64,000 nt of DNA, taken from the NCBI GenBank assembly GCA_964270895.1, contig OZ185440.1; one strand, given 5' to 3'. This document shows, piece after piece, positions 1 through 64,000 of the stretch; the stretch's first letter is position 1; every line of letters begins with the position of its first letter. Under the pieces are notes generated by a model. It was not told the DNA's origin. It worked only from the letters and a program-made list of their open reading frames with translations, and made no database searches. The stretch comes from Podarcis filfolensis. Taxonomy: Eukaryota. The position numbers were made by a program, and so were the translations under genes.

Positions 1-213
1 GTGCCGCTCACACCCTCCCCAAAAAACCCCAAAATAGGGAGAACCGCTAGAGCAGACATGGGAGACTCAGAAGGGCAAGGAGGAGAGAAAGTTTTCATTT
101 CACAAACAGGAGTCATTCTACTTGTGCGCTGACTATACTGCGTAGGACCCTGCATTACAAACTGCATGTAGTATGATCTTTTCTAAATATAACCTTTCGC
201 CTTCTCTTTCCAG

Positions 214-3200
214 GTTCTGCCTACAAGCTTGTGTGTTATGTCACTAACTGGGAACAGTACAGGGACCCGCCAGCCAAGTTCACACCAGATAATATAGACC
301 CACATCTGTGTACTCATGTGATCTATGCTTTTGCTGGCATGGACAACAACCGACTTACCACTATAGAATGGAATGACGTGGAACTCTACAAGAAACTTAA
401 TGCCTTAAAGCAAAGGCAAGCAGCTCTCACAATGAATGTATTCACATCATGATGTTTGTTTAACGGCTGCTTCTAGACAATCCCTGACAATAGCAGCAGA
501 TGTAGAAGCAAAAGAAGGAAGAGTCTCATGGGGTCCCTTCATGAATTATGTGTTTAATAAATTAATTAAAGTACTTTTAACCCACACCTCACCACATGAT
601 TTCAGAGCAAGGTACAATACAAGTTAAAATACAACCAACACAATTCCAGTATATGTAGTTGAAAGAGCAGGCAAGAACACAACACATCTTAAAAATTACA
701 GTATATAAACTCTCAAGGAAACCACCCACAGGTTCCTTCATTGCAGAAACAGTACATTGATATTGTTCTCAATATCACACAAAAGCACAGGTAAACCGGC
801 AAGTTTTTACCTCACAGAGATAAAAGTGTCTCTGCCAATCATGCTTTCAGGGGGAGAGCATTTCTTAATTAAGGTGCCACCATAGAAAGGTCCCCATCCT
901 TTGTCACCACATAATGTTTTCCCCTTGGAGGAGCAACAATAAGAAGGGTCTCCTTCTAAGATCTGTGAACATGGGGAAGTGTTCCTTTAGAACTAAGACT
1001 TTTAAAATATTCACCTAAAAATATTAAGGGTGGAAGTGCCAAACAAGAGTTTGAAAGTATGTGTTTCCTAGAGATACTTGTCCAAGAGCTAGGATTGGCT
1101 ATGGCTCCTATGGAGCATACACATGATGGTAAATCTGTACTTTTTGCTATATAATGTGAAAAAAGTAATTTGGAGATGCCTGGCATTCAGGGGGGTGGGG
1201 TTGGTTGGAGTGATGGCTGATGTTTCCCTGTGATGATCATTTTTTGCCTAGTAGGATTCTGTAACTATGTTTCTGAAGACACTTGAGAGTGGAATGATAG
1301 TCATCAGCACACATATTCGTTTTGTTCTGCCCTGCCTTAATCTCTGATGAAAGAGCTTTTGCAGGTTTTTGAAGCACCAGGTTGGGGAAGACTGCCTTGC
1401 AGGAATGCAAAAGACAGTTATGAAAGGCTGCACGCTTGTTCTTTTCACTGTAATAGCATCTGCTTGGCCAGCCTTCTCTGTCCTTGCTTGGAACTGCCAG
1501 CAATCTCAAGAACAACAGCAAGCTTTTAAGTTCTGTCTCACTTTGGGCTCTGTCCCTGGGAGTTGCTTTAATTTCCCCAATGGCCCTGAAAAACTTTTGG
1601 GATTCTGCCCACACCCCTGAAAATGAACTAGAGGAGCTCTCAAAAGCTCTTTGGTTCTGAAATCTATATCCTACAATTATAAGGAGCAACTGGTGATGGA
1701 AGTCTTGGATATTTTGAGGTGGAGAGAGTAAAATTCCTTTTTAATTATCACAAAATATTTGTGTAATGTTAATTCCACTGTATCTTTTTCTTGCTTTCTA
1801 GGAATAATAAGCTGCTCACATTGCTGGCGGTTGGAGGGGGAAGCTTTGACAACCAGAAGTAAGACCCTTCTCCTTCTTATACTCATAGAAAGAGCAGAGG
1901 GTGTTCATGAGATATAGCTTCCTAAGAAATTTGTGATTTGGGACACCCGGCTTAAGGCATTTTGGAGAGCTTGAGTCTGACATAAAGAGCATTTCCTTTT
2001 CTGAGAAATGAATGTCCTTCAAAGATCAAGGAACATTTTCCCTCTTTTGTTTCTGTGTACACTATTATTCAGTGCGAGCCTCCTTCCCAGAGACGCAGTA
2101 CAGGCAGATAGTGGTTTTAATAAGAGAGTCTTTTTTTTAACAGATTAAAGAAGAGGGGGGAAAGGAAGAACCCCCCCCACCAACAAATGCAAGCTCCTTC
2201 TCCTCGTTGAATCATTCCACTTCCCTCATTTCTTTTCACTTGGAGAGGTTTGGTTGAAAAATCCCCCTAAATTTGGCCAAAACCCCAAAAAGAGTAAAAA
2301 GGGACTACTCCTAATTAGTAGAATGGGTGGGAGGGCACTGTGATGTAAACTGGCCTCACTCCACTCATATCTTGGGGTGGAGGAGTAATTTGATTCAGTT
2401 TATATTTAAAGATGAACTTACCAGCCAAATGGCCTGGCAGGCTGCCTTTTATCCTTGTCCTTGTGTGCATCCAGGAGTCCTGAGTCTTGTCCTGGGTGTG
2501 GGGCCAAGCGCCACCATTGACCAGTTGATCCCACACCCAGAAGAACACCCAAAAGGCCCTGCCGCCAGTGGCCAATTTGGCGGCAGGCAGATGATCCGGC
2601 CTGCCATTCGCCGGTTCATGGGAGTGGGCTTGGGGCCCTGCCCACAAAGCCGTAAGGGGCAAACGGACTTACCAAATTCATACTTTTTGAAAAATTATAT
2701 AAACTGAAACCTTCAGAATTCATACTTCTTCAAATTTTCCAGTGCGATTCCCCAGGTTATGTGTCCAACAATGCACATAGTAGACTAAAGTGTGCATAAA
2801 AATGCCTTATATTGGTGAAAATTACATCCAAAACTGTATTAGATTAGGGAAAATTTCTTGCAAAAATGTGTATAAAACTGCATATAAAAATGTTTATTAT
2901 GAGAAATTCACACTAAAATATTGAAGAATCCTCATGAGGAGTTTCAATTTATTTATTCATTTTTGTGGATTGTTGCAGAAATAGAAGCGAATTTAAGATT
3001 TTAAAAATTAGAAACTTGGAGAACCAATATCGACAGATTGGTCCATCCTTAGTCCCTACTGATGTCAAAGCTCTTCCATTTTATAGCAGCTGTTCATGAT
3101 GCCCAGCAAAAAAATAAGAGTGAAATATAGGGTGATGCAAGTTGTAAAAGGCAGCTGTCAAAAAATAACACATTTCTTCCAGGTTCACTTCCATGATATC

Positions 3201-6200
3201 CTCTCCAGCAAATCGGCAGACATTTGCCACCACATCAATCGATTTTCTCCGCAAACATGGGTTTGATGGTATGGACCTTGATTGGGAATATCCAGGTTCC
3301 AAAGGCAGCCCTGCAGAGGATAAGCATCGCTTCACCATCTTGACTCAGGTATGAAAATAAAATAATATAGATGTCCATCCCAGCTTCAGCAAAGGGTGCT
3401 GGAAGCCCCTAGGGAGATAGCATGGATCATACTTACTTTGACAAAAATGGTCAAAACCTTTCTTAAAAACAACAGTGAATGATTGTAACAGAGTTTCTTT
3501 ATTTTAAAATGGTATTTAAAATTAATTTCCTGGAATGTATACTGTAGTGATAGAACATATGAGTACCTCTGAGCATGTATAGAGTGCTTTTGTAATCACA
3601 ACCAGCCTCCATATATTTATTCTTCCACATGAAGAACAATGGTTGGTTTGGGTCCCAGTGACAAACAGTGTAATGCTATGAATATCTACTCAGAAGCAGG
3701 TTCCATTAAATTCAATGGGGCCTAAGTGACCATACCTGAGAGAAAGCACTATTAAACTTAATGGACTTTTCTTCTCAGTACACTTGTATTGGATAGCACT
3801 GTGAATTACTAAATATGACAAAGAAGACTCAACCATCAAGAAGAAGAATTGCTCAGATGCAATCAAATAAATAAAAATAAATAGGCATGCCCAACTTGTG
3901 TGTGGAGATTTATCTTTATTTATTGATTAAGTTTATATACCATCCTTCATCCGAAGATATTTCTCATCATGATCTGTATGGGTGGAAATTTCCAGCCTGC
4001 AAAAGGCCAGCTGTCCTTTGAAAGGTGTTCTGTTCAGTTGCACATGAGCAGCACCCAACTGATCCTGCTATTTCTCTCTGAAGGAACTAATAGCTGCTTT
4101 TGAGGAAGAGGGCAAAAGAACAGGACGCCCACGGCTGTTGCTTTCTGCTGCAGTATCTGCTAGCAAAAACACCATGGATGCTGGATATGAAGTTGCTGCC
4201 CTGGGGAAGTGAGTCACATGGTTTCTGCTAAGCGACATGCCCTGCGTCAGAATCTCTGTTGAACACCAGCTCTGAATGCTCTAACTTCTAGGTTTGGACA
4301 AATTGCTAAAGAACTCAGGAGAAAGCCGTTCAAATGAAAAGCCTCTGTTTTTCCTCCCTTCTCTTTCTGCTTTATTGCTATTATTATTACTTATTAAATT
4401 TGTGCTGCTGCTGAACCTGTACACAGTACACTACACTGGCTCTCCCAAAGATCCAGCCCATTTCAATAATTTTGAACCTCCTCTGGGGATTGATGTCCTG
4501 GTTTTGTAGGCTCTCATAAACAGTGGTTTGTAGGGTGGTATTTATTGACCATTGTGTCTATGCAGCCATACTGTGCTGTAGGCTTTATATAAATAAATCT
4601 GGGCCTCATTCTACAGTGCCTTTGGAAATATTTCTGAGGGCTTTTAAAGGAGCTGCTACATCATGCTTATGTAATCACAGGTTGTTGTTTTTTAAATTAT
4701 TTGTCTATGAATCAAAATAACTGTCTTATTATTATCACTAACAGTGTGGCTGTTGGATCATAGATTCCTTAATGTTTGAAGAAATTGTTCCTTCATCTTG
4801 CCATTCCTTTCTGTGTGCATCCAGGAGTCTTGATTTAATCAACGTGATGACCTATGATTTCCATGGAAGTTGGGCACCTCAAACAGGACACAACAGCCCC
4901 CTGCACAGAGGTCTACCTTCCTATGACTCAACGCCCTTCTTCAACAGTGTAAGAACAAACAACACATTGTTGTTGTTGTTTAGTCGTTTAGTCATGTCCG
5001 ACTCTTCGTGACCCCATGGACTAGAGCATGCCAGGCACTCCTGTCTTCCACTGCCTCCTGCAGTTTGGTCAAACTCATGCTGGTAGCTTTGAGAACACTG
5101 TCCAACCATCTCATCCTCTGTCACCCCCTTCTGCTTGTGCCCTCAATCTTTCCCAACATCAAGGTCTTTTCCAGGGAGTCTTCTCTTCTCATGAGGTGGC
5201 CAAAGTATTGGAGCCTCAGCTTCACGATCTGTCCTTCAAACAACACATAACCCAATCTTAAACTCATAGCTAAATTCCAGTGACAATTTCCCCCACCCAA
5301 TGCACTAAAAACTGAATCAAGCCTAAGCATTAGGGTGGCCACTTGTACACCACCAAAAAGGAGGAGATGCGTCATGAAAAAGACCTGAACAGATTTTCAT
5401 GTCCTAATTTATATGTCTAGATGCAAAGTTAGAACCAATGTCTATAAATTCAAATAGACATAGAAAACATTTTACCATAGTGGGGAAGATGGGACCAAGT
5501 GACCTGTGTGCTAGCTCAGTCTGCTGTCCAGGAGCTGTTACTGGGTGACTTCAAGGCCCCTGCTCTCCCTTTGCATGATTCCTTATCTTTAAACTGGGCC
5601 TGGACTGGACAACTCTTCAAAAAGAGGACTTCCTCAAAGAGAGGACTCTTCTCTGTCCAGTGGAACACATGGCCACCCTAGCAAACATGGGTGGGTGATT
5701 GATGATGAGGCTCAAAATACATGTTCTGTGTAGCTGCATGAAGAATTCCTCTTTTAAAAAAAAGAAAGTTCAAAGGCAGAGTATATTTGAGTGAATTTCA
5801 GCTCAAAAATCACCTTCCCCAAGCTCCCCCAAGCTTTTTTTTTCATTTACAAACATTTTTGGAAGACACAGAGACCCTGACTTCCCACAGATGACAAAGC
5901 AGCTTGAGGAGGTTGATCCAAAGAGGGAAAGGGCTAAGCAGCCCCTCACTGCCTGCCCTTCCTCTCAGCTCCTCCCAAATACTTTTGTCTTTTAAAAAAG
6001 TAAACTCACCGAGGAAAGAATGACAGAAGTCTGCATAATTTGTCTGTGCTTCAGGAATATGCCATGAAATACTGGAAGGACAATGGAGCGCCAGCTGAGA
6101 AACTCATGATGGGCTTTCCAACATATGGACAGTCTTTCAAACTTGCTAGTTCACGAACCGACGTTGGTGCTCCAGCCAGTGGTGGAGGTTCTCCTGGACA

Positions 6201-8962
6201 GTACACCAAAACTTCTGGGATCTTGGCATATTACGAGGTAAATGGGCCTTTGGCGCTTTATTACAGAATATTGACGACTGAGAGCTACTATAATGTAACT
6301 GATCATGTTGGGGAGGCAGAGTCAATTCCCACAGCTGTAAATCTCAAAGGGTGGGCTTGGGCAAATCATTTTCTCTTAACACATCTTATTTTGACAGGGT
6401 TTTTGTGAGGATAAAGTGGGATGATTCTGTGGAAGGTGCCTAAGACATAACCAAAGTCTTAGGCAGCAATCCCATGAATATTTATTTGGGAGCCATGCCA
6501 CGGGTACAGCCCTGTTCAGGCCTTCGCCTGAATAAATGTGGACTAAAACCAGGGAAGGGACAGAAGTGTCCATGTATGTTTCTCTGTTTCAGACCTTCCT
6601 GAACTGAGAGGGAAGATCTGAAAGCTGACACTTAAGTGCCTTCAGCAGAATGTGCTTGGCATCTTCACTGTGCTTGGGCTCCTTGCCTTATCAGGGTTTC
6701 TGGTGGGAGGAGTCCAAGCACCTATGGGAACATTTGGGATGGCACTTGGGTATGCATTTCTGCTCTCCGCTTTCCATTTTCAGTCAACAAGCATTTAGAG
6801 GAATGCCTGATTGGGGGCTTCAGTGTTCCGTCAATAATGCATAGGACCAGCATGTAGAGCTGCAATCCATTGCTAGGGAGCACCTGTTATTCAATGCAGT
6901 GGGATGTACTTCTGAGTCAACAAGTGTAGGCTCACACTTTTAGAGAAAACCAGAACAATTTGGTTACCATATACTGGAGTGGGGATTCTTGTCCAGCTCA
7001 AGGGCCACAGGCAAATATTGGTAGAGTGATGGATGCGACTTAACTTAGCAAAGTAGTTTACCTTCCAGCCACACAAAATCCATAGGTTTCATCCATCCAT
7101 AGGCCTCCATCCAGACAAGCTTAAGGTGTGATCACATGCCAAGAGCACATTCTAGCCAAGCAAAGGCACTCATGGAGGGTGTGGTGCAGGGCCATTGAGG
7201 CGTGTGCCCTGGGGAGAGTCCTGAAGGTCAGAGGGAGAGGCTGTGGAAGGTCTCATTTGGCTGTTGTATACAGTAAATTAATGCTGCAGACCATCAAACG
7301 CTGTACTCTTCTAGCAATAAAATAATCAATGATTCTGATAGGGAAGCTTGGACTGATTAACTTTTAGGATTATAGACTTTGTTTTTATTTTTGTTCATAC
7401 CCCCTTGAGTTTCTGCTCTTTATCTAAACAGGGATTCTATCATTTTGACAGGTGTGCCCATTTTTAAAGGGAGCTACCAAGGGATGGATCGAAGAACAGA
7501 AGGTTCCTTATGCTTTCAAAGCTGGAGACTGGGTTGGATATGACGACGAGAAGAGTTTTCAGTTTAAAGTGTGTCACTGCTTTGTGATAATTGCTACATC
7601 CTATGAGAATGAAAATCCTTTAGGCCCTCTAGCTGCTAACCAAATTTACAGCCACATTCTCACAGTCATGGGCTGTATCCAATGCCGTTATTCCACTAGT
7701 GCAGCAGACTCATGCAATGGAACTTCCCCCTTTTCTCCTATCCCTAGTGGCCCCTGACATGAAAAGTTTACAGCATCCTCTGGAACAGATTTTGAGGGCA
7801 CACAGGGAGAGGAGCGGAATTGGAATTGGAAGTCCAGTTGCATGGGTGGACCTTTGTGTACACATGTTCTTTAAGGCTCCATGTTATTTAAAATCTTCTT
7901 CTTTTCCCATGATACACCGTTCTGTTCCTCAACTCCATTCTTCCCCCTCTAACAGACAATCCGAATTCTGGGGCCTCTGAACATGTTTTTCTTTTTTTTT
8001 TTTTAGTGTTCAACTCAAATATTTTTTGGTACTTCTGGAAACCCTGGGATCCCCCAGGGCATGCTGATACCCTCTTTTATTTATAAGTAGCATTGTTTGA
8101 GTACCATCCTGTTGGCTGGCACACAACATTTTGGAAGTAGAAGGAGTGTACAATATTAAGAATTGTCTGCCTCATTCTTATTTCATCCTGGGAGTAAACA
8201 GAAATAAAATTCTGCTTCATCCCCTACACAAAATTAATGTTAGCAGCTCCAAGTGCTCTTTAGCCACCCTCTGTGGTTACCTCACAGAAAGAAGGAGCAT
8301 CTTATTTATGTCACCACAGAGTGGCACACTCTCGATTCACAAAAAATGGGTTACTGAGCCACTGTACGTTAGCTCAATTTCCTTTGAATGTTATGCTTAA
8401 ATGTAAATTGTATCTTTTTGTAGACTGCTTTGAGGTTGTTGGTTTTTTCTTTTTACAATCAAGTGGTATATAAAATGTCATCTAGTCCAACTCCCTGTTG
8501 TGTAGGAATCACAACTAAAGCACACATGACAGGTGGCCATCCAATCTCTGCTTAGAAGCTTTCAAGGAAGGAGAGGCCACCACCTCCCGAGGGAGTCCAT
8601 CCACTGCTAAACAGCTCTTACTGTCAGAAAGCTCTTCCTGATGTAAAGCCAGAATTTCCTTACGTATATTGTAAATGTGCTGCAGTGTCCAGAAGGAATT
8701 TGTAGTTGCCTGTTATTAGCAAATGATAGAAGAGGCATGTTATGTGACAACTATTATGGAATGGGTACATAAGCACTAGTCTGTGGGTTATTTACAAATG
8801 TCCCCCCCCCCCTCAACTTCTTTGCAGGCTGAGTTTCTGAAGAGGGAGAATTATGGAGGAGCCATGGTTTGGACTCTGGGGATGGATGACTTCTCTGGCA
8901 AATTCTGTGGCCAAGGAGCCAATGTCCTTGTGAATAAGCTTAAGGGTCTCCTAGGAAACTGA
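214..8962 (+). CDS. Gene A: GH18 chitinase (5'-partial), catalytic motif intact, no hinge/CBM14; OVGP1-lineage candidate
   Basis: Exons 214-415 (GC donor), 1802-1858, 3183-3348, 4084-4208, 4825-4948, 6055-6237, 7452-7568, 8828-8962 (TGA 8960-8962). Lengths 202/57/166/125/124/183/117/135 keep frame. Motifs [46 protein letters not shown]. Signal-peptide exons 1-2 are not in the window; about 387 aa if they total 55 nt as in the paralogues. Confidence 0.92.
4968..5236 (-). mobile_element. RTE/BovB-type LINE 3' fragment in gene A intron 7
   Basis: Minus-strand translation [25 protein letters not shown] is typical of the BovB/RTE RT C-terminus. (CAA)n tail; direct repeat CAAACAACACAT at 4956-4967 and 5237-5248 (TSD). 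Confidence 0.85.
8480..8645 (-). mobile_element. CR1-like 3' fragment
   Basis: GTCATCTAGTCCAAC...GGCCATCCAATCTCTGCTT...CCACCACCTCCCGAGG resembles reverse-oriented reptile CR1 3' ends; recognised by eye only. Confidence 0.5.
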
Positions 8963-9088
8963 GGTAATGACAAATTAGGCTGCAAGGCGCATGTTTCATT
9001 AAGCTACCAATCTATCGTCCAGTGAAGTTTGAATTAGGCATACTAATTACATCAGTTTCAACCCTTATTTTCTAACCTCTCTTTTTAG

Positions 9089-9255
9089 ATTTGAATGTTT
9101 GGAATAGTCTCAAGGGGATTCATGTGATTAAACCCTGCGATATGAAAGCATTTTAAATATTATATATATATAGTCTCTCAGCTGTAGTCTTCTAAGTGGC
9201 TCACAACATGAATACAAGCCACACAACAAATAAAGTTGCTAAAATTGAAATTAAA
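9089..9255 (+). other. Putative non-coding terminal exon (3' UTR) of gene A
   Basis: Donor G|GTAATG at 8964; CTAAC branch-like motif 9072-9076, pyrimidine tract and TTTTAG acceptor ending 9088; AATAAA 9229-9234. The 3' end is approximate. Confidence 0.55.
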
Positions 9256-10469
9256 TTGAGACAAGAGGAGAAACCCACTTTGAAAGGGCAGCAAAAGCTA
9301 AAATAGAAAGTTAAGCAAAGCTTGTGCATTGCCTACTTACCTGGAAGTAAAGGCCACTAAACTCAATGGGACTTGAGTTACTCTCCATGTGGCCCCAAAC
9401 TATATGCACCTCATGGATGCTATTTAGTAAACAACAACCAAGCATGCAGAGGCCTATGGAATGCGCAGTGTCATGTCTGAGTTGGTCTAGAGTCTGAGGA
9501 AGTGTTGCAATACAGGGTTAAATGTTTCAGGGTTGTTTTTGCTCTGCTATGCTCTTGATAAATAGGAAGTCTTGCAAATATCTGATGTGCTTCTGACATG
9601 CATTTGTTCTCCTATGACAGAACATGAAGTATCACACCAAGCAAATAGAGGAATGCAACGTGTTGTGGAACAAAGATGGATCCATGTTATATCTCTCACC
9701 TCCTTGAACCTTTGCAAGCGAAAAGATACTTCAAGATATTCGCTGCCTATCAGCATGTGATCATCCAGACTTGAGCAACCTGTTGTGGAATCTTCCATTA
9801 CAAACTTTTGTTTGAGTCTGCTGCGTGTCTCATTTTTCTTCCTTTACTGTTAATCAGATTTTGAATATCGTGAGATTTATGCAGAATTGGAATGCACATG
9901 CTCTTTTTAGGCAACTTTGATTTTCTATTTCACTATGCAATCTAATAAAAAAAAAATTGCATTTACTTGTACTTTAAATCATTTTAAATTGTGGCATAAT
10001 GGTGATGACAATTAAGGCATTTCTTTCAGGCATTTGATATTTATAACTTTAGGTGCCTCTCCCTTAGCTATTTGTTTCCACCTGTCTTTAAAAGAGAAAG
10101 TTTATAAAAATCAAAGACACAGGGAGCTTCACCTTATTCTAGTTTCCAGGAAGGTGTTTGTTGCTTAGTGAGTACCTGAGTCTTGCTGTCAAGGTCCAAA
10201 AGAGGATCAGATGGCTTTTTGCTTGGTTAAAAGGCAGAGGCAGCAGTGCTTAAACGAGGAGAGATTATTATTTAATCAGCCTGAAATGTAAGAAATTGTA
10301 TTTATTTTGAGAAAAAAATCTAATCATCACTCCCTCAATTTTTTTAAATGAACCCCAAAGTGTATAGCTCTACTCCCTGGAAGAAAGATCAAGGACTGCT
10401 ATGAGAGCCAGAAATTCAACTAAATTCTGCTGCCCTTCTGATTGGCTAAGAGACGGAAAGTTAGAATAG

Positions 10470-10925
10470 TGTTATGACTTTGCAAGACACTAATCTAGAC
10501 AAAAAATGGGAACACTTCCCCTTGAGGTTTGAGATCGTTACTTAGAAGACAATGCCAGAGTTTTTGTTAGGAGGAAGTTTTAGGATTTAAGTTGGCTGTG
10601 GAGTGATCAAGGGAAAAAACTGTCAGTCTGTTAAATGCAGCAAGTTGGAAACGGGGTGGTGGTGGTGGTGGTGGTGGTGGCAGAACTCAAGTTGAGCTGC
10701 CTGTTTTGAATAAGAGATTGTAGCCATGAGAGAGACAGGACCCCCTTGGAGTGTAATGCTTTGAACCCCTGCATTGTAGGCTCAGGTTGTATATATGTGT
10801 AAATAAGCCATACATCATAAAGACACCACAGTCTTCACTGTGCCTCGTTTCCAAAGAAAACCCTGGGTAAGCATCTGGAACCCTTGGAATTTTTCAACAC
10901 TGGGAAATTGGGGTGGCGTGTAACA
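10470..10925 (+). mobile_element. Solo LTR (ERV/Gypsy-like), 456 bp
   Basis: Termini TGTTA...TAACA, flanked by 4-bp direct repeat ATAG (10466-10469, 10926-10929); internal (GGT)n and TATA/AATAA-like motifs. Confidence 0.65.
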
Positions 10926-12057
10926 ATAGTGTCTATAAGTGAAGCTGGGGAGCAGCAGGAGGAAGAAAGACATGGAAATTGGAAGAAAAAGCTGGAATAG
11001 AGAGTGCTACAGAAGATTTGGACTCCAGGGACAAGTTGTTGGACAATAAGTCCTATCATCACTGACTATTGGCTATGCTGGTCAGGGTTCATGGCAGCTG
11101 GAGTTCAACAACATCTAAAGGGCCACAGATTCTCCATTCCTGATTTAGCTTGTGTTCTGTTTCCAGTAACGGTCAGATTCAACTGGAGGCTCAAAAGCAG
11201 GGCCTGATGGCTTAGTAAATCATCCCCATAGTTCTTAGAGGACAAGAAGTTCTGTGCAAGTTCATTTTAGCTTTCACAGCTCCGCTCTGTCAGTTTGACT
11301 ACATTGATTGTTGTTGTTTAGAGGCTTCTCAAAGTCTCATTTCCAGCATCATCAGCAATGGTTTTAGATTGCAGTAGCAAAACTAGAGGAAACTACTAGC
11401 TATGTTGCTGTTATTCAGCTCCACTTTGAGCTTAGGCTCCCACTTCTCTGCTATATCGCGTTCTCCTTTTTTCAACATGAAGCATTAGTATAGAGTCTTA
11501 TCTTGCACTGATATAGTGTCATGGAGGTGTGCCTTGCAGAAACAGCCTTGGGGATTTTAGAGATATATAATCTCAAAGTGACTTTTTATGGGGGGCTGAA
11601 GGCCAGTTGCATAAGTTTTTGGCATGGTGTATGGCTGCAAGTCACAAACTAATGTTCTCCTAGGGTTTTTTTGCTTTTTAAGCTGTCATTTAATGATAAC
11701 CACTTGTTGGGCATGAAGAATGGCAAATTGTGCAAGAATACTTTGGCCCCATTTGGACACAAATATCATTGCTTATTTATCTGACATCTGCATGTTGAGC
11801 CGTGTGCCTTGCATGCTATAAATAGTTGTCTAGAAAGGCTATTAGAGCCTCTTCACATATGATTACTCAACACTTGAGCAAGTTTAGACTAGGAATGGAC
11901 AAATCCGTCCATTCTGCTTTTATCTTAGTTTTCTGATCGTCAGCTCGCTTTCCACATTTCTGCATTGGGTTGCAGGGTTATTTTCTTTAAAAATTTCTCC
12001 TGAAAATATCATTTTAATGTTATGTTTTAATGCTGGGACCTTGGAGTGAAGAGTGGG

Positions 12058-12058
12058 C

Positions 12059-12111
<53 letters not shown>
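12058..12111. repeat. (TTG)n microsatellite
   Basis: Direct reading; explains the poly-Q ORF 11920-12165. Confidence 0.95.
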
Positions 12112-12112
<1 letters not shown>

Positions 12113-12461
12113 CCTTTGCCTACACAGAGGCTGACAACACTAGGGTTTGTTTTCAGCTTAACCACATATGTTATTGGGTTGTAAGATTTCTACAATTGAA
12201 CATTAAGTGATTAATTGAACATTCATTAAAATCATTGGGACGTTTGCTGTCGACGTTTGCTGACATCCAAATCTGTCAAAAATCAGAAAAAGATAGGCCT
12301 TTGTGGTTCTCTTCATACACACAATGTAATTTTTCATAAAGTCAACACTTTTTCCATCCTTGAAGTTAGATCTGTTTTCTGTCCCGGGATTTATTCTTCA
12401 GCCACCTGTGCACTTTAGCTGCCAGATGTATGCCCCTTTAGCAGGTGTGTGGCTCCCATAC

Positions 12462-12483
12462 TGATAAGTGAGCAGTTTATAAG
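12462..12483 (+). promoter_or_regulatory. Gene B core promoter: GATA site plus TATA-like box
   Basis: TGATAA 12462-12467 and TTTATAAG 12476-12483, about 45-65 nt upstream of the ATG at 12529. Confidence 0.5.
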
Positions 12484-12528
12484 GCTGTGTTGGATTTCCC
12501 CAGATGGGCCATTTCCTCTGAAAAACAG

Positions 12529-15500
12529 ATGGGGAAGATGCTGCTGTGGGCAAGTGAGTGATCCTGTGTGTAATTTTACGTCTTGAGAAACATAAAGAGA
12601 CATTTCTTCCTAGAAACAAGGGAGGTGAACTTTGAGCTTAGACTTGGGAATGAGAACACCATCAGGTTTGCTTATGAGACAAATAACCCTGGAAATGAGG
12701 TGTTTAGCAAATTGAGTCAGATGGTTTTATGCATACTGTAATGGTGTTTTGTTGTTTTTTAATCTTTTGTAGGTCTGGCCATTTTGCTGCACTTGCAGCT
12801 TGGTAAGCAGGATTCTTTATTGCTCATAAATTTATTCCTCAAAAATAGATGGAATATCTGAGACAAATTGAGGGTGGGGGAGATGCTTTCAGGTTTGATA
12901 TTGTCGTTTTCATTTCTGCCCCCTCCTGGGAGCTTGCAATACTAAGGGTGTGATTATGAGTAGCAGCAACCAGCACAAAGGAATGTAACATTAAGAATGA
13001 GAGACTGTATCTTTGCATTATATAAATCCACAGATTTCTGTAAAGGAAATATATGGTCCCTCATTCTGGGGGTGATAGGAGTTGTAGTCAAAAACACCAG
13101 CAAAGGCTGGGCTAGAGACTATAACTTTCTAATTGAGTATTGTGCATGTATCTTAATCACAATGAGTTTCCTAAATCAAGAGGTAAGCGCACAGGGCCAG
13201 ACTGAACTAAGTTGTTGCACGAGCAGAATGAGATCTGCTTGTGCAATGGGACTTTGCTCTGGAAGGCTGAAGGAAAACCTAGAACAGGTTTAAGAGGTGG
13301 GAGGAGAGGGACAAAATTCCTGTTGCGTGAGCTGACCTCATTCCATTAACACATATAGTATGCCGGTTTTAGAGTCAGTTGCTTTGATTTCCATGTTGTT
13401 CTTGCCTATGACATTCACATCACAATGTTCTTTCTTACCTCAGGATCTTCTTACAAGCTGGTCTGTTATTTCACGAACTGGTCCCAGTACAGGCCTGATC
13501 CTGCTAGATATAAACCAGCAAATGTGGACCCCTGCCTGTGCACACATGTCATCTATGCCTTTGCTACTATGAGCAATAACAAGATCGCCCCCTATGAATG
13601 GAATGATGACGTCCTCTATCCACAGTTCAATGGTCTAAAAGAATAGTTAGTAAATTCTTTAAACACTTGGTAATTACGAAGAATGAACACAGATTGGTTA
13701 ATCTCAAAATAATAAGGCTTGTTTGGACCTGATCTGATTTTCTAAGCCCCCTAGTTGTAAATGTTTGATTCAGTTTTTTGGGGAAAAACAACAACCCTGG
13801 AAGGTTAATATTAGCTGCTGCAGAGCTGCAAAGTACTCTCTACTCTCTGCTCACTAGGCCAATGGCCAGAAGAGAGAAGGGCAGACAAGTCAGTTCTGGG
13901 CATAGCTGTCAAGTGTCCCTTATTTGAAGGGACAGTCCCTTATTCCAGTGCCATGTCCCACTGCTGTCCCTTATTGATGGATGTCCCTTAAATGTCCCTT
14001 AAATGATGTCCCTTAAATTTCAAAGGAAGCAGCTCCTCTCCCTCCCTCCCTGCTGGCCAGCGAGGAGGGAGGCTCCAACTGTGTTGCTTGGCTGTGTTGC
14101 TCACCCAATAAGAAGTCTAAGAACGACTGGGGGGTGGAGCTTGCATGCCTTGTGTGTGGCTAGTTAATGCAAGCTGAGGGGGTTTTTGAATACTGGATGC
14201 CATTTTGTTGCACATGCTGCTGCAAACTTTGCAGTGCAAAGCCAGGCCGGGGAACCATCTTAAGTTGAGGCTGCATAGGCCTTGTGGTGCATGTGATTCA
14301 GATTCTATTCAGTTGAACCTCTGGTTACAAAGTTGGTTGGACAGTGTTCTCAAAGCTACCAGCATGAGTTTGACCAGACTGCAGGAGGACAGGAAGACTG
14401 GAGTGCCTGGAACAGGTGAGGCTGCAGGTCCCTTATTTTGGCTGCTGGTCCCTTATTTTCAAGGCTGCTGGTCCCTTATTTTCAAATCTGTAAGTTGACA
14501 GCTATGGTTCTGGGCACTGCTACAACAGCCCAGAGTCTCCCTAGTGCTAAAGAATCTATCCTGTGCTATTGTCTAATATAGGGATCTCAGATCTGCAGGA
14601 GTCTTAGTCCAGGCAACCCATCACTGTTGAAACCCGCTTTAAAAAGGTAAAGGTAAAGGACCCCTGACAGTTAAGTCCAGTCGCGAATGACTCTGGGGTT
14701 GAGGTGCTCATCTCACTTTACTGGCCAAGGTAGCCGACGTTTGTCCACACAGGGTTTTTCCGGGTCATGTGGCCAGCATGACTAAGCCGCTTCTGGAGAA
14801 ACCAGAGCAGCACACAGAAATTACCTTTCCGCTGCAGTGGTACCTATTTATCTACTTGCACTTGACATGCTTCCCCTCAAAAATATGAGACTGACTTATA
14901 CTCTGTCAGAGCATTAGTTCTGTAGTCAAACACTATTCACACTGATTGGCAGCTGCTGTCAGGCAGAGGGCTCTTCCTCATCCTGAGATCCTTCCATTGG
15001 AATGGCCACTGGCTGATTATTATTATTATTTTGCATACAGTACATGCTCTCTACTCACTGAACTGACTGTTTTATGCCTTTTGCCTGCCAGTTCCTTCTT
15101 GTATCTGTGTCCCAGAACATGCCACCTCTCCAGGACTCAGGGAAAACTTAACTTGACATTAAGCACATTATTTAGTATAGGAGAGTCCCAACCAGAGAGT
15201 CTCAAGGGAGGTCCTAGCATGGGCAGAGAAGCTGTTACAACATTAACAATCTGGAAATGCTGTGGGGACAATGGCTTGATGTACCTGTCTGCATGTCTAT
15301 TATTTGCACTGGGAGGTAATCTCTTCCTAGTACCAGTGACAGCCTTCCTCCCAGGGCACAAATAGGGGTTGTGGGGAGGCTGCTGCTCGATATCAATGGA
15401 TCAAAGTCCCTTCCCATGATTCTGTGGCCCCAACCCAGATCACTCCTCATGGCTATTTAGTAAAAAAAAAAAAAAAAGAACAAGCACACAGTCCTATGAT

Positions 15501-18500
15501 CAACACAGTATCTAGTTTGGTCCTCAGACCACGCTTAATGGCAGTTCACGAAACAATAAACGATGATGGGAAAAGCAACAATTGCATATTATACATTTAT
15601 TTCCTAATTTTTCCAATCCCTTCCATAGCAATGAGAAAATGGTTACCCTTTTGGCGATTGGAGGATGGAATTTCGGCACCCAGAAGTGAGAACTTTTCTT
15701 TCACATGTATAATGAACAAGATGGGGAGGGGAGGGGGGTAGTTTGTGGCTACTGCTGCTGGCCTGCTGAGGAAGAGGCAATGAATGGATAAAAGGGATGT
15801 GGAGGATTTTCACGAACCTCTGGTGGATAGAAAGATAAGACCACTGTGGAGTTAAAGGAGGAGAGTTGGGGGTTTTTTTTGAAGAGTCAGAGGGAAGTAT
15901 GGGATAAGCAAGTACAGTAGAAACATTTTGTGGGGAAGGAAGTGGTAAGAGAAGCTGAAACAAGCTAGCATTGCTTAATTTTGTGGTTCATATCGTGTAT
16001 ATCCTCATACTTTCAGTAACTTAAAAACAAATCCGGTTTTGTTAGGTTCACCACAATGGTTGCTACAGCTGCTAACCGCAAGACTTTCATCGATTCAGTG
16101 ATTACGTACCTTCGTCAGTATGGGTTTGATGGGATTGATCTGGACTTTGAATACCCAGGTTCTCGGGGCAGCCCCCCTGAGGATAAGCATCGTTTCACTA
16201 TTTTAGTCCAGGTGAGGAAGCTTTGCCCAGCATCCTGTGAACATCGTGCCTTGCTCTCTTTGCATAAACAAATGTAATACGGTATGTGAATGAGTCGATT
16301 ATTTCAGATCCTGAAATCACAAAGCAGATGCTGATTGATATGGTTGCTCAGTCACACATTACCTTTTCTCATGTGATGGGAGTTATCCTCAGCCAGGAAG
16401 GCTCCCATCAACAACAGACACGCTTGTCCAAATAAAGCACTAATTCCAGCTAAATGTTGCTAGAAATAAGGTGCCACTGCCAATTACACAATCACATAAT
16501 AGAATATCCTTTCCTAGAAAAAGGAATATACTTCACTCCATTTCCAGGTTTATAAGAATGTTAAAATAATTTGAAATTTCTTCATATTTAGCTATGTTTA
16601 AATGACAATCAGCTGAGTGTACTACTACTACTACTAATTTATTATTTGTACCCCCCATCTGGCTGGGTTTCCCCAGCCACTCTGGGTGGCTTCCAACAAA
16701 GATGAAAAATACATTAAAATGTCACACATTAAAAACTTCCCTGAACAGGGCTGCCTTCAGATGTCTTCTAAATGTCAGGTAGTTGTTTATCTCTTTGACA
16801 TCTGATGGGAGGGCGTTCCACAGGGCGGGCGCCACTACTGAGATTAGTTAGATAAAGAAGCAATCTCAGAAGCAATGGCTGAGCTTTCTAAATTCCTCCT
16901 TATATGTACATAATGGCACCATAATGGCACTTTGGTTCATATACCAAAGAAGTGGGATTTCTTCATATATATATATAAAAGATGTTGCATACCACCAATT
17001 TTTGAAACCTTGCACACAATGAATTAGCTAGAACTGAATGCAGCTGTTAACTTTACTCACCCATGCCCTTCTCCAGGAAATGCTGGCTGCTTTCTCAAGT
17101 GAAGCCACCAGGAGTGGGCAACCCAGACTGTTGATCACAGCAGCTGTATCTGCTGGCAAAGCAACCATTGATGCTGGATATGAAATTGCAGAGATAGGAA
17201 AGTAAGTGACAATGTGCTAAATTGGGGACTTGTGAAAATAGGACAAAGCAAGGCAAAATTCATTATTCATTTGGAGGGAATTATTAATTATATTAAGGAA
17301 AAGGTGCATACAGAGAAATATATACATGTCAACAATATGAGACAATATATTTGTGCAGTTTTGCCAAAGATTTAAACTTGGTTGTTTGACATTCAAGAAT
17401 TTAGATGCAGCATTTTGAATTCTTTGAGTGACCACTAAAGGTCTAGTCACAGTTCAATATAAGTGGCTGCAATATCCACTTACCTGGGAGTAAGTCCCGT
17501 TTAACTTTATTAAGTTTACAGATAGATATGCATAGGATTGCAATGCTGGACCCAAAGGACACTAAGCTTTAGCTTTCTAGTCAATGTCCTCTTTAGCTTG
17601 TTCTGTGATAAAAATGAACAGTGTAGTCAACTTGAACTTCATTTGTTGGGAAGGTTGGATGAGAATTTAACAACTGGACAAATATCCTTGCAGAAAAGGG
17701 GAGCAGGAGCTGAGGATCATATAGCTAGCTGTTTAGCAAACTACAAGTCAGATGTACACCATATTGTTCAAATGCATACAGTTTTTGTATGGTTTCATGC
17801 AATCTTCAAAAGCTAATGTGAAAGACAATTGGGTTCAGCCCACCAGTATCAAGGGGATCTTTATTTCAGCGTATGGATCCATTAGGCAAGTTGTTATTAC
17901 TCTGCTTTTTATTTATTTATTTGCACAAGGGTTCTAGATTTCATCAGTGTGATGACCTATGATTTCCATGGAGGATGGGACACCTTCACAGGTCACAATA
18001 GCCCCCTGCATGTGGGATCTGCAGATAAAGGCGATTTTGTGTACTTCAACTGCGTAAGGAAATGCTAACAAACTATTGTTTGCTCAGAGCCAGTAAAAAA
18101 AATGGTCAGTTCATACCTATATTTATTATGTTCATATTGAAAGGAATTTGCCATGAAATACTGGCTAGAAAATGGGGTTCCTGCTCAGAAGCTTATGATG
18201 GGGTTTCCTACTTATGGCCGTACCTTTAGGCTTACCACAGCTGACACATCGGTTGGCGCTCCTGCATCTGGTGCCGGATCCATTGGACCTTACACAAGGG
18301 AAGCTGGTTTCTGGGCTCATTATGAGGTAAATGAAACATTTAAAAAGGACCAAAGTTTAAAAGCATGCAGTATTTAAAAATATCTAAGCAAAGTGCATTT
18401 TGTCTCTCAGCAGTTATAATCCTGTTTTACAATACTAATGTCTTGCCGTTCACCCATCCGGGTTGCTTATAATCAAGATTACATACAATTGTTTTATATA

Positions 18501-20205
18501 ATTCCACCACATCCATTTTCATCCTCTTTAACAGGTTCCTTAATATGTTCTGATACTTTTTCTTGAACTTCAAAAACTGCTGTGGACTTCGCATATAGGG
18601 GAGAAGTTTTTCCCATGGACTAGAAAAGGTTTCCAGTCCTCCTAAAAAGATTCTAAATTTGTGTCTCTCATCAGTGCCATTGATTTTGCCATCTCTGCAC
18701 AATCCATGATTTTCGCCAGCTGTTCTTCCTTTGAGGGCATTCTTTCCTTCTTCCACTTCTGTGCCTAAAGATTCCTTGTCACTGTGGTTACATGCATAAA
18801 TACAATTGAAGCTTCCTTTGGAATTTCACTGTCTAGTATCCCCAGCAGGAAGGCTTCTGGCCTCTTGGGAAAAGTCACTTAAAAAAAATAATCATTATTT
18901 ATCAGGTGCATGGTTTTTCCTTTTTGGTATAATTACAGGAAATGCTGCTAGGAATATTACATTAGCCACAGAAGTGCACCTCAAAGTATAGAATATATTT
19001 CACTGATAAAACACCAAGTGCCTGTACAGTTGTTTGCTGTTGTTTGCTAACATGAATGTTCCTTGACAGATTTGTACGTTCTTACCAGAAGCGACAACCG
19101 TCTGGATTGAAGATCAGAAAGTCCCTTATGCCTTCCTGGGGAATGAGTGGGTTGGGTTTGATGATTTAACCAGCTACAAGTACAAGGTATGTTATTTTTT
19201 TTCTAGTGCATCTAACAGATTTATCTGTACCCACACTCAAAGTACCTTGCAAGATTTACCAGTGCAATGTTTGAGCTTTATAACAATGCTTGGTGCATAT
19301 GTGTGTGTGTGTATATGTACTGCCGACACTGATCTTGGGATATTTTTTTGCGAGTCAGCTGCTGACATCATTGAATCAACTTTAAGTTAACATTGACTTT
19401 TAGGAATGTAGTCAAGCCCTTAGATGCATTGATCTAGTCCAGTGTTTGTCTTTCCCAAACCCCATGAGTCTAAAGAACAGCACCCCAACAATTCATGTCA
19501 TGTTAGTGCGTGCAACTGACATCAAATGTGATGGGAATATCTTGTACTTGCTTTCTGCGCAGGTTGAATTTTTGAAAGCAAACAACTTTGGAGGGGCCAT
19601 GGTTTGGGCCATTGACCTTGATGATTTCCTAGGCACTTTCTGCAATACGGGGCCATATCCTCTGATATCACATTTGAAGACACTCCTTGACATACAAACT
19701 CCAGGTAGGTCAATTTATTGAGAAGAATTCTGCACTAAGACGTGTATATGCATGAGCGCACATGCGCAGAGCGCCATGCTGCAATCTGGAGGTGCAAGGA
19801 AACAAGTAGCCAATGATAAACAAATTATGTGATGTGCAAAGACACTTCCCAATATGTTTTAGCAAAAGGGAAGCAATTTAATGCACACCCAATCCCCTTT
19901 GAAACCTCTGTGGGGATGTTCCCTCTAAGTGACTGGCTTTGCACTTTAGTACAACTGCAATGTATTAAACAACTTCTCTCAAGTGTCTTCTCTGATTATA
20001 TTCTCCACCCTTAGGTTGTGTAGCTCCACCCCCTCCAACAGCCCCACCTCCTCTTATTTTCTGTGAAGATAAAGCTGATGGTATCTATGCCAATCCGGAT
20101 GACAAATCAAAATTCTATGAATGCTCTGGGGGCAATACTGTTTCCAAGAGTTGCGGAGAAAGTCTGGTGTTCGATGAGAGCTGCAAGTGTTGTAACTGGC
20201 CTTGA
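12529..20205 (+). CDS. Gene B: complete GH18 chitinase with signal peptide, short Pro-rich hinge and CBM14, 453 aa
   Basis: Exons 12529-12553, 12773-12802, 13444-13645, 15629-15685, 16046-16211, 17077-17201, 17930-18053, 18144-18326, 19070-19186, 19563-19704, 20015-20205; all GT-AG; 1362 nt. [19 protein letters not shown] signal, [11 protein letters not shown] motif, six-Cys CBM14 ending CKCCNWP*; AATAAA 20230-20235. Confidence 0.95.
13901..14506. mobile_element. Non-autonomous DNA transposon (MITE) in gene B intron 3
   Basis: Terminal inverted repeats CATAGCTGTCAA / TTGACAGCTATG; internal repeated GTCCCTTA motifs. Confidence 0.6.
14644..14871 (-). mobile_element. Sauria-type SINE, 5'-truncated
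   Basis: AAGGTAAAGGTAAAGG tail and body homologous (reverse complement) to the copies at 32017 and 61430. Confidence 0.8.
18430..18760 (-). mobile_element. L1/Tx1-like ORF2 C-terminal remnant in gene B intron 8
   Basis: Minus-strand frame [43 protein letters not shown] resembles reptile L1 ORF2 ends. Confidence 0.55.
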
Positions 20206-23120
20206 GCCTGTGGCTACCAACAGTCACTAAATAAAGAGATGGAATGGCATGCAAGTTTTCTCAAAGAATGTATAAACCAAGTGGGCAGTTCCTAATGATA
20301 AGAAAAAATAGATGGGAGGAAAATGAGCAGAGGAAATAAGTGACAAATGGACCTTAACAGGTGATGGGAAACACTTTACAAAGTGCTGGAGTCCACTGTG
20401 GTTTGGGTTAAACACACACACACACACACCTTTCAGGGTCAATTCAGTTTCTTCAATAAGACCTCAGGATGTAGGAGACAGCTAGTTAGCAGTATTATTG
20501 TGCCAGAAAAGCATAAATTGATTTCTCCCTTATATTTTAAACCCCCCAAAGGTTTTTTAAATGGATGTTTTTAGTTTAACTGTTTTCTGGGACAACTGGG
20601 GCCCTCTCCTTTCACTCCTCTACTTCCTAGAGAGGCTTACAGCCCATCATGGATATGTTGAAGGCTGCATTCCTATGCATCCTTGGGTATGACCCCAACT
20701 GATCTCAATGGAACATACTGAATAAACCGTAAAACAAGTACTACCAAGTTACTTCATAACAGGTGTGGATATGATTGCAACAGGCTTAATTTAAGTAAAC
20801 CTTGCTTGCCTCTATAGATGCCTATTAATAAATTGTAGAAAAAATATTAGAATAGTAGGAACACATAATCCAGCCCTTATCATAGGGGGAATATTCATTA
20901 TTTGTATCTTATGCCTCCAGAATGGAGTTATACATTCCGTATCAGATTAACTGCCAATGAAATTCATACTACTTGAGTGATATGCTAATCCCTTGAAAAT
21001 GAAAAGCATACACACTGACCACACAGAATAATTTTCTGAATTTTATTATGCAGTAAAACAGTAAAACAAATACATTTGGCTATTAATGACACATTACTAA
21101 TTATAATAAAAAGCAAGGGACTGGATGGGTGGTAGAACATCAAGCACTATATGGCCTTATTTCACTTTGAATTTTTCTCTGTCAACTGTAAATATTTCTT
21201 CTTTGCTGTAAGGCACATGGTTTTACACACTGTCTAATCTGAACCCTCTAGCTTGCAAGATGTATAAGGGAAGTCGTACTTAGGAACTGTAGGAAATGAT
21301 ATATCAGCATGTGGCTCCACTGGAATCACAAGGCTCCCACGTGAAACAGTTAAGTGTAAACAATGTTTAGAGAAATCGGGAGTTTCCAAAGGAAACTGCA
21401 AGTTCCATAAATAGGGAGGGTTATATAGATATATTGGGTTATATCCAACATTCTGCACATGCAACAGAGTTTTGTTTGTGCAATAGCATTTTCTCTCTCA
21501 GAGCACCCCCTGAACCTGCTGGGGGGGGATGAGTAAAGGAGAGGAAGAGGAAGTCCCACTGTGCAAGTGGGCCACTGCTTGTGCAGTGTTTGATATAACC
21601 CACTTTATCGTGATGCCATAGATAAGACAAGAACAGCAACAAATAGCAGGTTGTGGGCTAGCTATATACTATCTACCAGTGCTGAGTGAGAAAGCTGCAG
21701 TAGTCTATCAACATGTTTCTTATCAAGCATGTATTTCCTCCCATGTTGTAGAACAGATCAAGGAACAGATTGTATGGATGAGCCTACAGTTGTTCACAAT
21801 GAAATATTCATATACCATGAGTACAAGTTTATAGCATATTGCAAACACATGTTCCTAAGTAAAGTACCTGTGCCTCAGTTCAGACATAACAGGAAACCAT
21901 GGTTTTTCACTTTGAGAACAAGTTAAAGAGTCTTAAGCTCACATGCTCCTTCCCATCCCTCCTCTTTCATGCAAGTCAAGGAGAAGATCAAAAGCTTCCA
22001 CAATTGAATTAAAAGAACAATAGTTCCTCATGATGCCAGAATTTTTGAAACTCTGGTTTGTTTAAACTCTGAATAGTGAAAACTAGCAAAATTAGAACTG
22101 TGGTTTCTGATCTCATTTTATTAATCCAAGTTTGGACATCTCAAGAAACTGGTTAGTTAAAAATATAAAGGTCTCCTCTCCACAGGCATGAAAGTAGAGA
22201 AGGAAGGAGAGATTGCACAAACCTGAGGTTCATCTAGGGAAACCATGGTTTGCTGCTTGGTATGAACCAAGCCTCTCTTTCCCCCAGCAGAGGGTCTCTT
22301 TGTGTAGGCGGTGCACTTTTCAGTGGTAAAGCAGCAAGAGTGAACAGCATTAAGAATCACCTCTCCCCTGTTGCCTACTTCAAATTTCAGCCTCCGTAAC
22401 TGCATTATGCAAAAGAAGAGAACATTGCATAAAAGAAAATGCAGAGATGGAAAGCAGGCACTGTTGTGCTTAGACATACATACCAGGCCACCTATCATCA
22501 TATCATACACAGTAACAGCAGATAAATGAGCCACATGCTTCCAGGGCCTCTTGTGATGCAAATAGCATGAGGAGGGTCAAGAAGTAAAAGGTACAGGAGA
22601 TTCTGGATCTGGGAATTTCACCAGGATGTGCTGCTGCAGGCAGTAGCGACTCGTATTTGACATGGCTTTTGTGGGCACTGTGACCTCGTAACTCAAAATG
22701 TTGGCAAGATTTTCCAAAGTTGGTCTACAAATTAAAGTGAGTCAGTGACTATCTGTGCTTACAAATTCTCCAAGCCTAACTGACTGCAAACTGGGAGGAC
22801 TGGCACATGCAGCAAGGAAGGAAAACTGAAGGGCTGGAATAGCTGTTGTCAACAGGCAAGAGTCAAGACACCTACATTTTAAGATACTTTTTGGCTTCAC
22901 AGTTATGAGTGCTTCACATAAAATCAACAGTTTTGAACTAGGCAATAAAACTAGGAAGGTAAGAGGCATAACAAGACAGCTGTTTATGAAGCAATCTGGT
23001 AACTGAATCAGAGTAACAAACAACTAACAAAGTCTAAATTTCCCTTAACAAAAAAACAAACAAACAAAGGCAAATTGGTAGTTCAAGTACACAGAAGAGG
23101 AACGACTCCAACCAGAGTAA

Positions 23121-26100
23121 TTAATCACTGTAGTATATGCTCAGGTAGGCCACTAGGTTCCGGTGCTTCCTAAACTCTTTGTCCGAAAGCAGCTAAAACA
23201 AATACAAATATAAAATATATTCAGCGTTGTTCAAAAACCCAATAAGCACAATAAAGAAGCAAATGTTTTAGTGCAGATTTCTATCTATAGCTCCATGTCC
23301 AGAAAACAAACCGTATGAGACAAAGGAATTCCACAGAAAGAAATGTATGTTATTGTCTTCTGAAAGATCTCTTATTCCTTCCCGGGTCCTTCCCAAGGGG
23401 TCTGAGACTCCGACACCTTGTCTCTGCTCTGCCCTCTTTATACCTCAGAGGGTTCTAGGAGACCAGGGGGCGGAAGCTGGTCACAACAGGAGAGAGACCC
23501 CATTGGCTTCTTCAGCAGATTGCCTCATCTCTGCCTCTTGGCCCCCAGACTCTCCAGCCTCCACTTCTGCCTCTGATTCTGGACTGCTGCCTGCCACAGC
23601 CTCTTCTTGCTCACTAAACCCTGTTACTTCATCAGCTTCTGGCACCTACTCCTCCCAGTCTGCTCCCTCTTCTCCCTCTGACCACTCATTGTTGTCCCAC
23701 CACCAATCCCCTGGTTCTGAGCCTTCACCCTTTAGGGGTTCTGTTGGGGGTTCCCCAGCTGGTGCCTCCCACCACTCTTCTGTACCCAGCCAGTTCATGA
23801 CAGATACAGCCCTGAAAAAAATGGCTCTCCCTTGCTGAAATCAAGCCTGTTTGAGATTCTAACATTCTTAATCCCCAAATTGTCACAATGATCATTTAGA
23901 AAACTGTATCTGAATTTCATACCTCACTTCTCAGCGTTCTTTTCGCTGGCATTGGTATTAAAGACCAGTCTGGAGCCCCAAACTTCCCTGGCCAGGTGAC
24001 ATGCCTGTGTGGCATGCCATATGGGTCATATGTTCCAGGTCTAGAGAGAAAAGTCTTTGCATCATTTCTTCAGTGAACTAATATGCTCCATTATGCTGTG
24101 CACTTTACACATTCCACATTAATACACTGAGATAATGTCTTCATATATTGTGCTTTATTCCGTCATGTTTATACTAGACTGGTAAATTTAAGAGTTATTT
24201 TTTTAAAGAAGACTGTAGCTACATCTCAACAGTGATTTGGGTAAATTGCAAAAAGCAACTAAGAATAGGCAAGAGATTAGGGATCCCTGTAATTTTTTAT
24301 TTCAGGGTTGTTATTTTTTTTTACAAAAATGAACTTTGGCTCTCAGTGCCCATACAAAACCATGTAGGAAATAATGTCTCATGAAAATAATGTAAAATAG
24401 AGTCTGTATTAGTTGCAGCTTTTGTACCAGGGCAGTCCAACTTTCCATACCAAGTGGGCTGCAAGAGTACTTTTACACAAAACCTATGGGCCACACACTG
24501 AATTAAATTTCTATATTGTAAATTAAAGTGTTCACAATATATTTAATATACACAATTGATATATTTAATTAAATATATATAATTAAATACAAGATTTAAA
24601 GATTTAACATATTTAGTTACTAAACAAATTCAGTTCACAAACAAGTATATGCACTTTTGTTTAACAACGCATGATGCAAAAAAATATTTTTAAGGCTTTA
24701 AGATGGCCTTTCTTGACTGTTGCCAAGGACTGCATGCAGCTTGTGGGCTGTGGGCTGGACCACCCTGTTTTGGTTAGTAAACAAGTATAGCCCCATGTAG
24801 AGTGTATTACAGTCATCTAATATAGAGGGCATCAAAGCATGATTATAGCCAGGTTATTCTGGTCCAGGACTAGATGGTGAATCAGCTAGAGCTGGAAGTA
24901 GCCACTCTTTGCCTCTGAAGCCACCTGGGCCTCAAGTGACAATGCTGGACCAAGGAGTACCCAAAGCTCTGATCTTGCTGTTTCAGGAGGATTGCAACCC
25001 TGTCTAGAACAGCCACCTCATCAATTTCAGGGCAGGGAATCACCCACCAAAAGCACCTCCATCCTGTCAGGATTCTGCATTACATTATCAGTTTGGGTGA
25101 CTATAATCCTTGGCCCCGCTTGAGCTTTCATTAAGACCTTGCTGCTCTCATTATAAGGGGAAGCTTTGTAATTCAAGAAATGAAAAATGGTACCCAGGAT
25201 AAAAGTCTTTGTCCAGAAGCTTCTCAGAAAATCGTGGCATATTGCTGCAAAAAGAGACATGTGTCGGCTGGTGGCGCCTATGGTGGTCTCTGATCCATAT
25301 AGACTGGTATGCAGTAGGATCAGGAGTCACATGCTATAAATGGAGCATATAAAATTAAGTTACAAGACAAATCCTCTATTAAAATATTGTTATAGTACTG
25401 GTGAGGGGGTTGCCCCGCTAAACACTAGAAACGAATAAATACTAGGATTTTGATTAACTGGGATATTAAGGTTCAGAACTGTGCCAGACAGGGAATTCTG
25501 GGAATTCCTGGACTGGCTTATGCAAATTCTCCTGGCTGGCTATGGGGAAGAAGAGCAGACCTGTTAGCATTATAAAAAAGGTGCTGATAGGCCATAGGAG
25601 GATCCTTTGGGCTGGGGAGCCAGACGTCAAAGGTTGCCGGGGTAACTATGTGTTTGAGGGGGCAGGAAAAGTGAGTTTGGAAGCAGGGATTCCTGGGAAG
25701 AAGACGGAGGAAGTAGGGCAGAGATCCATCTTGGAGAGGGAGGTGAAAGGGTCTCCTGCACTGTTGTGGACCATGCTGTAATTCACACACTACAGATTCA
25801 TTTTGACTTGACAATCCAGGAAGAAGGTGGAGTTACATACTCATTAAATTCCACTCAGTTCATTGAGGTTTACAGCATAGTCCTAACCAGGTCTATTCAG
25901 AGTAAGTCCTACTGAACTCAATGGGTCTTACTCAATAATGTGTGTCAAAGACTGCAGCCCTAATTTCCTTTCCTGGGCAAAGGAAAGTTCAGCAAGTATT
26001 GTAATTTAATGGCAATACTAAATTTCTTACGTTGAAGCTGCCTTATCTTGGGTCAGTGAACTGGTCAGTGCACTGGTCCATAGTACTGTCTACTCTAACT

Positions 26101-28554
26101 GGCAATGGTTATCCAAGGTCTGAGCTAGAGTTCTTTTGCTCTCAGCCCTCATTCTGCATGCAAAGCATGTGTTCTGCCACCTTGAACCCTGCATGATGGA
26201 GAACAGAGAATGCCTCTTCTAAGAGGATGCTTGCTGCAATATCCCTATTTATCACTTAAAGCAAAGAATTACTGCTTTTTTCTTTAGAAAATGCTTTTTT
26301 CATCATATTTAATTAATTGCTCAATCAGCTACAACTCATACTATTTATCAATTAAGATTTCATTAGTGGCACAATACATGTAACAAATAAAGATTGCAGT
26401 TTAAGAACCGGCAAAAGCAGAGCCTTGTAGCACCTAAAGAGCATGGCTCAGGACATTTTTTAAAACCTGCTAACATCTAATTCCATAAACAGCTTACTTC
26501 AGGACAGACATGCTGAGGCCAGATTGAAATCAATGGAATTATTCCAGGACTATTGTAGAGGAAGTATAATAGACTATATAAAACACAGTACAGTAACGAC
26601 TGAAAGCGGTCTTTACCTTGCTGAGTAGTCCAAAACGTGGGGTTGTTCTTGCTCCCATGGTGTAACCTTTAGTACTCTCTGGTCTGCGAGCCAATTGGTA
26701 TAGAAGGTTGTCCTTCTATTAATTTTTATTTAGGAAAGAAAAGCACTTTGGTTATTACAATGCTACACATTTTATACACTTTACTATTTGTTATATTCAT
26801 ACATCACCCTTCTTCCAAGGAGCAGTGTACATAGTTCCTGAAACATTTAATCCTTAAAATCCTGTGAGATAGGGGCATAGGCACCAACTTGAACAAAGTA
26901 TTGAGGCACAATGCAAAGGGCAGCCCATTTTTAGACGCAGTTCCACTGAGAGTATGGATACCAAATTTCCTTTCTTTACTTCAAAGTGAAGATACGTAGA
27001 GAGAAAATACAGCTAAATCAAATACAGTATAGTTTACCTCTGCATAGTTATAAGCTCCAGGTCCACGATCAGGATCACCTTTAATTGGCACATTCTCATT
27101 GCCTAACCGATCTGGAGGGTAAAAAACGGGGAATATTCTTCTCTCCTGGCACGATCCAAATGAGTTTCGTTGCTGTGCAGCTGCAAAAACCAGGAATAGT
27201 TATGAGTGTCATTTAGAAAGAATACCATCCGACTTGCAGCATGTACTGCTACTACCGACAAATGATGGGATACAAAAATAAATAAAGGTATGGTGCATTT
27301 TTCTGCCAATTGTACTGTCATCAGCAGTGACTTGTGAGGGGGAGCAGAAGCTACAGTGTCCTCCTAGCAGTGATGGGAGGGGATGTGGCAGCAAGATTGG
27401 GGAAGCCCCAGGGTAGTGGTGGTGACCCTGCAGATGCACACTTCCCCTGAAATGCCCCTTGTACTGAATTCAGCCTGGGAGCCAACTGCGGTCAAAGCAT
27501 ATTGGAATAATGGTGGACATCTAACTTCAAATGAACAATGAAATTCCATTATCATACACAGTGGTGGGAATGTTTGAACAACTAGTAATCAATAAGAATT
27601 AAAATGGGATGTTTTATACGCAGGGATGGAAATAAACAGAAATGACAAGTGAACAGAAATGACTTCTTCAGCTCCAGGACTGAGAATTATTTTTTGTGCG
27701 ATCTCTTTTCATTGTTAAATGTTAAAACATAAAGCAAGAACCACTCTGACCTTGGGGTCCTACTGAATTCCACTGGACTCACTCCCAGTAAAGTGTGTAA
27801 AAGAGGTGGACAGCTCAGCTGGTTAGAGTAGGGTGCTGATAATGCCAAGGTTGCAGGTTTGATCCCGTTATGGGACAACTGCATATTCCTGCAATGCAGG
27901 GGGCTGGACTAGATGATCCCCAGGGTCCCTTTCAACTCTACAATTCTGTGATTGCTACCCTACATTGCGTAGAGTTAAACATGAAAAATTTGCTGTGGCT
28001 CCAGTCATGACGAAGACTGCTCTGCATGGTCTGCTAGCATGCCCCAGAATCCTTTGCAACATGCAGCTGATTCCTGGGCAGACAACTGCAAGTTTTACAG
28101 TATCACCAGAGGGTAAAAAACCCTATTGGTTTACCACTACCCTTGGCGTGTATTTCTCATTTGGGGACTCTAAATGGCCATATGTTTAGGTTGTGTACAC
28201 ACTCGAAAGCACGTTCTGTAGAATTCAAATAATTCTATGTAACCCCACACAGAGTTACATTTCCCAACAACGCCAAACACACTACAGTGCCCGGAATTCT
28301 TTGAGGGAAATTATGTGCTTTCAATGTATGTGGTGTGTAACTACGGCGAAAGAAAGGGGTGGGCTAAACTGTCTGAGGGAAAGATCCCGTTTCAGCTCAG
28401 CAAAAGCTCCCTTTTCAGCCCATTCCCCGGACGGGGGAGAAGGGAGACGTGAGCTCGCCTGGCGCACCTGGGCGACCTGCTCGCCTCACACTCGTTCTGG
28501 CCAATCCGTGCCCGCCTCACCTGAGAGCTCCCACGTCAGCTGGCGTTGTCCCAT
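23121..28554 (-). CDS. PIFO: Pitchfork / ciliary microtubule-associated protein 3 (PIFO/CIMAP3), 201 aa
   Basis: Exons 28554-28521, 27180-27038, 26715-26617, 25333-25194, 24040-23923, 23192-23121; all GT-AG, phases consistent, 606 nt. Motifs SFGSCQERRIFP, RGPGAY, KGYTMGART, PGTYDP, WPGKFGAPDW, DKEFRKHRNLVAYLSIYY match PIFO as I recall it; PIFO is the known CHIA neighbour. Confidence 0.93.
23316..23887 (-). mobile_element. LTR-like repeat in PIFO intron 5
   Basis: TGTGACA start on the minus strand and a purine-rich body like the LTR-like element at 47961-48954; boundaries and TSD unresolved. Confidence 0.35.
24428..24767. mobile_element. hAT-type MITE
   Basis: Imperfect TIRs CAGGGCAGTCCA / TGGACCACCCTG, GGGCTG subterminal motifs, AT-rich core. 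Confidence 0.5.
27805..27953 (+). mobile_element. tRNA-derived SINE with CR1-like tail, in PIFO intron 1
   Basis: A-box (AGCTCAGCTGGTTAGAG) and B-box-like (GGTTTGATCCC) head followed by GGACTAGATGATC...CAACTCTACAATTCT tail; not a functional tRNA. Confidence 0.7.
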
Positions 28555-28595
28555 GACCAAGCTGAGGGCGCTCCTCTTGTGTGCCGAGCCTCCCT

Positions 28596-28609
28596 GTTGC
28601 CATGGAAAT
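28596..28609. promoter_or_regulatory. RFX X-box in the CpG-rich PIFO promoter
   Basis: GTTGCCATGGAAAT, 42 nt upstream of the PIFO ATG, close to the palindromic X-box GTTGCCATGGCAAC; CCGGAAG (ETS-like) and TACGTCA (CRE-like) lie nearby. Confidence 0.7.
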
Positions 28610-30248
28610 GCACCGAGGTGGAATCTATTCGCAACGCCCGGAAGACCTGAGCGGTAGTACGTCATTTCGTCCGAGCTATGGACAAAAGCTGCGGCAGGGA
28701 GAGAGGACCAGAAAAAGCACACACGTGTGTTTACTCGCCGGGCGCTGGGGAGGTTCAACCACGTGTTCCAAATATGTATATTTCTAAGTGTAACTAGTGC
28801 TTATTTTATTGTAGCCATCCTAGCTCTTCTCCCATTTGCGTGCGTTTTTAATTCCTAAATTGGCCCATTTGGCTCAAGTCGTCTTCTTCTGACTGAGAGC
28901 AGAGCGAGAAAGAGAGTATACACACGTACTGTTCTTAACAATGGTGGTGATGAGGGAGGATGTATCTTATAGGTAGGAGGCTCCAATCTCGGACCTGCAT
29001 TCAGTTACAGGGCTTACCCCGGAGCATGGGAAGTAGTGCTGAAAAAGTAGAAGGAGCTTGGACTACGACTCCTATCACCCCTGAGCATTGGCTAAGCTGT
29101 GTGGGAATGGTGAGAGTTGTAGTCCTACAATAGCGAGGGACCCAAGGTTGTAGACAGGTGCAGCCAGAACGAACCTGTTCTCCTTGATCAAAACAAATCG
29201 GTGATGGAGGGGCAGTACCACCTTATACATTATAGTGGAAAGGTATAATAAACAAGTTATGCTGCTTGTTCAACTAGAGCTTAATCAAGTCAGGTTTTTC
29301 TCTCTTCTAATTTCTGAATGATTTATGGGTTGGCTCAAATGCTTGCATTAGTCAAATTGCTTTAATTTAGTTTAATTTAATTAATAAAAATACCTCTTCT
29401 CCCAGGCCCTTGACTAATTAAACAATCTATGGCCTTTAATGATTCATCCTGTGTGTGCACAGGATGGGTATTCTTTTCATTTGCTTCTATGGTATGTATT
29501 TTTGTGTTTTGATATTGTAAACCAACTTTTGATCCTCAGGTGAAGGTGGCTGTAGAAATTTAAGAAATAAATACACTTAAGCTGGGATACCACTTCAAGA
29601 GCAGCAGATTGGTGCTAAGTGCTATGCAGCTGGAGAACACTTCCTTCCATTGCTAAGATGCTGTAGGGAAAGAAGTCAGTAATGCTACTTTAATTATATT
29701 AAAAATGGTGAGAGGGACTTATTTATTTGTTTACCATCATTAGTGTGCCTGGTATTTTGCAGAGTGCAAAAGGACAGATCCTTGCCCTGTGGAGCTTACA
29801 GTCTCACAGTCTTGACAGAAGGGAAGGAAGTGGAGGCAGGGCTAAAGAGGGTAAGAATATGTACTTAGGCTTGGTTGTTGTAGGGCATGGGGACTAAAGT
29901 CTTTTCATACCAATGCCATGATCCGTACTGTGTGGCATGTGCACCTTTTTTAGTCACTCTTGATCATTAAGAGCTATTTGTTTTTGAGACTTAATGGGTT
30001 CTGCTGCCTCACACACCTTTTTGCTTTGTTCTCTTGCCTGCTCCTCCTTTTCGATGGTGCTAATGCACCATAGTGACCTCTACAGCCCTGTTGCTTGATG
30101 ACTGAAAATTATGGAGTCAGGCATTTTTAAAAATTACAAAATGGTAAAGAACCTCAGGACCCCAAAGTCCAGTCAAAGGTGACTATGCGGTTGGGGCACT
30201 CATCTCGTTTGTCCACAGACAGCTTTCCAGGACGGACCTTTATAAGTA

Positions 30249-30463
30249 CAGTGGTACCTCGGGTTAAGAACTTAATTCGTTCTGGAGGTCCGTTCTTAAC
30301 CTGAAACTGTTCTTAACCTGAGGTACCACTTAAGCTAATGGGGACTCCCGCTGCCACCGCACGATTTCTGTTTTCATCCTGAAGCTAAGTTCTTAACCTG
30401 AGGTACTATTTTTGGGTTAGTGGAGTCTGTAACCTGAAGCATCTGTAACCCGAGGTACCACTG
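30249..30463. mobile_element. Tc1/mariner (Tigger-like) MITE
   Basis: Perfect 18-bp TIR CAGTGGTACCTCGGGTTA with TA target duplication on both sides. Confidence 0.85.
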
Positions 30464-30983
30464 TAGTCTAGCCTGCCATTATGTTGCTTGCCACAAACCT
30501 GCCAGCTGACTCTCCCTTGTCCTACTATTCCTAGTCATTTGCCAATCCTTGACTCATCTTTGCACCATTCTCTTGCAGATCCTTTGTTCGGGACTGCTTA
30601 ACTTTTATGTACAGCACCTAGGACACTGTTGGCACTTGATGAATGTCACATTGAAATACGTGGGCCTGAGTATGAACTCTGAAATATTAAGTGGTATGAA
30701 CTCACACAGAAGATAAATTCTAAATAGATTATACTAACTAACAGCATGTACCCGGCAAAACCCCCACAAAAACTGGCTTACCTGGCCATACATTTGAACC
30801 TGACTTCAGTGGCATGGTAGAGCATAAATCTAACAGGGACAGATAAAAGTAGCTGATCTCTTTCCCCCTCTCAAATAACAGAACTGTGGTTCTTTTCAGG
30901 GACAGCCAAGCCTGACATCATACATACTATAGAACTGTAACCCTTGGATCGCTTTGGTCTAATTATGACATAACAGTCTACAT

Positions 30984-31233
30984 CAGGAGTCAACAACCTT
31001 TTTCAGCCGTAGGCTGGTCCACCGTCCCTCAGACCATGTGGTGGGCTGGACTATATTTTTTGGGGGGAAATGAACAAATTCCTATGCCCCACAAATAACC
31101 CAGAAATGCATTTTAAATAAAAGCACACATTCTACTCATGTAAAAACATGCTGATTCCCAGACTGTCCACGGGCCGGATTGAGAAGGCAATTGGGCTGCA
31201 TCCGGCCCACGGGCCCTAGGTTGCCTACCTCTG
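30984..31233. mobile_element. hAT/Charlie-type MITE
   Basis: TIR-like CAGGAGTCAACAACCT / AGGTTGCCTACCTCTG; 8-bp TSD GTCTACAT/GTCTGCAT. Confidence 0.75.
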
Positions 31234-32016
31234 GTCTGCATCATTTTTATAAAACAGTGGAGGGGTAGTGTCATCAGGGCACAACTTCTCTATGGAAGAA
31301 GCTGTTTCTTTTATAGTCATGAGACATATTTGGCATGATGTGGAGTCTCTGTTTTCTAGAGCATTGATCTTCAGTTGTGGGTTGGACCCAATATTGCATC
31401 CCAAGGTGCTTTAATGTGGGACATATCAGCAGTGCTACCACCAGACAAATATATGGCATTAAATAAATGATTCCGCAAATGCATTTCTGGGTTATAGGTG
31501 AGCCTGAAAAAGTTGAAGACTACAGTTCTAGAGTATGAGTTACAGCACAGTATTCCTCACTTGAGTTTGAGGGGCCTTACCAGTTGAATCAATCCTATAC
31601 TCAGCTGAGTAGGGGATTGCAGCTATACATGGTTGCCAAAACATTTCCTCCATCACTGCACCCTTTTGGGGAATGACCAGTTTCCAGTTTCCATCATTCC
31701 TGGAGAACCAGGTTTCCCCTTCAGATGCCCTGTGCCATCCAAGATGACTCAACTTTCAGACCTCTGCTCTTGGATCATGATGGTAAGTGTAAAGGATGAT
31801 GAGCATATACTGTATACAAGCAGAATTGCTGCAGAATGTTTTTCCACAGCTTAATTCTGTGCTGGCCATGATGTTGCCACTATTCACAAAGGCACCAAAC
31901 TGGGCAAATGACAGGCTATGCTTTGGATGCTGCAGAAGCAATGTATTAATGTAAGTGTCCTTTTCATTAAACACAAAATTAACAGTTTGTTAATAATGAA
32001 TTCTAAAGAAATAACT

Positions 32017-32370
32017 GGGACGCGGGTGGCGCTGTGGGTTAAACCACAGAGCCTAGGACTTGTTGATCAGAAGGTCGGCAGTTCAAATCCCCATGACGGG
32101 GTGAGCTCCCGTTGCTAGGTCCCTGCTCCTGCCAACCTAGCAGTTTGAAAGCATGTCAAAGTGCAAGTAGATAAATAGGTATCGCTCCAGTGGGAAGGTA
32201 AACAGCGTTTCTGTGCGCTGCTCTGGTTCGACAGAAGCAGCTTAGTCATGCTGGCCACATGATCTGAAAGCTATACGCTGGCTCCCTCGGTCAGTAAAGC
32301 GAGATGAGTGCCGCAACCCCAGAGATGGCCATGACTGGACCTAACGGTCAGGGGTCCCTTTACCTTTACC
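32017..32370 (+). mobile_element. Full-length Sauria-type SINE
   Basis: GGGACGCGGGTGGCGCTGTGGGTT head, (ACCTTT)n tail, 13-bp TSD TAAAGAAATAACT (32004-32016, 32371-32383). Confidence 0.9.
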
Positions 32371-32510
32371 TAAAGAAATAACTATGTAATGCCAAAACAT
32401 TATAATGAAGGAGATGAACACACTAGGCTTTAACTTGCACGCTTTTATTTCTTAATTTTCTGCCATGAGTTTAAATTGAAAAGCCTAGGTAAGAGCTGGA
32501 TAATCTTGTT

Positions 32511-35500
32511 TTATGCCCAGTTGCAGCATTCACAGCTTGTATCAAAGACCAAGCCAGCCTGGCAATTCTGCTCATAGGTGACTCCATTCAGACAGTGCCA
32601 GAAAGCATTTCTGTTGTTGGCCACGGGGTACAGACCATTGGCTTTGCCAGCACAGAAACCGCTACCACCACTGCTGCCACTGCCAGAACTTCCACTGCCA
32701 GAGCTTCCACTGCCACTTCCTCCACCGCTAGGAGCAGCTGTGATTGGAGGATTGGGTTGGGCAGGAGCGGTACAGCCTGAAATAGAAAGAAAGCATTACA
32801 CACTTAGATGTATAGGATCAGAAGCAATGATTCTTCAACATCAACTTCGTTGGACTGGTCATGTTGTGCGGATGTCTGATTATCATCTTCCAAAGCATCT
32901 ACTCTATTCTGAACTTAAAAATGGAAAGTGTAATGCTGGTGGTCAACAAAAGAGGTTTAAAGACTGTCTCAAGGCAAATCTTAAAAAAGTAGTATAAACA
33001 CATCTGGGAAACAATGGCCTGCGAGCGCTCTAGTTGGAGAACAGCCTTTACCAAAGGTGTCATGGACTTTGAAGACACTCGAACTCAGAACGCAAGGGAG
33101 AAACGTGCTAAGAGGAAGGCACGCTTGGCAAATCCACATCGTGATCAACTCCCGCCCGGGAACCAATGTCCCCACTGTGGAAGGACGTGTGGGTCCAGAA
33201 TTGGCCTCCACAGTCACTTACGGACTCATTGTTAAAACTGTGTTTATGGAAGACAATCTTACTTGGCTAAGAGTGATCGCCAAAGAAGAAGAAGACAGGA
33301 TCAGTATTGCACGTATTCTTCCTTTGTCCCTAATTAGTTGTTATTTAATTTAATTATAGTCAGAACCTCTTGAAATGGTAAAAGCTTGGTGGAACAAAAA
33401 TGCCTTTACTAAAAGGTCTAAAAACAATGGGTAGGATGACTTCTGTGCTAGGCTATAGTTTCCAAGATCAGTTTCACAAAAGCAGAAGGTATTGTTGTTT
33501 GTCATTGCTCTAATCTTTTCTCTCTTGCTGCCTTGTTTGCTTGAAAACTGCATGATGCCACCCAGTGGCGTAGTGTGGGGGGTGCAGAGGGGGCCAGCCA
33601 CACCGGGCGCGACATCGGGGGGGGGCGCTCGCACTCACAGCTCTCTGCCCCTAAAATCCTACGGGTTAAAATCCACGGGTTAGGGGGCGCAAATTACTTG
33701 CCTTGCCCCGGGTGCTGATAACCCACGCTACGCCACTGATGCCACCTCTCCCATCTCCCTCCAAAACCTCCTTCAAAGCTCACCTTTTTGTGAAGCCTTT
33801 GGCTGAACCCCTTAGTTCCCATGCTCTGCTGAATTAGGGGATCTGCCAGTTTCTGTTCTCTTAGTTTCTCATTTTTCTAATCTTAATCCAGAATGTATCC
33901 TATGATGTGCATGATGCTCCATGCTCGAACCATTTGTATGTGTTTTAAGAAAAGTGGTGTGTTTTTTTTATTATTAGCATTACTGAGACATGACTGTATT
34001 GCCATTTATCCAAATGTTAATTTGAGAAAGCGTCTTGTTGCTGGTACTTACTGGTGCTTTGAAGACCAAGGGCATTCTTCAGGGCAGTGATCAAGGGGTA
34101 TTTGCCTTGGTTGCAGAAAGTTCCAGTGAAGTCATCCAAGTCAATGGCCCAAACCATGGCACCTCCAAAGTTGTTCTTCATCAGCCATTCAGCCTTTGAA
34201 GAAAGAAACAAAAAAACCAGTCCTGAACCTACCAGGACATTCTAATGCACCAGAATGAATGTATGCTTTTGTGAGATGGATACCATACCTTGATCTGGAA
34301 GCTCTTGATGTTGTCATAGCCCACCCATTCATTGCCTTTGTAAGCATAAGGGACATCTTGAGGACCATCCCAAGCTTGAGTGGCTCCATTCTTCAGGAAG
34401 GTGCAGATCTGGAAGGGAGCAGACACACAATATTACCAGCTTACATGCTTGAAGAATAGCTTGCCACAGGGCTTGGGGAGGAGATGCTTTGTGCTATAAC
34501 TGACTTATTAGTTTTTAAACATGATTTTAAAGCTGTTTATCTTTGTCAGAAGATTCCTCTGATCTTATGTCTCCATTGCTTGACTCTGTAATGCACATTA
34601 AGGAGTGTGTCAAGAACAAAGCTAGTCAGGTTTTATCTCCCAGGAAAGAAATTTAAAACAATTTTAGCACGAACTCAGATTTCATATGTTGCCTTCAAAC
34701 AGAAAAACTATGGGTTATTTGGAAATGTTTGTTTGACACAGTTCTTCTTGCACCTAATGCTGCAATAAGCACTGTATAAATTAAAAAATAAACACAGTTA
34801 CTGCCAGTAACCTACAGCAATCTTATATTTAATTTGAGTTTATCTTGTATTGCTGTTTTTGTACATTTGAGTTATGAAATATTTTTTGTCTGTGTTCTGC
34901 TATTTTTAAAAATATAGTTGCTCGAGAAGTTGGCTATTAACACTTTTGGAATGCATAATTCCAGAAAAAGTAACCTTGTGCTATCATAGCAGTTAACTAG
35001 TTTATTCTTGCATGAAATCATATAACAATAGCAATAGCTAATTTCATGAAATGACTATAAAATAATAATAACATTATTTGCAGTACTATTTCATGCTAAG
35101 AAACAGTCCAACAATTGACCCATAATAAATTGAGACTCTTCTAAGTGTTCCTCTCACCCTAGCCTTTGCTGAACCATAAGCTTTTTATCCCCTAGAAAAA
35201 AGGGAAGCTCAGGACAGGCATTCACTGCATGGTGTTTTACTTTATTTTATATCTTTCTTGCCCTCCCCCATAGATCATAGTTCATTGGTGGGTCTCTGGG
35301 AGAAGATGCTCCACCCGGTATCTAGGTCCTGAGATGTATAGGGCCACGTATGTCAAGGCAGGCACCTTTAACTTGCCTCTGTAGCATAGTGGAGCTATTT
35401 TGCAATAGGCAGCCCCTAATTGCAGCTTCTAAACCAACACCAAAGGCAGCCCCACTTACAACACATTACAGTAAAAATCCATTTTCAGCCCATGGGTTAT

Positions 35501-38500
35501 TGTGACCAAGAATAGCTGTAGCTGATATATTAGATGAAGCTGGTCTAAGACGTTTCTTGCCATGGAGGCAATTGTGATAGATCTAGGAGCACCCCATGCT
35601 ACATACCTGTTCCTTCAGACTGAGTACAATAATCTCCAAAACAGACGCTTGCTTAATCCTCATCTCATCCTCTATCTTGTTGAGATACCAAAATCTGCCC
35701 CTAATTTCTCACGGACATAACTTTGTGGCACATACCTCATAGTAAGCCCAGAAGCCAGCTTGTCTTGTATATGGTCCAGCAGGTCCAGCCCCAGATGTTG
35801 GAGCACCAACAGCTGTGTTGGATGGGTTGCTGAGGATGAAGGTGTGTCCATAAGTTGGGAATCCAACAATGAGCTTCTCAGCTGGGGCACCGTTGTTCTT
35901 CCAATAGTTCATGGCATATTCCTATAAGGAAAACACAGTGCTAAAATGTCTCCAAAGACATAGTTGGAAGTTTCCTTGAGCGAAGTTCCTTATTTAAAGC
36001 CGATCCCTTTGGCATTTTCTGGACTTCTGGTTTGGGATCGCAAGCAGCAGGGAGCGCGGAGAAGCCACTGAGAGCTTTTCCGAGCTTCATGGGGACTTGG
36101 GGCCGACGCAAAGGCACTGTGACCCCCAAAATCTCAAGGGGGGCACCCTTGAGGGATAAGCTATCCAGCAGCGTTGGAGTGGTTCCAAAGTTTTTTTGGG
36201 TTTTTTTTTTTAAGGACCCGAGAGCGACGGGACTGAGAAACGCGAATGGTAAGCTCTGCAGACCCCGTGTAGCGATGCCTGTAGCTCCTACTGAAAAAGC
36301 GACAAACCTCCGTAACTTTAATAACAGAACCCTTAGTGTTTTTGGAGTAATTCTGCGCTAAAAATTTTGGATTAAACACTAAGTGAGATCTGGATGTAAA
36401 AGGATTCAAGTGAGGAACCCGACCTGTTTTTTCAGAGTGAAAATGGCGCAGGACATATAGTTGTAAGAGTGAAGAAAGGAAGTGACTATTCACCCGCTGT
36501 AGAGAACAGAAAAGTGAAAGTCCTCAACAATCTTTTAAGCGAGGCGAAGGAAACTAAGTAATATAAAAGTAACTGAATAGATCTCTAGAGACTTTGTATC
36601 CCTTTTGGGGGGAAGACACTAAAAACAAGAGAATGAATTGAACAGAGTGGTTATAAAGCCTCAAACGCTAATATTGAAGCACAAGGGGGAAGGAGGGGAA
36701 AGGAGAAAGGACGAAATAAAATAAAGGCTTCAAAACAAAATAATAACTTCCACTCACTTGCCCTTTTTGTTTTGAATTCGGAAATACTGAAATCTTTATA
36801 GTATAGCTTGGGCAATTGATTAAGCAAGAGTGTAAATTTCTCTTTCCCCTTCTCTTTTAAACTTTAAATTTGGACATTAACCTCCCCCCCCCAAAGAACC
36901 TGGATTTTTGACCTCTTTTTTTTTGCTTCTTTTCTCTGAGTTGTTTGGAATTCTTCATGAACTGAGCTCACAGGAACATGACCAATTTTTACTTGAACAC
37001 GTACTTCCTCCTTTTGAATGACTGGATTAAAATTTGAATACCCCTGACTCTTAAAGGTTTGGAAATTTGGATCTTTGTGGAACTGAAATATATTCGAACT
37101 TGAGAGAGGAGTGTATTTAAGATTATTGGAGGATATATTTATACTCATTTGATGGACTGGACTTGATTTCTGGTTTTTTGGACCTCTGGATCTTCTTTAA
37201 TCATAGCCCAATATTGGATTAAGCCAGCAAGTGGCTGAAGAGCACAGAATTTAGAAGCTAAGTAAATAACTTAGAGATGCATGAGTTGATAGATAAGAAA
37301 ATAGAGGGAGCAGTAGGAGAATTGTCAAGTAAAATTAAAGACTTGACAGTTCGGTCAAAGACTTTGGAAGAAACAAATAAAAAAATACAAAAAGAAATGA
37401 AAGAACAAAGAAAGGAGACAGATAGGATAAAGGATGAGATAGGAGAACTAAACAGAAATCAAGATCAAGTTTTGGACAATTTAGCGATGATTGAAATGAA
37501 ACAAAAACAGTTAAATTTGAAATTTAGGGGAGTAGGAGAAGAAATAAATGAAAACATTAAAGAAAAAATGACCAAAGAACTAGCGAAATGGTTAGAACTG
37601 AAAGAAGAAGAGGTTGCATATATGATGGAAAACGCTTTCAGAATAAAAACAAAGACCAAACAGATAAAATCAAAAAAAGTCGCAGGAGACTAGTTATTTT
37701 CAACTTGATAGAGATGAAAAATATGATATTAAGAATAAGCTATTAAAAAAATTAATTATTGATGGCAGACCAATCATCATCTTTAAAGAGATACCAACCA
37801 GACTCCTGCGCAAAAGGGAAGGTTATAAACAGCTGGCAAGCGTCCTAAAAAAGAATAGTATACAATATAGATGGGAGTTCCCTGAAGGGATTTCCTTTTT
37901 TTTATAAAGATAAAAGATTTAGGATTGCCGAGACCCAAGAAGTGAAGAAATTTTTGCGTAGATACGAGAAAGAGCTAGGAAGAGTAGAGGAGAGATATGA
38001 AGGAAGAAATGAGGATCCAGAGGAGAGAAGAAGGAAAAAAGAGATAGGAAAAGATCAAGAAGATAAAGGTAGAGAAGAAGGAGTAGACGAAGAAGAAGAG
38101 GAAGAGGTAGTAGTGGAAGAGGAAGAAGAAGAAGAGGAAGAGAATAGAGAAAACAAAACCACTCGAATTTAAATTATTAGTTATCTGTAAACTGGAAAGT
38201 AGTCATTAATGAATTTGAAAGTTTTGTCGTGGAATGTGAATGGTTTGAATGAAAAAACCAAAAGGAATAAAATTGTAAATGTGTTGAAAAGAAAGAATCT
38301 CGATTTAATCTGCTTACAGGAGACACACGTGACTAAAAAGCATAAACATATCCTGGTACACAAAAAGTTGGGGTTGAGTTTATAAATTGTATAGCGGAAA
38401 AGAAAAGAGGGGTAGCGATATATGTGAAAGAAAAATGGGAACCCAAAGTGATTTGTAAAGATGATGAAGGAAGGATTTTGGGGGTACAAATTAACTTCCA

Positions 38501-41500
38501 GGGTGAAAAACTTAATGTGATAAACATATATGCCCCAAATCTGAATAAACCGGAATTCTTTAGGAAACTGGAACAAATTTTACTGGAGTTAGAGTGTAAC
38601 AAGACGATATTACTGGGAGATTTCAATGGAGTGCCGAAACCAGAATTAGACAGACAATCAGGAAAGAAAAAAAGTAGACAAGGGAAACTGCCAAGATCCT
38701 TCAATAATTTGGAGGAAAACTTAGATTTAATAGACATCTGGAGATACAAACATGCAATAGAGAAGCAATTCACCTTCTTCTCAGAGCCACACAAGAGCTG
38801 GGGTAGAATTGATCAAATCTGGGTCTCAAGGGAACTTACACTAAGAACTATAAAGTGTGAAATTCAACCTAGAACTCTCTCTGATCATAACTCGGTAGTT
38901 TTAGAAATAAAAGGCAAATCACAGGGCGGGTTCAGATGGAGAATGAACGAACATCTATTGGAGAGCGAAGATGTGGTTGAAAAAGCCAAAGCTACCTTAA
39001 AAGGTTATTTCAGCCTGAATCTTAATAAAGAAACAAGTATGGACATAGTCTGGGACGCCAGTAAGGCGGTTTTAAGAGGGTTTTTTATTCAGCAAAATAG
39101 TTACAGGAGGAAAGTAAGAGAACAAAAGAAAGAGGAAATCCTTAACCAGCTAAGAGAGTGTGAGAAAAAATTAACAAATCCAAAAGATGAACAAAACATG
39201 CAAATAATAAAATTGTTATAATCTCAGTACTCAATGTTAACAAGTCAAGAAATTGAATGGAAAATTAAATCAATGAAACAAAAATACTTCGAGTCAGCTA
39301 ACAAAACGGGTAAATTATTAGCTTGGCAATTGCGAAGAAGGCAAAAACAAAACGTAATAAACAAGATAAAAATAGAGGAGCAATTGATAGAAGATCCAAA
39401 AGAAATAAAGGAAAATTTCCTCAAATTCTATGAGAAGTTGTACAAAAAAAGAAGAGGAAGAAATAACCCGAATAGAAAAATATCTAGAAGATTACAATGG
39501 GAAGACCATAACAGAAGAAGAAAGAATTCAATTAAATAACCCCATAAAAGCAGAAGAGATCCAAGAGGTGATAAGGAAGATGAAACCAGGGAAAGCCCCA
39601 GGACCGGACGGATTATCAGCCAAATATTATAAAGTATTGGAAAACCAATTAATGCCAGTGCTATGTGACATCATGAACAACATATTAAGAGGAGGAAGGG
39701 TACCAGAGACATGGAAAGAGGCTCACATTACGATGATCCCTAAACCAGACACGGATAAATTAAATATTAAAAACTATAGACCCATATCACTATTAAATAA
39801 CGATTATAAAATCTTCGCGGAGGTGATGGCAAGCAGACTTAAAAAATGTCTAGTAAATCTAATACATAAGGATCAAGCAGGATTCCTTCCAAATAGGTTA
39901 CTTAAAGATAACGTAAGGCATACCATAAACATTATTGAAAATCTGGAATGTAAGAACGAAATACCCGCGGCGCTGATTTTCATTGATGCCGAAAAGGCAT
40001 TCAACAATGTTTCATGGCAGTTCCTATTAAAGAGTATGGAGAAAGCAGGGCTAGAGGGCGAGTTTATGGATGGAATAAAAGCAATATATTCGAACCAATC
40101 TGCAAAACTGATTATAAATAACAATCTAACAAATTCATTTAAAATTGAAAAAGGAACAAGACAGGGACATTTTGGGTCAGCTTTATTTCCTTTAGGTTTG
40201 GGTCAGCTTTATTTCCTTTAGCTGATTTAGTTATTAGTGACAAAGCTTCTGAAATATACTTACAACATTGAAGTAGATGTTGCCGCCAGTGTCTGCAGGA
40301 CCTCTGTACAGAGGGCTGTTCTCTCCAGTGTATCCCTCCCAGGAGCCATGGAAGTCATAGGTCATCACATGGAAATAGTCCAGGTACCTGTTGGGGAGGT
40401 AGGTACGTAGGTATTCAGAGATGGGTTCATTTGTGGCCAATTTGCTATCTTACCAGGTTGACAATTAGAATTGTGATATTGATATTGATAATCTATAGCT
40501 GGTCTTCTAACTTCTATGCAGAAAAAGCCCAAAATCTGTAAGTAGGGCAATGCCTTTATTAGGTCAGCCAAAATGTCACAAAATAGTGAGCAAGCTTTTG
40601 AGTTCTCTAGAACTCTTCATCAAGCTGAGAGCAAAGCAAAGATCTGTGTTAAGGTGGAGTTTAGGAAGAGAGCGCAGACCTACCCAGCTACCCTTTTGCT
40701 TTATTGAGGCAGAAAAGGGTGATATCTCTTTATCCATTGCTCACTCAGTATGCACATGCCAGGCACCTCTAAGCAGTAGCTCAAGTACATCTGCAGTTCA
40801 GTATACTTACTGGCCCAGCTGAGGAATTTCATAGCCTGACTCAATGTTGGAAAGTCCACCAGCCACAGCAGCAGTGACCATGAGCCTGGGCTTGTTGGAT
40901 TGTTGGGCTTCCTGCTCAAAGGCTTCCCGCATTTCCTATGAAAGAGAAGAAGAACTGTAGCAATTACTTCTGCATCATGCTGGATATTACCCTCCCACTC
41001 TAAGGAGGAAACCCCTGTTTCATATGATAAGCACAGACATTGAGAGAGTCAATAGCAAAGTGGTAGCTGGAACATCTGAGGGTCTGCAGGTAGGTAGTTA
41101 CTAGGACATGGTGGGGCAGTACTCTTATTTTTCCTGCAACATAAAATAGGAAGCTAGAGTGCAGCAGTCCTGTGTCCCATGCAGTCATATGCATAACATT
41201 CAATTTATTCAGAGATTCTCTGGAGTCTTTTCTGTCCATCTTGCTTGGTATACATAGAACTGAAAAATCGCAGGTACATCTATGTATTTGATGCTAGCCC
41301 TTAGATATGTAAAATTTCCAGGTGTCCACCTTTCTGGTGACTTAAATATCTCATGCTTGTGTACCGGAATTGCTTAACTGTCCACAGTATCTTTTGCAAG
41401 GGAGGGGGTTAGAGAGAAAACCAGAGTACGTTGATTCCGCCTATAGTGACCTCCTGGCTCTGCCTCCCATTAGCTGCCCTACCCACAGCACCATCTCTAG

Positions 41501-43511
41501 CTTACCTTAACCAGAACAGTAAAGAGGGCCTTATCCTGAGCAGTGCTGCCTCGAGAGCCAGGGTACTCCCAGTCAAAGTCCAACCCATCAAATTCATACT
41601 GGCGGAGGAATTTGATGACTGAGTTGATGAAAGTCTGACGAGTTGCGGAAGTGGCAACCATTGCATTGAATCTAAGTAAGAACCAGAGAAGTGGAGAATT
41701 AGGGGAAATAACTACAACCAGCACTCACTCCACTCAGCAAGAAAAGACTTGATAAAAAGTTGCAATGGACTACCTAGTCCAACCCCAAATCTCAAGACAC
41801 TGCAACCCATCCACCCCAAAGCAGCTGCCACAATTGTGAAAATGGTGCACCAAATTTATACACCAGGGATCCCATAGTCAGGTACCAAAAATCAAATAAT
41901 TGTAAATGGTTCAAATAAGTGAGCGAAATCCAATCTGCTGGTGAGATAAAAACCTCCCGTATCATCATTTGACTTGCGAGCCAATTCCTTTCAGATCTCA
42001 AATTAAGGTTATGATAATTCAGACTTCGAGTCCTTGAGTCAAACCCCATCACTGAATTGTCCCAAGAAAAATGTTATGGTGCTTACGGAGCTGTTCCAAA
42101 GTTCCAGCCTCCAATAGCCAGGAGAGTCTTGAGTTGTCCATTCCTTGAAAAAAAGGAGTAAGAGAGATTAAGTTCAGTTCTGTATTTTTTTTATTCAGCA
42201 TCCCCTGATGATTACTTTTCCTTGGGCAGAAGGGACACTATTGTGCTATAAAATATTGACTGTGAGACATCTCATATAAGGCTATTCAAATAACCATTTT
42301 TGTTTCTTTGTTTGTTTGTTTCACTCTTTCCTGGAGCAGTGAGAAATCATTCCGATTTCAAGGGTGCTGATTATTTAGACCCATTTCAGTGCAGTTTCCA
42401 CTGAAATAGCATTGGCAACCCTATTGATTCTATGTGGCATTTGATATCATTGACTCCTAGATCAGTTCTGTTAATGTGTTGTCTAGTTCACAGGGTTCTA
42501 CTCTGCGTCCCATGCTTTTTAACTTCTATATGGGATTTGGAGGACAGTGTTATCAGCATGTTAACATAAATAACAAAGGATGAATCCTGATAAGATAGAG
42601 GTACTGATGGTGGTTTCTGGGTCTGGGAATTGTGTAGATTGCCTGTCCTGAATGAAGTTCCACTTCACGAAGGAGCAGGTGCATAGCTTGGGAGTGCTCC
42701 TAGAGCCATCACTTTGACTAGAGGCTCCAGTGGCCTCAGTGGCTAGGAGGACGTATTCCCAGCTATGGTTGGTCTGCCACATACAGCATTTCCTAGACCA
42801 GGATAGCTACCTGACTACAATAGTACATGTTGTGCTAACCTCACATTTAGAATACTGCAATGTACTCCACGCAGGACTGCTCTATGTGGGTCTTTCAGAT
42901 AACAAAGTTGCATTTCAAAAAAAAAAAGGGAAAAAAAGAAAAGAAAAGAAAAGAAAAGAAAAGAAAAGAAAAAGAAGGTATACAACAACTTTCACTGGAA
43001 TTTGTATATAAATGCATTTGTACCTGAAACAGGTCTGGTGCTTGATACATTCTAGATTTGTTGTATCTTACTGCAACAACTTCACAAGAGAAGCCCTGTG
43101 GTTTCCTGCCTTATACTGTATAATATCAGGCATTTGCTACCAATCATGCAGATGCTTTCAGAGAGGCACTCTGCAGAAAATGATCAGCAGGCAATTTAAG
43201 AAAATAAATTAGAACCAACTTGTCATCAGGCAACTTACTGGTTTTTCAGCCCGTTGAAAGATTGGTAAAGGGTCACATCATTCCACTCAATGGTGGCGAT
43301 CTCGTTGTTCTTCATGCCAGCAAATGCATAGATCAGCTGGGTACACAGGCATGGGTCAATGTTGTCAGGTTTGAATTTTCCCAGGCCTGGTCTGTACTGG
43401 GCCCAGTTGGTAAAGTAGCATGTCAGCTGGTAGGCAGAGCCTATGGTTAAGAGAAAAGTTGTGATAGTAGTAGGATATGTTCCACAATGAACCCAGTGTG
43501 GCTGGGGAACA

Positions 43512-43564
<53 letters not shown>

Positions 43565-44476
43565 AAGCCAGGATTTGGGACAGAGTTTTGGGCCTCATTC
43601 AGAAGAATAAACAAGAACTCCTCACCCCAAAACCCCCAAGAGGGTATTTTGAAATAAATGAAGGAATGCACATTACCATGTAAAGGGGGAGGGCATGAAT
43701 TCAACTCAGAAATTATCTCATTATGTTAATGCTATTCCTTAGGAACAGGCAGATCCATTTTGTTTATCTCCCAAAATAAGCTCCTGAAAGTGGCACGAGT
43801 GGCATAGGAGATGCTCAACACAGCTCAATTGCTTTCGCTCTACCTGTTTATTACTTACCCAGCTGAGCATTCAGCAAAAGCGCCAGACCTACAAAGGAAA
43901 TAAAGAGTAAAGAAATAAGCCATTGAGGTAGGTGTGTGTGTAAGAGAGCCCAATCATATGGACTTAAGAATGAAAGGCATTCAAATTAATGATGAACCCA
44001 AGAATGTTTTGCATTAAATAATAATGGCTCTGAAATTTTTTTTCCCTAAGGAAAAACAAGCAGTTTTCCCTAATATGCTGTTTTGGATGTTAGTTTCACT
44101 AATATATGTGGTTTTATGCACATTTCCCCTTAATATATGCATTTTTGTTTGGTTGGCAAACTGCATCACAAAATTTGGAAAAGAGTGCATTTCGAAGCAT
44201 AGCCGTGTTTCAGTTTGTATATTGGTTTGAGAAATGCAGACAGGTAGTCAATAAACTGCAAACAAAATTGAATTTCCCCTCCATCCCTACTCAGAAGTAA
44301 GTCTTATTATGTACAATGCAGCTTTCTCCCAACTAACTGTTGATAGAATTGCAGCCTCAGTCACATTTCAGACTGGCTCATTCATTACAGTGTTTAAAAA
44401 TAAAACTCAATAACACAATGTATAGACATAAAGTGGTCATTATAGACTTACCGGTAAGGAGAATCAACTTGGCCAT
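32511..44476 (-). CDS. CHIA: Gene C: acidic (mammalian-type) chitinase, CHIA paralogue, 480 aa
   Basis: Exons 44476-44452, 43888-43859, 43440-43239, 42143-42087, 41671-41506, 40935-40811, 40387-40264, 35921-35736, 34408-34289, 34193-34052, 32776-32511; all GT-AG; 1443 nt. [26 protein letters not shown], Ser/Gly hinge, CBM14 ending CECCNWA*; AATAAA at 32444-32449 (minus). Confidence 0.95.
32822..33296 (+). mobile_element. RTE-clade LINE 3' fragment in gene C intron 10
   Basis: [18 protein letters not shown]...[10 protein letters not shown]-terminal [11 protein letters not shown] zinc knuckle, (GAA)n tail; 8-bp TSD AGGATCAG (32814-32821, 33297-33304). Confidence 0.85.
33563..33738. mobile_element. 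hAT-type MITE (same family as 49961-50118)
   Basis: TIR CAGTGGCGTAG / CTACGCCACTG; exact 8-bp TSD ATGCCACC. Confidence 0.85.
36020..40168 (+). mobile_element. L1/Tx1-clade LINE, 5'-intact and 3'-truncated, antisense in gene C intron 7
   Basis: About 1.2 kb 5' UTR; coiled-coil ORF1 from 37277 (frameshifted); ORF2 from ATG 38209 with APE endonuclease (SWNVNG, LQETH, NIYAPN, LGDFN, GRIDQIW, SDH) and RT ([23 protein letters not shown]) ending at KGTRQG. The 5' boundary is approximate. Confidence 0.92.
40530..40635 (-). mobile_element. Short Penelope-like terminal fragment with degenerate hammerhead-like motif
   Basis: Minus strand CTTGATGAAGAGTTCTAGAGAACTCAAAAGC: a TGATGA core and GAGTTC/GAACTC stem, but GAAA reads AAAA. 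Confidence 0.4.
42590..42885 (+). mobile_element. L2-like LINE fragment in gene C intron 3
   Basis: Translation ...[19 protein letters not shown] resembles the L2 RT C-terminal motif (LDYCN.LY.GL). Confidence 0.6.
43512..43563. repeat. (TTA)n microsatellite
   Basis: Direct reading. Confidence 0.95.
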
Positions 44477-44516
44477 GGTTGAGCTGTGTACCACTTTTCC
44501 ATAGTTCTCAACTGCC

Positions 44517-44559
44517 TTTTATAGACGACATCCTTATTTAATCACATGGCTCCTTATCA
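44517..44559 (-). promoter_or_regulatory. Gene C core promoter: TATAAAA plus GATA site
   Basis: TATAAAA at 44523-44517 and TGATAA at 44559-44554 on the minus strand, upstream of the ATG at 44476. Confidence 0.65.
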
Positions 44560-46766
44560 GAAAAGATAACCAAATCAGCTTTTTGACAAAGCTAATTGGT
44601 AGTTAATGGATTAATAAATAGATATTTCCATCTCACCTCTGCAGTTTGCCGTTATTTTCCTACAGCGGATTATGTAAACCTGCTGCCATTATGGAAATGA
44701 CAGAGCTACAATAATAGCCTCATGGACATAAAGCCTGTTTGGGAACGTGTTTGCTCTAATCTGTATGGAGTTGATAGTGGCTATTAATGCTTCTAATTGT
44801 TATAACAATGTTTGAATTACTGTGTAAACAGTGTTTCAGGGAATATGACTGTGGAATGTTAGTGGAGAGAATGACGATAGATAAAATTATTTCAAAGTGA
44901 ACTGTATGGCAGGTAGACCCAACAAGGTTTTGTGTGTCTATCTGGTTTGCTGGCACTGCCAGCTTTTGTGGAGTCACATTTTTGATGTCCTTGCTCTATT
45001 CAGCCACTGATTTTCTGGTGGTCAGTTGGCCTTTGCCTTTACAAAGACTCAGAGCTTGGTTCCTCTGCTCTTAAGGGATGCAAACCTCTACAATGACTCT
45101 GGTCAAACTCTTTAAGGGAAAAGTTAATAGTGAAATGGCATTTACAATTAGTGGATGGATTTCAAGCACTTGTTTTTACTATAATCAGTCTGGGGCCCTG
45201 TTGTAATAAAATATTTGGATTTATGTTCACTTATACTGAAATCCTAAATTTGGGTGGGATCCAGAGGACTTCATCATACTTAAGTCCAATTTATCTCAGT
45301 TAGCAATAAACAGCAATCAGTTTAAAGATACAAACTGGTATGATAGTATTTGGAAAGTTAGAAAACCAGTCTAGGTCATCTGCATAGAAATCTTTACTTT
45401 TATTTCTTGCATATATGCTACTGGAAATTATTCCAAAGTTAATTTTGGTTTATGTGAATCTTTAAGTGTTATTTCCTTGTAATATCATGCAGAAAGTGTT
45501 CAGTGATTTGCTGTCTTTTATTTAAGAATATTTATGAATGTGGAGTCCTGGAAAAAAAATAAAAATTCCTGAACTTTAGAGTCATTCAGTGAAATCAATC
45601 CAATGTCCTGTATTCATTTGGTGCAATGTCATGACATTGCTGCACAGTGTTCTGTGCTGCTACAACAAAGCCACTATCAAAATGTCAATAGAACATTTAT
45701 TAATAACCTTTATTGGAGATATCCACCAGCATCATAGCTTACATTTGAAACCCTTTTATCAAGTTTGCACTTGTGACACCCCTTAGAAGATTACCAGAGG
45801 CTCCAGCTTTTGGAGGCCCAATGGCTTCCAAGAGCAGGTGCACAGCTGCTGTGGTGCTTGCATTTCTGTGGGCCAGGACCTTATAAAATCACAGACAAAC
45901 AAATATATGTGGTACTAGTCATAAGTGACCAGTGAAATACCAATATTTACACAGTCCTTCAATTCAGCCAAATATTGGTTCCTAGTCCCTTTTCTCCTTG
46001 TCATGTTACTGGCCTTTAACCTTTGCGCAGCACCAGTATTTTTCCTTCTTGTGATTCCTATTGTACTCATTTTAGTTCTTTTATTGTCCGTATATACTAC
46101 AATTATTTTTTGCTGACCTAATAAAAAAAGCCCAGATAACATAGTTCTTTTTTAATGGAACGGTCATGTGAAAGCACTGTAGTGAATGTGAACAATGTCT
46201 CTTTATAGGTGACTTTCATTTTGCATTTTAAGTATTCTTTAGCATTTGGAATATTAAAGATTATTAAAGATTATTAAATAAGAATATTAAAGATTAAAGC
46301 TTTACGTCTTTAATATGGAATCTCTTTGTTATACAGTTGATGCACAACGCACGTGAGGGTTATGTTCTGGGGATGGTGCTTCAAGCCAAAATTGTGCCTA
46401 GTTAAACCAACCCTGGAACTGCCCCCAGGCAAGAAACCCTACGTTTTCTAAGCCATTGTGCCAAGCAAGCCTTGCCCCCCCCCATAAGGCAGAGAGCCTC
46501 CCAGAGCATCTTAAGCAAAGAAAGAGCTTAAAGCTCTTTCTGCACCAGGTTTGCCCACTGTGGAAATAACTTTTAAGCTCTTTGCTTTGCGTGCGTTTAA
46601 TTTGTGCCACGTCCACTGGCTGGCAACCAAGCTCTTAAAACTCTGATGAGGCAAGTTAAATGCATGTAAGTTGTGAGTCGACTGTACTCTATGACAGTCC
46701 TCCCCAACCTGGTTCTAGATACAGGTACGTAGCCGTGTTGATCTGACGCAGCCAAAAAAAATTAAA

Positions 46767-47786
46767 AAATTAAAAAATTGTCCAGTAGCACCTTAGAGAC
46801 CAACTAAATTTGTTCTGGGTATAAGCTTCCGTGCGCATGCACACTTCTTCGGATACACTGAAACAGAAGTCACCAGACCCTTATATACAGTGGGAGGGTG
46901 GGGTGGGATTTTTCTCAGAAGGATAGTAGGAGATGGGTGATTGACTCAATGGTATGGTAAACCTGTTGATGACTGTTAACGACTGCAATTAGTCCTACAG
47001 AAAAAAGCAAGGGATAGTATGCAGATGACCAAAAATAGCTTTAGCATATGTAATGAGACAAGAATCCAATATCTCCAGGTCTCTCCATAGTTTTCAGTTT
47101 AGTAATAAGTGTAATTCAGCAATTTCTCTTTCAAGTCTATTTCTGAAATTCTTTTGTAGTAAGACAGCTGCTTTGAGATCCTGTATTGAATGTCCTGGGA
47201 GATTGAAGTATTCTCCTACTGGCTTCTCTGTCTTGTGATTGCTTTGGCGTAGGGTTTGGCCTGTTTGTCCAATATAGAGAGCTGAAGGGCACTGCTGGCA
47301 TTTGATGGCATACACAATGTTAGAAGATGAACAATTAAATAGGCCTGAGATGGCATGTTTGATGTTTTTGGGTCCAGTGATGGTGTTGTCTGGGTGTATG
47401 TGGCAGCAAAGTTGGCATCTGGGTTTATTGCCAACTTGAAAGAGAAGTTGCTGAATTACAACTTATTACTAAACAATAGAGATATTGGATTCTTGTCTCA
47501 TTACATATGCTAAAGCTATTTTTGGTCATCTGCATACTATCCCTTGCTTTTTCCTGTAGGACTAATTGCAGTTGTTAACAGTCATCAACAGGTTTACCAT
47601 ACCATTGAGTCAATCACCCATTCTCACCACCCTTCTGAGAAAAACCCCACTCGACCCTCCCACTGTATATAAGGGTCTGGTGACTTCTGTTTCAGTGTAT
47701 CCAAAGAAGTGTGCATGCACACGAAAGCTTATACCCAGAACAAACTTAGTTGGTCTCTAAGGTGCTACTGGATAATTTTTTAATTT
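46767..47786. mobile_element. Penelope-like element: GIY-YIG fragment between inverted pseudo-LTRs
   Basis: Arms 46767-47075 and 47479-47786 are reverse complements. The spacer encodes YAIKCQQCPSALYIGQTGQTLRQ...HFN/YFNLPGHSIQDL (GIY-YIG-type) on the minus strand. Confidence 0.85.
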
Positions 47787-47960
47787 ATTTCCCCAACCTG
47801 GTGCCCTTCAGATGTTTCAGACTACAACTCCCACTGGGATGGCCAATGGCTAAGGATGCTAAGAGCTGTTTTCTGCAACTGGGTTTGTGATTAATTTCTC
47901 TCATCGCTGACCATGAGCTGCAGTCAAGAACAAACAGCTGATGGTTAGGAAGAAGCCGAG

Positions 47961-48954
47961 TGTCAGGGACTGAACTGAAGAGGAGGGCTGGGAATTGCCT
48001 CCTCCTTCTCCTCTGCTTCCCTCAGAGGATGAGTGGGGGAATCGCCCCCCCTCCAGTAGTTTCAAGAGAAGAGGGAGACAGGATTGAATTACAGTAGAAC
48101 TCAGAGCTGCCAAGTTATGAGGTGTTAGGAGAAGGAGGGGGAGGGGGAGACCTGCCAGCAGAGACGTCATTGGAAAGCATAGAAGAGCCACCATCCCCAT
48201 GTACTCGCCACTCAATTAGAATTGAAGAGCAAAGGGCTCAACGCCATTTGCCTCCTGAGGCCCGTAGCCAAGGACTGTTGCTGGGGAAAGAAGGGGAGGA
48301 GCTCAGAGTGAGCAATGTCACTATAGAGTTAAGGACTGGATTCTTTGTCTTGCACCACGATGACTGAACAAAACCATAAACGTTGTCAGGAGTCTTGATA
48401 ACAAACGAGCATAGTTAATTAAAAGGAAGCTTTATTGCAAAAAAACAGATTTCACCGGAGCGGCGATCACAGCCTTCCATTAATAAAGATGTCCCTTCTA
48501 AGGAGGGTGTTTCCGGCGAGACCAGAAACAGCCGGACTTCCTCTTGTGACGTATTCTGTCTTGAAGACCCCCATACACCTAGACCTTGGGCTAAGGGGGT
48601 CAACTCCCACCCCTTCCTCATTCTCTGAGAGTCTACTTCCATGGTCTTTCACGCTCTCTGAGCTGCTTTCGTTTCTAGTCCCTGCCGTTTGCCCTTCACT
48701 GGCACGCTGGCAAGCTGCCGGCTGACTCTGCAACTCTGCTATCAGTTGGCATTCCTAAGGGTGGAGGAGTTGGTTCTCGGCTATTATCCTCCTGTCTTGC
48801 AGTTAACCCTCTCTCTTCCTGGCTCCTTCCTTCACTGGGAGCTGGCTGCAAACTTCCCTTGGAGACTGGCTCATGCATGACAGTTATGAACTTTCTGGTT
48901 TCTTCCCTGATCCTTGATGCTACTGGGGGAGGAGAGAATCCCCCATGCCTGACA
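47961..48954. mobile_element. LTR-like element(s), possibly nested
   Basis: Outer termini TGTCAGG...CCTGACA with flanks CCGAG/CCTAG; a second TGTCAGG...TGACA segment at 48384-48882. Confidence 0.45.
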
Positions 48955-49960
48955 CCTAGATTCCCAATTTTTACTTAGCTCAGCACAGGTGTAAAAAAGA
49001 ATCTGGTATAGCAAAGTGAATGTGAACTCCTCTGTGAGAGCCCATATATAGAATTATATAGTTGGAAGGAACCACAAGGATCATTTAGTCTAACCCCCTG
49101 CAATGCAGGAATCTTTTGCCCAATGTGGGACTCTGTATGGTTCTGGTAAACCATAGTTTGGCTTCCTGTGTTGTTCAAACCATCTCCCTCTCTCTTGCTT
49201 ACAGGTTCACCCTAAAACGAATTACTTCTGGTAGGCAGGCCGGAAGTCAATGGTTATACCCAATGCCTATGCCAAACCTCTTAGACCTGTAATTAATAAA
49301 AGTTGTGGTCTTATTTGACCCAAAGTACTGTTTTTTGCCTGGTTACTGTATTCTATAAGACTGGGTGGGTGGTGGTGTGGTGCCTGGGCACGCAACACTC
49401 AGCTTTCTCTTGCCTCTGTGTCATGAAACTCAAGAGGATATGATCAGAGGCGTAGGAAGGTCAGGTGGTACCCGGTGCGGAAAATTTCTTGTCACCCCCC
49501 CCCCACATTGATTTTTAATTTTATTTTGCCTGCAAAAATGGTTTTACATTATTTCATATTTTCTTACAAAGGAATGTGGATTCTGGGCCTCTGATAACAA
49601 GTAGGCGACTATGGACAGATACTTAAATCTACAGGATGGATTGTGTTTTGGCTTGTGTTATTTTATTTATATTTATTGTTTATTTATTTAATAAAATTTA
49701 TTTTTAAAAAACCTGCACACTGGTTTACCAAAACAAAAAACACAAAACACCACAGCAGTAAAATCAAGAAAAATTAACAATCCTACTTTAAAACATACAA
49801 AAGCTAAAATATTAAGATTAAAATTATTTCAGTTTCCTAAGCATCTAGGTTTGCTTGTCTAAAGAAGAATGCTTTTACCAGGTGTCCAAAAAGAGTCTAG
49901 CAAAGGCACGTGCTTTGTTGCAATAGGCGGGGAGTTCCAAAGTGCAGGTGCTGTCACAGC

Positions 49961-50118
49961 AGTGGCGTAGCGTGGGTTGTCAGCACCCGGGGCAAGGCAA
50001 GTAATTTGCGCCCCCTAACCTGTGGATTTGCGCCCCCTAACCCGTGGATTTGCCCTAACCCCCAGATGTTGCGCCCGGTGCGGCCGGCCCCCCCTGCACC
50101 CCCCACGCTACGCCACTG
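49961..50118. mobile_element. hAT-type MITE
   Basis: TIR CAGTGGCGTAGCGTGGG; exact 8-bp TSD TGTCACAG; opposite orientation to the copy at 33563. Confidence 0.85.
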
Positions 50119-50589
50119 TGTCACAGTAAACAATGCAGTACAGATATTATGTGGAACCTGTAGTAGTGCTTGAAAATACTGAAGGGGAGATTTTATTTAC
50201 TGTTATTTCACCATGCTTTGTATTATCTGAAAAGAAAAACATTTATTTAAAAAACAGGACTGCACAGCAGCAATCTAATCTCATCATGATCAGTGGGACT
50301 TATTCCGAGCCGATGGTGCATAAGATGGGCTGCAATCCTATGCACCCCTTGCATCCAATTTGTACCTAACACTCTGCACAAGCCTGCACCAGAGAATTGT
50401 AGAGTTGGAAGGGACCCCTGAGGGTCATCTAGCCAAACCCCTGGGGCAATGCAGGAATCTCAACTAGACCATCCCTGACCGATGGCCATCCTCCTTCTGT
50501 TTTCCCCCTCAGCTAGGACACACAACAGATAAAGACACAACAACGGAGACTGGAGGTGGGGGTGGGAAACCCAGCTGATGGTAGGGCAG

Positions 50590-50906
50590 TAGGGCAGTTC
50601 ATAAAAAAACTTTTTTTTGGAACATGCCTGCTCCAAAGGTCTTATCTTACTAAACTAGGGATTATATAGCTATATCTGAAATTTCATGCATATCAGTTAA
50701 TATCTTGACCCTGCTCCACTGAATTGAAAATTCAGCTTTCACAACATAGGAAAACGGCCAAGTAAACAGCTATTTTTGTGGAGGAGGGTCAAGATATTAA
50801 CTGATATGCATGAAATTTCAGATATAGCCATATAATCCCTAGTGTAGTAAGATAAGACCTTTGGAGCAGGCATTTTTTTAAAAAAGTTTTTTTATGAACC
50901 ACCCTA
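50590..50906. mobile_element. Foldback MITE with about 130-bp inverted arms
   Basis: Arms 50590-50719 and 50778-50906; flanks GTAGGGCAG / GTAGGGCAA (8-9-bp TSD). Confidence 0.8.
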
Positions 50907-50998
50907 GTAGGGCAATAATTATTCCTTGATAATTTGTCACCCCCTCCATGATGGCACCTGGGTCAGAGCACCCCCCACCTCCCCTTCCTATGCCCCTG

Positions 50999-51305
50999 GA
51001 TATGATCACTTCCTCCCAAGATTCCCAGTACTTCCACTTTGTGAATCAGTTCCTCCCTGTTGGTGAGGACCAGATCCAAGACAGATGATCCTCTTGCTGC
51101 TTCTTCCATCTTATGGGAAATGAAATTGTCAGAGAGGCAATGGAGGAATTTGTTGGACCTTACATTCGTGATAGAGTTGAGTTCCAACAGATATTGGGTA
51201 GCTGACGTTTCCTATAACTACTGTATCTCTCCTTTTTGAATGTTTGGCAATCTGCTCTTGGAAGGCATCATCCAAGTCTTCAGTCTGGCTTGGAGGTCTA
51301 AAGTC
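50999..51305 (-). mobile_element. CR1 LINE endonuclease fragment
   Basis: [49 protein letters not shown]; continues as ILLSFMTQRQEKAEC at 49444-49390 on the far side of the hAT insert. Confidence 0.85.
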
Positions 51306-52427
51306 AATGTTGTTTCCCTCTCCTACAATTTTAACCATATTGGGCCAACTGAGTATGCTAGTTTGTGTAACACAGTTAAATTTGAGGTGGGGAATCTACA
51401 TAACTCAAAAGTTTGCATATCTACAAAGCTTTGTGCAATAAAATAAATTGTCTGGGACCAAGCAGATCTTTCTAAGAGGGATCTGCTCTGTGCTTTAGGA
51501 TTTCATGGTTGGTCAGTAGGGGCTTGTGGATGGACAGGCTTGCCTTGTGGTGAAAGGCTGGGCTATCTTTTCTAACTTTGACACCACATTTTCTACTTTT
51601 GCAGCCATTATTTTCTCTGGTAGCAACACCTCTGAGATGGCTACAAAGTGTAATATTAGATCTAGATGCTATAAAATATAACATGGCCATGAAGTTGAAT
51701 TCATATTGATTCACCTATATTAGGAACTTTGTATTAATTTCCAAGCGGTCAATGGGAAAAAGGTTTGGGAACCACTGATTTATGCTATAGTTTAACATTG
51801 CTTTATGACAGATTGCATGAGTGCCCCTCCCCCTGTTTTCAGTGGTGCCTGGCACCTCATGGTCAGTTTTTGGGTGCCAAGCTATGACATTTTGATTTAC
51901 CCAGCCCTTTGGCAGCTAAGTTAGGTTCTGACCTTTTGGTGGGATGGGGTAGGACTGGTCTTATTGTGTTGTTGAACGAACATTTTAGAGATTTTGTATT
52001 CTGGACTGTTTGTTAGATTTTTCTTTTTACTGTTGGTTGATTTTATCTTTTTGTGCTTTATCTTCTTAAGTTGCTTCAATACTTTTTGTATAAAATGTAG
52101 ATAATGATAGTTTATGTGAAAAGTAAATTTCTTTGAAGGTTTGTTGTTGTTGTTTTGCATTGCGGGGTCACCTGTTTTGGATCCCCCTCTGTTGGGGGTC
52201 AGGTACATGCAGCTTCTGCAGGCCACATGATACTGGCCTAGATGGCAGGGCTGTGAGTGTCATGGAGGCCACATGGGTGCCACCACCCACATGGGGCAAT
52301 GTTGCAAGTAACCAAAAGCAAAGGCCGGATAACATAGTTTTATGGGTACTGGTTCAACAGTCAACCAGGAAGCCAGTATCACAGGAAGCTCCCCTTGGAT
52401 TATGAGCTACATTTCCTATGTAACTTT

Positions 52428-52662
52428 AAAGGTAAAGGTACCCCTGACCATTAGGTCCAGTCACAGATGACTCTGGGGTTGTGGCGCTCATCTCGCTTTA
52501 TTGGCCGAGGGAGCCGGCATTTGTCTGCAGACAGTTTCCGGGTCATGTGGCCAGCATGTTTAAGCCGCTTCTGGCGAACCAGAGCAGTGCACGGAAACGC
52601 CTTTTACGAGCTCACCCTGTCACGGGGATTCAAACCGCTGACCTTCTGATCGGCAAGCCCTA
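52428..52662 (-). mobile_element. Sauria-type SINE with internal deletion
   Basis: AAAGGTAAAGGTACCCCTGACC tail and body homologous to the copies at 32017 and 61430. Confidence 0.8.
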
Positions 52663-52820
52663 GCAGGAGAAGCAGGTGAAAAGAATAGCAAAGCCTGCAT
52701 GCCATGCAAGTAAATTGACACAGAGGAAAGAGCCATAGGTTTTGCTGAATTTTATTTCACTTTTACAGCTACATGGAATGTCGGATTGGGAAGGCTATGG
52801 AGTTAAAAAACCTGATCACT

Positions 52821-55800
52821 TCATGCCCAGTTGCAGCAGGAGCAGCTGGCATCAAAGACAAGACCCGTCTGGCAATGCTGCAGGTAAGTCCTGCCGTTCA
52901 CACAGTGGTAAAAGCTGTTCTTGTCTGTTGGGTCTGGGTATAGGCCTCCAGCTCTGCTAGCACAGAATCCACTGCCTCCGGTGCTGGGGCTGCCACCAGA
53001 GCCACTGCTTGGGCTGCCACCAGATCCACTGCTTGGGCTGCCACCGGAGCTTCCTCCACCACCGCTGGGGGCTGGTGGGATTGGCTCAATGGGCTTGGAT
53101 GGGGCTTTGCAACCTGGAAGAGAAGCAGAGGGTAAGCCATCTCAGCTGATTCATCTCTCAAATAACCACTACTGGCTCAAAATGTGAATTCTACATCATT
53201 CTGAACTTGATTTAAGGGATTCGGCCTACATGACATGTGTTTGGCTTTTTCCATAAAGAAAACCTGCCTTGTACTTTCTCCCCAGTGTGTGATCCACATC
53301 AGTGTGAATAGAGATGCAACTCCCATCAGCCCCAGCCAGCCTGGCTAATGGTCAGGGATTATGGGAATTGTAATCCTAAACATCTAGAGGGCACCAATCA
53401 ATCATGAGCACAAGGAAAAGGCTTAAAATTTTTTTTTTATTTAAAAGACCTCTGATTTCTTATTCTACTCTACATCTGCACAACTTGTAATCCATTGAGC
53501 TGAATACAGGTCACCAGCTATAAACTGTGGCCTGGCAGTTTTTTGAGAACTTGTCTTTTTCTGTTTCCAAGTAGGTAGGAAGAACTGAAGGTTAATTCAA
53601 CCTCTGCTTGGCTGTCATATACAGATGGTGGGTCATGAGTTGTACAGTCCAGCTCAAATCCTCCCAGAACTTGAGGGTCCCTGTGGCTGTAAATCTAAAG
53701 TACTTGGCTATCTGTGGAGTAGGTCAGGAACTACAGCTCAGTGGTAGAGTACATGCTTTGCATGCAGGAGGTCCCTGCTTCAGCCTTTGGCATTTTTAGT
53801 TTAAAGGGTCCAGAACCTGGTGATGGGAAAGACCCTTGAGATCTGTGGTCTAGATGACACCTGAGCTAGATGGACTGATAGTCTGTCCTAGCATAAGGCA
53901 GCTTCCATTGTTCTTAATTTATGAATACATAGGTTCTGCATTCAGTGCCAGTGATATGATCTCCAAAATATACCTTCTCTTTCACTCTGGACTGCAGCAG
54001 CCCTTTCTCCCTGAGTCTTATCGCTCCCTGATTCTATAGTTGTGGTGAATTCTTCTTGGTTGTTTTGCCCCCATCCTTTAATAATGCATTCTAATTTTTT
54101 GCCCTTTGAAACCTTCCAAATCCAACTGTTCTCATTCTCTCTTTTTTTTTAAGTGTTACCATTGATATCAAAATGTATCGAGCATGTTCTAAACAGGCCT
54201 AAAAGTGACTTAACTGACCTTGGTACCTCAGTTTGGAGGTTAGTTCTAAAATAAGCAACAGTGACTTGTTTTTCAGCATTATGAATTTTTGCTGGAACTT
54301 TGGCTTTCACAATTGTTTTGAGAACTTTTCCTGCTGCTGCTACTTACTAGCACTCTGCAGTCCGAGAGCGTTCTTCAGGGTGGTGATCAAGGGGTATTTG
54401 CCTTGATTGCAGAAAGTACCAGTGAAGTCATCCAAGTCAAGAGACCAAACCATAGCACCTGCAAAGTTATTCTTCTTCAACCACTCAGCCTGTCAGATGC
54501 CAAGAAAGATGCCCAAGTCAATCTACTATATAGAGAACCTGTACTTAGTGGCATTACATCAGCCATAGTCCTCATACCTTGATTTTGAAACTCTTGGTGA
54601 ACCTACCAAGACATTCTAATGTACCAGAATGAATGTATGCTTTTGTGAGATTGGTACCATACCTTGATCTGGAAGCTCTTGATGTTGTCATAGCCCAGCC
54701 ACTCATTTCCCTTGTAGGCATAAGGCACATCTTGAGGAGCATCCCAAGCTTGAGTGGCTCCATTCTTCAGGAAGGTGCAGATCTAACAGAGGAAATGAAA
54801 AAGGCACCTTGTAAATCATTGCGGGACTCTGTCTTGGTTGCTGTCTCATAATGCTATGTGCATAGTGCAGAGAAGTGAACTGAACGTATCACTGCACAAA
54901 TCTGCATAGGCATCATAAAGCTTATAAGTATTTCCTCCATGGCTTAAAAAGGAGGCACAATGTGTATCAAGAGTTGAGAATACCTTATTGGCTGCATAGT
55001 GAAAAAAGTTATTATCTTGTCCTCAGTTATCTGAAAGTCCTGCCTACCCCAAAAACCAATGTGCATTAGCCACATTACTTCATCTCAGTATAATCTTGAG
55101 CAGAAATGCTAAAACCCAGGTGCCCTAGCTAGTGATATCCATACAAAAAATGATCCCTTGGTCCCTATGGAGGAATTTTTTTCTTGCTTTCTGTCTGGCA
55201 CTGAGAAAAATCTCACTGGCTGCTAAGCTTTAGAAACATTTTTTGCAACACTGGTTTTGTGCGAACAGCATATTTTCCAAGCCATTAGGCCAAAATTTAG
55301 TTGTTGCATCTTTGTAGGATTTCTTATTTGATTGGCCTATCTTTAGAATTATATTCTTCATCTGTATAGTGTAAACTGAGTGACGCAAATAAATATTTTA
55401 ATGGATTGTGGTGGGAAAAGTGAACAAACCTCATAGTAAGCCCAGAAGCCAGATTGTCTTGTATATGGTCCAGCAGGCCCAGCACCAGTTGTGGGAGCAC
55501 CAACAGCTGTGTTGGATGGATCGCTGAGGATGAAGGTGTGTCCATAAGTTGGGAATCCAACAATGAGTTTCTCAGCTGGGGCACCATTCTTCTTCCAGTA
55601 GTTCATGGCATAGTCCTACAAAGGCAAATCATTTGTTACTCTCTGCTTGCAAAGTGGAACGTTAATTTCTTCATTTTTTTAAGGTTTAGTTCCTGGCAGG
55701 CTTTGAAGCACCCTGTAAAAATAGGCTTCCAGCTTGGGATGAGAGAATCTGCCAGTTGAGGGTTTTCTCTCTCAGTTTCTTCTTTTTTCCACCCTTAAAT

Positions 55801-56923
55801 TTGGTTCTCCACATTTCCGTATCAGCGTATGATTTACATTAAAGTAAGCACTTTTGCCTTATACACATTTTTTTTGCAAAGCAATTTTCCCTAATACAAT
55901 GCCTTTTTGTATGTTATGTTCACTAGTGTATTATTTTTTAATGCACATCTTATCCTAGTATATGTACTTTTGACACATTATTTTCCTGAAGAATTGCATT
56001 GCAATATTTGGAAAAGTGTGAATTTCAAGGGATGGCTATGTTTCAGTTTACATGTTGTTTCAAAAAGTGCAAATTAGGCAGATTGACCTTTAAATGTCTC
56101 TCCCAGCCCTACTTTCAACTTATACTTACAACATTGAAGTAGATGTTTCCACCAGTGTCTGCAGGACCTCTGTACAGAGGGCTGTTCTCTCCAGTGTATC
56201 TCTCCCAGGAGCCATGGAAGTCATAGGTCATCACATGGAAATAGTCCAGATACCTGTGAGGAGATTAAATGTATCTGTGTCCAGTTCTTCTTCTTTGCAA
56301 CTATTAGTAATATGTTGAATAAACCCTATGCTTCTAAGGCTTTTGCAGTCTCATCTTCCATAAACATTACCTCTCTAGACCATAGCCCATTTTCTGCTAT
56401 GCAGTAGCACCACCATTCTTTTTTCTGACTATATATGATAGCATTTGATGTATAATTAGACCCATAAATGCAGTTCCATAGTGTAAGCCCATCACAGGCC
56501 CAGTTTGCTCTTCAAAACAGATCATTATTGTGACTTTGACTTTGGAATATTTGATCATTGGGTTTTTTTAGCCAACCTTCTTAGGTTTGTCCTTCAGGAT
56601 GAGTATCTATAGCTTTATTAAAGTAATCAACAGAGGAAATAGTATCTGTGGCTGCCTTGTCGCCTGAAGTAACTCTGTGTGCTAGGACTGGCTGTAAGGT
56701 ACACTGTTCTCCTAAAACCAGCCAGTATGCTAATACTGCAGCTGCCTCTACGCCAATGATGCTGGCATAGTGATTTTACCAATGACACATACTGGCTTGG
56801 TTTCACTTTAACGCACAGTGTGCAACTGATGAACAATACGACACACATCAGATGATTCAAAATAACATTAATTGTAAGGGTATCTTCACCTATGCATATA
56901 CAAAAGACAGAAGTTAAATTTAA

Positions 56924-56956
<33 letters not shown>

Positions 56957-59900
56957 CTAAGCACCTAAAATACTGTACTTACTGGCCAAGCTCAGGAATC
57001 TGGTAGCCTGACTCAATATTGGAAAGACCAGCAGCAACAGCAGCAGTGACCATGAGTCTGGGTCTGTTCACTTGTTTGGCTTCCTTCTCAAAGGCTTCCA
57101 ACATTTCCTACAAAGCAAACAGTAAGGTAAATGTGAATTTTCTGACACAGCCCCACAATCTTGTTACTGTTCGGGTTTTGAGCCAATCCTATGAATTTTA
57201 GCCAACAAAATCATTAAAGTGACAATTTCAGACTATAAAAAATGCCTATGAATAAAAATTTCTTGCAAAAAGTAAGAGGTGAGGAACCTGTGGCCCTGCA
57301 GATGTTGGTCTACCACCATCCCTGACCACTGGCCATGCTAGCTTATGCTGTTGGGAGTTGTAGTGAAACAACAACTGGAGGACCAGAAGTTGCCCCACTC
57401 CTGTTTTAGGTGTTGTCACAGGAAGCACCATTTTAGAAGAGGCACGCACTTCTGTGTGAGATAGATGAAAGCCTGTCTCTTCTAAAATGATGCTCACCAG
57501 TTTTGGTTTTTGTAGATAACGATATTAAAAATAAAGACCCCATCAATCTGAGGCAATTTTTAATTGATAGCAAGGTTTTAAAAGATTGATAAAACCTATT
57601 AACCGAGTAATGGGACAGTCATACACATGCTAACTTAGAAACAGGCTCCACCATCTTCTGTAGGGCTTACACCCAGGTGGTTGTGTGTAGGATAGCAGCA
57701 TAAATGTTGTAGCCCTATGTAGCATTATTGTTATGCTGCTATGGCAATGGGAGACCGCTGCTCATCTCTGCTGGTGAGAGTGACTTCCTTCCTTGATTTT
57801 AGGGCAGCAGTAGGCAAATGGTGCCCTCTATTGTGGACTACAGCTCCCATCAGCTCAGCCAGCAATGGTCAACGGTCAGGAGCAGTGGGCGTTGTGGTCC
57901 ACAGTATTTGGTTTTGGCCACCCTAGGTTAGGAGAATAAAGGCAGAGATAAATTGATGCTAAACTATCCAATCTGGCTTCTCCATTTCTGGGTGGTGGTG
58001 GGGAAATAAGAACAACATAATCAGTGGTTTTACCTTAACCAATAAAGTAAAGAGGGACTTATCCTGAGGGGTGCTGCCTCTAGAGCCAGGGTACTCCCAG
58101 TCAAAGTCCAGCCCATCAAACTCGTACTGGCGCAAGAAAGTGATGACAGAGTTGATGAAGGTCTGGCGGGTCTCAGGAGTGGCAACCATTGCAGTGAATC
58201 TGTAATGTGGCCATCAGAGGGTAGAAGATAATTACCTACTTATTATGTGCATTCTTCTCTCTATTACTAGGATGAAGTATACAAGCGTTGCTTCAACTTA
58301 CGGTGCTGTTCCAAAGTTCCAGCCTCCAATTGCCAGAAGAGTCTTCAGGTCCCCATTCCTGTCATGGAAGAGATTGCAGAGATTAAATCTACCCTATTTC
58401 TGGAACAAGGAGTCCCGAGTTGGTGCCATCTTGCTATCCATTTTGTGTTTGTTTATATAATCTTGAACCCCATTTTCTTATGACAGATGATCTGTCAAGT
58501 AGTCTAGAATGAGTCACTTTTTATTATTGGTTTGCATCCCAACATCAGCTGACAACCTTGTAGTATTGTAGCTCCACATGTACTCAAACTTTCTTGCTTC
58601 TTTGTTCTATGTAGCGCTAGGCTCAGCTAGGTTACAACACTGGCCATTGGATCCCTCTGGGCAGGAAGGCATATGATAGTGCTTTCTGTTCCAGTTGAGC
58701 CTCATATAAACAAGGCAGAAGCAGAATGTGGGAAGGGTGGGTGACCATTATTCATGGATACTCACTGGTTTTTCAAGCCATTGAAAGATTTATAAAGAGT
58801 GACGTCATTCCATTCAATGGTTGCAATCTCATTGTTGCGCATCCCAGCAAAGGCATAGATCAGGTGAGTACACAGACAAGGGTCAATGTTGTCGGGCTTG
58901 TATTTCCCAAGGCCTGGTCTGTATTGGCCCCAGTTGGTGAAGTAGCATGATAGCACATAGGCAGAACCTATCAAGACAAATAGGACAGGTTATAATAAAA
59001 GTTTAAATGGAATCGAGCAAGACTGAAGGGTGAGGAGAAGAAAGACAAGTGTGTATTTTCTTTAGCTATAATAAAACATGTATACCTGCCAGATCTTAGT
59101 CTATATTGCAGATTTGGCATGTCGTTATAGTAGATGCAGAGGAGCATTCATTGCTGTGATATCTAGGAGGGATTGCTGCAATATTCTTAGAGATAGACAC
59201 ATGCAGCTTAGTGTAATGTAAATGCACTAATTTTCTAAACATATTTTCTTTCAAAATATGCATTTCAAAATCCCCTTTAATGGTTTTGAAAGCTGGGAAC
59301 TGTGTTGCAACGTTTAGAGAAATGCAAAATACTATAAAAAGCTATGGGCTCCACTGAAAAGACCACAGTCTGCCACTGTGGAGACTGTGGTGTTTTTATA
59401 ATATTGGGTTTATTTACACATATATGCAACCTGCACCTATGATGGAGGGGTTCACAGCATTAACACCCACAGAGGCTCTTGTTTCTCCCAAAATTACAGC
59501 CTTGGATTCAAATGGAAATCAAACATTGCTCTCAAGAGGTGCTTTACCTCTAGGTCACATCACTGCAACTCAACTCTAAACTCAGGCGTTGTCTTTCTAA
59601 CTATCTATGAGTTGAGGGAAGGGCCCCACCCATTTGCTGCCTCACACAGAGCCACTTTCCTTTGTTTTCCTTAATGGCCCATCACCCAGGTTGTCACTCC
59701 AACACAGGAAGTGGCTAGGTGACACTTAGACATTAATTTAAAGAGCTGCTTTCCATACCTATTTGTGCATTCAGCAGGAGCACCAGACCTATAAAGAAAA
59801 AGGGAATAATTTGTAAATTAAATATGTATAAACTTTTATGAATTGTTTAGAAATCATAGTGTATCACTATTTAACTTTGAGAAGAGTGGCAAACAATTTC

Positions 59901-60670
59901 TGTTTTGATGAAAGACTTTGTTGTAGGCCTTATATTGACCGCTATATTATATAGTTATTCAAACACGATTTTAAATAGAAGCACATTAACTGCTTGAATT
60001 TTCAAATGAATTGTAATGGAGGTATAATTTACACTGTGCATGCTACTTGGAGGAGGAATAATTAATTTTCTTCCATAATTTGTACCTCAAAGGTATCCAT
60101 GGACTTCATTGCTAAGTATTATGCAGGAATTTTCAAAAACTGAAATTAATAGTGGGAAAAGAAGGGGTTGATATAACTGAATAAAAATCTGCAAGATTTT
60201 CAGTTGTCAGTATTACAGGGAACATACTTGGGTCTCCAGGAATTTTCCCCAACCTTATCTGGAGACACAAGGGACTGAACCAGGGACTATTTGCATGCAA
60301 AGCATGTGCTTTCCCACTGAGCGATGGTCATTCTCCAATGGAGGAAATTCCTGATTTCCAAATATCCCGAACAAAGAAAGCTTTCTCTCCACACTATGGA
60401 ATGGAGGGAAGCAACACTTCTGGTTTTGTAAGGAAATATGGTAGTGAATGAAATCTTTGCTATAAAATAGCAAGAATACAATAAACTTGCTCAGTTATTT
60501 TGAAATCCATTCAGTTAATTAAAAGTTGTTCTCTTTTAAATAATAGAATATGCACAAAAAAGGAAAGAATGAGAATTACAGAATGAGTTTCTTCCACCAG
60601 CAGAGAAAAGATACACCATTTTATGAATTTCAGATTTGTACTTACCGGTAAGAAGCATCAACTTGGCCAT
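52821..60670 (-). CDS. CHIA: Gene D: acidic (mammalian-type) chitinase, CHIA paralogue, 489 aa
   Basis: Exons 60670-60646, 59788-59759, 58967-58766, 58358-58302, 58199-58034, 57107-56983, 56253-56130, 55615-55430, 54782-54663, 54489-54348, 53113-52821; all GT-AG; 1470 nt. [26 protein letters not shown], (GGSPSSGS)n hinge, CBM14 ending CSCCNWA*; AATAAA at 52751-52756 (minus). Confidence 0.95.
52987..53050 (-). repeat. 24-bp coding tandem repeat in the gene D hinge
   Basis: GGGCTGCCACCAGA(G/T)CCACTGCTT x2 plus a partial copy; encodes GGSPSSGS units. Confidence 0.9.
56925..56956. repeat. (GACA)n microsatellite
   Basis: Direct reading. Confidence 0.9.
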
Positions 60671-60709
60671 CTTGGTCTCTGTACTGATCTAACGTTGTTT
60701 CTCTCTTCC

Positions 60710-60716
60710 TTTTATA
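60710..60716 (-). promoter_or_regulatory. Gene D TATA box
   Basis: TATAAAA on the minus strand, 40 nt upstream of the ATG, the same spacing as in gene C. Confidence 0.7.
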
Positions 60717-61429
60717 CCATACACTTGCCCTTCTACCTGTTCAGTGCCTTGTGACCAAAGCATCAGGTGATTGGGACATTCATCTAAAATTATTGGCATG
60801 CAACAAATTCCAGTACCAGAACAAAGACACAATTAAAAAACCAAACTTAAGAAAACATGGTTATCAATATTTTTTATTTTACCAGTGCTATTGGGATCCT
60901 GGTGGAATTAGATTACAGTGTTTAAGTCCCTTTAATTGAATGATAACATATAGAAGTCAGGACTGTATATTTGCTGTGCCAATTTGCTTTTGATTACACT
61001 TATAAATTGAGAACAAACAGTTATATAACCTGTTTACCGAGGACTTCCAGCTGTTTGTCCCAGTTACCTGATTGTTCCCTTGCAAAACTGAACTGTGTGC
61101 ATGTATTTTGTCTCTTTGAGGGGGCCGATCTAGGGTGAAGGGGAGAGAAGTGACTAGAGGAGAAGGTTCCCCCAGCATTTGCTCAAAAATCCAGATGTGT
61201 CCAGAAGCCTAGAAAGGTTTGCAACAATGGTTATAAATGGACAACTGACAATTCCTTAATTAGTGAGAAATTACGAGGATCTCCCAACCAGGAATATTCT
61301 CTGCTTCCGTGGTCTAGGTTTAACAAAACCATGGTTAGAAAACTGGTTCTCAAGTCTTGTTAGGCTTTCCTGTGTCACAGGCATAGAACCTGTGACCCTC
61401 CAAATAATGCTGGACTACAGCTCCTATAA

Positions 61430-61787
61430 GGGACATGGGTGGCGCTGTGGGTTAAACCACAGAGCCTAGGACTTGCCGATCAGAAGGTCAGTGGTTCTAA
61501 TCCCCGTGACGTGGTGAGCTCCCGTTGCTCGGTCCCTGCTCCTGCCAACCTAGCAATTTGAAAGCACGTCAAAGTGCAAGTAGATAAATAGGTACCACTC
61601 TGGCAGGAAGGTAAATGGTGTTTCCATGTGCTGCTCTGGTTCACCAGAAGCGGCTTAGTCATGCTGCCCACATGACCCAGAAGCTGTATGCCGGCTCCCT
61701 CGGCCAATAAAGCGAGATGAGTGCTGCAACCCCAGAGTCGGCCACAACTGGACCTAATGGTCAGGGGTCCCTTTACCTTTACCTTTT
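61430..61787 (+). mobile_element. Full-length Sauria-type SINE
   Basis: Same head and tail as the copy at 32017; 12-bp TSD TACAGCTCCTAT (61416-61427, 61788-61799). Confidence 0.9.
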
Positions 61788-61807
61788 TACAGCTCCTATC
61801 ACCATTG

Positions 61808-61863
61808 AAGAAGAAGAAGAAGAAGAAGAGGAGGAGGAGGAGGAGGAGGAGGAGGAGGAGGAG
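61808..61863. repeat. (GAA)n(GAG)n compound microsatellite
   Basis: Direct reading; probably the tail of the adjacent reverse-oriented SINE. Confidence 0.9.
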
Positions 61864-62095
61864 TTTGGATTTGATATCCCGCTTTATCACTACCTGAAGG
61901 AGTCTCAAAGTGGCTAACATTCTCCTTTCCCTTCCTCCCCCACAACAAACACTCTGTGAGGTCAGTGGGGCTGAGAGACTTCAAAGAAGTGTGACTGGCC
62001 CAAGGTCACCCAGCAGCTGCATGTGGAGGAGTGGAGACACGAACCCGGTTCCCCAGATTACGAGACTACTGCTCTTAACAACTACACCACACTGA
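61864..62095 (-). mobile_element. Squamate tRNA/L2-related SINE (reverse orientation)
   Basis: On the minus strand, a tRNA-like head (CAGTGTGGTGTAGTTGTTAAGAG...GGGTTCGTGTCTCC) and the MIR-like core GACCTTGGGCCAGTCAC. Confidence 0.6.
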
Positions 62096-62334
62096 TCATG
62101 CTGGCTGGAGTGTATGGGAGCAGAAGAGTCTCCTGGATCAGGGCAAAGGTCCTTCTAATCCAGTATCCTGTTCTCACAGTGGCCAGTCAGATTTCCTTAA
62201 GCAGGATCCGAGTGCAACAACACTCCACTTGTGATTCCCAGCAACTGGTATTCAGAGACATGTTGCCTCCAACAGTAGAGGTGGAATGTAATCCGTGTGG
62301 CTTGTACCCTCCATGAATTTATCTTACCCTCTTT

Positions 62335-63070
62335 TGTTGAAGCAAATTCTATAGTTTAATTATGTACTGTGTGAAGAGGTCCCTGTGGTTTTTTTTGTCT
62401 GTCCTAAATCTTCCAACATTCACCTTCATTGAATGACCCCAAGTTCTAACGTTCTGAGAGAGGGAGAAAGACTCTATCCACTTTCTCTACATGCATAATT
62501 TTATACACCTATATCATGTCACCACTTACATGACTTTTCCCTAAATTAACATGGTATTGGCCTTTTTCATAGCTGCCACACACTAGGTAAACATCTTCAT
62601 CAAGCTACCCACTATGATGCCAAGGTCTCCTTCCTCACCAGTCAACTCCAGTTCAGACCCCATGAGCATGTATATGAAATTAAGATATTTTTTGTCACAG
62701 TGTGCATCATTTTACACTTATGTACTGTTTGGAGAGATCCTTTTGGAGCTCTTCACAATCTCTTTTTGTTTTAACTATGCTGAACAATTTGACATTAGCA
62801 ATCTTGGCTTCCTTGCTGCTCACCTCTAACTCCAGATTATTTATGAACAAGTTAAGAAGCACAGATCCAAATACTGACCCTTGGAGGACGCCACTTTATT
62901 TATCTCTCCATTGTCCATTTCTTCCTACTCTCTTCTTCCTGTTTCTTAACCAGTTACCGATCCACAAGAAGACCTCTTCTTTCATAACTGCTAAGCTTAC
63001 TCAGAAGTGTTTGATGAAGCCTTTTATCAAAAGCATTTTTTTGGTGTGTTGGTGTCCAAGAACTTCTGAA
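62335..63070 (-). mobile_element. Degraded CR1/L2-type RT fragment
   Basis: Reverse complement of 62840-62890 reads GVLQGSVFGSVLLNLFINNL, similar to the GVPQGSVLGP RT motif. Confidence 0.55.
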
Positions 63071-64000
63071 GAGCACAGGTTTCCTACCCCTGTCCTAAGT
63101 GAACCACTAACTTCTTCTCCCTTGTAGTGATTGAGAAACAGTCATTTTTTAAAAAGGAACATAGGGTGTCAACAAGTGTTGCATTACAGGATCTGCTGAG
63201 GAAGTCAGGAGTTCCTCTATTCTAGGGACTACAGAACTCAGTATGCGTCGCTTTCAGGTGACCTTTTTATTGAATTGTCCGCACAAAGTTTGTGAGGAGG
63301 TCATATGACATTTGTTCTTTGAACATTCATTCAGCTTTGTGGTGGAGGTTATTATATGATATTACATTAATCAACCATTATACCACACTTTCCAAAAACT
63401 TTTCCAGCCACAAAAGTCCATATTTTTTGAAGCAGGCTTGTTGTGCAAGAGCACCAAATACGCTTTAATTGCGCTACTTGAATTTACCCAGTATGCAACT
63501 GAATCCCACCCACAAAATAGTGACAGTCCGTAAGTGTCGTATCTGATAGATTTTCTACTTGGAATGCTATATCCCACTACAGTTTAGGCATGGCAAATTA
63601 TTTCAGCTACTTGCGCAAAACAGCTGTATTTCAGGATCCATAACAGGAAAGAAAGAATTAACATAAAAGGTGAGGTTATGCAATGATCTAACCATGCTGT
63701 GTGCCTGGTTTCACAGTAAAACTAACAACCAAGCATACCAATGAATTGAATGCTGGCTTGAGCTAACAGTTTTGCTTGTTTCCTGTTTTCCTTGTCAACA
63801 TTTTGCAATTTGTAAATTATATGGTATAAAAAATAATATTTTTGAGTTTCAAATTCAGATTGTTACTGAATAATTGCCTCAACACTAGAAATTCAAATGT
63901 TTCAGAGTTGTCAGCATGTCTTTGTCTTGATTTTGGTAGAAATCAAATGTGAAGCCTCATAATAATCTGTCAATCTTCAAATACCATCTACCTTTACACA

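Follow-up and report, generated by a model that had tools for sequence, protein, structure and literature searches.

A single-domain chitinase gene of Podarcis filfolensis and its sauropsid clade among the relatives of mammalian OVGP1

Results

The locus and the gene model

The window that we analysed is the whole stretch of 64,000 nucleotides from Podarcis filfolensis contig OZ185440.1. On its plus strand, at positions 214-8962, we find a GH18 gene (gene A) with eight clean exons, which join into one open frame of 368 aa. Coding exons 1 and 2, the signal-peptide exons, lie beyond the 5' edge of the window, which begins 213 nt before exon 3. The splice sites have AG acceptors and GT donors throughout, the sole exception being a GC donor at 416-417. 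The features are:

214-415, plus strand: gene A exon 3, 202 nt, ends ...LKQ; acceptor ttccag/G at 213/214
416-417, plus strand: GC donor of a GC-AG intron, AAG/gcaagc
1802-1858, plus strand: exon 4, 57 nt; codons of G99 (1839-1841) and S100 (1842-1844), replacing the usual Trp99-Asn100
3183-3348, plus strand: exon 5, 166 nt; catalytic motif FDGMDLDWE at 3262-3288; PF00704 54.7 bits
4084-4208, plus strand: exon 6, 125 nt; a stretch of 11 residues agrees with the OVGP1 consensus
4825-4948, plus strand: exon 7, 124 nt; M210, Y212 and D213 in MTYDFHG (4847-4867)
6055-6237, plus strand: exon 8, 183 nt, 61 aa; Y267, Q269, T297, I300 and L301; PF00704 42.2 bits
7452-7568, plus strand: exon 9, 117 nt, 39 aa
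8828-8962, plus strand: last coding exon; W360; C-terminus ...LKGLLGN; TGA at 8960-8962, then G/GTAATG
13444-20205, plus strand: gene B, between gene A and PIFO
about 21.7-27.2 kb, minus strand: PIFO

Three single exons of gene A reach 42-55 bits against the Pfam PF00704 cut-off of 29.6; one of them is exon 3 (47.1 bits), which encodes Y27, W31, His49 and C51. A homologous 202-nt exon was found in Anolis, tortoise and alligator. The GC donor that follows it is present in Anolis as well (AAA/gcaagt), while tortoise and alligator have GT there. Exon 9 has the same 117 nt in gene B and in the CHIA2-like gene of the takin, and 120 nt in genes C and D.

The stop codon of gene A comes seven residues past ...NKLKG, right after the catalytic domain, and the gene has neither a hinge nor a CBM14 exon. 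We looked for a CBM14 relic 3' of gene A, taking the CBM14 exons of genes B, C and D as tblastn and blastn queries over 8963-13400, and obtained noise only. The first-pass annotation had described a gene without hinge or CBM14, with a 39-aa exon 9 and without Cys49, and this description agrees with the gene model, in which position 49 is His.

A conserved sauropsid clade

Gene A has orthologues of the same structure in Anolis (82% identity), snakes, skinks, geckos, tuatara, turtles and alligator; together with gene A they form what we call the A clade. They are 384-392 aa long, are 65-82% identical to gene A and have Pfam GH18 as their only domain. Their current annotation is "acidic mammalian chitinase-like". 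The orthologues of Anolis, tortoise and alligator have a 10-exon structure and the ending AAC TGA in common. The Anolis protein scores 350.7 bits over positions 1-317 of PF00704, and its best matches among solved structures, over the full length and with E of about 1e-148, are AMCase and CHIT1 (PDB 3FXY, 8FG5, 1GUV). Judging from these orthologues, the protein of gene A would be secreted. We found neither a bird nor a genuine mammalian member of the clade among the database matches.

We also considered whether gene A could be decaying into a pseudogene in this lizard, or be an artefact of annotation. The non-canonical GC donor at 416 would fit such a view, as would the lineage-specific changes Q269 and T297 at the cleft and the lack of a lacertid orthologue among the database matches, none of which is a lacertid protein with at least 90% identity. 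On the other hand, the reading frame stays open and in phase through all eight exons, Anolis has the GC donor too, and pairwise dN/dS is 0.165 against Anolis and 0.157-0.225 across clade members. The terminal branch of gene A in the maximum likelihood (ML) tree of 100 rows (0.14) equals that of Anolis (0.13). We therefore regard decay or artefact as very improbable; in lacertids the gene may be unannotated or fused into another gene model. The spliced transcript asked for in the first-pass annotation exists for the orthologues, as full-length mRNAs of clade members are present in RNA-seq assemblies. Our results confirm gene A as a real and conserved gene of lizards, which encodes a short chitinase with its catalytic residues kept.

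Gene order around PIFO

In the window, PIFO is collinear with the SHIPPO-repeat gene beside the Anolis orthologue. Anolis, tortoise and alligator have the gene order Z-A-PIFO; in two turtles we find Y-Z-A. Upstream of A in turtles, alligator and Anolis there are more chitinases (GH18 with CBM14) and not WDR77. In takin and golden mole a CBM14-bearing CHIA lies tail-to-tail with PIFO. The position proposed at first, downstream of and opposite to PIFO as in mammalian OVGP1, is thus correct as to the OVGP1 side of PIFO and the opposite strand, but gene B intervenes, and the mammalian neighbour of PIFO is a CBM14-bearing CHIA. The argument from position carries less weight than first proposed.

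Catalytic residues and substrate cleft

The DxxDxDxE motif of gene A is intact (codons of D136 at 3274-3276, D138 at 3280-3282 and E140 at 3286-3288), and Y212-D213 are encoded at 4853-4858. The motif, Y212/D213, Y267 and W360 are kept in every A-clade row that has a residue at the site (20-21 of 21), save for one Glu at site 136. OVGP1 rows have F, T or C at 138 and L or M at 140; gene A, with D138 and E140, has not lost the catalytic acid as in this chitolectin state.

The small exon reads LLAVGGGSF, which puts a Gly at the cleft site Trp99. Among the A-clade rows, site 99 is Gly in 18 and Ala in one, with two gaps; it is Trp in 11 of 11 OVGP1 rows. Compared with the active cleft of the AMCase/CHIT1 type, W31 and W218 are kept, while G99, S100, Q269 and T297 depart from it. 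The last three are changes of the window copy beside the clade-wide G99; at site 269, for example, 19 of the 21 clade members have Arg. The first-pass label "catalytically intact" therefore fits D136/D138/E140 and Y212/D213 but not the cleft. With its full catalytic set kept, gene A can probably still cleave GlcNAc-beta-1,4 bonds. On the other hand, Trp99 is gone and Q269 and T297 are present, so that even with an intact motif there could be little or no hydrolysis.

The GGG is also present in three turtle genes of the Z type, a hint that neighbouring genes may have exchanged sequence.

Phylogenetic position

We calculated ML trees from sets of 100 and 70 rows, and ran AU tests under a mixture model and under LG+F+G4. 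In the 100-row tree, one superclade (100/93) unites the A clade (support 100/97) with mammalian OVGP1 and the CHIA2-like/gene-B type. Canonical CHIA of the AMCase type, with genes C and D, is a separate clade (99/96), and the CHIT1/CHI3L1 rows make up the basal clade, with gene A in the group of 89 rows that excludes them. A grouping of gene A with CHIT1/CHI3L1 or canonical CHIA is thus not what we see. By these trees, the A clade is among the closest relatives of mammalian OVGP1; for mammals, a grouping of OVGP1 with CHIA1 and CHIA2 has been published (PMC11789784).

No one branching order within the superclade is favoured throughout by our trees and tests. The most likely sister of the A clade is OVGP1, at close to even odds. 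One reading makes mammalian OVGP1 and the sauropsid A clade strict orthologues: both would descend from one gene of the amniote ancestor, and the reptile copy would keep the active state which OVGP1 later lost. The best 100-row tree does pair OVGP1 with the A clade (UFBoot 90, SH-aLRT 87, stem 0.10). Orthology would also predict a sauropsid-only A clade and a mammal-only OVGP1, as found: among the database matches, no sauropsid protein carries the name OVGP1 or falls into its group. Finally, a search seeded with the tuatara orthologue's last 83 aa alone gave 86 word-sharing candidates, most of them OVGP1 clusters.

While these results favour strict orthology, the pairing becomes a trichotomy in the cleaner 70-row set, and the AU tests reject no alternative topology (p 0.31 and 0.46; in a separate run p 0.50, 0.61 and 0.16). 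The topology ((A,B),OVGP1) is equal or better under LG+F+G4 (delta lnL 1.7). As the longest stems of the superclade are those of A and OVGP1, long-branch attraction is possible. Strictly exclusive common residues are divided 1:1:1 between the three possible pairings, so that OVGP1 and A have only one. Moreover, the neighbour of PIFO is A in sauropsids but a CBM14-bearing CHIA in mammals. Taken together, we give strict orthology a little less than an even chance, and we see the original proposal in the same way: gene A is a relative of OVGP1, but whether it is a pro-orthologue is nearly a toss-up, slightly on the unfavourable side.

Alternatively, the A clade could be nearer to the CBM14-bearing CHIA2-like, gene-B and Z genes, as a sauropsid offshoot of CHIA1/CHIA2 with its own loss of CBM14, the OVGP1-like segments being ancestral or convergent. 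Among three fixed topologies, A+B comes out on top under LG+F+G4 (bp-RELL 0.48, AU 0.61), and under the mixture model it is 1.3 lnL units below the free tree (AU 0.46). Outside the A clade, gene A has its highest identity (60-62%) with gene B and with the CHIA2-like protein of the takin, compared with 51-52% to OVGP1. The slot of A next to PIFO is that of the CHIA2-like gene in takin and golden mole, and the GGG of the turtle Z-type genes is a further common feature. Against this, the free 100-row tree favours OVGP1+A, and the B-type clade is well supported without A (99/92). The likelihoods of single exons are in conflict as well: exons a, d, e and h point to OVGP1+A, exons f and g to A+B. 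Gene conversion inside the array may blur all these trees. We consider this second reading rather doubtful, if still a serious contender.

Sequence features compared with OVGP1

We checked the OVGP1-like segments listed at first against retrieved OVGP1 proteins. The OVGP1 consensus segments include SPGKYTKQAGFLAYYE, and the corresponding segments of gene A were read out alongside. The stretch ending in.(M/.)DD and the stretch SPG.YTK..G.LAY are indeed common to both, but most of the other features lose their weight: RLLLSAAV is found in CHIT1-type proteins too, Leu301 occurs in 15 of 37 other rows, and the 39-aa exon, as described above, belongs also to gene B and the takin gene. On these comparisons, most features common to gene A and OVGP1 are ancestral.

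The ends of the two proteins also differ. In the A clade exon 10 closes with a conserved stop, whereas OVGP1 reads through into a mucin-like tail. The two lineages thus lost CBM14 differently and not in one common event, which again speaks against strict orthology.

Discussion

Proposed origin and function of the A lineage

We propose, with a probability of roughly 0.6, that gene A represents, in a lacertid, an old lineage of presumably secreted, single-domain GH18 proteins found across sauropsids, and that this lineage is one of the three branches of the tetrapod superclade. It would have arisen on the OVGP1/CHIA1-2 side of PIFO, within the tandem array of chitinases. The hinge and CBM14 would have been cut off by a stop codon where exon 10 ends, and Trp99 would have become Gly; both changes would be older than the split between lepidosaurs and turtles/crocodilians, and the gene has since been under purifying selection. 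Gene A keeps the full set for substrate-assisted catalysis (D136, D138, E140, M210, Y212, D213, Y267 and W360). Since it lacks a chitin-binding module and the Trp99 of the +1 subsite, with N100, R269 and E297 also replaced in this species, its targets, whether acted on or bound in a lectin-like way, would be GlcNAc-containing chains that are soluble or short rather than crystalline chitin.

A possible role in reproduction

In textbook fashion, OVGP1 exemplifies how an enzyme can become a binding protein. To our knowledge, its origin has been traced within mammals only. The A clade offers a concrete outgroup at the OVGP1 node, from which one could approach the function before OVGP1, a possible pre-mammalian role in the oviduct and a GH18 cleft without the +1 Trp. 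Apart from this, the finding is modest, as the orthologues are already annotated and the fold and the chemistry are standard.

In the uterus of a pregnant skink, a contig labelled OVGP1 is up about 135-fold in raw counts (tabulated log2 7.1; PMC3318437). This contig, a lead of unconfirmed identity, would also favour strict orthology. A more far-reaching idea is that the A clade is the true sauropsid OVGP1 orthologue, that amniote "oviductin" was catalytically competent and that the skink "OVGP1" transcript comes from this very gene. We put it forward tentatively, as something that may well turn out otherwise. If true, mammals killed the active site and gained a mucin tail, whereas reptiles kept the active site, shortened the protein and lost Trp99, and the skink transcript would point to an old role in the reproductive tract.

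Comparison with known systems

OVGP1 (oviductin, MUC9), a GH18 chitolectin, resembles gene A in that it belongs to the same tetrapod superclade, lies on the same side of PIFO and has no functional CBM14; Leu301 and Leu362 are found in both. It differs in being catalytically dead, with F138, L140 and L210 where gene A has D138, E140 and M210, and in keeping Trp99, which is Gly99 in gene A. While gene A ends after the GH18 domain, OVGP1 has a long Ser/Thr-rich tail (about 150 further residues in pig).

Chitinases of the CHIA1/CHIA2 type are known from placental mammals (Emerling 2018, PMC5955627; Allio 2025, PMC11789784). We infer that the takin, pig and golden-mole proteins are CHIA1/CHIA2 from their adjacency to PIFO, not from labelled sequences. 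This type, with gene B and Z of reptiles, has superclade, strand, array and catalytic Asp/Glu in common with gene A, as well as the exon lengths (202/205, 57, 166, 125, 124, 183 and 117). It keeps the hinge, CBM14, Trp99 and, in many cases, DLDFE (Phe139), none of which is present in gene A.

Gene A is not a canonical CHIA, as genes C and D fall in a separate clade and it has no CBM14 exon. The catalytic domains of AMCase and CHIT1 (3FXY, 8FG5, 1GUV) have the same set of catalytic residues as gene A. Unlike gene A, both have W99 and, in the full-length protein, CBM14; AMCase has H269 and W301, CHIT1 has R269.

Ray-finned-fish chitinases (including two teleost proteins named "chitinase, acidic.2" at NCBI), together with those of lungfish and chimaera, are sister to the superclade of gene A (94/84). 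If we assume that these fish sequences belong to the CHIO group of Hussain and Wilson 2013, as the name is used in PMC10234404, gene A would be related to CHIO in a broad sense. The fish members of this sister clade keep both CBM14 and Trp99, and gene A has neither.

Gene content of the window and model of gene A

The window holds four GH18 genes (A, B, C and D) and a PIFO-like gene, arranged as follows.

214-8962 (+): gene A, GH18
about 13444-20205 (+): gene B, GH18 with CBM14, DLDFE motif
genes C and D (-): both with CBM14, AMCase type
about 21.7-27.2 kb (-): PIFO-like gene, collinear with the SHIPPO-repeat gene that adjoins the Anolis orthologue of gene A
Exons of gene A (+): 214-415, 1802-1858, 3183-3348, 4084-4208, 4825-4948, 6055-6237, 7452-7568, 8828-8962

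The eight exons of gene A join into a single open frame of 368 aa, ending in a TGA stop at 8960-8962. One small exon was detected by a similarity scan only, and reads LLAVGGGSF where LLAIGGWNF is usual. We mapped the orthologues of Anolis, Galapagos tortoise and Chinese alligator on their own loci and found 10 coding exons in each (22-25, 30, 202, 57, 166, 125, 124 (alligator 118), 183, 117 and 135 nt), so that the window misses just the two short signal-peptide exons of gene A. All splice junctions are of the AG/GT form except for a GC donor at 416-417, after the 202-nt exon. The same donor is found in Anolis (locus L001, 11921-11922), whereas tortoise and alligator have GT; since it is common to the lacertid and Anolis, it belongs to a genuine GC-AG intron and is not damage. 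This is a squamate-conserved GC-AG intron. For gene B, a Podarcis muralis protein matches exon by exon with 93-100% identity.

Extent, constraint and transcription of the A clade

Orthologues of gene A were collected with a profile made from its exon pieces and two lizard models; the queries were exon pieces and orthologues rather than the spliced gene A protein as a single query. An earlier profile, built on a fish scaffold, was dominated by teleost chitinases and retrieved no orthologues, but it exposed fused lizard gene models. The final search yielded about two dozen proteins, mostly of 384-392 aa and with Pfam GH18 only, which we call the A clade. They are already publicly annotated under a generic name, the NCBI label being "acidic mammalian chitinase-like". 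Identity to gene A is 82% in Anolis, 78% in a python, 76% in a viper, 69-74% in turtles, 72% in Varanus and Rhineura, 70% in a skink, 68% in tuatara, 67% in a gecko and 65% in alligator.

No bird was among the A-clade matches, though crocodilians, turtles, tuatara and squamates were all present, and birds may have lost the gene. The profile search also returned no lacertid protein with at least 90% identity to gene A, whereas lacertid gene B was returned; lacertid annotations potentially lack gene A or have merged it with a different gene model. The sole "mammal" match was a panda "acidic mammalian chitinase-like" entry (P0411/P0353), 68% identical to gene A. It is intronless and lies on a contig of 1785 bp, and both maximum likelihood (ML) trees that include it put it inside the snakes, with Vipera as its neighbour (95/87). 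We therefore rejected it as a mammalian member of the clade; most likely it is a squamate cDNA contaminating the panda assembly.

Pairwise dN/dS among the window gene, Anolis, tortoise and alligator lies between 0.157 and 0.225. The first-pass annotation had named the lack of a spliced transcript as a refutation, and full-length spliced mRNAs of A-clade orthologues do exist in the RNA-seq assemblies of a skink-like and a colubrid-like species. On these grounds gene A is a functional gene under constraint.

Phylogenetic position and relation to OVGP1

Gene A had been proposed as a reptilian pro-orthologue of OVGP1, the mammalian oviductin. OVGP1 sequences were found by a search that used just the C-terminal 83 residues of the tuatara orthologue and gave 86 word-sharing candidates, mostly OVGP1 clusters. 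In an ML tree of 100 rows (LG+C20+F+G4 PMSF), CHIT1/CHI3L1 are basal, and a separate clade (99/96) holds canonical CHIA along with genes C and D. As the proposal had predicted, gene A stands apart from both. It falls within a superclade of 61 rows (100/93), which is split in two. The first part (28 rows, 99/92) consists of amphibian genes, mammalian CHIA2-like genes, gene B and the reptile Z genes, which bear CBM14 and lie upstream of gene A orthologues. The second (33 rows) unites OVGP1 (100/100, stem 0.73) with the A clade (100/97), and this join has 90/87 support. Constraining OVGP1 to group with the B type lowers the likelihood by 5.4 lnL (AU 0.31), and constraining A to do so lowers it by 1.3 lnL (AU 0.46).

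When long and fragmentary rows were removed, leaving 70 rows, the three branches formed an open trichotomy. We also compared the three fixed topologies directly.

Comparison of three fixed topologies under LG+F+G4 (O, OVGP1; A, A clade; B, the CBM14-bearing CHIA2-like, gene-B and Z type)
(A,B): best (delta lnL 0), AU p 0.61, bp-RELL 0.48
(O,A): delta lnL 1.7 worse, AU p 0.50, bp-RELL 0.46
(O,B): delta lnL 17.9 worse, AU p 0.16, bp-RELL 0.07

Taken exon by exon, O with A is preferred by exons a, d, e and h, and A with B by exons f and g. Residues exclusive to each branch pair were counted as 2:1:0 with a loose criterion and 1:1:1 with a strict one; these counts are too few, and we dropped them as an arbiter of the pairing.

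The segments of OVGP1 that the first-pass annotation had listed are real, as a consensus of eleven OVGP1 proteins carries them, including SPGKYTKQAGFLAYYE. The 39-aa exon and the lack of Cys49 were confirmed as well, position 49 being His. While the features listed as linked to OVGP1 are thus present in gene A, they are mostly ancestral: RLLLSAAV is also found in CHIT1-type proteins, Leu301 in 15 of 37 other rows, and the 117-nt exon in gene B and in the takin gene. Overall, the observations on gene A are confirmed and their interpretation is supported in part: gene A is closely related to OVGP1 (superclade 100/93). Its standing as pro-orthologue is not secured, given the 70-row trichotomy and the AU values. 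We consider gene A the best available candidate for a reptile counterpart of OVGP1, and regard orthology as about an even bet.

One ray-finned-fish chitinase clade of the 100-row tree, which we take to be part of CHIO, includes two proteins named "chitinase, acidic.2" by NCBI; together with lungfish and chimaera sequences it is the sister of the tetrapod superclade (94/84). In the literature CHIO is a group of vertebrates that is separate from the five mammalian classes, treated as a fish clade in later work (PMC10234404). A contig labelled OVGP1, after its best Ensembl BLASTX match, has been reported from the uterine transcriptome of the skink Chalcides ocellatus, with 29,231 reads in pregnant versus 217 in non-pregnant uterus (PMC3318437). 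For an A-clade gene we treat this contig as a lead, not as evidence.

Gene order around PIFO

Anolis, tortoise and alligator share the gene order Z (GH18 with CBM14, +), A (+), PIFO (-). Two turtles show the order Y, Z, A, where Y, like Z, is a CBM14-bearing chitinase. Among the fused lizard gene models, that of an agamid reads Z, A and that of a skink Z, A, B. In takin and golden mole, the gene lying tail-to-tail with PIFO is a CHIA that bears CBM14 and belongs to the 28-row clade; in golden mole another such gene lies upstream of it. Adjacency to PIFO was therefore rejected as an argument for OVGP1. For pig OVGP1 there was no neighbour within 10 kb. CHIA1-2 and OVGP1 have been placed together on this side of PIFO and derived by tandem duplication (PMC11789784). 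Gene A is thus on the OVGP1 side of PIFO, but it occupies the CHIA1/2-type slot, not the far-end OVGP1 slot. Because tandem arrays rearrange, this mismatch counts against orthology but is not decisive.

Within the CBM14-type clade, three rows have Gly at site 99, like the neighbouring gene A. This Gly was read directly in the Platysternon protein (P0016), and the other rows probably include P0320, P0325 or both, likewise turtle Z-type genes. Gene conversion between members of the array is a possible cause and, if real, would have blurred the trees too. An armadillo gene (P0332), which groups with an opossum gene, lies directly downstream of a pepsin-like aspartic protease gene, and this branch may occupy a locus other than that of the PIFO array.

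Residues of the catalytic cleft

Residues are given in AMCase numbering. The intact catalytic motif and Y212/D213 of gene A are as originally described, and the A clade retains Y27, W31, F58, D136, D138, E140, M210, Y212, D213, W218, Y267 and W360. To call gene A catalytically intact is correct for these catalytic residues and needs a caveat for the cleft, which is remodelled (Trp99 to Gly). Site 99 is Gly in 18 and Ala in one of the 19 A-clade rows with a residue there, and site 100 is variable. Most rows (19 of 21) have Arg at site 269, where the window copy has Gln. At site 297, which is variable, Glu is commonest (8 rows) and the window copy has Thr. Gln269 and Thr297 (exon 6055-6237) are lineage-specific changes at sugar-contacting positions.

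The +1 sugar is bound in GH18 enzymes by stacking on Trp99. Loss of this residue would be expected to weaken aglycon binding and leave the chemistry unaffected and, combined with the missing CBM14, predicts either a hydrolase of soluble substrates or a protein that binds like a lectin. OVGP1 has the opposite pattern, with Trp99 kept and F138, L140 and L210.

Gene B reads FDGIDLDFE at 16125-16151, so that Phe stands in for the Trp that precedes the catalytic Glu. Podarcis, caecilian, turtle, agamid and skink relatives share this replacement, and OVGP1, too, has Phe there.

Loss of CBM14

The absence of hinge and CBM14 from gene A was noted correctly at first pass. In the 4.4 kb between its stop and gene B, a search for a relic of either gave chance-level matches only, and a remnant of exon 11 was not found. 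Directly 3' of the stop, G|GT is present in the lacertid (window 8960-8970) and Anolis (L001 21458-21468) and absent in tortoise and alligator; it looks like a leftover exon-10 donor, retained only in squamates.

The A clade ends in a conserved stop that closes exon 10, with an identical AAC TGA terminus in the Anolis, Galapagos tortoise and Chinese alligator orthologues. In the takin CHIA2-like gene, on the other hand, a 139-nt exon 10 is spliced to a CBM14 exon of 282 nt. OVGP1 differs from both in that it reads through into a long tail, and ancestral OVGP1 is reported to retain two of the six CBM cysteines (PMC11789784). CBM14 was therefore lost independently in the two lineages, and its absence is no shared derived character.

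Follow-up and report, generated by a model that had tools for sequence, protein, structure and literature searches.

The DNA analyzed here (the window) is a 64,000-nucleotide stretch of Podarcis wall lizard DNA that holds four GH18 chitinase genes, termed A to D, and PIFO/CIMAP3 (pitchfork). Gene models, together with tblastn for PIFO, give the order A(+), B(+), PIFO(−), C(−), D(−), which is the order that a preliminary description of the locus had claimed. The DxxDxDxE catalytic motif occurs at exactly four places in the window, as DGMDLDWE in A (3265-3288, plus strand), DGIDLDFE in B (16128-16151, plus strand), and DGLDFDWE in both C (41566-41589, minus strand) and D (58094-58117, minus strand), and it is intact at all four, again as described. 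Pfam matches to GH18 (PF00704) were obtained on exons of A, B, and D, and the GH18 domains of all four genes align over their full length. The cleft residues Y27, W31, Y141, M210, Y212, D213, and W360 are retained throughout; W99 and N100 are altered to G and S in A only, encoded at 1839-1844. Only three of the genes, B, C, and D, also have a six-cysteine C-terminal CBM14 module (Pfam CBM_14, E 4e-11 to 7e-10), and their models each show 11 coding exons with GT-AG introns and an unbroken frame. Besides the four genes, no further GH18 or CBM14 remnants were found within the window.

Gene A (214..8962, plus strand) encodes a GH18 domain without CBM14, and its 5′ end is cut by the window. The spliced model has eight exons within the window (214-415, 1802-1858, 3183-3348, 4084-4208, 4825-4948, 6055-6237, 7452-7568, and 8828-8962) with the frame intact, and comparison with P. 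raffonei places the two signal-peptide exons some 2.1 kb upstream of the window. The donor of one intron, at 416-417, is GC. The protein is 99.7% identical, without gaps, to a 387-aa RefSeq protein of P. raffonei (P0352). Its TGA stop codon at 8960-8962 lies one base ahead of a retained GTAATG donor, and the protein ends right after the GH18 domain with no mucin-like Ser/Thr-rich tail; a search downstream for a remnant of CBM14 found none, A ending ahead of that exon. Having lost the chitin-binding domain and a cleft tryptophan, A is likely to be a weakened or re-specialized enzyme or a chitinase-like lectin.

Gene B (12529..20205, plus strand) is complete and encodes a 453-aa protein with GH18 and CBM14 domains, both detected with Pfam, from exons at 12529-12553, 12773-12802, 13444-13645, 15629-15685, 16046-16211, 17077-17201, 17930-18053, 18144-18326, 19070-19186, 19563-19704, and 20015-20205. 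Its C terminus consists of a short Pro-rich linker and then CBM14, with no mucin-like tail, and the protein is 99.6% identical to its P. raffonei counterpart (P0363).

PIFO (23121..27180, minus strand) was placed by tblastn of chicken pitchfork and by splice sites. Residues 10-198 of chicken "protein pitchfork" (P0379, XP_418050.1) gave five collinear minus-strand matches running from 27178 to 23127, the best with E 1e-13 and 59% identity, and the five exons modeled lie at 27180-27038, 26715-26617, 25333-25194, 24040-23923, and 23192-23121, the last containing the stop. The first exon, with the ATG and pitchfork residues 1-9, is expected at 27.2-29 kb and was not found. Taken singly, the exons gave no matches in Pfam, a PDB sequence search, or a word search limited to 40-126 aa. 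In Tiliqua and Anolis, the gene at the orthologous position has a faint SHIPPO-rpt match. PIFO lies downstream of CHIA on the same strand in the chicken, Tiliqua, and Anolis loci, and the avian literature agrees on its position beside CHIA (PMC13029220).

Gene C (32511..44476, minus strand) is complete and encodes a 480-aa protein with GH18 and CBM14 domains; exons 1-6 lie at 44476-44452, 43888-43859, 43440-43239, 42143-42087, 41671-41506, and 40935-40811, and exons 7-11 at 40387-40264, 35921-35736, 34408-34289, 34193-34052, and 32776-32511. A TATAAAAGG box lies upstream of its ATG. Exon 8 matches solved AMCase with 118 bits, compared with 63 bits for CHIT1, and the identity of the whole protein is 90-92% with C-type proteins from Sceloporus, Tiliqua, and Anolis and 84% with primate AMCase. 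Intron 7 holds a LINE-type retrotransposon remnant (37277..40221, plus strand, antisense to the gene) with an Exo_endo_phos_2 domain at 38424-39221 and an RVT_1 domain at 39430-40221, both plus strand and matched by Pfam; an ORF at 37277-37693 gave weak, sub-threshold coiled-coil matches only. This remnant accounts for the 4.3-kb length of intron 7 and for the base-composition skew at 36-40 kb. Gene D (52821..60670, minus strand) is likewise complete, encoding a 489-aa protein with GH18 and CBM14 domains from exons 1-6 at 60670-60646, 59788-59759, 58967-58766, 58358-58302, 58199-58034, and 57107-56983 and exons 7-11 at 56253-56130, 55615-55430, 54782-54663, 54489-54348, and 53113-52821. Its protein shares 99.8% identity with P0394 of P. 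raffonei, also 489 aa long, and 89-91% with the D-type proteins of Rhineura and Sceloporus.

The facing arrangement could in principle come from a mis-oriented block in the assembly. The window contains no runs of N, and it is collinear in a single orientation with P. raffonei chromosome CM049755.1 from 56.924 to 56.989 Mb, an independent assembly in which the collinearity covers window positions 9-18937 and 42691-64000. Order and strands are also identical in the skink Tiliqua scincoides, with A-type(+), B(+), PIFO(−), C-type(−), and D-type(−) genes. Agreement with both P. raffonei and the skink makes an inversion introduced by assembly very unlikely; nothing was found in its favor, and we give an artifact next to no weight. 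Comparison with the Anolis locus, another check on the proposed arrangement, shows a C-type gene and then PIFO, so that this part is conserved there as well, and in chicken CHIA, CHIA, and PIFO follow one another on one strand.

The P. raffonei chromosome also shows how far the array extends. Its plus strand carries a gene with an 839-aa product, then genes for products of 480, 476, 387 (A), and 453 (B) aa, and its minus strand carries C (480 aa), D (489 aa), and a 481-aa gene. Beyond the window there are thus at least three GH18 genes upstream of A and one past D. The locus had been called a four-chitinase cluster, but the P. raffonei array has at least nine GH18 genes, and the number four is an effect of where the window ends. 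The window is the middle of a larger, ancient array already known in mammals and birds; its genes already bear the RefSeq label "acidic mammalian chitinase-like," and no new kind of system is present. No paper on squamate chitinase clusters came up in literature searches directed at them. A representative-library search with an exon-3 profile mostly yielded fragments and fused multi-domain models, and the 50% clusters were too coarse for orthology; look-ups of the P0049 and P0029 loci gave short contigs only, and an alignment of the A exons with a cnidarian scaffold was poor and was left out of the searches.

In the maximum-likelihood (ML) tree, C and D fall with coelacanth, bird, turtle, and mammalian AMCase in a CHIA clade with 100/100 support, and A and B fall outside it, so A/B are not mixed with C/D. 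Nearly all genes of the CHIA clade carry two one-residue insertions, H208, and H269; C and D both have R145/H208/H269/A104 and both insertions. The insertions are missing from A (K145/N208/Q269) and from B (R145/S208/R269). The residues and the tree support a split into acid and non-acid genes, including the acid pair that the preliminary description had proposed. In chicken Chia2, A104/H269 goes with a pH 2 optimum (PMC13029220). C and D would be gastric chitinases, secreted and working best at low pH. B would be a conserved chitinase, most active at near-neutral or mildly acidic pH, that acts outside the stomach lumen, by analogy in pancreas or intestine.

Within the CHIA clade, the C-type genes of lepidosaurs join mammalian AMCase and Bufo (100/99), and the D-type genes form a clade (98/97) apart from mammalian AMCase. 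A lepidosaur-only origin of C plus D, a grouping named after the tree was seen, was rejected by the AU test (p 0.0145). Since Gekko and Sceloporus each have both types, and given the AU result, the C/D split is older than crown squamates, and C and D are old paralogue lineages present from geckos to lacertids. The two proteins are 85% identical, which could suggest a recent duplication. We rejected this idea: the introns cannot be aligned, the dS values form a mosaic, and the tree and AU test separate the types. Values of dS for the C/D comparison are 0.13-0.25 across exons 7-9 and 0.9-1.8 across exons 3, 10, and 11, and in exons 7 and 9 C is nearer to D than to its own orthologues. From this pattern, we conclude that gene conversion has partly homogenized C and D over exons 7-9. 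All four genes are under purifying selection (C versus D, dN/dS ~0.16).

B forms a clade with the 453-aa proteins of opossum (Monodelphis), tree shrew (Tupaia), and aardvark (Orycteropus) with 100/99 support and is 78-79% identical to them. The larger clade that holds B has 99/95 support, with OVGP1, represented in the tree by one partial sheep sequence, as its sister (86/84). We read B as a slowly evolving, ancient gene that is the 1:1 orthologue of the marsupial and placental 453-aa "CHIA-like" gene, in the clade of the CHIA1-2/OVGP1 side. The mammalian 453-aa genes share scaffolds with AMCase in Tupaia and Chrysochloris. In a tree built without named human CHIT1, CHI3L1, or CHIA1-5 references, the position of OVGP1, these shared scaffolds, and the literature suggest that B may correspond to CHIA1/CHIA2 by name. 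A is fast evolving, and its type is also found in Tiliqua. A and B had been described as a divergent pair, but they are not sisters, and only A, the gene without CBM14, evolves fast.

Might A, or A and B together, be the reptilian orthologue of mammalian OVGP1 (oviductin), so that the locus would literally be CHIA-PIFO-OVGP1? Relative to PIFO, both genes occupy the OVGP1 side; in the tree, the clade of B has sheep OVGP1 as its sister; A has no working CBM14, as in OVGP1 (PMC11789784); and the AU test does not reject a grouping of A with the clade of B (p 0.47). However, a position of A beside the CHIA clade is equally compatible (p 0.47 again), and A and OVGP1 are both on long branches. Moreover, A lacks the mucin-like tail and keeps DxxDxDxE, and B has its own 1:1 mammalian orthologues that coexist with OVGP1. 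We therefore consider orthology to OVGP1 rather improbable.

Podarcis eats arthropods. In line with this diet, the four genes had been interpreted as an insectivore's expanded system, that is, a lineage-specific expansion with functional partition. The genes are all intact and evolve under purifying selection, and in placental mammals the number of CHIA genes retained tracks insectivory (Emerling et al. 2018, PMC5955627). However, the B-, C-, and D-types are old and common to skinks, geckos, iguanians, and monitors, including squamates of other diets; the A-type occurs at least in the skink Tiliqua, and B and C have counterparts in mammals. These shared old orthologues, together with a C/D split that predates crown squamates, indicate retention of ancestral genes rather than expansion. 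As an account of where the genes came from, the insectivore reading is largely refuted, and we hold it to be quite unlikely.

The explanation that we favor with high confidence is that the window is the central part of a conserved vertebrate GH18 array flanking PIFO/CIMAP3, made of old paralogues with an acid and a non-acid side. Two tandem sub-arrays face each other. One comprises C and D, of the acidic stomach-type CHIA clade, and then PIFO on the same strand; the other, with B, A, and the genes further upstream, would belong to the non-acidic lineage that was the source of mammalian CHIA1, CHIA2, and OVGP1. The array probably grew by old tandem duplications with birth and death of genes. 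The B-, C-, and D-type lineages would predate the squamate radiation, with clear mammalian counterparts for B and C, and partial homogenization of exons 7-9 of C and D by gene conversion would have come later.

A further proposal, made as one joint claim, is more tentative, and we put it at somewhat below even chances. The two-sided PIFO array of squamates, with at least nine genes, may be the most complete surviving version of one that was present in the amniote, perhaps the tetrapod, ancestor; the acid C and D lineages may predate the lepidosaur-mammal split; and in A, sauropsids may have arrived independently at a chitinase-like protein with an altered cleft and no binding module, which would be functionally analogous to OVGP1 or the chi-lectins while keeping the catalytic motif. 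The two-sided CHIA/PIFO layout, seen in placentals and by half in birds, is also intact in lizards, which dates its origin to the amniote ancestor or earlier. In lacertids, a single genome contains an intact example of each paralogue type, and this intact set makes them a convenient system for testing how pH optimum, binding module, and tissue of expression were divided among duplicates.

The lizard order had also been said to mirror the human CHIA-PIFO-OVGP1 locus, whose orientation we take to be as the preliminary description gave it. A study of chitinases in anteaters and pangolins (Genome Biol Evol, 2025; PMC11789784) describes CHIA1-2/OVGP1 and CHIA3-5 as two physical groups in mammals with PIFO as a synteny marker, and the conserved lizard order supports a mirror of this mammalian layout. 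The placental CHIA1-5/OVGP1 cluster (PMC5955627; PMC11789784) shares with the lizard array its tandem GH18 genes of 11 coding exons, the two groups with their PIFO marker, and birth-and-death evolution with gene conversion; in the tree, B falls beside the 453-aa genes of mammals and C beside AMCase. Unlike the placental cluster, the lizard array is fully intact, has a larger non-acidic side (at least five genes in P. raffonei), has D-type genes apart from mammalian AMCase, and contains, in place of a mucin-tailed OVGP1, the CBM14-less A with its catalytic motif kept. The avian Chia cluster between BTG2 and CIMAP3/PIFO (Tabata et al. 2026, PMC13029220) resembles the lizard locus in having tandem CHIA genes and then PIFO on one strand and one paralogue without a chitin-binding domain; the avian pH types differ at residues 104 and 269, where lizard C and D match chicken Chia2 (A104/H269). 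However, the avian paralogues form a bird-specific clade and the lizard types are older, and in chicken a TAF8-like gene comes next after PIFO with no chitinase within 10 kb, whereas lizards retain A, B, and more. In Atlantic salmon CHIA/CHIO (PMC10234404), stomach-specific acidic CHIA genes and a second group of active chitinases used in other parts of the gut may parallel the division proposed here between C/D and B, although the fish genes arose partly by whole-genome duplications and lie on different chromosomes.

A six-frame scan of the window finds exactly four sites with the GH18 catalytic motif DxxDxDxE, two per strand, and an all-against-all comparison of the translated pieces finds four co-linear homologous exon sets. 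We set the splice sites of genes A–D on the basis of phase and concordance between paralogues; database searches used single exons or database proteins as queries, and the spliced proteins were kept for alignment and trees. Gene A (214-8962, plus strand) has eight exons within the window, its first two lying ~2.1 kb upstream of the window start. Genes B (12529-20205, plus strand, 453 aa), C (44476-32511, minus strand, 480 aa) and D (60670-52821, minus strand, 489 aa) consist of 11 coding exons apiece and match GH18 and the chitin-binding module CBM14 in Pfam. In these three genes all introns are canonical GT-AG and the reading frame is open throughout, with a signal peptide spread over two exons and then the GH18 domain, a linker, and CBM14. 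A TATAAAAGG box lies closely 5′ of the start codon in both C and D. No remnant of a further GH18 gene was detectable elsewhere in the window. Pairwise identity is 85% for C-D, 60% for A-B, 57% for A-C and A-D, and 59% for B-C and B-D.

Single exons of the window gave no PIFO match in PDB, Pfam, or a word search. Residues 10-198 of chicken "protein pitchfork" (P0379) correspond to five collinear minus-strand exons at 27180-23121, whose splice sites are good and which include a stop codon. The gene's first exon was not located. These matches place PIFO tail-to-tail with B at a distance of 2.9 kb and put it on the strand of C, downstream of that gene, exactly the position and orientation in the preliminary description. 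The gene models and the PIFO match likewise bear out its order and strands, A(+), B(+), PIFO(-), C(-), D(-); its mirror image of the mammalian layout is supported, and all four genes keep the catalytic motif, as it had claimed.

An inversion introduced by assembly would also yield such an order, and the layouts of other species bear on this. Two segments of the window, 9-18937 and 42691-64000, align in a single orientation to Podarcis raffonei chromosome CM049755.1, 56.924-56.989 Mb, with 98.5% identity over the first segment and mostly 94-98% over the second, where one short stretch is at 86%; the source of the window is thus closely related to P. raffonei. In the skink Tiliqua scincoides the order is an A-type gene (384 aa, lacking CBM14, 75% identical to A), a 453-aa B, PIFO(-), C-type(-), and D-type(-); in Anolis, PIFO comes after a C-type gene. 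Because these layouts agree, that of P. raffonei coming from an independent assembly, an assembly inversion is very unlikely.

RefSeq proteins of P. raffonei with lengths of 387, 453, and 489 aa match genes A, B, and D at 99.6-99.8% identity; identity to proteins of P. muralis, Lacerta, and Zootoca is slightly lower. P. raffonei has three extra GH18+CBM14 genes ahead of A, sharing its strand and encoding 839, 480, and 476 aa, and a 481-aa GH18+CBM14 gene after D, on D's strand and 69% identical to it. The number four in the claimed four-chitinase cluster thus holds within the window but is fixed by the window ends, and the array comprises at least nine GH18 genes. Current P. muralis RefSeq models (P0359 and P0370; XP_077784250.1 and XP_077784249.1) fuse adjacent genes and are annotation artefacts: an 839-aa model joins A and B, and a 993-aa one named "putative chitinase 10" seems to combine two further genes of the array. 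In the turtle Carettochelys insculpta, three genes follow one another in tandem on one strand; the third (L012:21845-28848) extends past the end of the fetched locus, has only a GH18 Pfam match on record, and is closest to A (67%, versus 61% to B). The A-type lineage may predate squamates.

In an IQ-TREE tree of 59 proteins, the acidic chitinase (CHIA) clade runs from coelacanth to mammals with support of 100/100 and holds both C and D. B is joined, with 100/99 support, by the opossum, tree-shrew, and aardvark proteins of 453 aa named "acidic mammalian chitinase-like", to which it is 78-79% identical. Other members of the clade that holds B (99/95) are another mammalian type, ~500 aa long, together with amphibian genes and the P. 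raffonei genes upstream of A; sheep OVGP1 is sister to this clade (86/84). The stem leading to A is long (0.61), and the AU test gives 0.47 for either side of its deeper placement. A has neither the two single-residue insertions nor the H208/H269 pair by which almost all CHIA-clade members are marked, and its exon 4 ends "..QK", as in non-acidic genes. The tree and the absence of these markers from A set A and B apart from C and D, with none of the mixing in phylogeny that would have spoken against two sub-clusters.

Within the CHIA clade, lepidosaur C-type genes, tuatara included, group with mammalian AMCase and toad CHIA (100/99), and squamate D-type genes form their own clade (98/97). Forcing all lepidosaur C- and D-type genes together, a group named post hoc from the tree, costs 46 log-likelihood units (AU p 0.0145). 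Both types are present in Gekko and in Sceloporus. From the tree, the AU test, and this distribution, C and D are old paralogues rather than a recent pair. Their identity of 85% is due in part to gene conversion. Between the two genes, dS falls to 0.13-0.25 over exons 7-9, against 0.9-1.8 for exons 3, 10, and 11. In exons 7 and 9, C and D are 94-97% identical, versus 89-90% between C and its Tiliqua and Anolis orthologues, and the reverse is seen elsewhere. The introns of C and D do not align, including those between exons 7-9. The conversion is confined to exons 7-9 (34289-40387 versus 54663-56253).

The intron that follows A's first exon in the window (junctions at 414-419 and 1800-1802) has a GC donor in place of GT at 416-417 (AG|GCAAGC), and because a P. 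raffonei RefSeq protein crosses this junction without a gap, the donor appears to be used. A stops at a TGA (8960-8962, within 8957-8969) one base ahead of a well-preserved donor, G|GTAATG, which corresponds to the site that B, C, and D use to splice to their CBM14 exon; A therefore lacks CBM14, and no remnant of that exon was detectable downstream of A in the window. The substrate cleft of A carries W99G/N100S (1839-1844). W99G ("AVGGGSF") is common to Zootoca A ("GGGEF"), and the same Trp-to-Gly change occurs in a softshell-turtle (Pelodiscus) paralogue of another clade, P0218 ("AVGGGNF"); the tryptophan loss in the two may be convergent.

Copies of a ~350-bp interspersed repeat, probably a SINE, are 80-88% alike and lie just 3′ of C and D (32017-32371, 52427-52663 inverted), upstream of D (61430-61784), and in a B intron (14634-14864). 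The C-D intergenic region has two inverted-repeat pairs, possibly a foldback or transposon end: 46773-47078 with 47476-47780, whose ~300-bp arms are roughly 85-97% alike at ~400 bp spacing, and also 50604-50893. Long trinucleotide microsatellites upstream of B (GTT/TGT-type, 12050-12110) and of C exon 3 (ATT/ATA-type, 43500-43560) account for poly-V, poly-C, and poly-I pseudo-ORFs. Two public database records (P0479 and P0263) look like contamination. One, titled [quoted passage not shown] and carried on a contig of 1.6 kb, is a CHIA of vertebrate type; the other, flagged UNVERIFIED_CONTAM in a sturgeon assembly, is a CHIA 75% identical to lizard C, within the bird CHIA range.

The locus is the squamate member of a known, conserved array, and its genes are already annotated in RefSeq; literature searches directed at chitinase clusters of squamates turned up no description of the squamate array. 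The suggested expansion linked to an insect diet is unsupported because the lineages are ancient and shared among squamates of many diets. At most, the full gene set was retained.

The functions of A–D are predicted from sequence, and here the proposed split into acid and non-acid genes is upheld. C and D have R145, H208, H269, and A104; B has Q104/R269/S208, and A has Q104/Q269/N208/K145, which are non-acid states. Against solved AMCase, C exon 8 reaches 118 bits, compared with 63 for chitotriosidase, and exon 8 of A and of B gave no such preference in the same comparison. In chicken, A104/H269, the state shared by C and D, accompany a pH 2 optimum, and altering these residues shifts the optimum to pH 5-6 (PMC13029220). 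The loss of CBM14 and W99 in A recalls chicken Chia1, which has no binding domain and is inactive (PMC13029220), so an intact motif alone would not prove that A is active. In mammals, CHIA1-2/OVGP1 and CHIA3-5 form physically separate groups, and PIFO serves as the marker (PMC11789784); tree-shrew CHIA1 and CHIA2 are reported to be expressed in pancreas (PMC5955627). The clade of B and the sister position of OVGP1 agree with the published CHIA1-2/OVGP1 group.

Follow-up and report, generated by a model that had tools for sequence, protein, structure and literature searches.

The window analysed here, a stretch of 64,000 nucleotides of Podarcis filfolensis DNA (contig OZ185440.1), carries an intact gene of 11 exons, gene B (12529–20205, plus strand), which encodes a secreted GH18 chitinase of 453 aa. 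Gene B is very probably the Podarcis ortholog of a conserved active chitinase of 450–453 aa, most likely CHIA1, that insectivorous mammals have kept between OVGP1 and PIFO. It is a paralog of OVGP1, neither its ortholog nor its positional equivalent; B, the CBM-less gene A and OVGP1 each belong to a lineage of their own. The gene cluster is a known one, and gene B is nothing out of the ordinary within it. The origin of the CHIA1-type chitinase goes back as far as the amniote ancestor, and the gene is unusually conserved among lizards, marsupials and placentals, both in overall identity and in the 62-residue tail formed by the hinge and CBM14.

Structure and transcription of gene B

The joined coding sequence of 1362 nt translates to 453 aa without an internal stop, and AG acceptors and GT donors are found at the exon borders throughout (Table 1). 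Six introns are borne out by spliced contigs from the public runs X1, X3 and X6 (two studies; exons 5–11), with the joints 16211/17077, 17201/17930, 18053/18144, 18326/19070, 19186/19563 and 19704/20015, all of them GT..AG. One contig (X3 record 6) extends beyond the stop codon to at least position 20238. The encoded protein shares 99.6% and 99.3% identity over 453/453 residues with the RefSeq Podarcis proteins P0381, an 'acidic mammalian chitinase-like' entry, and P0172, respectively.

Database searches were performed exon by exon, or with database proteins as queries. Pfam assigned Glyco_hydro_18 (PF00704) to six exons and CBM_14 (PF01607) to exon 11, and the best PDB matches of exon 8 were, in order, AMCase, CHI3L2 and CHIT1. 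Most hits of a HMMER search with exon 3 were fragments or invertebrate proteins with several domains; the search also yielded a turtle fragment (P0137) and a marsupial OVGP1 (P0146), which then served as queries for a word search.

Table 1. Coordinates in the window of the exons of gene B and of the neighbouring context marker
Feature	Position	Strand	Content	Evidence
Gene B exon 1	12529..12553	+	25 nt; ATG, 8 codons + 1 nt of signal peptide	GT donor; N-terminus same in RefSeq Podarcis proteins
Gene B exon 2	12773..12802	+	30 nt; hydrophobic core of signal peptide (10 residues)	AG/GT borders, frame continuity
Gene B exon 3	13444..13645	+	202 nt; KLVCYFTNW, start of GH18 barrel	Pfam Glyco_hydro_18 4.9e-11; AG/GT
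Gene B exon 4	15629..15685	+	57 nt; AIGGW99N100FG, substrate-cleft Trp	AG/GT; W99/N100 in motif table
Gene B exon 5	16046..16211	+	166 nt; catalytic motif of 11 residues with D133, D136, D138, E140	Pfam 7.2e-15; joint to 17077 in spliced contig
Gene B exon 6	17077..17201	+	125 nt	Joints on both sides in X1/X3 contigs
Gene B exon 7	17930..18053	+	124 nt; S208 (His in acid AMCase), MTYDFHG	Pfam 1.2e-08; contig joints
Gene B exon 8	18144..18326	+	183 nt = 61 aa; TYGR269TFRL	Pfam 1.1e-10; contig joints
Gene B exon 9	19070..19186	+	117 nt = 39 aa	Contig joints on both sides
Gene B exon 10	19563..19704	+	142 nt; 12-residue motif, end of GH18 domain	Joints in X1, X3, X6
Gene B exon 11	20015..20205	+	14-aa Pro-rich hinge, CBM14, stop codon 20203–20205	Pfam CBM_14 3e-11
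PIFO ortholog, context marker	23127..27178	-	3 coding exons recognised, oriented convergently to gene B	tblastx

Predicted activity

The protein starts with MGKMLLWAS, followed by a further ten residues of N-terminal sequence; KLVCYFTNW occupies residues 23–31, W99–N100 lies in the substrate cleft and TYGRTFRL spans residues 266–273. The full DxxDxDxE signature is contained in the 11-residue catalytic motif, with E140 as the proton donor, and the MTYD and GGAMVW motifs are intact. The Pro-rich hinge of 14 aa is flanked by two Cys and leads into CBM14. Exactly 62 residues with 7 Cys follow residue 391 in gene B and in all of its orthologs from lizards to placentals. The original prediction of a complete chitinase, with a signal peptide, W99, an intact catalytic motif, a Pro-rich hinge of about 14 aa and CBM14, was thereby confirmed in each of its elements.

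As judged from these residues, gene B is predicted to encode a catalytically active, secreted GH18 chitinase with a chitin-binding CBM14. Given the signal peptide, the GH18 (beta/alpha)8 barrel, the full DxxDxDxE and the cleft residue Trp99, the product would be a secreted enzyme, which the short, rigid Pro-rich hinge and CBM14 would anchor to chitin. Many GH18 paralogs of this cluster family have turned into lectins (CHI3L1/2, OVGP1), and gene B might likewise encode a chitinase-like lectin or be a decaying gene without enzyme activity. We regard this as exceedingly improbable: nothing specific to gene B speaks for it, whereas D133, D136, D138, E140, W99 and MTYD/GGAMVW are all intact, the frame is open with canonical splice sites, and transcripts of the gene are spliced correctly. 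Moreover, gene B is about 78–79% identical to its mammalian orthologs (proteins of 450–466 aa from Monodelphis, Dasypus, Tupaia and Elephantulus), indicating strong purifying selection.

Phylogenetic position

We computed a maximum-likelihood (ML) tree of 80 sequences over 465 columns using IQ-TREE under LG+C20 PMSF. Squamate B grouped with the active chitinases of 450–453 aa from marsupials and placentals with a support of 100/98, within a 45-sequence clade (99/97) that holds B without OVGP1. Together with OVGP1 and gene A, B belongs to one large clade comprising 60 of the 80 sequences (100/97), which includes neither classical acid CHIA nor CHIT1/CHI3L; a nesting of B in the classical CHIA or CHIT1 clade, which would have spoken against the original prediction, is therefore not seen. 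Within the large clade, OVGP1 of monotremes, marsupials and placentals forms a group that excludes B (100/100), and the gene A lineage forms its own group of lizards and turtles (100/99). Genes C and D of the window fall together with the classical AMCase of reindeer and with CHIA of birds (99–100). A hamster CHIT1 fragment groups with CHI3L1/CHI3L2, distant from B and nearest to the invertebrate outgroup. The identity of gene B to the other lizard paralogs is 66–70%.

The B lineage goes back to the amniote ancestor, since it has members among squamates as well as mammals. Among the sequences sampled, B had no ortholog from turtles, crocodilians or birds, and 'amniote-wide' here means squamates plus mammals. 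A literature search for phylogenies of reptile OVGP1/CHIA found none.

Compared with classical AMCase (human CHIA, which is CHIA5; PDB 3FXY and 8FG5; genes C and D), gene B has the same combination of an active GH18 domain with CBM14 and the same exon plan, and the top PDB scores of its exon 8 belong to AMCase chains. Classical CHIA differs in having H208 and H269 (TYGH), a differing 11-residue motif, exons 8 and 9 of 62 and 40 aa and a Gly/Ser-rich hinge, besides falling in a separate clade. The pair H208/H269 is seen in C, D and the reindeer and bird CHIA, and the pair S208/R269 in B. An assignment of gene B to classical AMCase was ruled out by residues, exon lengths and the tree. CHIT1 resembles B in its active GH18 domain with CBM14, in R269 and in a residue other than His at position 208, but goes with CHI3L1 and CHI3L2 in the tree and occupies another genomic locus in mammals; an assignment to CHIT1 was ruled out by the tree.

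Genomic context and probable CHIA1-type identity

The genes of the window are arranged in the order A and B on the plus strand, followed by PIFO, C and D on the opposite strand. PIFO was identified by colinear tblastx matches (joint E 4.5e-26) to a 220-aa gene on the opposite strand downstream of the 520-aa chitinase gene of Tamandua (L003); Pfam and PDB searches with a candidate PIFO exon gave no match. Gene B is transcribed towards the 3' end of PIFO and lies on its OVGP1 side, the same arrangement as that of the Tamandua 520-aa gene and PIFO. The lizard cluster retains the mammalian layout of two subclusters with PIFO between them.

In Tamandua, one chromosome carries OVGP1, a pepsin-like gene, the 453-aa gene, the 520-aa gene and, in opposite orientation, PIFO, the orientation of the locus being inferred. 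The 453-aa ortholog therefore lies between the PIFO-distal OVGP1 and the PIFO-adjacent 520-aa gene, and is the chitinase gene nearest to OVGP1. A fused Tupaia model (453-type, then long-type) and consecutive accession numbers favour a direct adjacency of the 453-aa and long genes. In Podarcis raffonei the order is 480-aa gene, 476-aa gene, A and B, with at least A, the 476-aa and 480-aa genes and one further model on the PIFO-distal side of B. In the window of P. filfolensis, a skewed stretch at 36–40 kb, in which tandem repeats were looked for and none found, is a LINE remnant.

Mammalian CHIA1/CHIA2 (Emerling et al. 2018; Allio et al. 2025) share with gene B the clade (with the 450–453-aa type), the 11-exon plan and the PIFO side, as well as the 12-residue catalytic motif with the residue at 208, TYGRT(F/M)RL and a hinge plus CBM14 tail of identical length. 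On the other hand, B itself adjoins PIFO, a slot filled in Tamandua by the 520-aa 'long' paralog, and the lizard cluster has extra sauropsid-specific paralogs of 476–481 aa and no recognisable OVGP1. In the Emerling/Allio nomenclature, gene B is most likely CHIA1 rather than CHIA2, as suggested by gene order and indirect clues. The clues to this label are the order OVGP1–453–520–PIFO and published statements on pig and armadillo: CHIA2 is expressed in boar, with which the pig 'long' protein agrees, and armadillo CHIA1 has been reported as pseudogenized. A 466-aa armadillo protein predicted by NCBI falls in the B clade, at odds with the reported pseudogene.

Relationship to OVGP1

The original prediction placed gene B at the OVGP1 position and suggested that it may stand for a full-length ancestral stage, followed by gene A with its CBM lost and finally by mammalian OVGP1, which has lost catalysis and acquired a mucin tail. 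B and OVGP1 (oviductin, MUC9) are indeed members of one GH18 superclade, the 60-sequence clade that also includes gene A, and they have in common the N-terminal KLVCYFT, TYGRTF, F139 and the lengths of exons 8 and 9 (61–62 and 39 aa); a motif of 16 residues up to position 139, as well as S208, is common to B and the monotreme and marsupial OVGP1. However, the motifs that had tied B to OVGP1 (15 residues) recur across the CHIA1/CHIA2/OVGP1 superclade, including CHIA2-type, sauropsid and amphibian genes, and in part in CHI3L2 and CHIT1. Being common to the whole subfamily, they represent shared ancestral states rather than OVGP1 signatures. OVGP1 lacks D138, and therian OVGP1 lacks E140 as well (FDGLDLFF[QL]YP; the OVGP1 rows of the motif table read FDGLDL[VF]F[EQL]YP), whereas B keeps both. 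OVGP1 also lacks the CBM14 cysteines and ends in a tail of 45–320 aa with 0–1 Cys, in contrast to the 14-aa hinge and CBM14 of B. In placentals this C-terminal tail is mucin-like.

Position and phylogeny likewise speak against such a succession. Gene B adjoins PIFO, whereas OVGP1 in Tamandua lies farthest from PIFO, on a chromosome that carries a direct B ortholog as well; mammals have their own 1:1 orthologs of B. Gene A, with a lizard and turtle lineage of its own, did not arise from B, and the OVGP1 clade lies outside the 45-sequence group of B. An AU test on a reduced set of 43 taxa (LG+F+G4) rejected the grouping of squamate B with OVGP1, albeit marginally (p=0.038). We thus consider it very improbable that B is a stage on the way to OVGP1. 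Besides the complete chitinase architecture, what stands of the original prediction is that B, A and OVGP1 belong to the same large clade and that B retains an old architecture, although it does so as a paralog of OVGP1 rather than as a step on the line leading to it. The attractive oviductin story for B is corrected accordingly: the linking features are ancestral to the whole subfamily, and the true ortholog of B still exists in mammals.

A softer reading derives OVGP1 from the duplication of a CHIA1-like gene and places it either as the sister group of the entire B/CHIA1 clade or inside that clade; B would then still be a paralog, but also the nearest living stand-in, with the full architecture, for the ancestor that preceded OVGP1. 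Neither a sister-group position of OVGP1 to the entire B/CHIA1 clade (p=0.33) nor a grouping of OVGP1 with the mammalian orthologs of B (p=0.17) was rejected by the AU test. In Tamandua, no chitinase gene lies nearer to OVGP1 than the 453-aa gene, F139 is found in OVGP1 and the B/CHIA2 group and is absent from the gene A lineage, and a published mammal-only tree with synteny places OVGP1 with CHIA1-2 (PMC11789784). Against this, OVGP1 fell outside the 45-sequence clade in our ML trees and stood, weakly, beside the gene A lineage (93/67); among the topologies compared in the AU test, this one also had the highest likelihood. OVGP1 and gene A both form long branches, and either placement of OVGP1 may be an artefact. 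On balance we hold this softer reading to be possible but rather unlikely. The same tentative standing applies to a fuller scenario. In it, OVGP1 would go back to a tandem duplication within the CHIA1 lineage, and squamate B, having hardly changed in length or architecture since the time of the amniote ancestor, would be the best extant model of the enzyme that gave rise to oviductin; the gene A lineage would have lost its CBM independently and in parallel. OVGP1 may have branched beside the whole B/CHIA1 clade or, as in the best tree, beside the gene A lineage.

Putative physiological role

Gene B has S208 and R269 where C and D have H208 and H269, and tamandua CHIA1 and CHIA2 show very strong expression in the pancreas (PMC11789784). 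Because of these residues and the tamandua data, we infer that gene B may be a digestive chitinase with a pH optimum nearer to neutral than that of the acid chitinases C and D. The lizard cluster might accordingly show a division of labour, in which B would be a neutral-pH enzyme, perhaps of the pancreas or intestine, and C and D would be the acid enzymes of the stomach.

Structure and expression of gene B

Gene B comprises 11 exons (25, 30, 202, 57, 166, 125, 124, 183, 117, 142 and 191 nt) with AG/GT borders throughout, yielding an ORF of 1362 nt that encodes 453 residues. An exon-by-exon Pfam search assigned Glyco_hydro_18 to six exons and CBM_14 to exon 11. Residues D133, D136, D138 and E140 as well as W99-N100 are all present, the Pro-rich hinge has 14 residues, and the 62-residue tail contains seven cysteines. 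Gene model, Pfam and alignment table thus bear out the original prediction of an intact full-length protein with catalytic motif, W99, a Pro-rich hinge of about 14 residues and CBM14. The protein shares 99.6% identity with Podarcis raffonei XP_053249125.1 over 453/453 residues and 99.3% with its P. muralis counterpart, both annotated "acidic mammalian chitinase-like"; gene B is already annotated in RefSeq. In contigs of three public sequencing runs (X1 and X3 from one study, X6 from a second), introns 5 to 10 are precisely spliced out (GT..AG), and the contigs extend into the 3' UTR. This match to the predicted introns indicates that gene B is transcribed and processed as modelled.

Introns 3 and 5 harbor high-copy repeats matched by thousands of contigs in all four runs (90-99% identical, depth 10^4-10^5), a pile-up absent from the adjoining intron sequence. 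The repeats are probably SINE-like elements that are expressed. The microsatellite upstream of gene B appears in the ORF list as poly-Q, poly-L, poly-V and poly-C.

Coordinates of features in the window and in related genomes
Feature	Sequence	Position	Strand	Remark
Gene A	window	214-8962	+	first two exons beyond left edge; without CBM
Gene A 3' end	window	8955-8975		TGA stop one base ahead of GTAAT donor-like site
(CAG/CTG)n microsatellite	window	12046-12134		~18-20 units; ~400 bp upstream of gene B start codon
Gene B	window	12529-20205	+	GH18 gene
High-copy repeats	window	14300-14900; 16650-16850		gene B introns 3 and 5
PIFO ortholog	window	23127-27178 (coding exons 27163-27032, 24051-23920, 23186-23127)	-	between B and C, convergent with B
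Gene C	window	43440-32511	-	GH18 gene
Degraded non-LTR retrotransposon	window	38424-40221	+	inside gene C intron 7
Long AAT/ATT trinucleotide run	window	43441-43560	-	gene C intron 2, directly upstream of exon 3
Gene D	window	58967-52821	-	GH18 gene
Further GH18 + CBM14 models (loci L001, L005)	P. raffonei CM049755.1	56.88-56.94 Mb		at least three (839, 480, 476 aa), same strand as gene A and upstream of it
OVGP1	Tamandua CM043337.1	10.835-10.849 Mb
Pepsin-like gene (locus L002:1-5425)	Tamandua CM043337.1	just upstream of 453-aa gene		between OVGP1 and 453-aa gene
453-aa gene	Tamandua CM043337.1	10.889-10.900 Mb
520-aa gene	Tamandua CM043337.1	10.928-10.941 Mb
PIFO, 220 aa	Tamandua CM043337.1			convergent

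Phylogenetic placement

Reference collection started from a HMMER search of an all-against-all library with gene B exon 3; two of its matches, turtle fragment P0137 and marsupial OVGP1 P0146, served as queries for a word search, and lacertid, marsupial and placental members with accessions were added through cluster look-ups. Primate sequences entered the set solely as database proteins. The classical families were anchored by the halves of two fused gene models, each half identified against PDB: hamster P0285 (CHIT1 fragment plus CHI3L1) and reindeer P0275 (CHI3L2 plus classical AMCase). Shrew "pepsin B" proteins also share a loose cluster with chitinases, via a fused model. A FastTree analysis of 183 sequences was run first; IQ-TREE was run on 80 sequences and 465 columns (LG+C20+F+G4 PMSF, UFBoot/SH-aLRT support).

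In both trees, genes C and D cluster with bird CHIA, teleosts and the classical AMCase of reindeer (support 99-100), and CHIT1 is grouped apart, together with CHI3L1 and CHI3L2, so that the nesting of B within classical CHIA or CHIT1, named beforehand as a refutation, was not seen. Both trees also recover a 60-sequence clade (100/97) composed of the OVGP1 group (100/100; monotremes, marsupials and placentals), the CBM-less gene A lineage (100/99; lizards and turtles) and a 45-sequence clade of active full-length chitinases (99/97). Within the last, squamate B (Podarcis, Zootoca, Hemicordylus and Tiliqua) is sister to mammalian proteins of 450-466 aa (100/98) from Monodelphis, Macrotis, Dasypus, Tamandua, Tupaia, Orycteropus, Carlito and Elephantulus; the remainder comprises the mammalian long paralog (483-528 aa), a sauropsid group of 466-504 aa and amphibian genes. 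In agreement with this placement, gene B shares ~78-79% identity with the 450-466-aa proteins of marsupials and placentals, compared with 66-70% for the other paralogs of lizards.

The trees join OVGP1 to the gene A lineage (93/67); both branches are long. In an AU test (43 taxa, LG+F+G4, every constrained search run to completion), this pairing had the best likelihood (p-AU 0.72), and grouping OVGP1 with squamate B only was rejected (delta lnL 21.5, p-AU 0.038); grouping it with the whole B clade (delta lnL 13.4, p-AU 0.33) or with the mammalian B orthologs (delta lnL 20.6, p-AU 0.17) was not rejected. Given the rejected grouping and the mammalian sister group of B, the proposal that B, A and OVGP1 are successive stages of one lineage is not supported. 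The motifs KLVCYFTNW and TYGRTFRL, once taken to link B to OVGP1, fail in that role: KLVCYFTN and TYGRTFR are found all across the 45-sequence clade and in OVGP1, are nearly matched in the gene A lineage, and have partial matches in CHI3L2 and CHIT1. It is classical CHIA that has the derived states, namely H208, TYGH269 and [11 protein letters not shown], with exons 8/9 of 62/40 rather than 61/39 residues. Common to the B clade are [12 protein letters not shown]208 and, from lizard to placental, a tail length of exactly 62 residues. At position 139, OVGP1 and the B group have F and the gene A lineage has W; such motif states make the character evidence on the nearest relative of OVGP1 mixed.

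Judged by its motifs, the catalytic site of OVGP1 decays stepwise, from FDGLDLVFEYP in monotremes (D138V, E140 retained) through FDGLDLFFQYP in marsupials, with FFLYP already in one sampled dasyurid (Antechinus), to FDGLDLFFLYP in placentals. The monotreme members of the OVGP1 clade, P0310 (platypus) and P0449 (echidna), which also lack the CBM cysteines, represent an intermediate between active chitinases and therian OVGP1. P0449 is named "acidic mammalian chitinase-like". Gene A has G99-S100 where B has W99-N100.

Genomic context

The window contains four GH18 genes in 64 kb with 0 N. Three coding exons between B and C are colinear with a 220-aa Tamandua gene located next after the 520-aa chitinase gene, on the opposite strand (tblastx, joint E 4.5e-26); on the basis of sequence, we take both to be PIFO. 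This identification also draws on the use of PIFO as a synteny marker in mammalian work (PMC11789784). The lizard chitinase genes fall into two subclusters on either side of PIFO, the same division as in mammals. A single strand of P. raffonei carries, in order, the 839-aa model, the 480- and 476-aa models, A (387) and B (453); in the window, B is followed by PIFO, C and D, all on the opposite strand. The lizard cluster is thus larger than the window shows, with seven or more tandem chitinase genes.

We infer that the Tamandua loci are unflipped, since a fused Tupaia model has the 453-type followed by the long type, both genes have consecutive accessions in Tamandua, Tupaia and Elephantulus, and mammalian OVGP1 and CHIA1-2 lie together on one side of PIFO (PMC11789784). 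These gene orders place B proximal and mammalian OVGP1 distal to PIFO. The order A-B parallels OVGP1-453, which suits a link of OVGP1 to gene A better than the claim that B occupies the OVGP1 position; that claim is not sustained. The Tamandua pepsin-like aspartic protease has 390 aa, with A1 propeptide and Asp domains.

Putative function

Gene B is an expressed gene with intact catalytic residues and CBM14, encoding a secreted two-domain protein with predicted chitinase activity. Three residues, R145, H208 and H269, are associated with the acidic pH optimum that AMCase shows. Gene B keeps R145 and has Ser and Arg in place of H208 and H269, two of the three thus being missing; genes C and D keep both histidines. 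The role we consider somewhat favored for gene B would be digestion of dietary chitin near neutral pH in pancreas or intestine, as a complement to C and D in the stomach. In the tamandua, pancreatic expression of CHIA1 and CHIA2 is very high (PMC11789784). Mammalian work has already described the family, its cluster and the CHIA1-2/OVGP1 link; an explicit statement that the mammalian 453-aa paralog has a 1:1 ortholog in a squamate was not found in the searchable literature, and this orthology is a small addition to the known picture.

Genes C and D are a classical acid chitinase pair: both carry H208, TYGH269 and [11 protein letters not shown], and both have CBM14 and a hinge rich in Gly/Ser. 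In the tree, gene C and reindeer AMCase are sisters. The retrotransposon in gene C, whose endonuclease (PF14529/PF03372) lies in a different frame from its reverse transcriptase (PF00078), accounts for the strong skew towards purines at 36-40 kb; read in two frames, the AAT/ATT run gives poly-I and poly-N.
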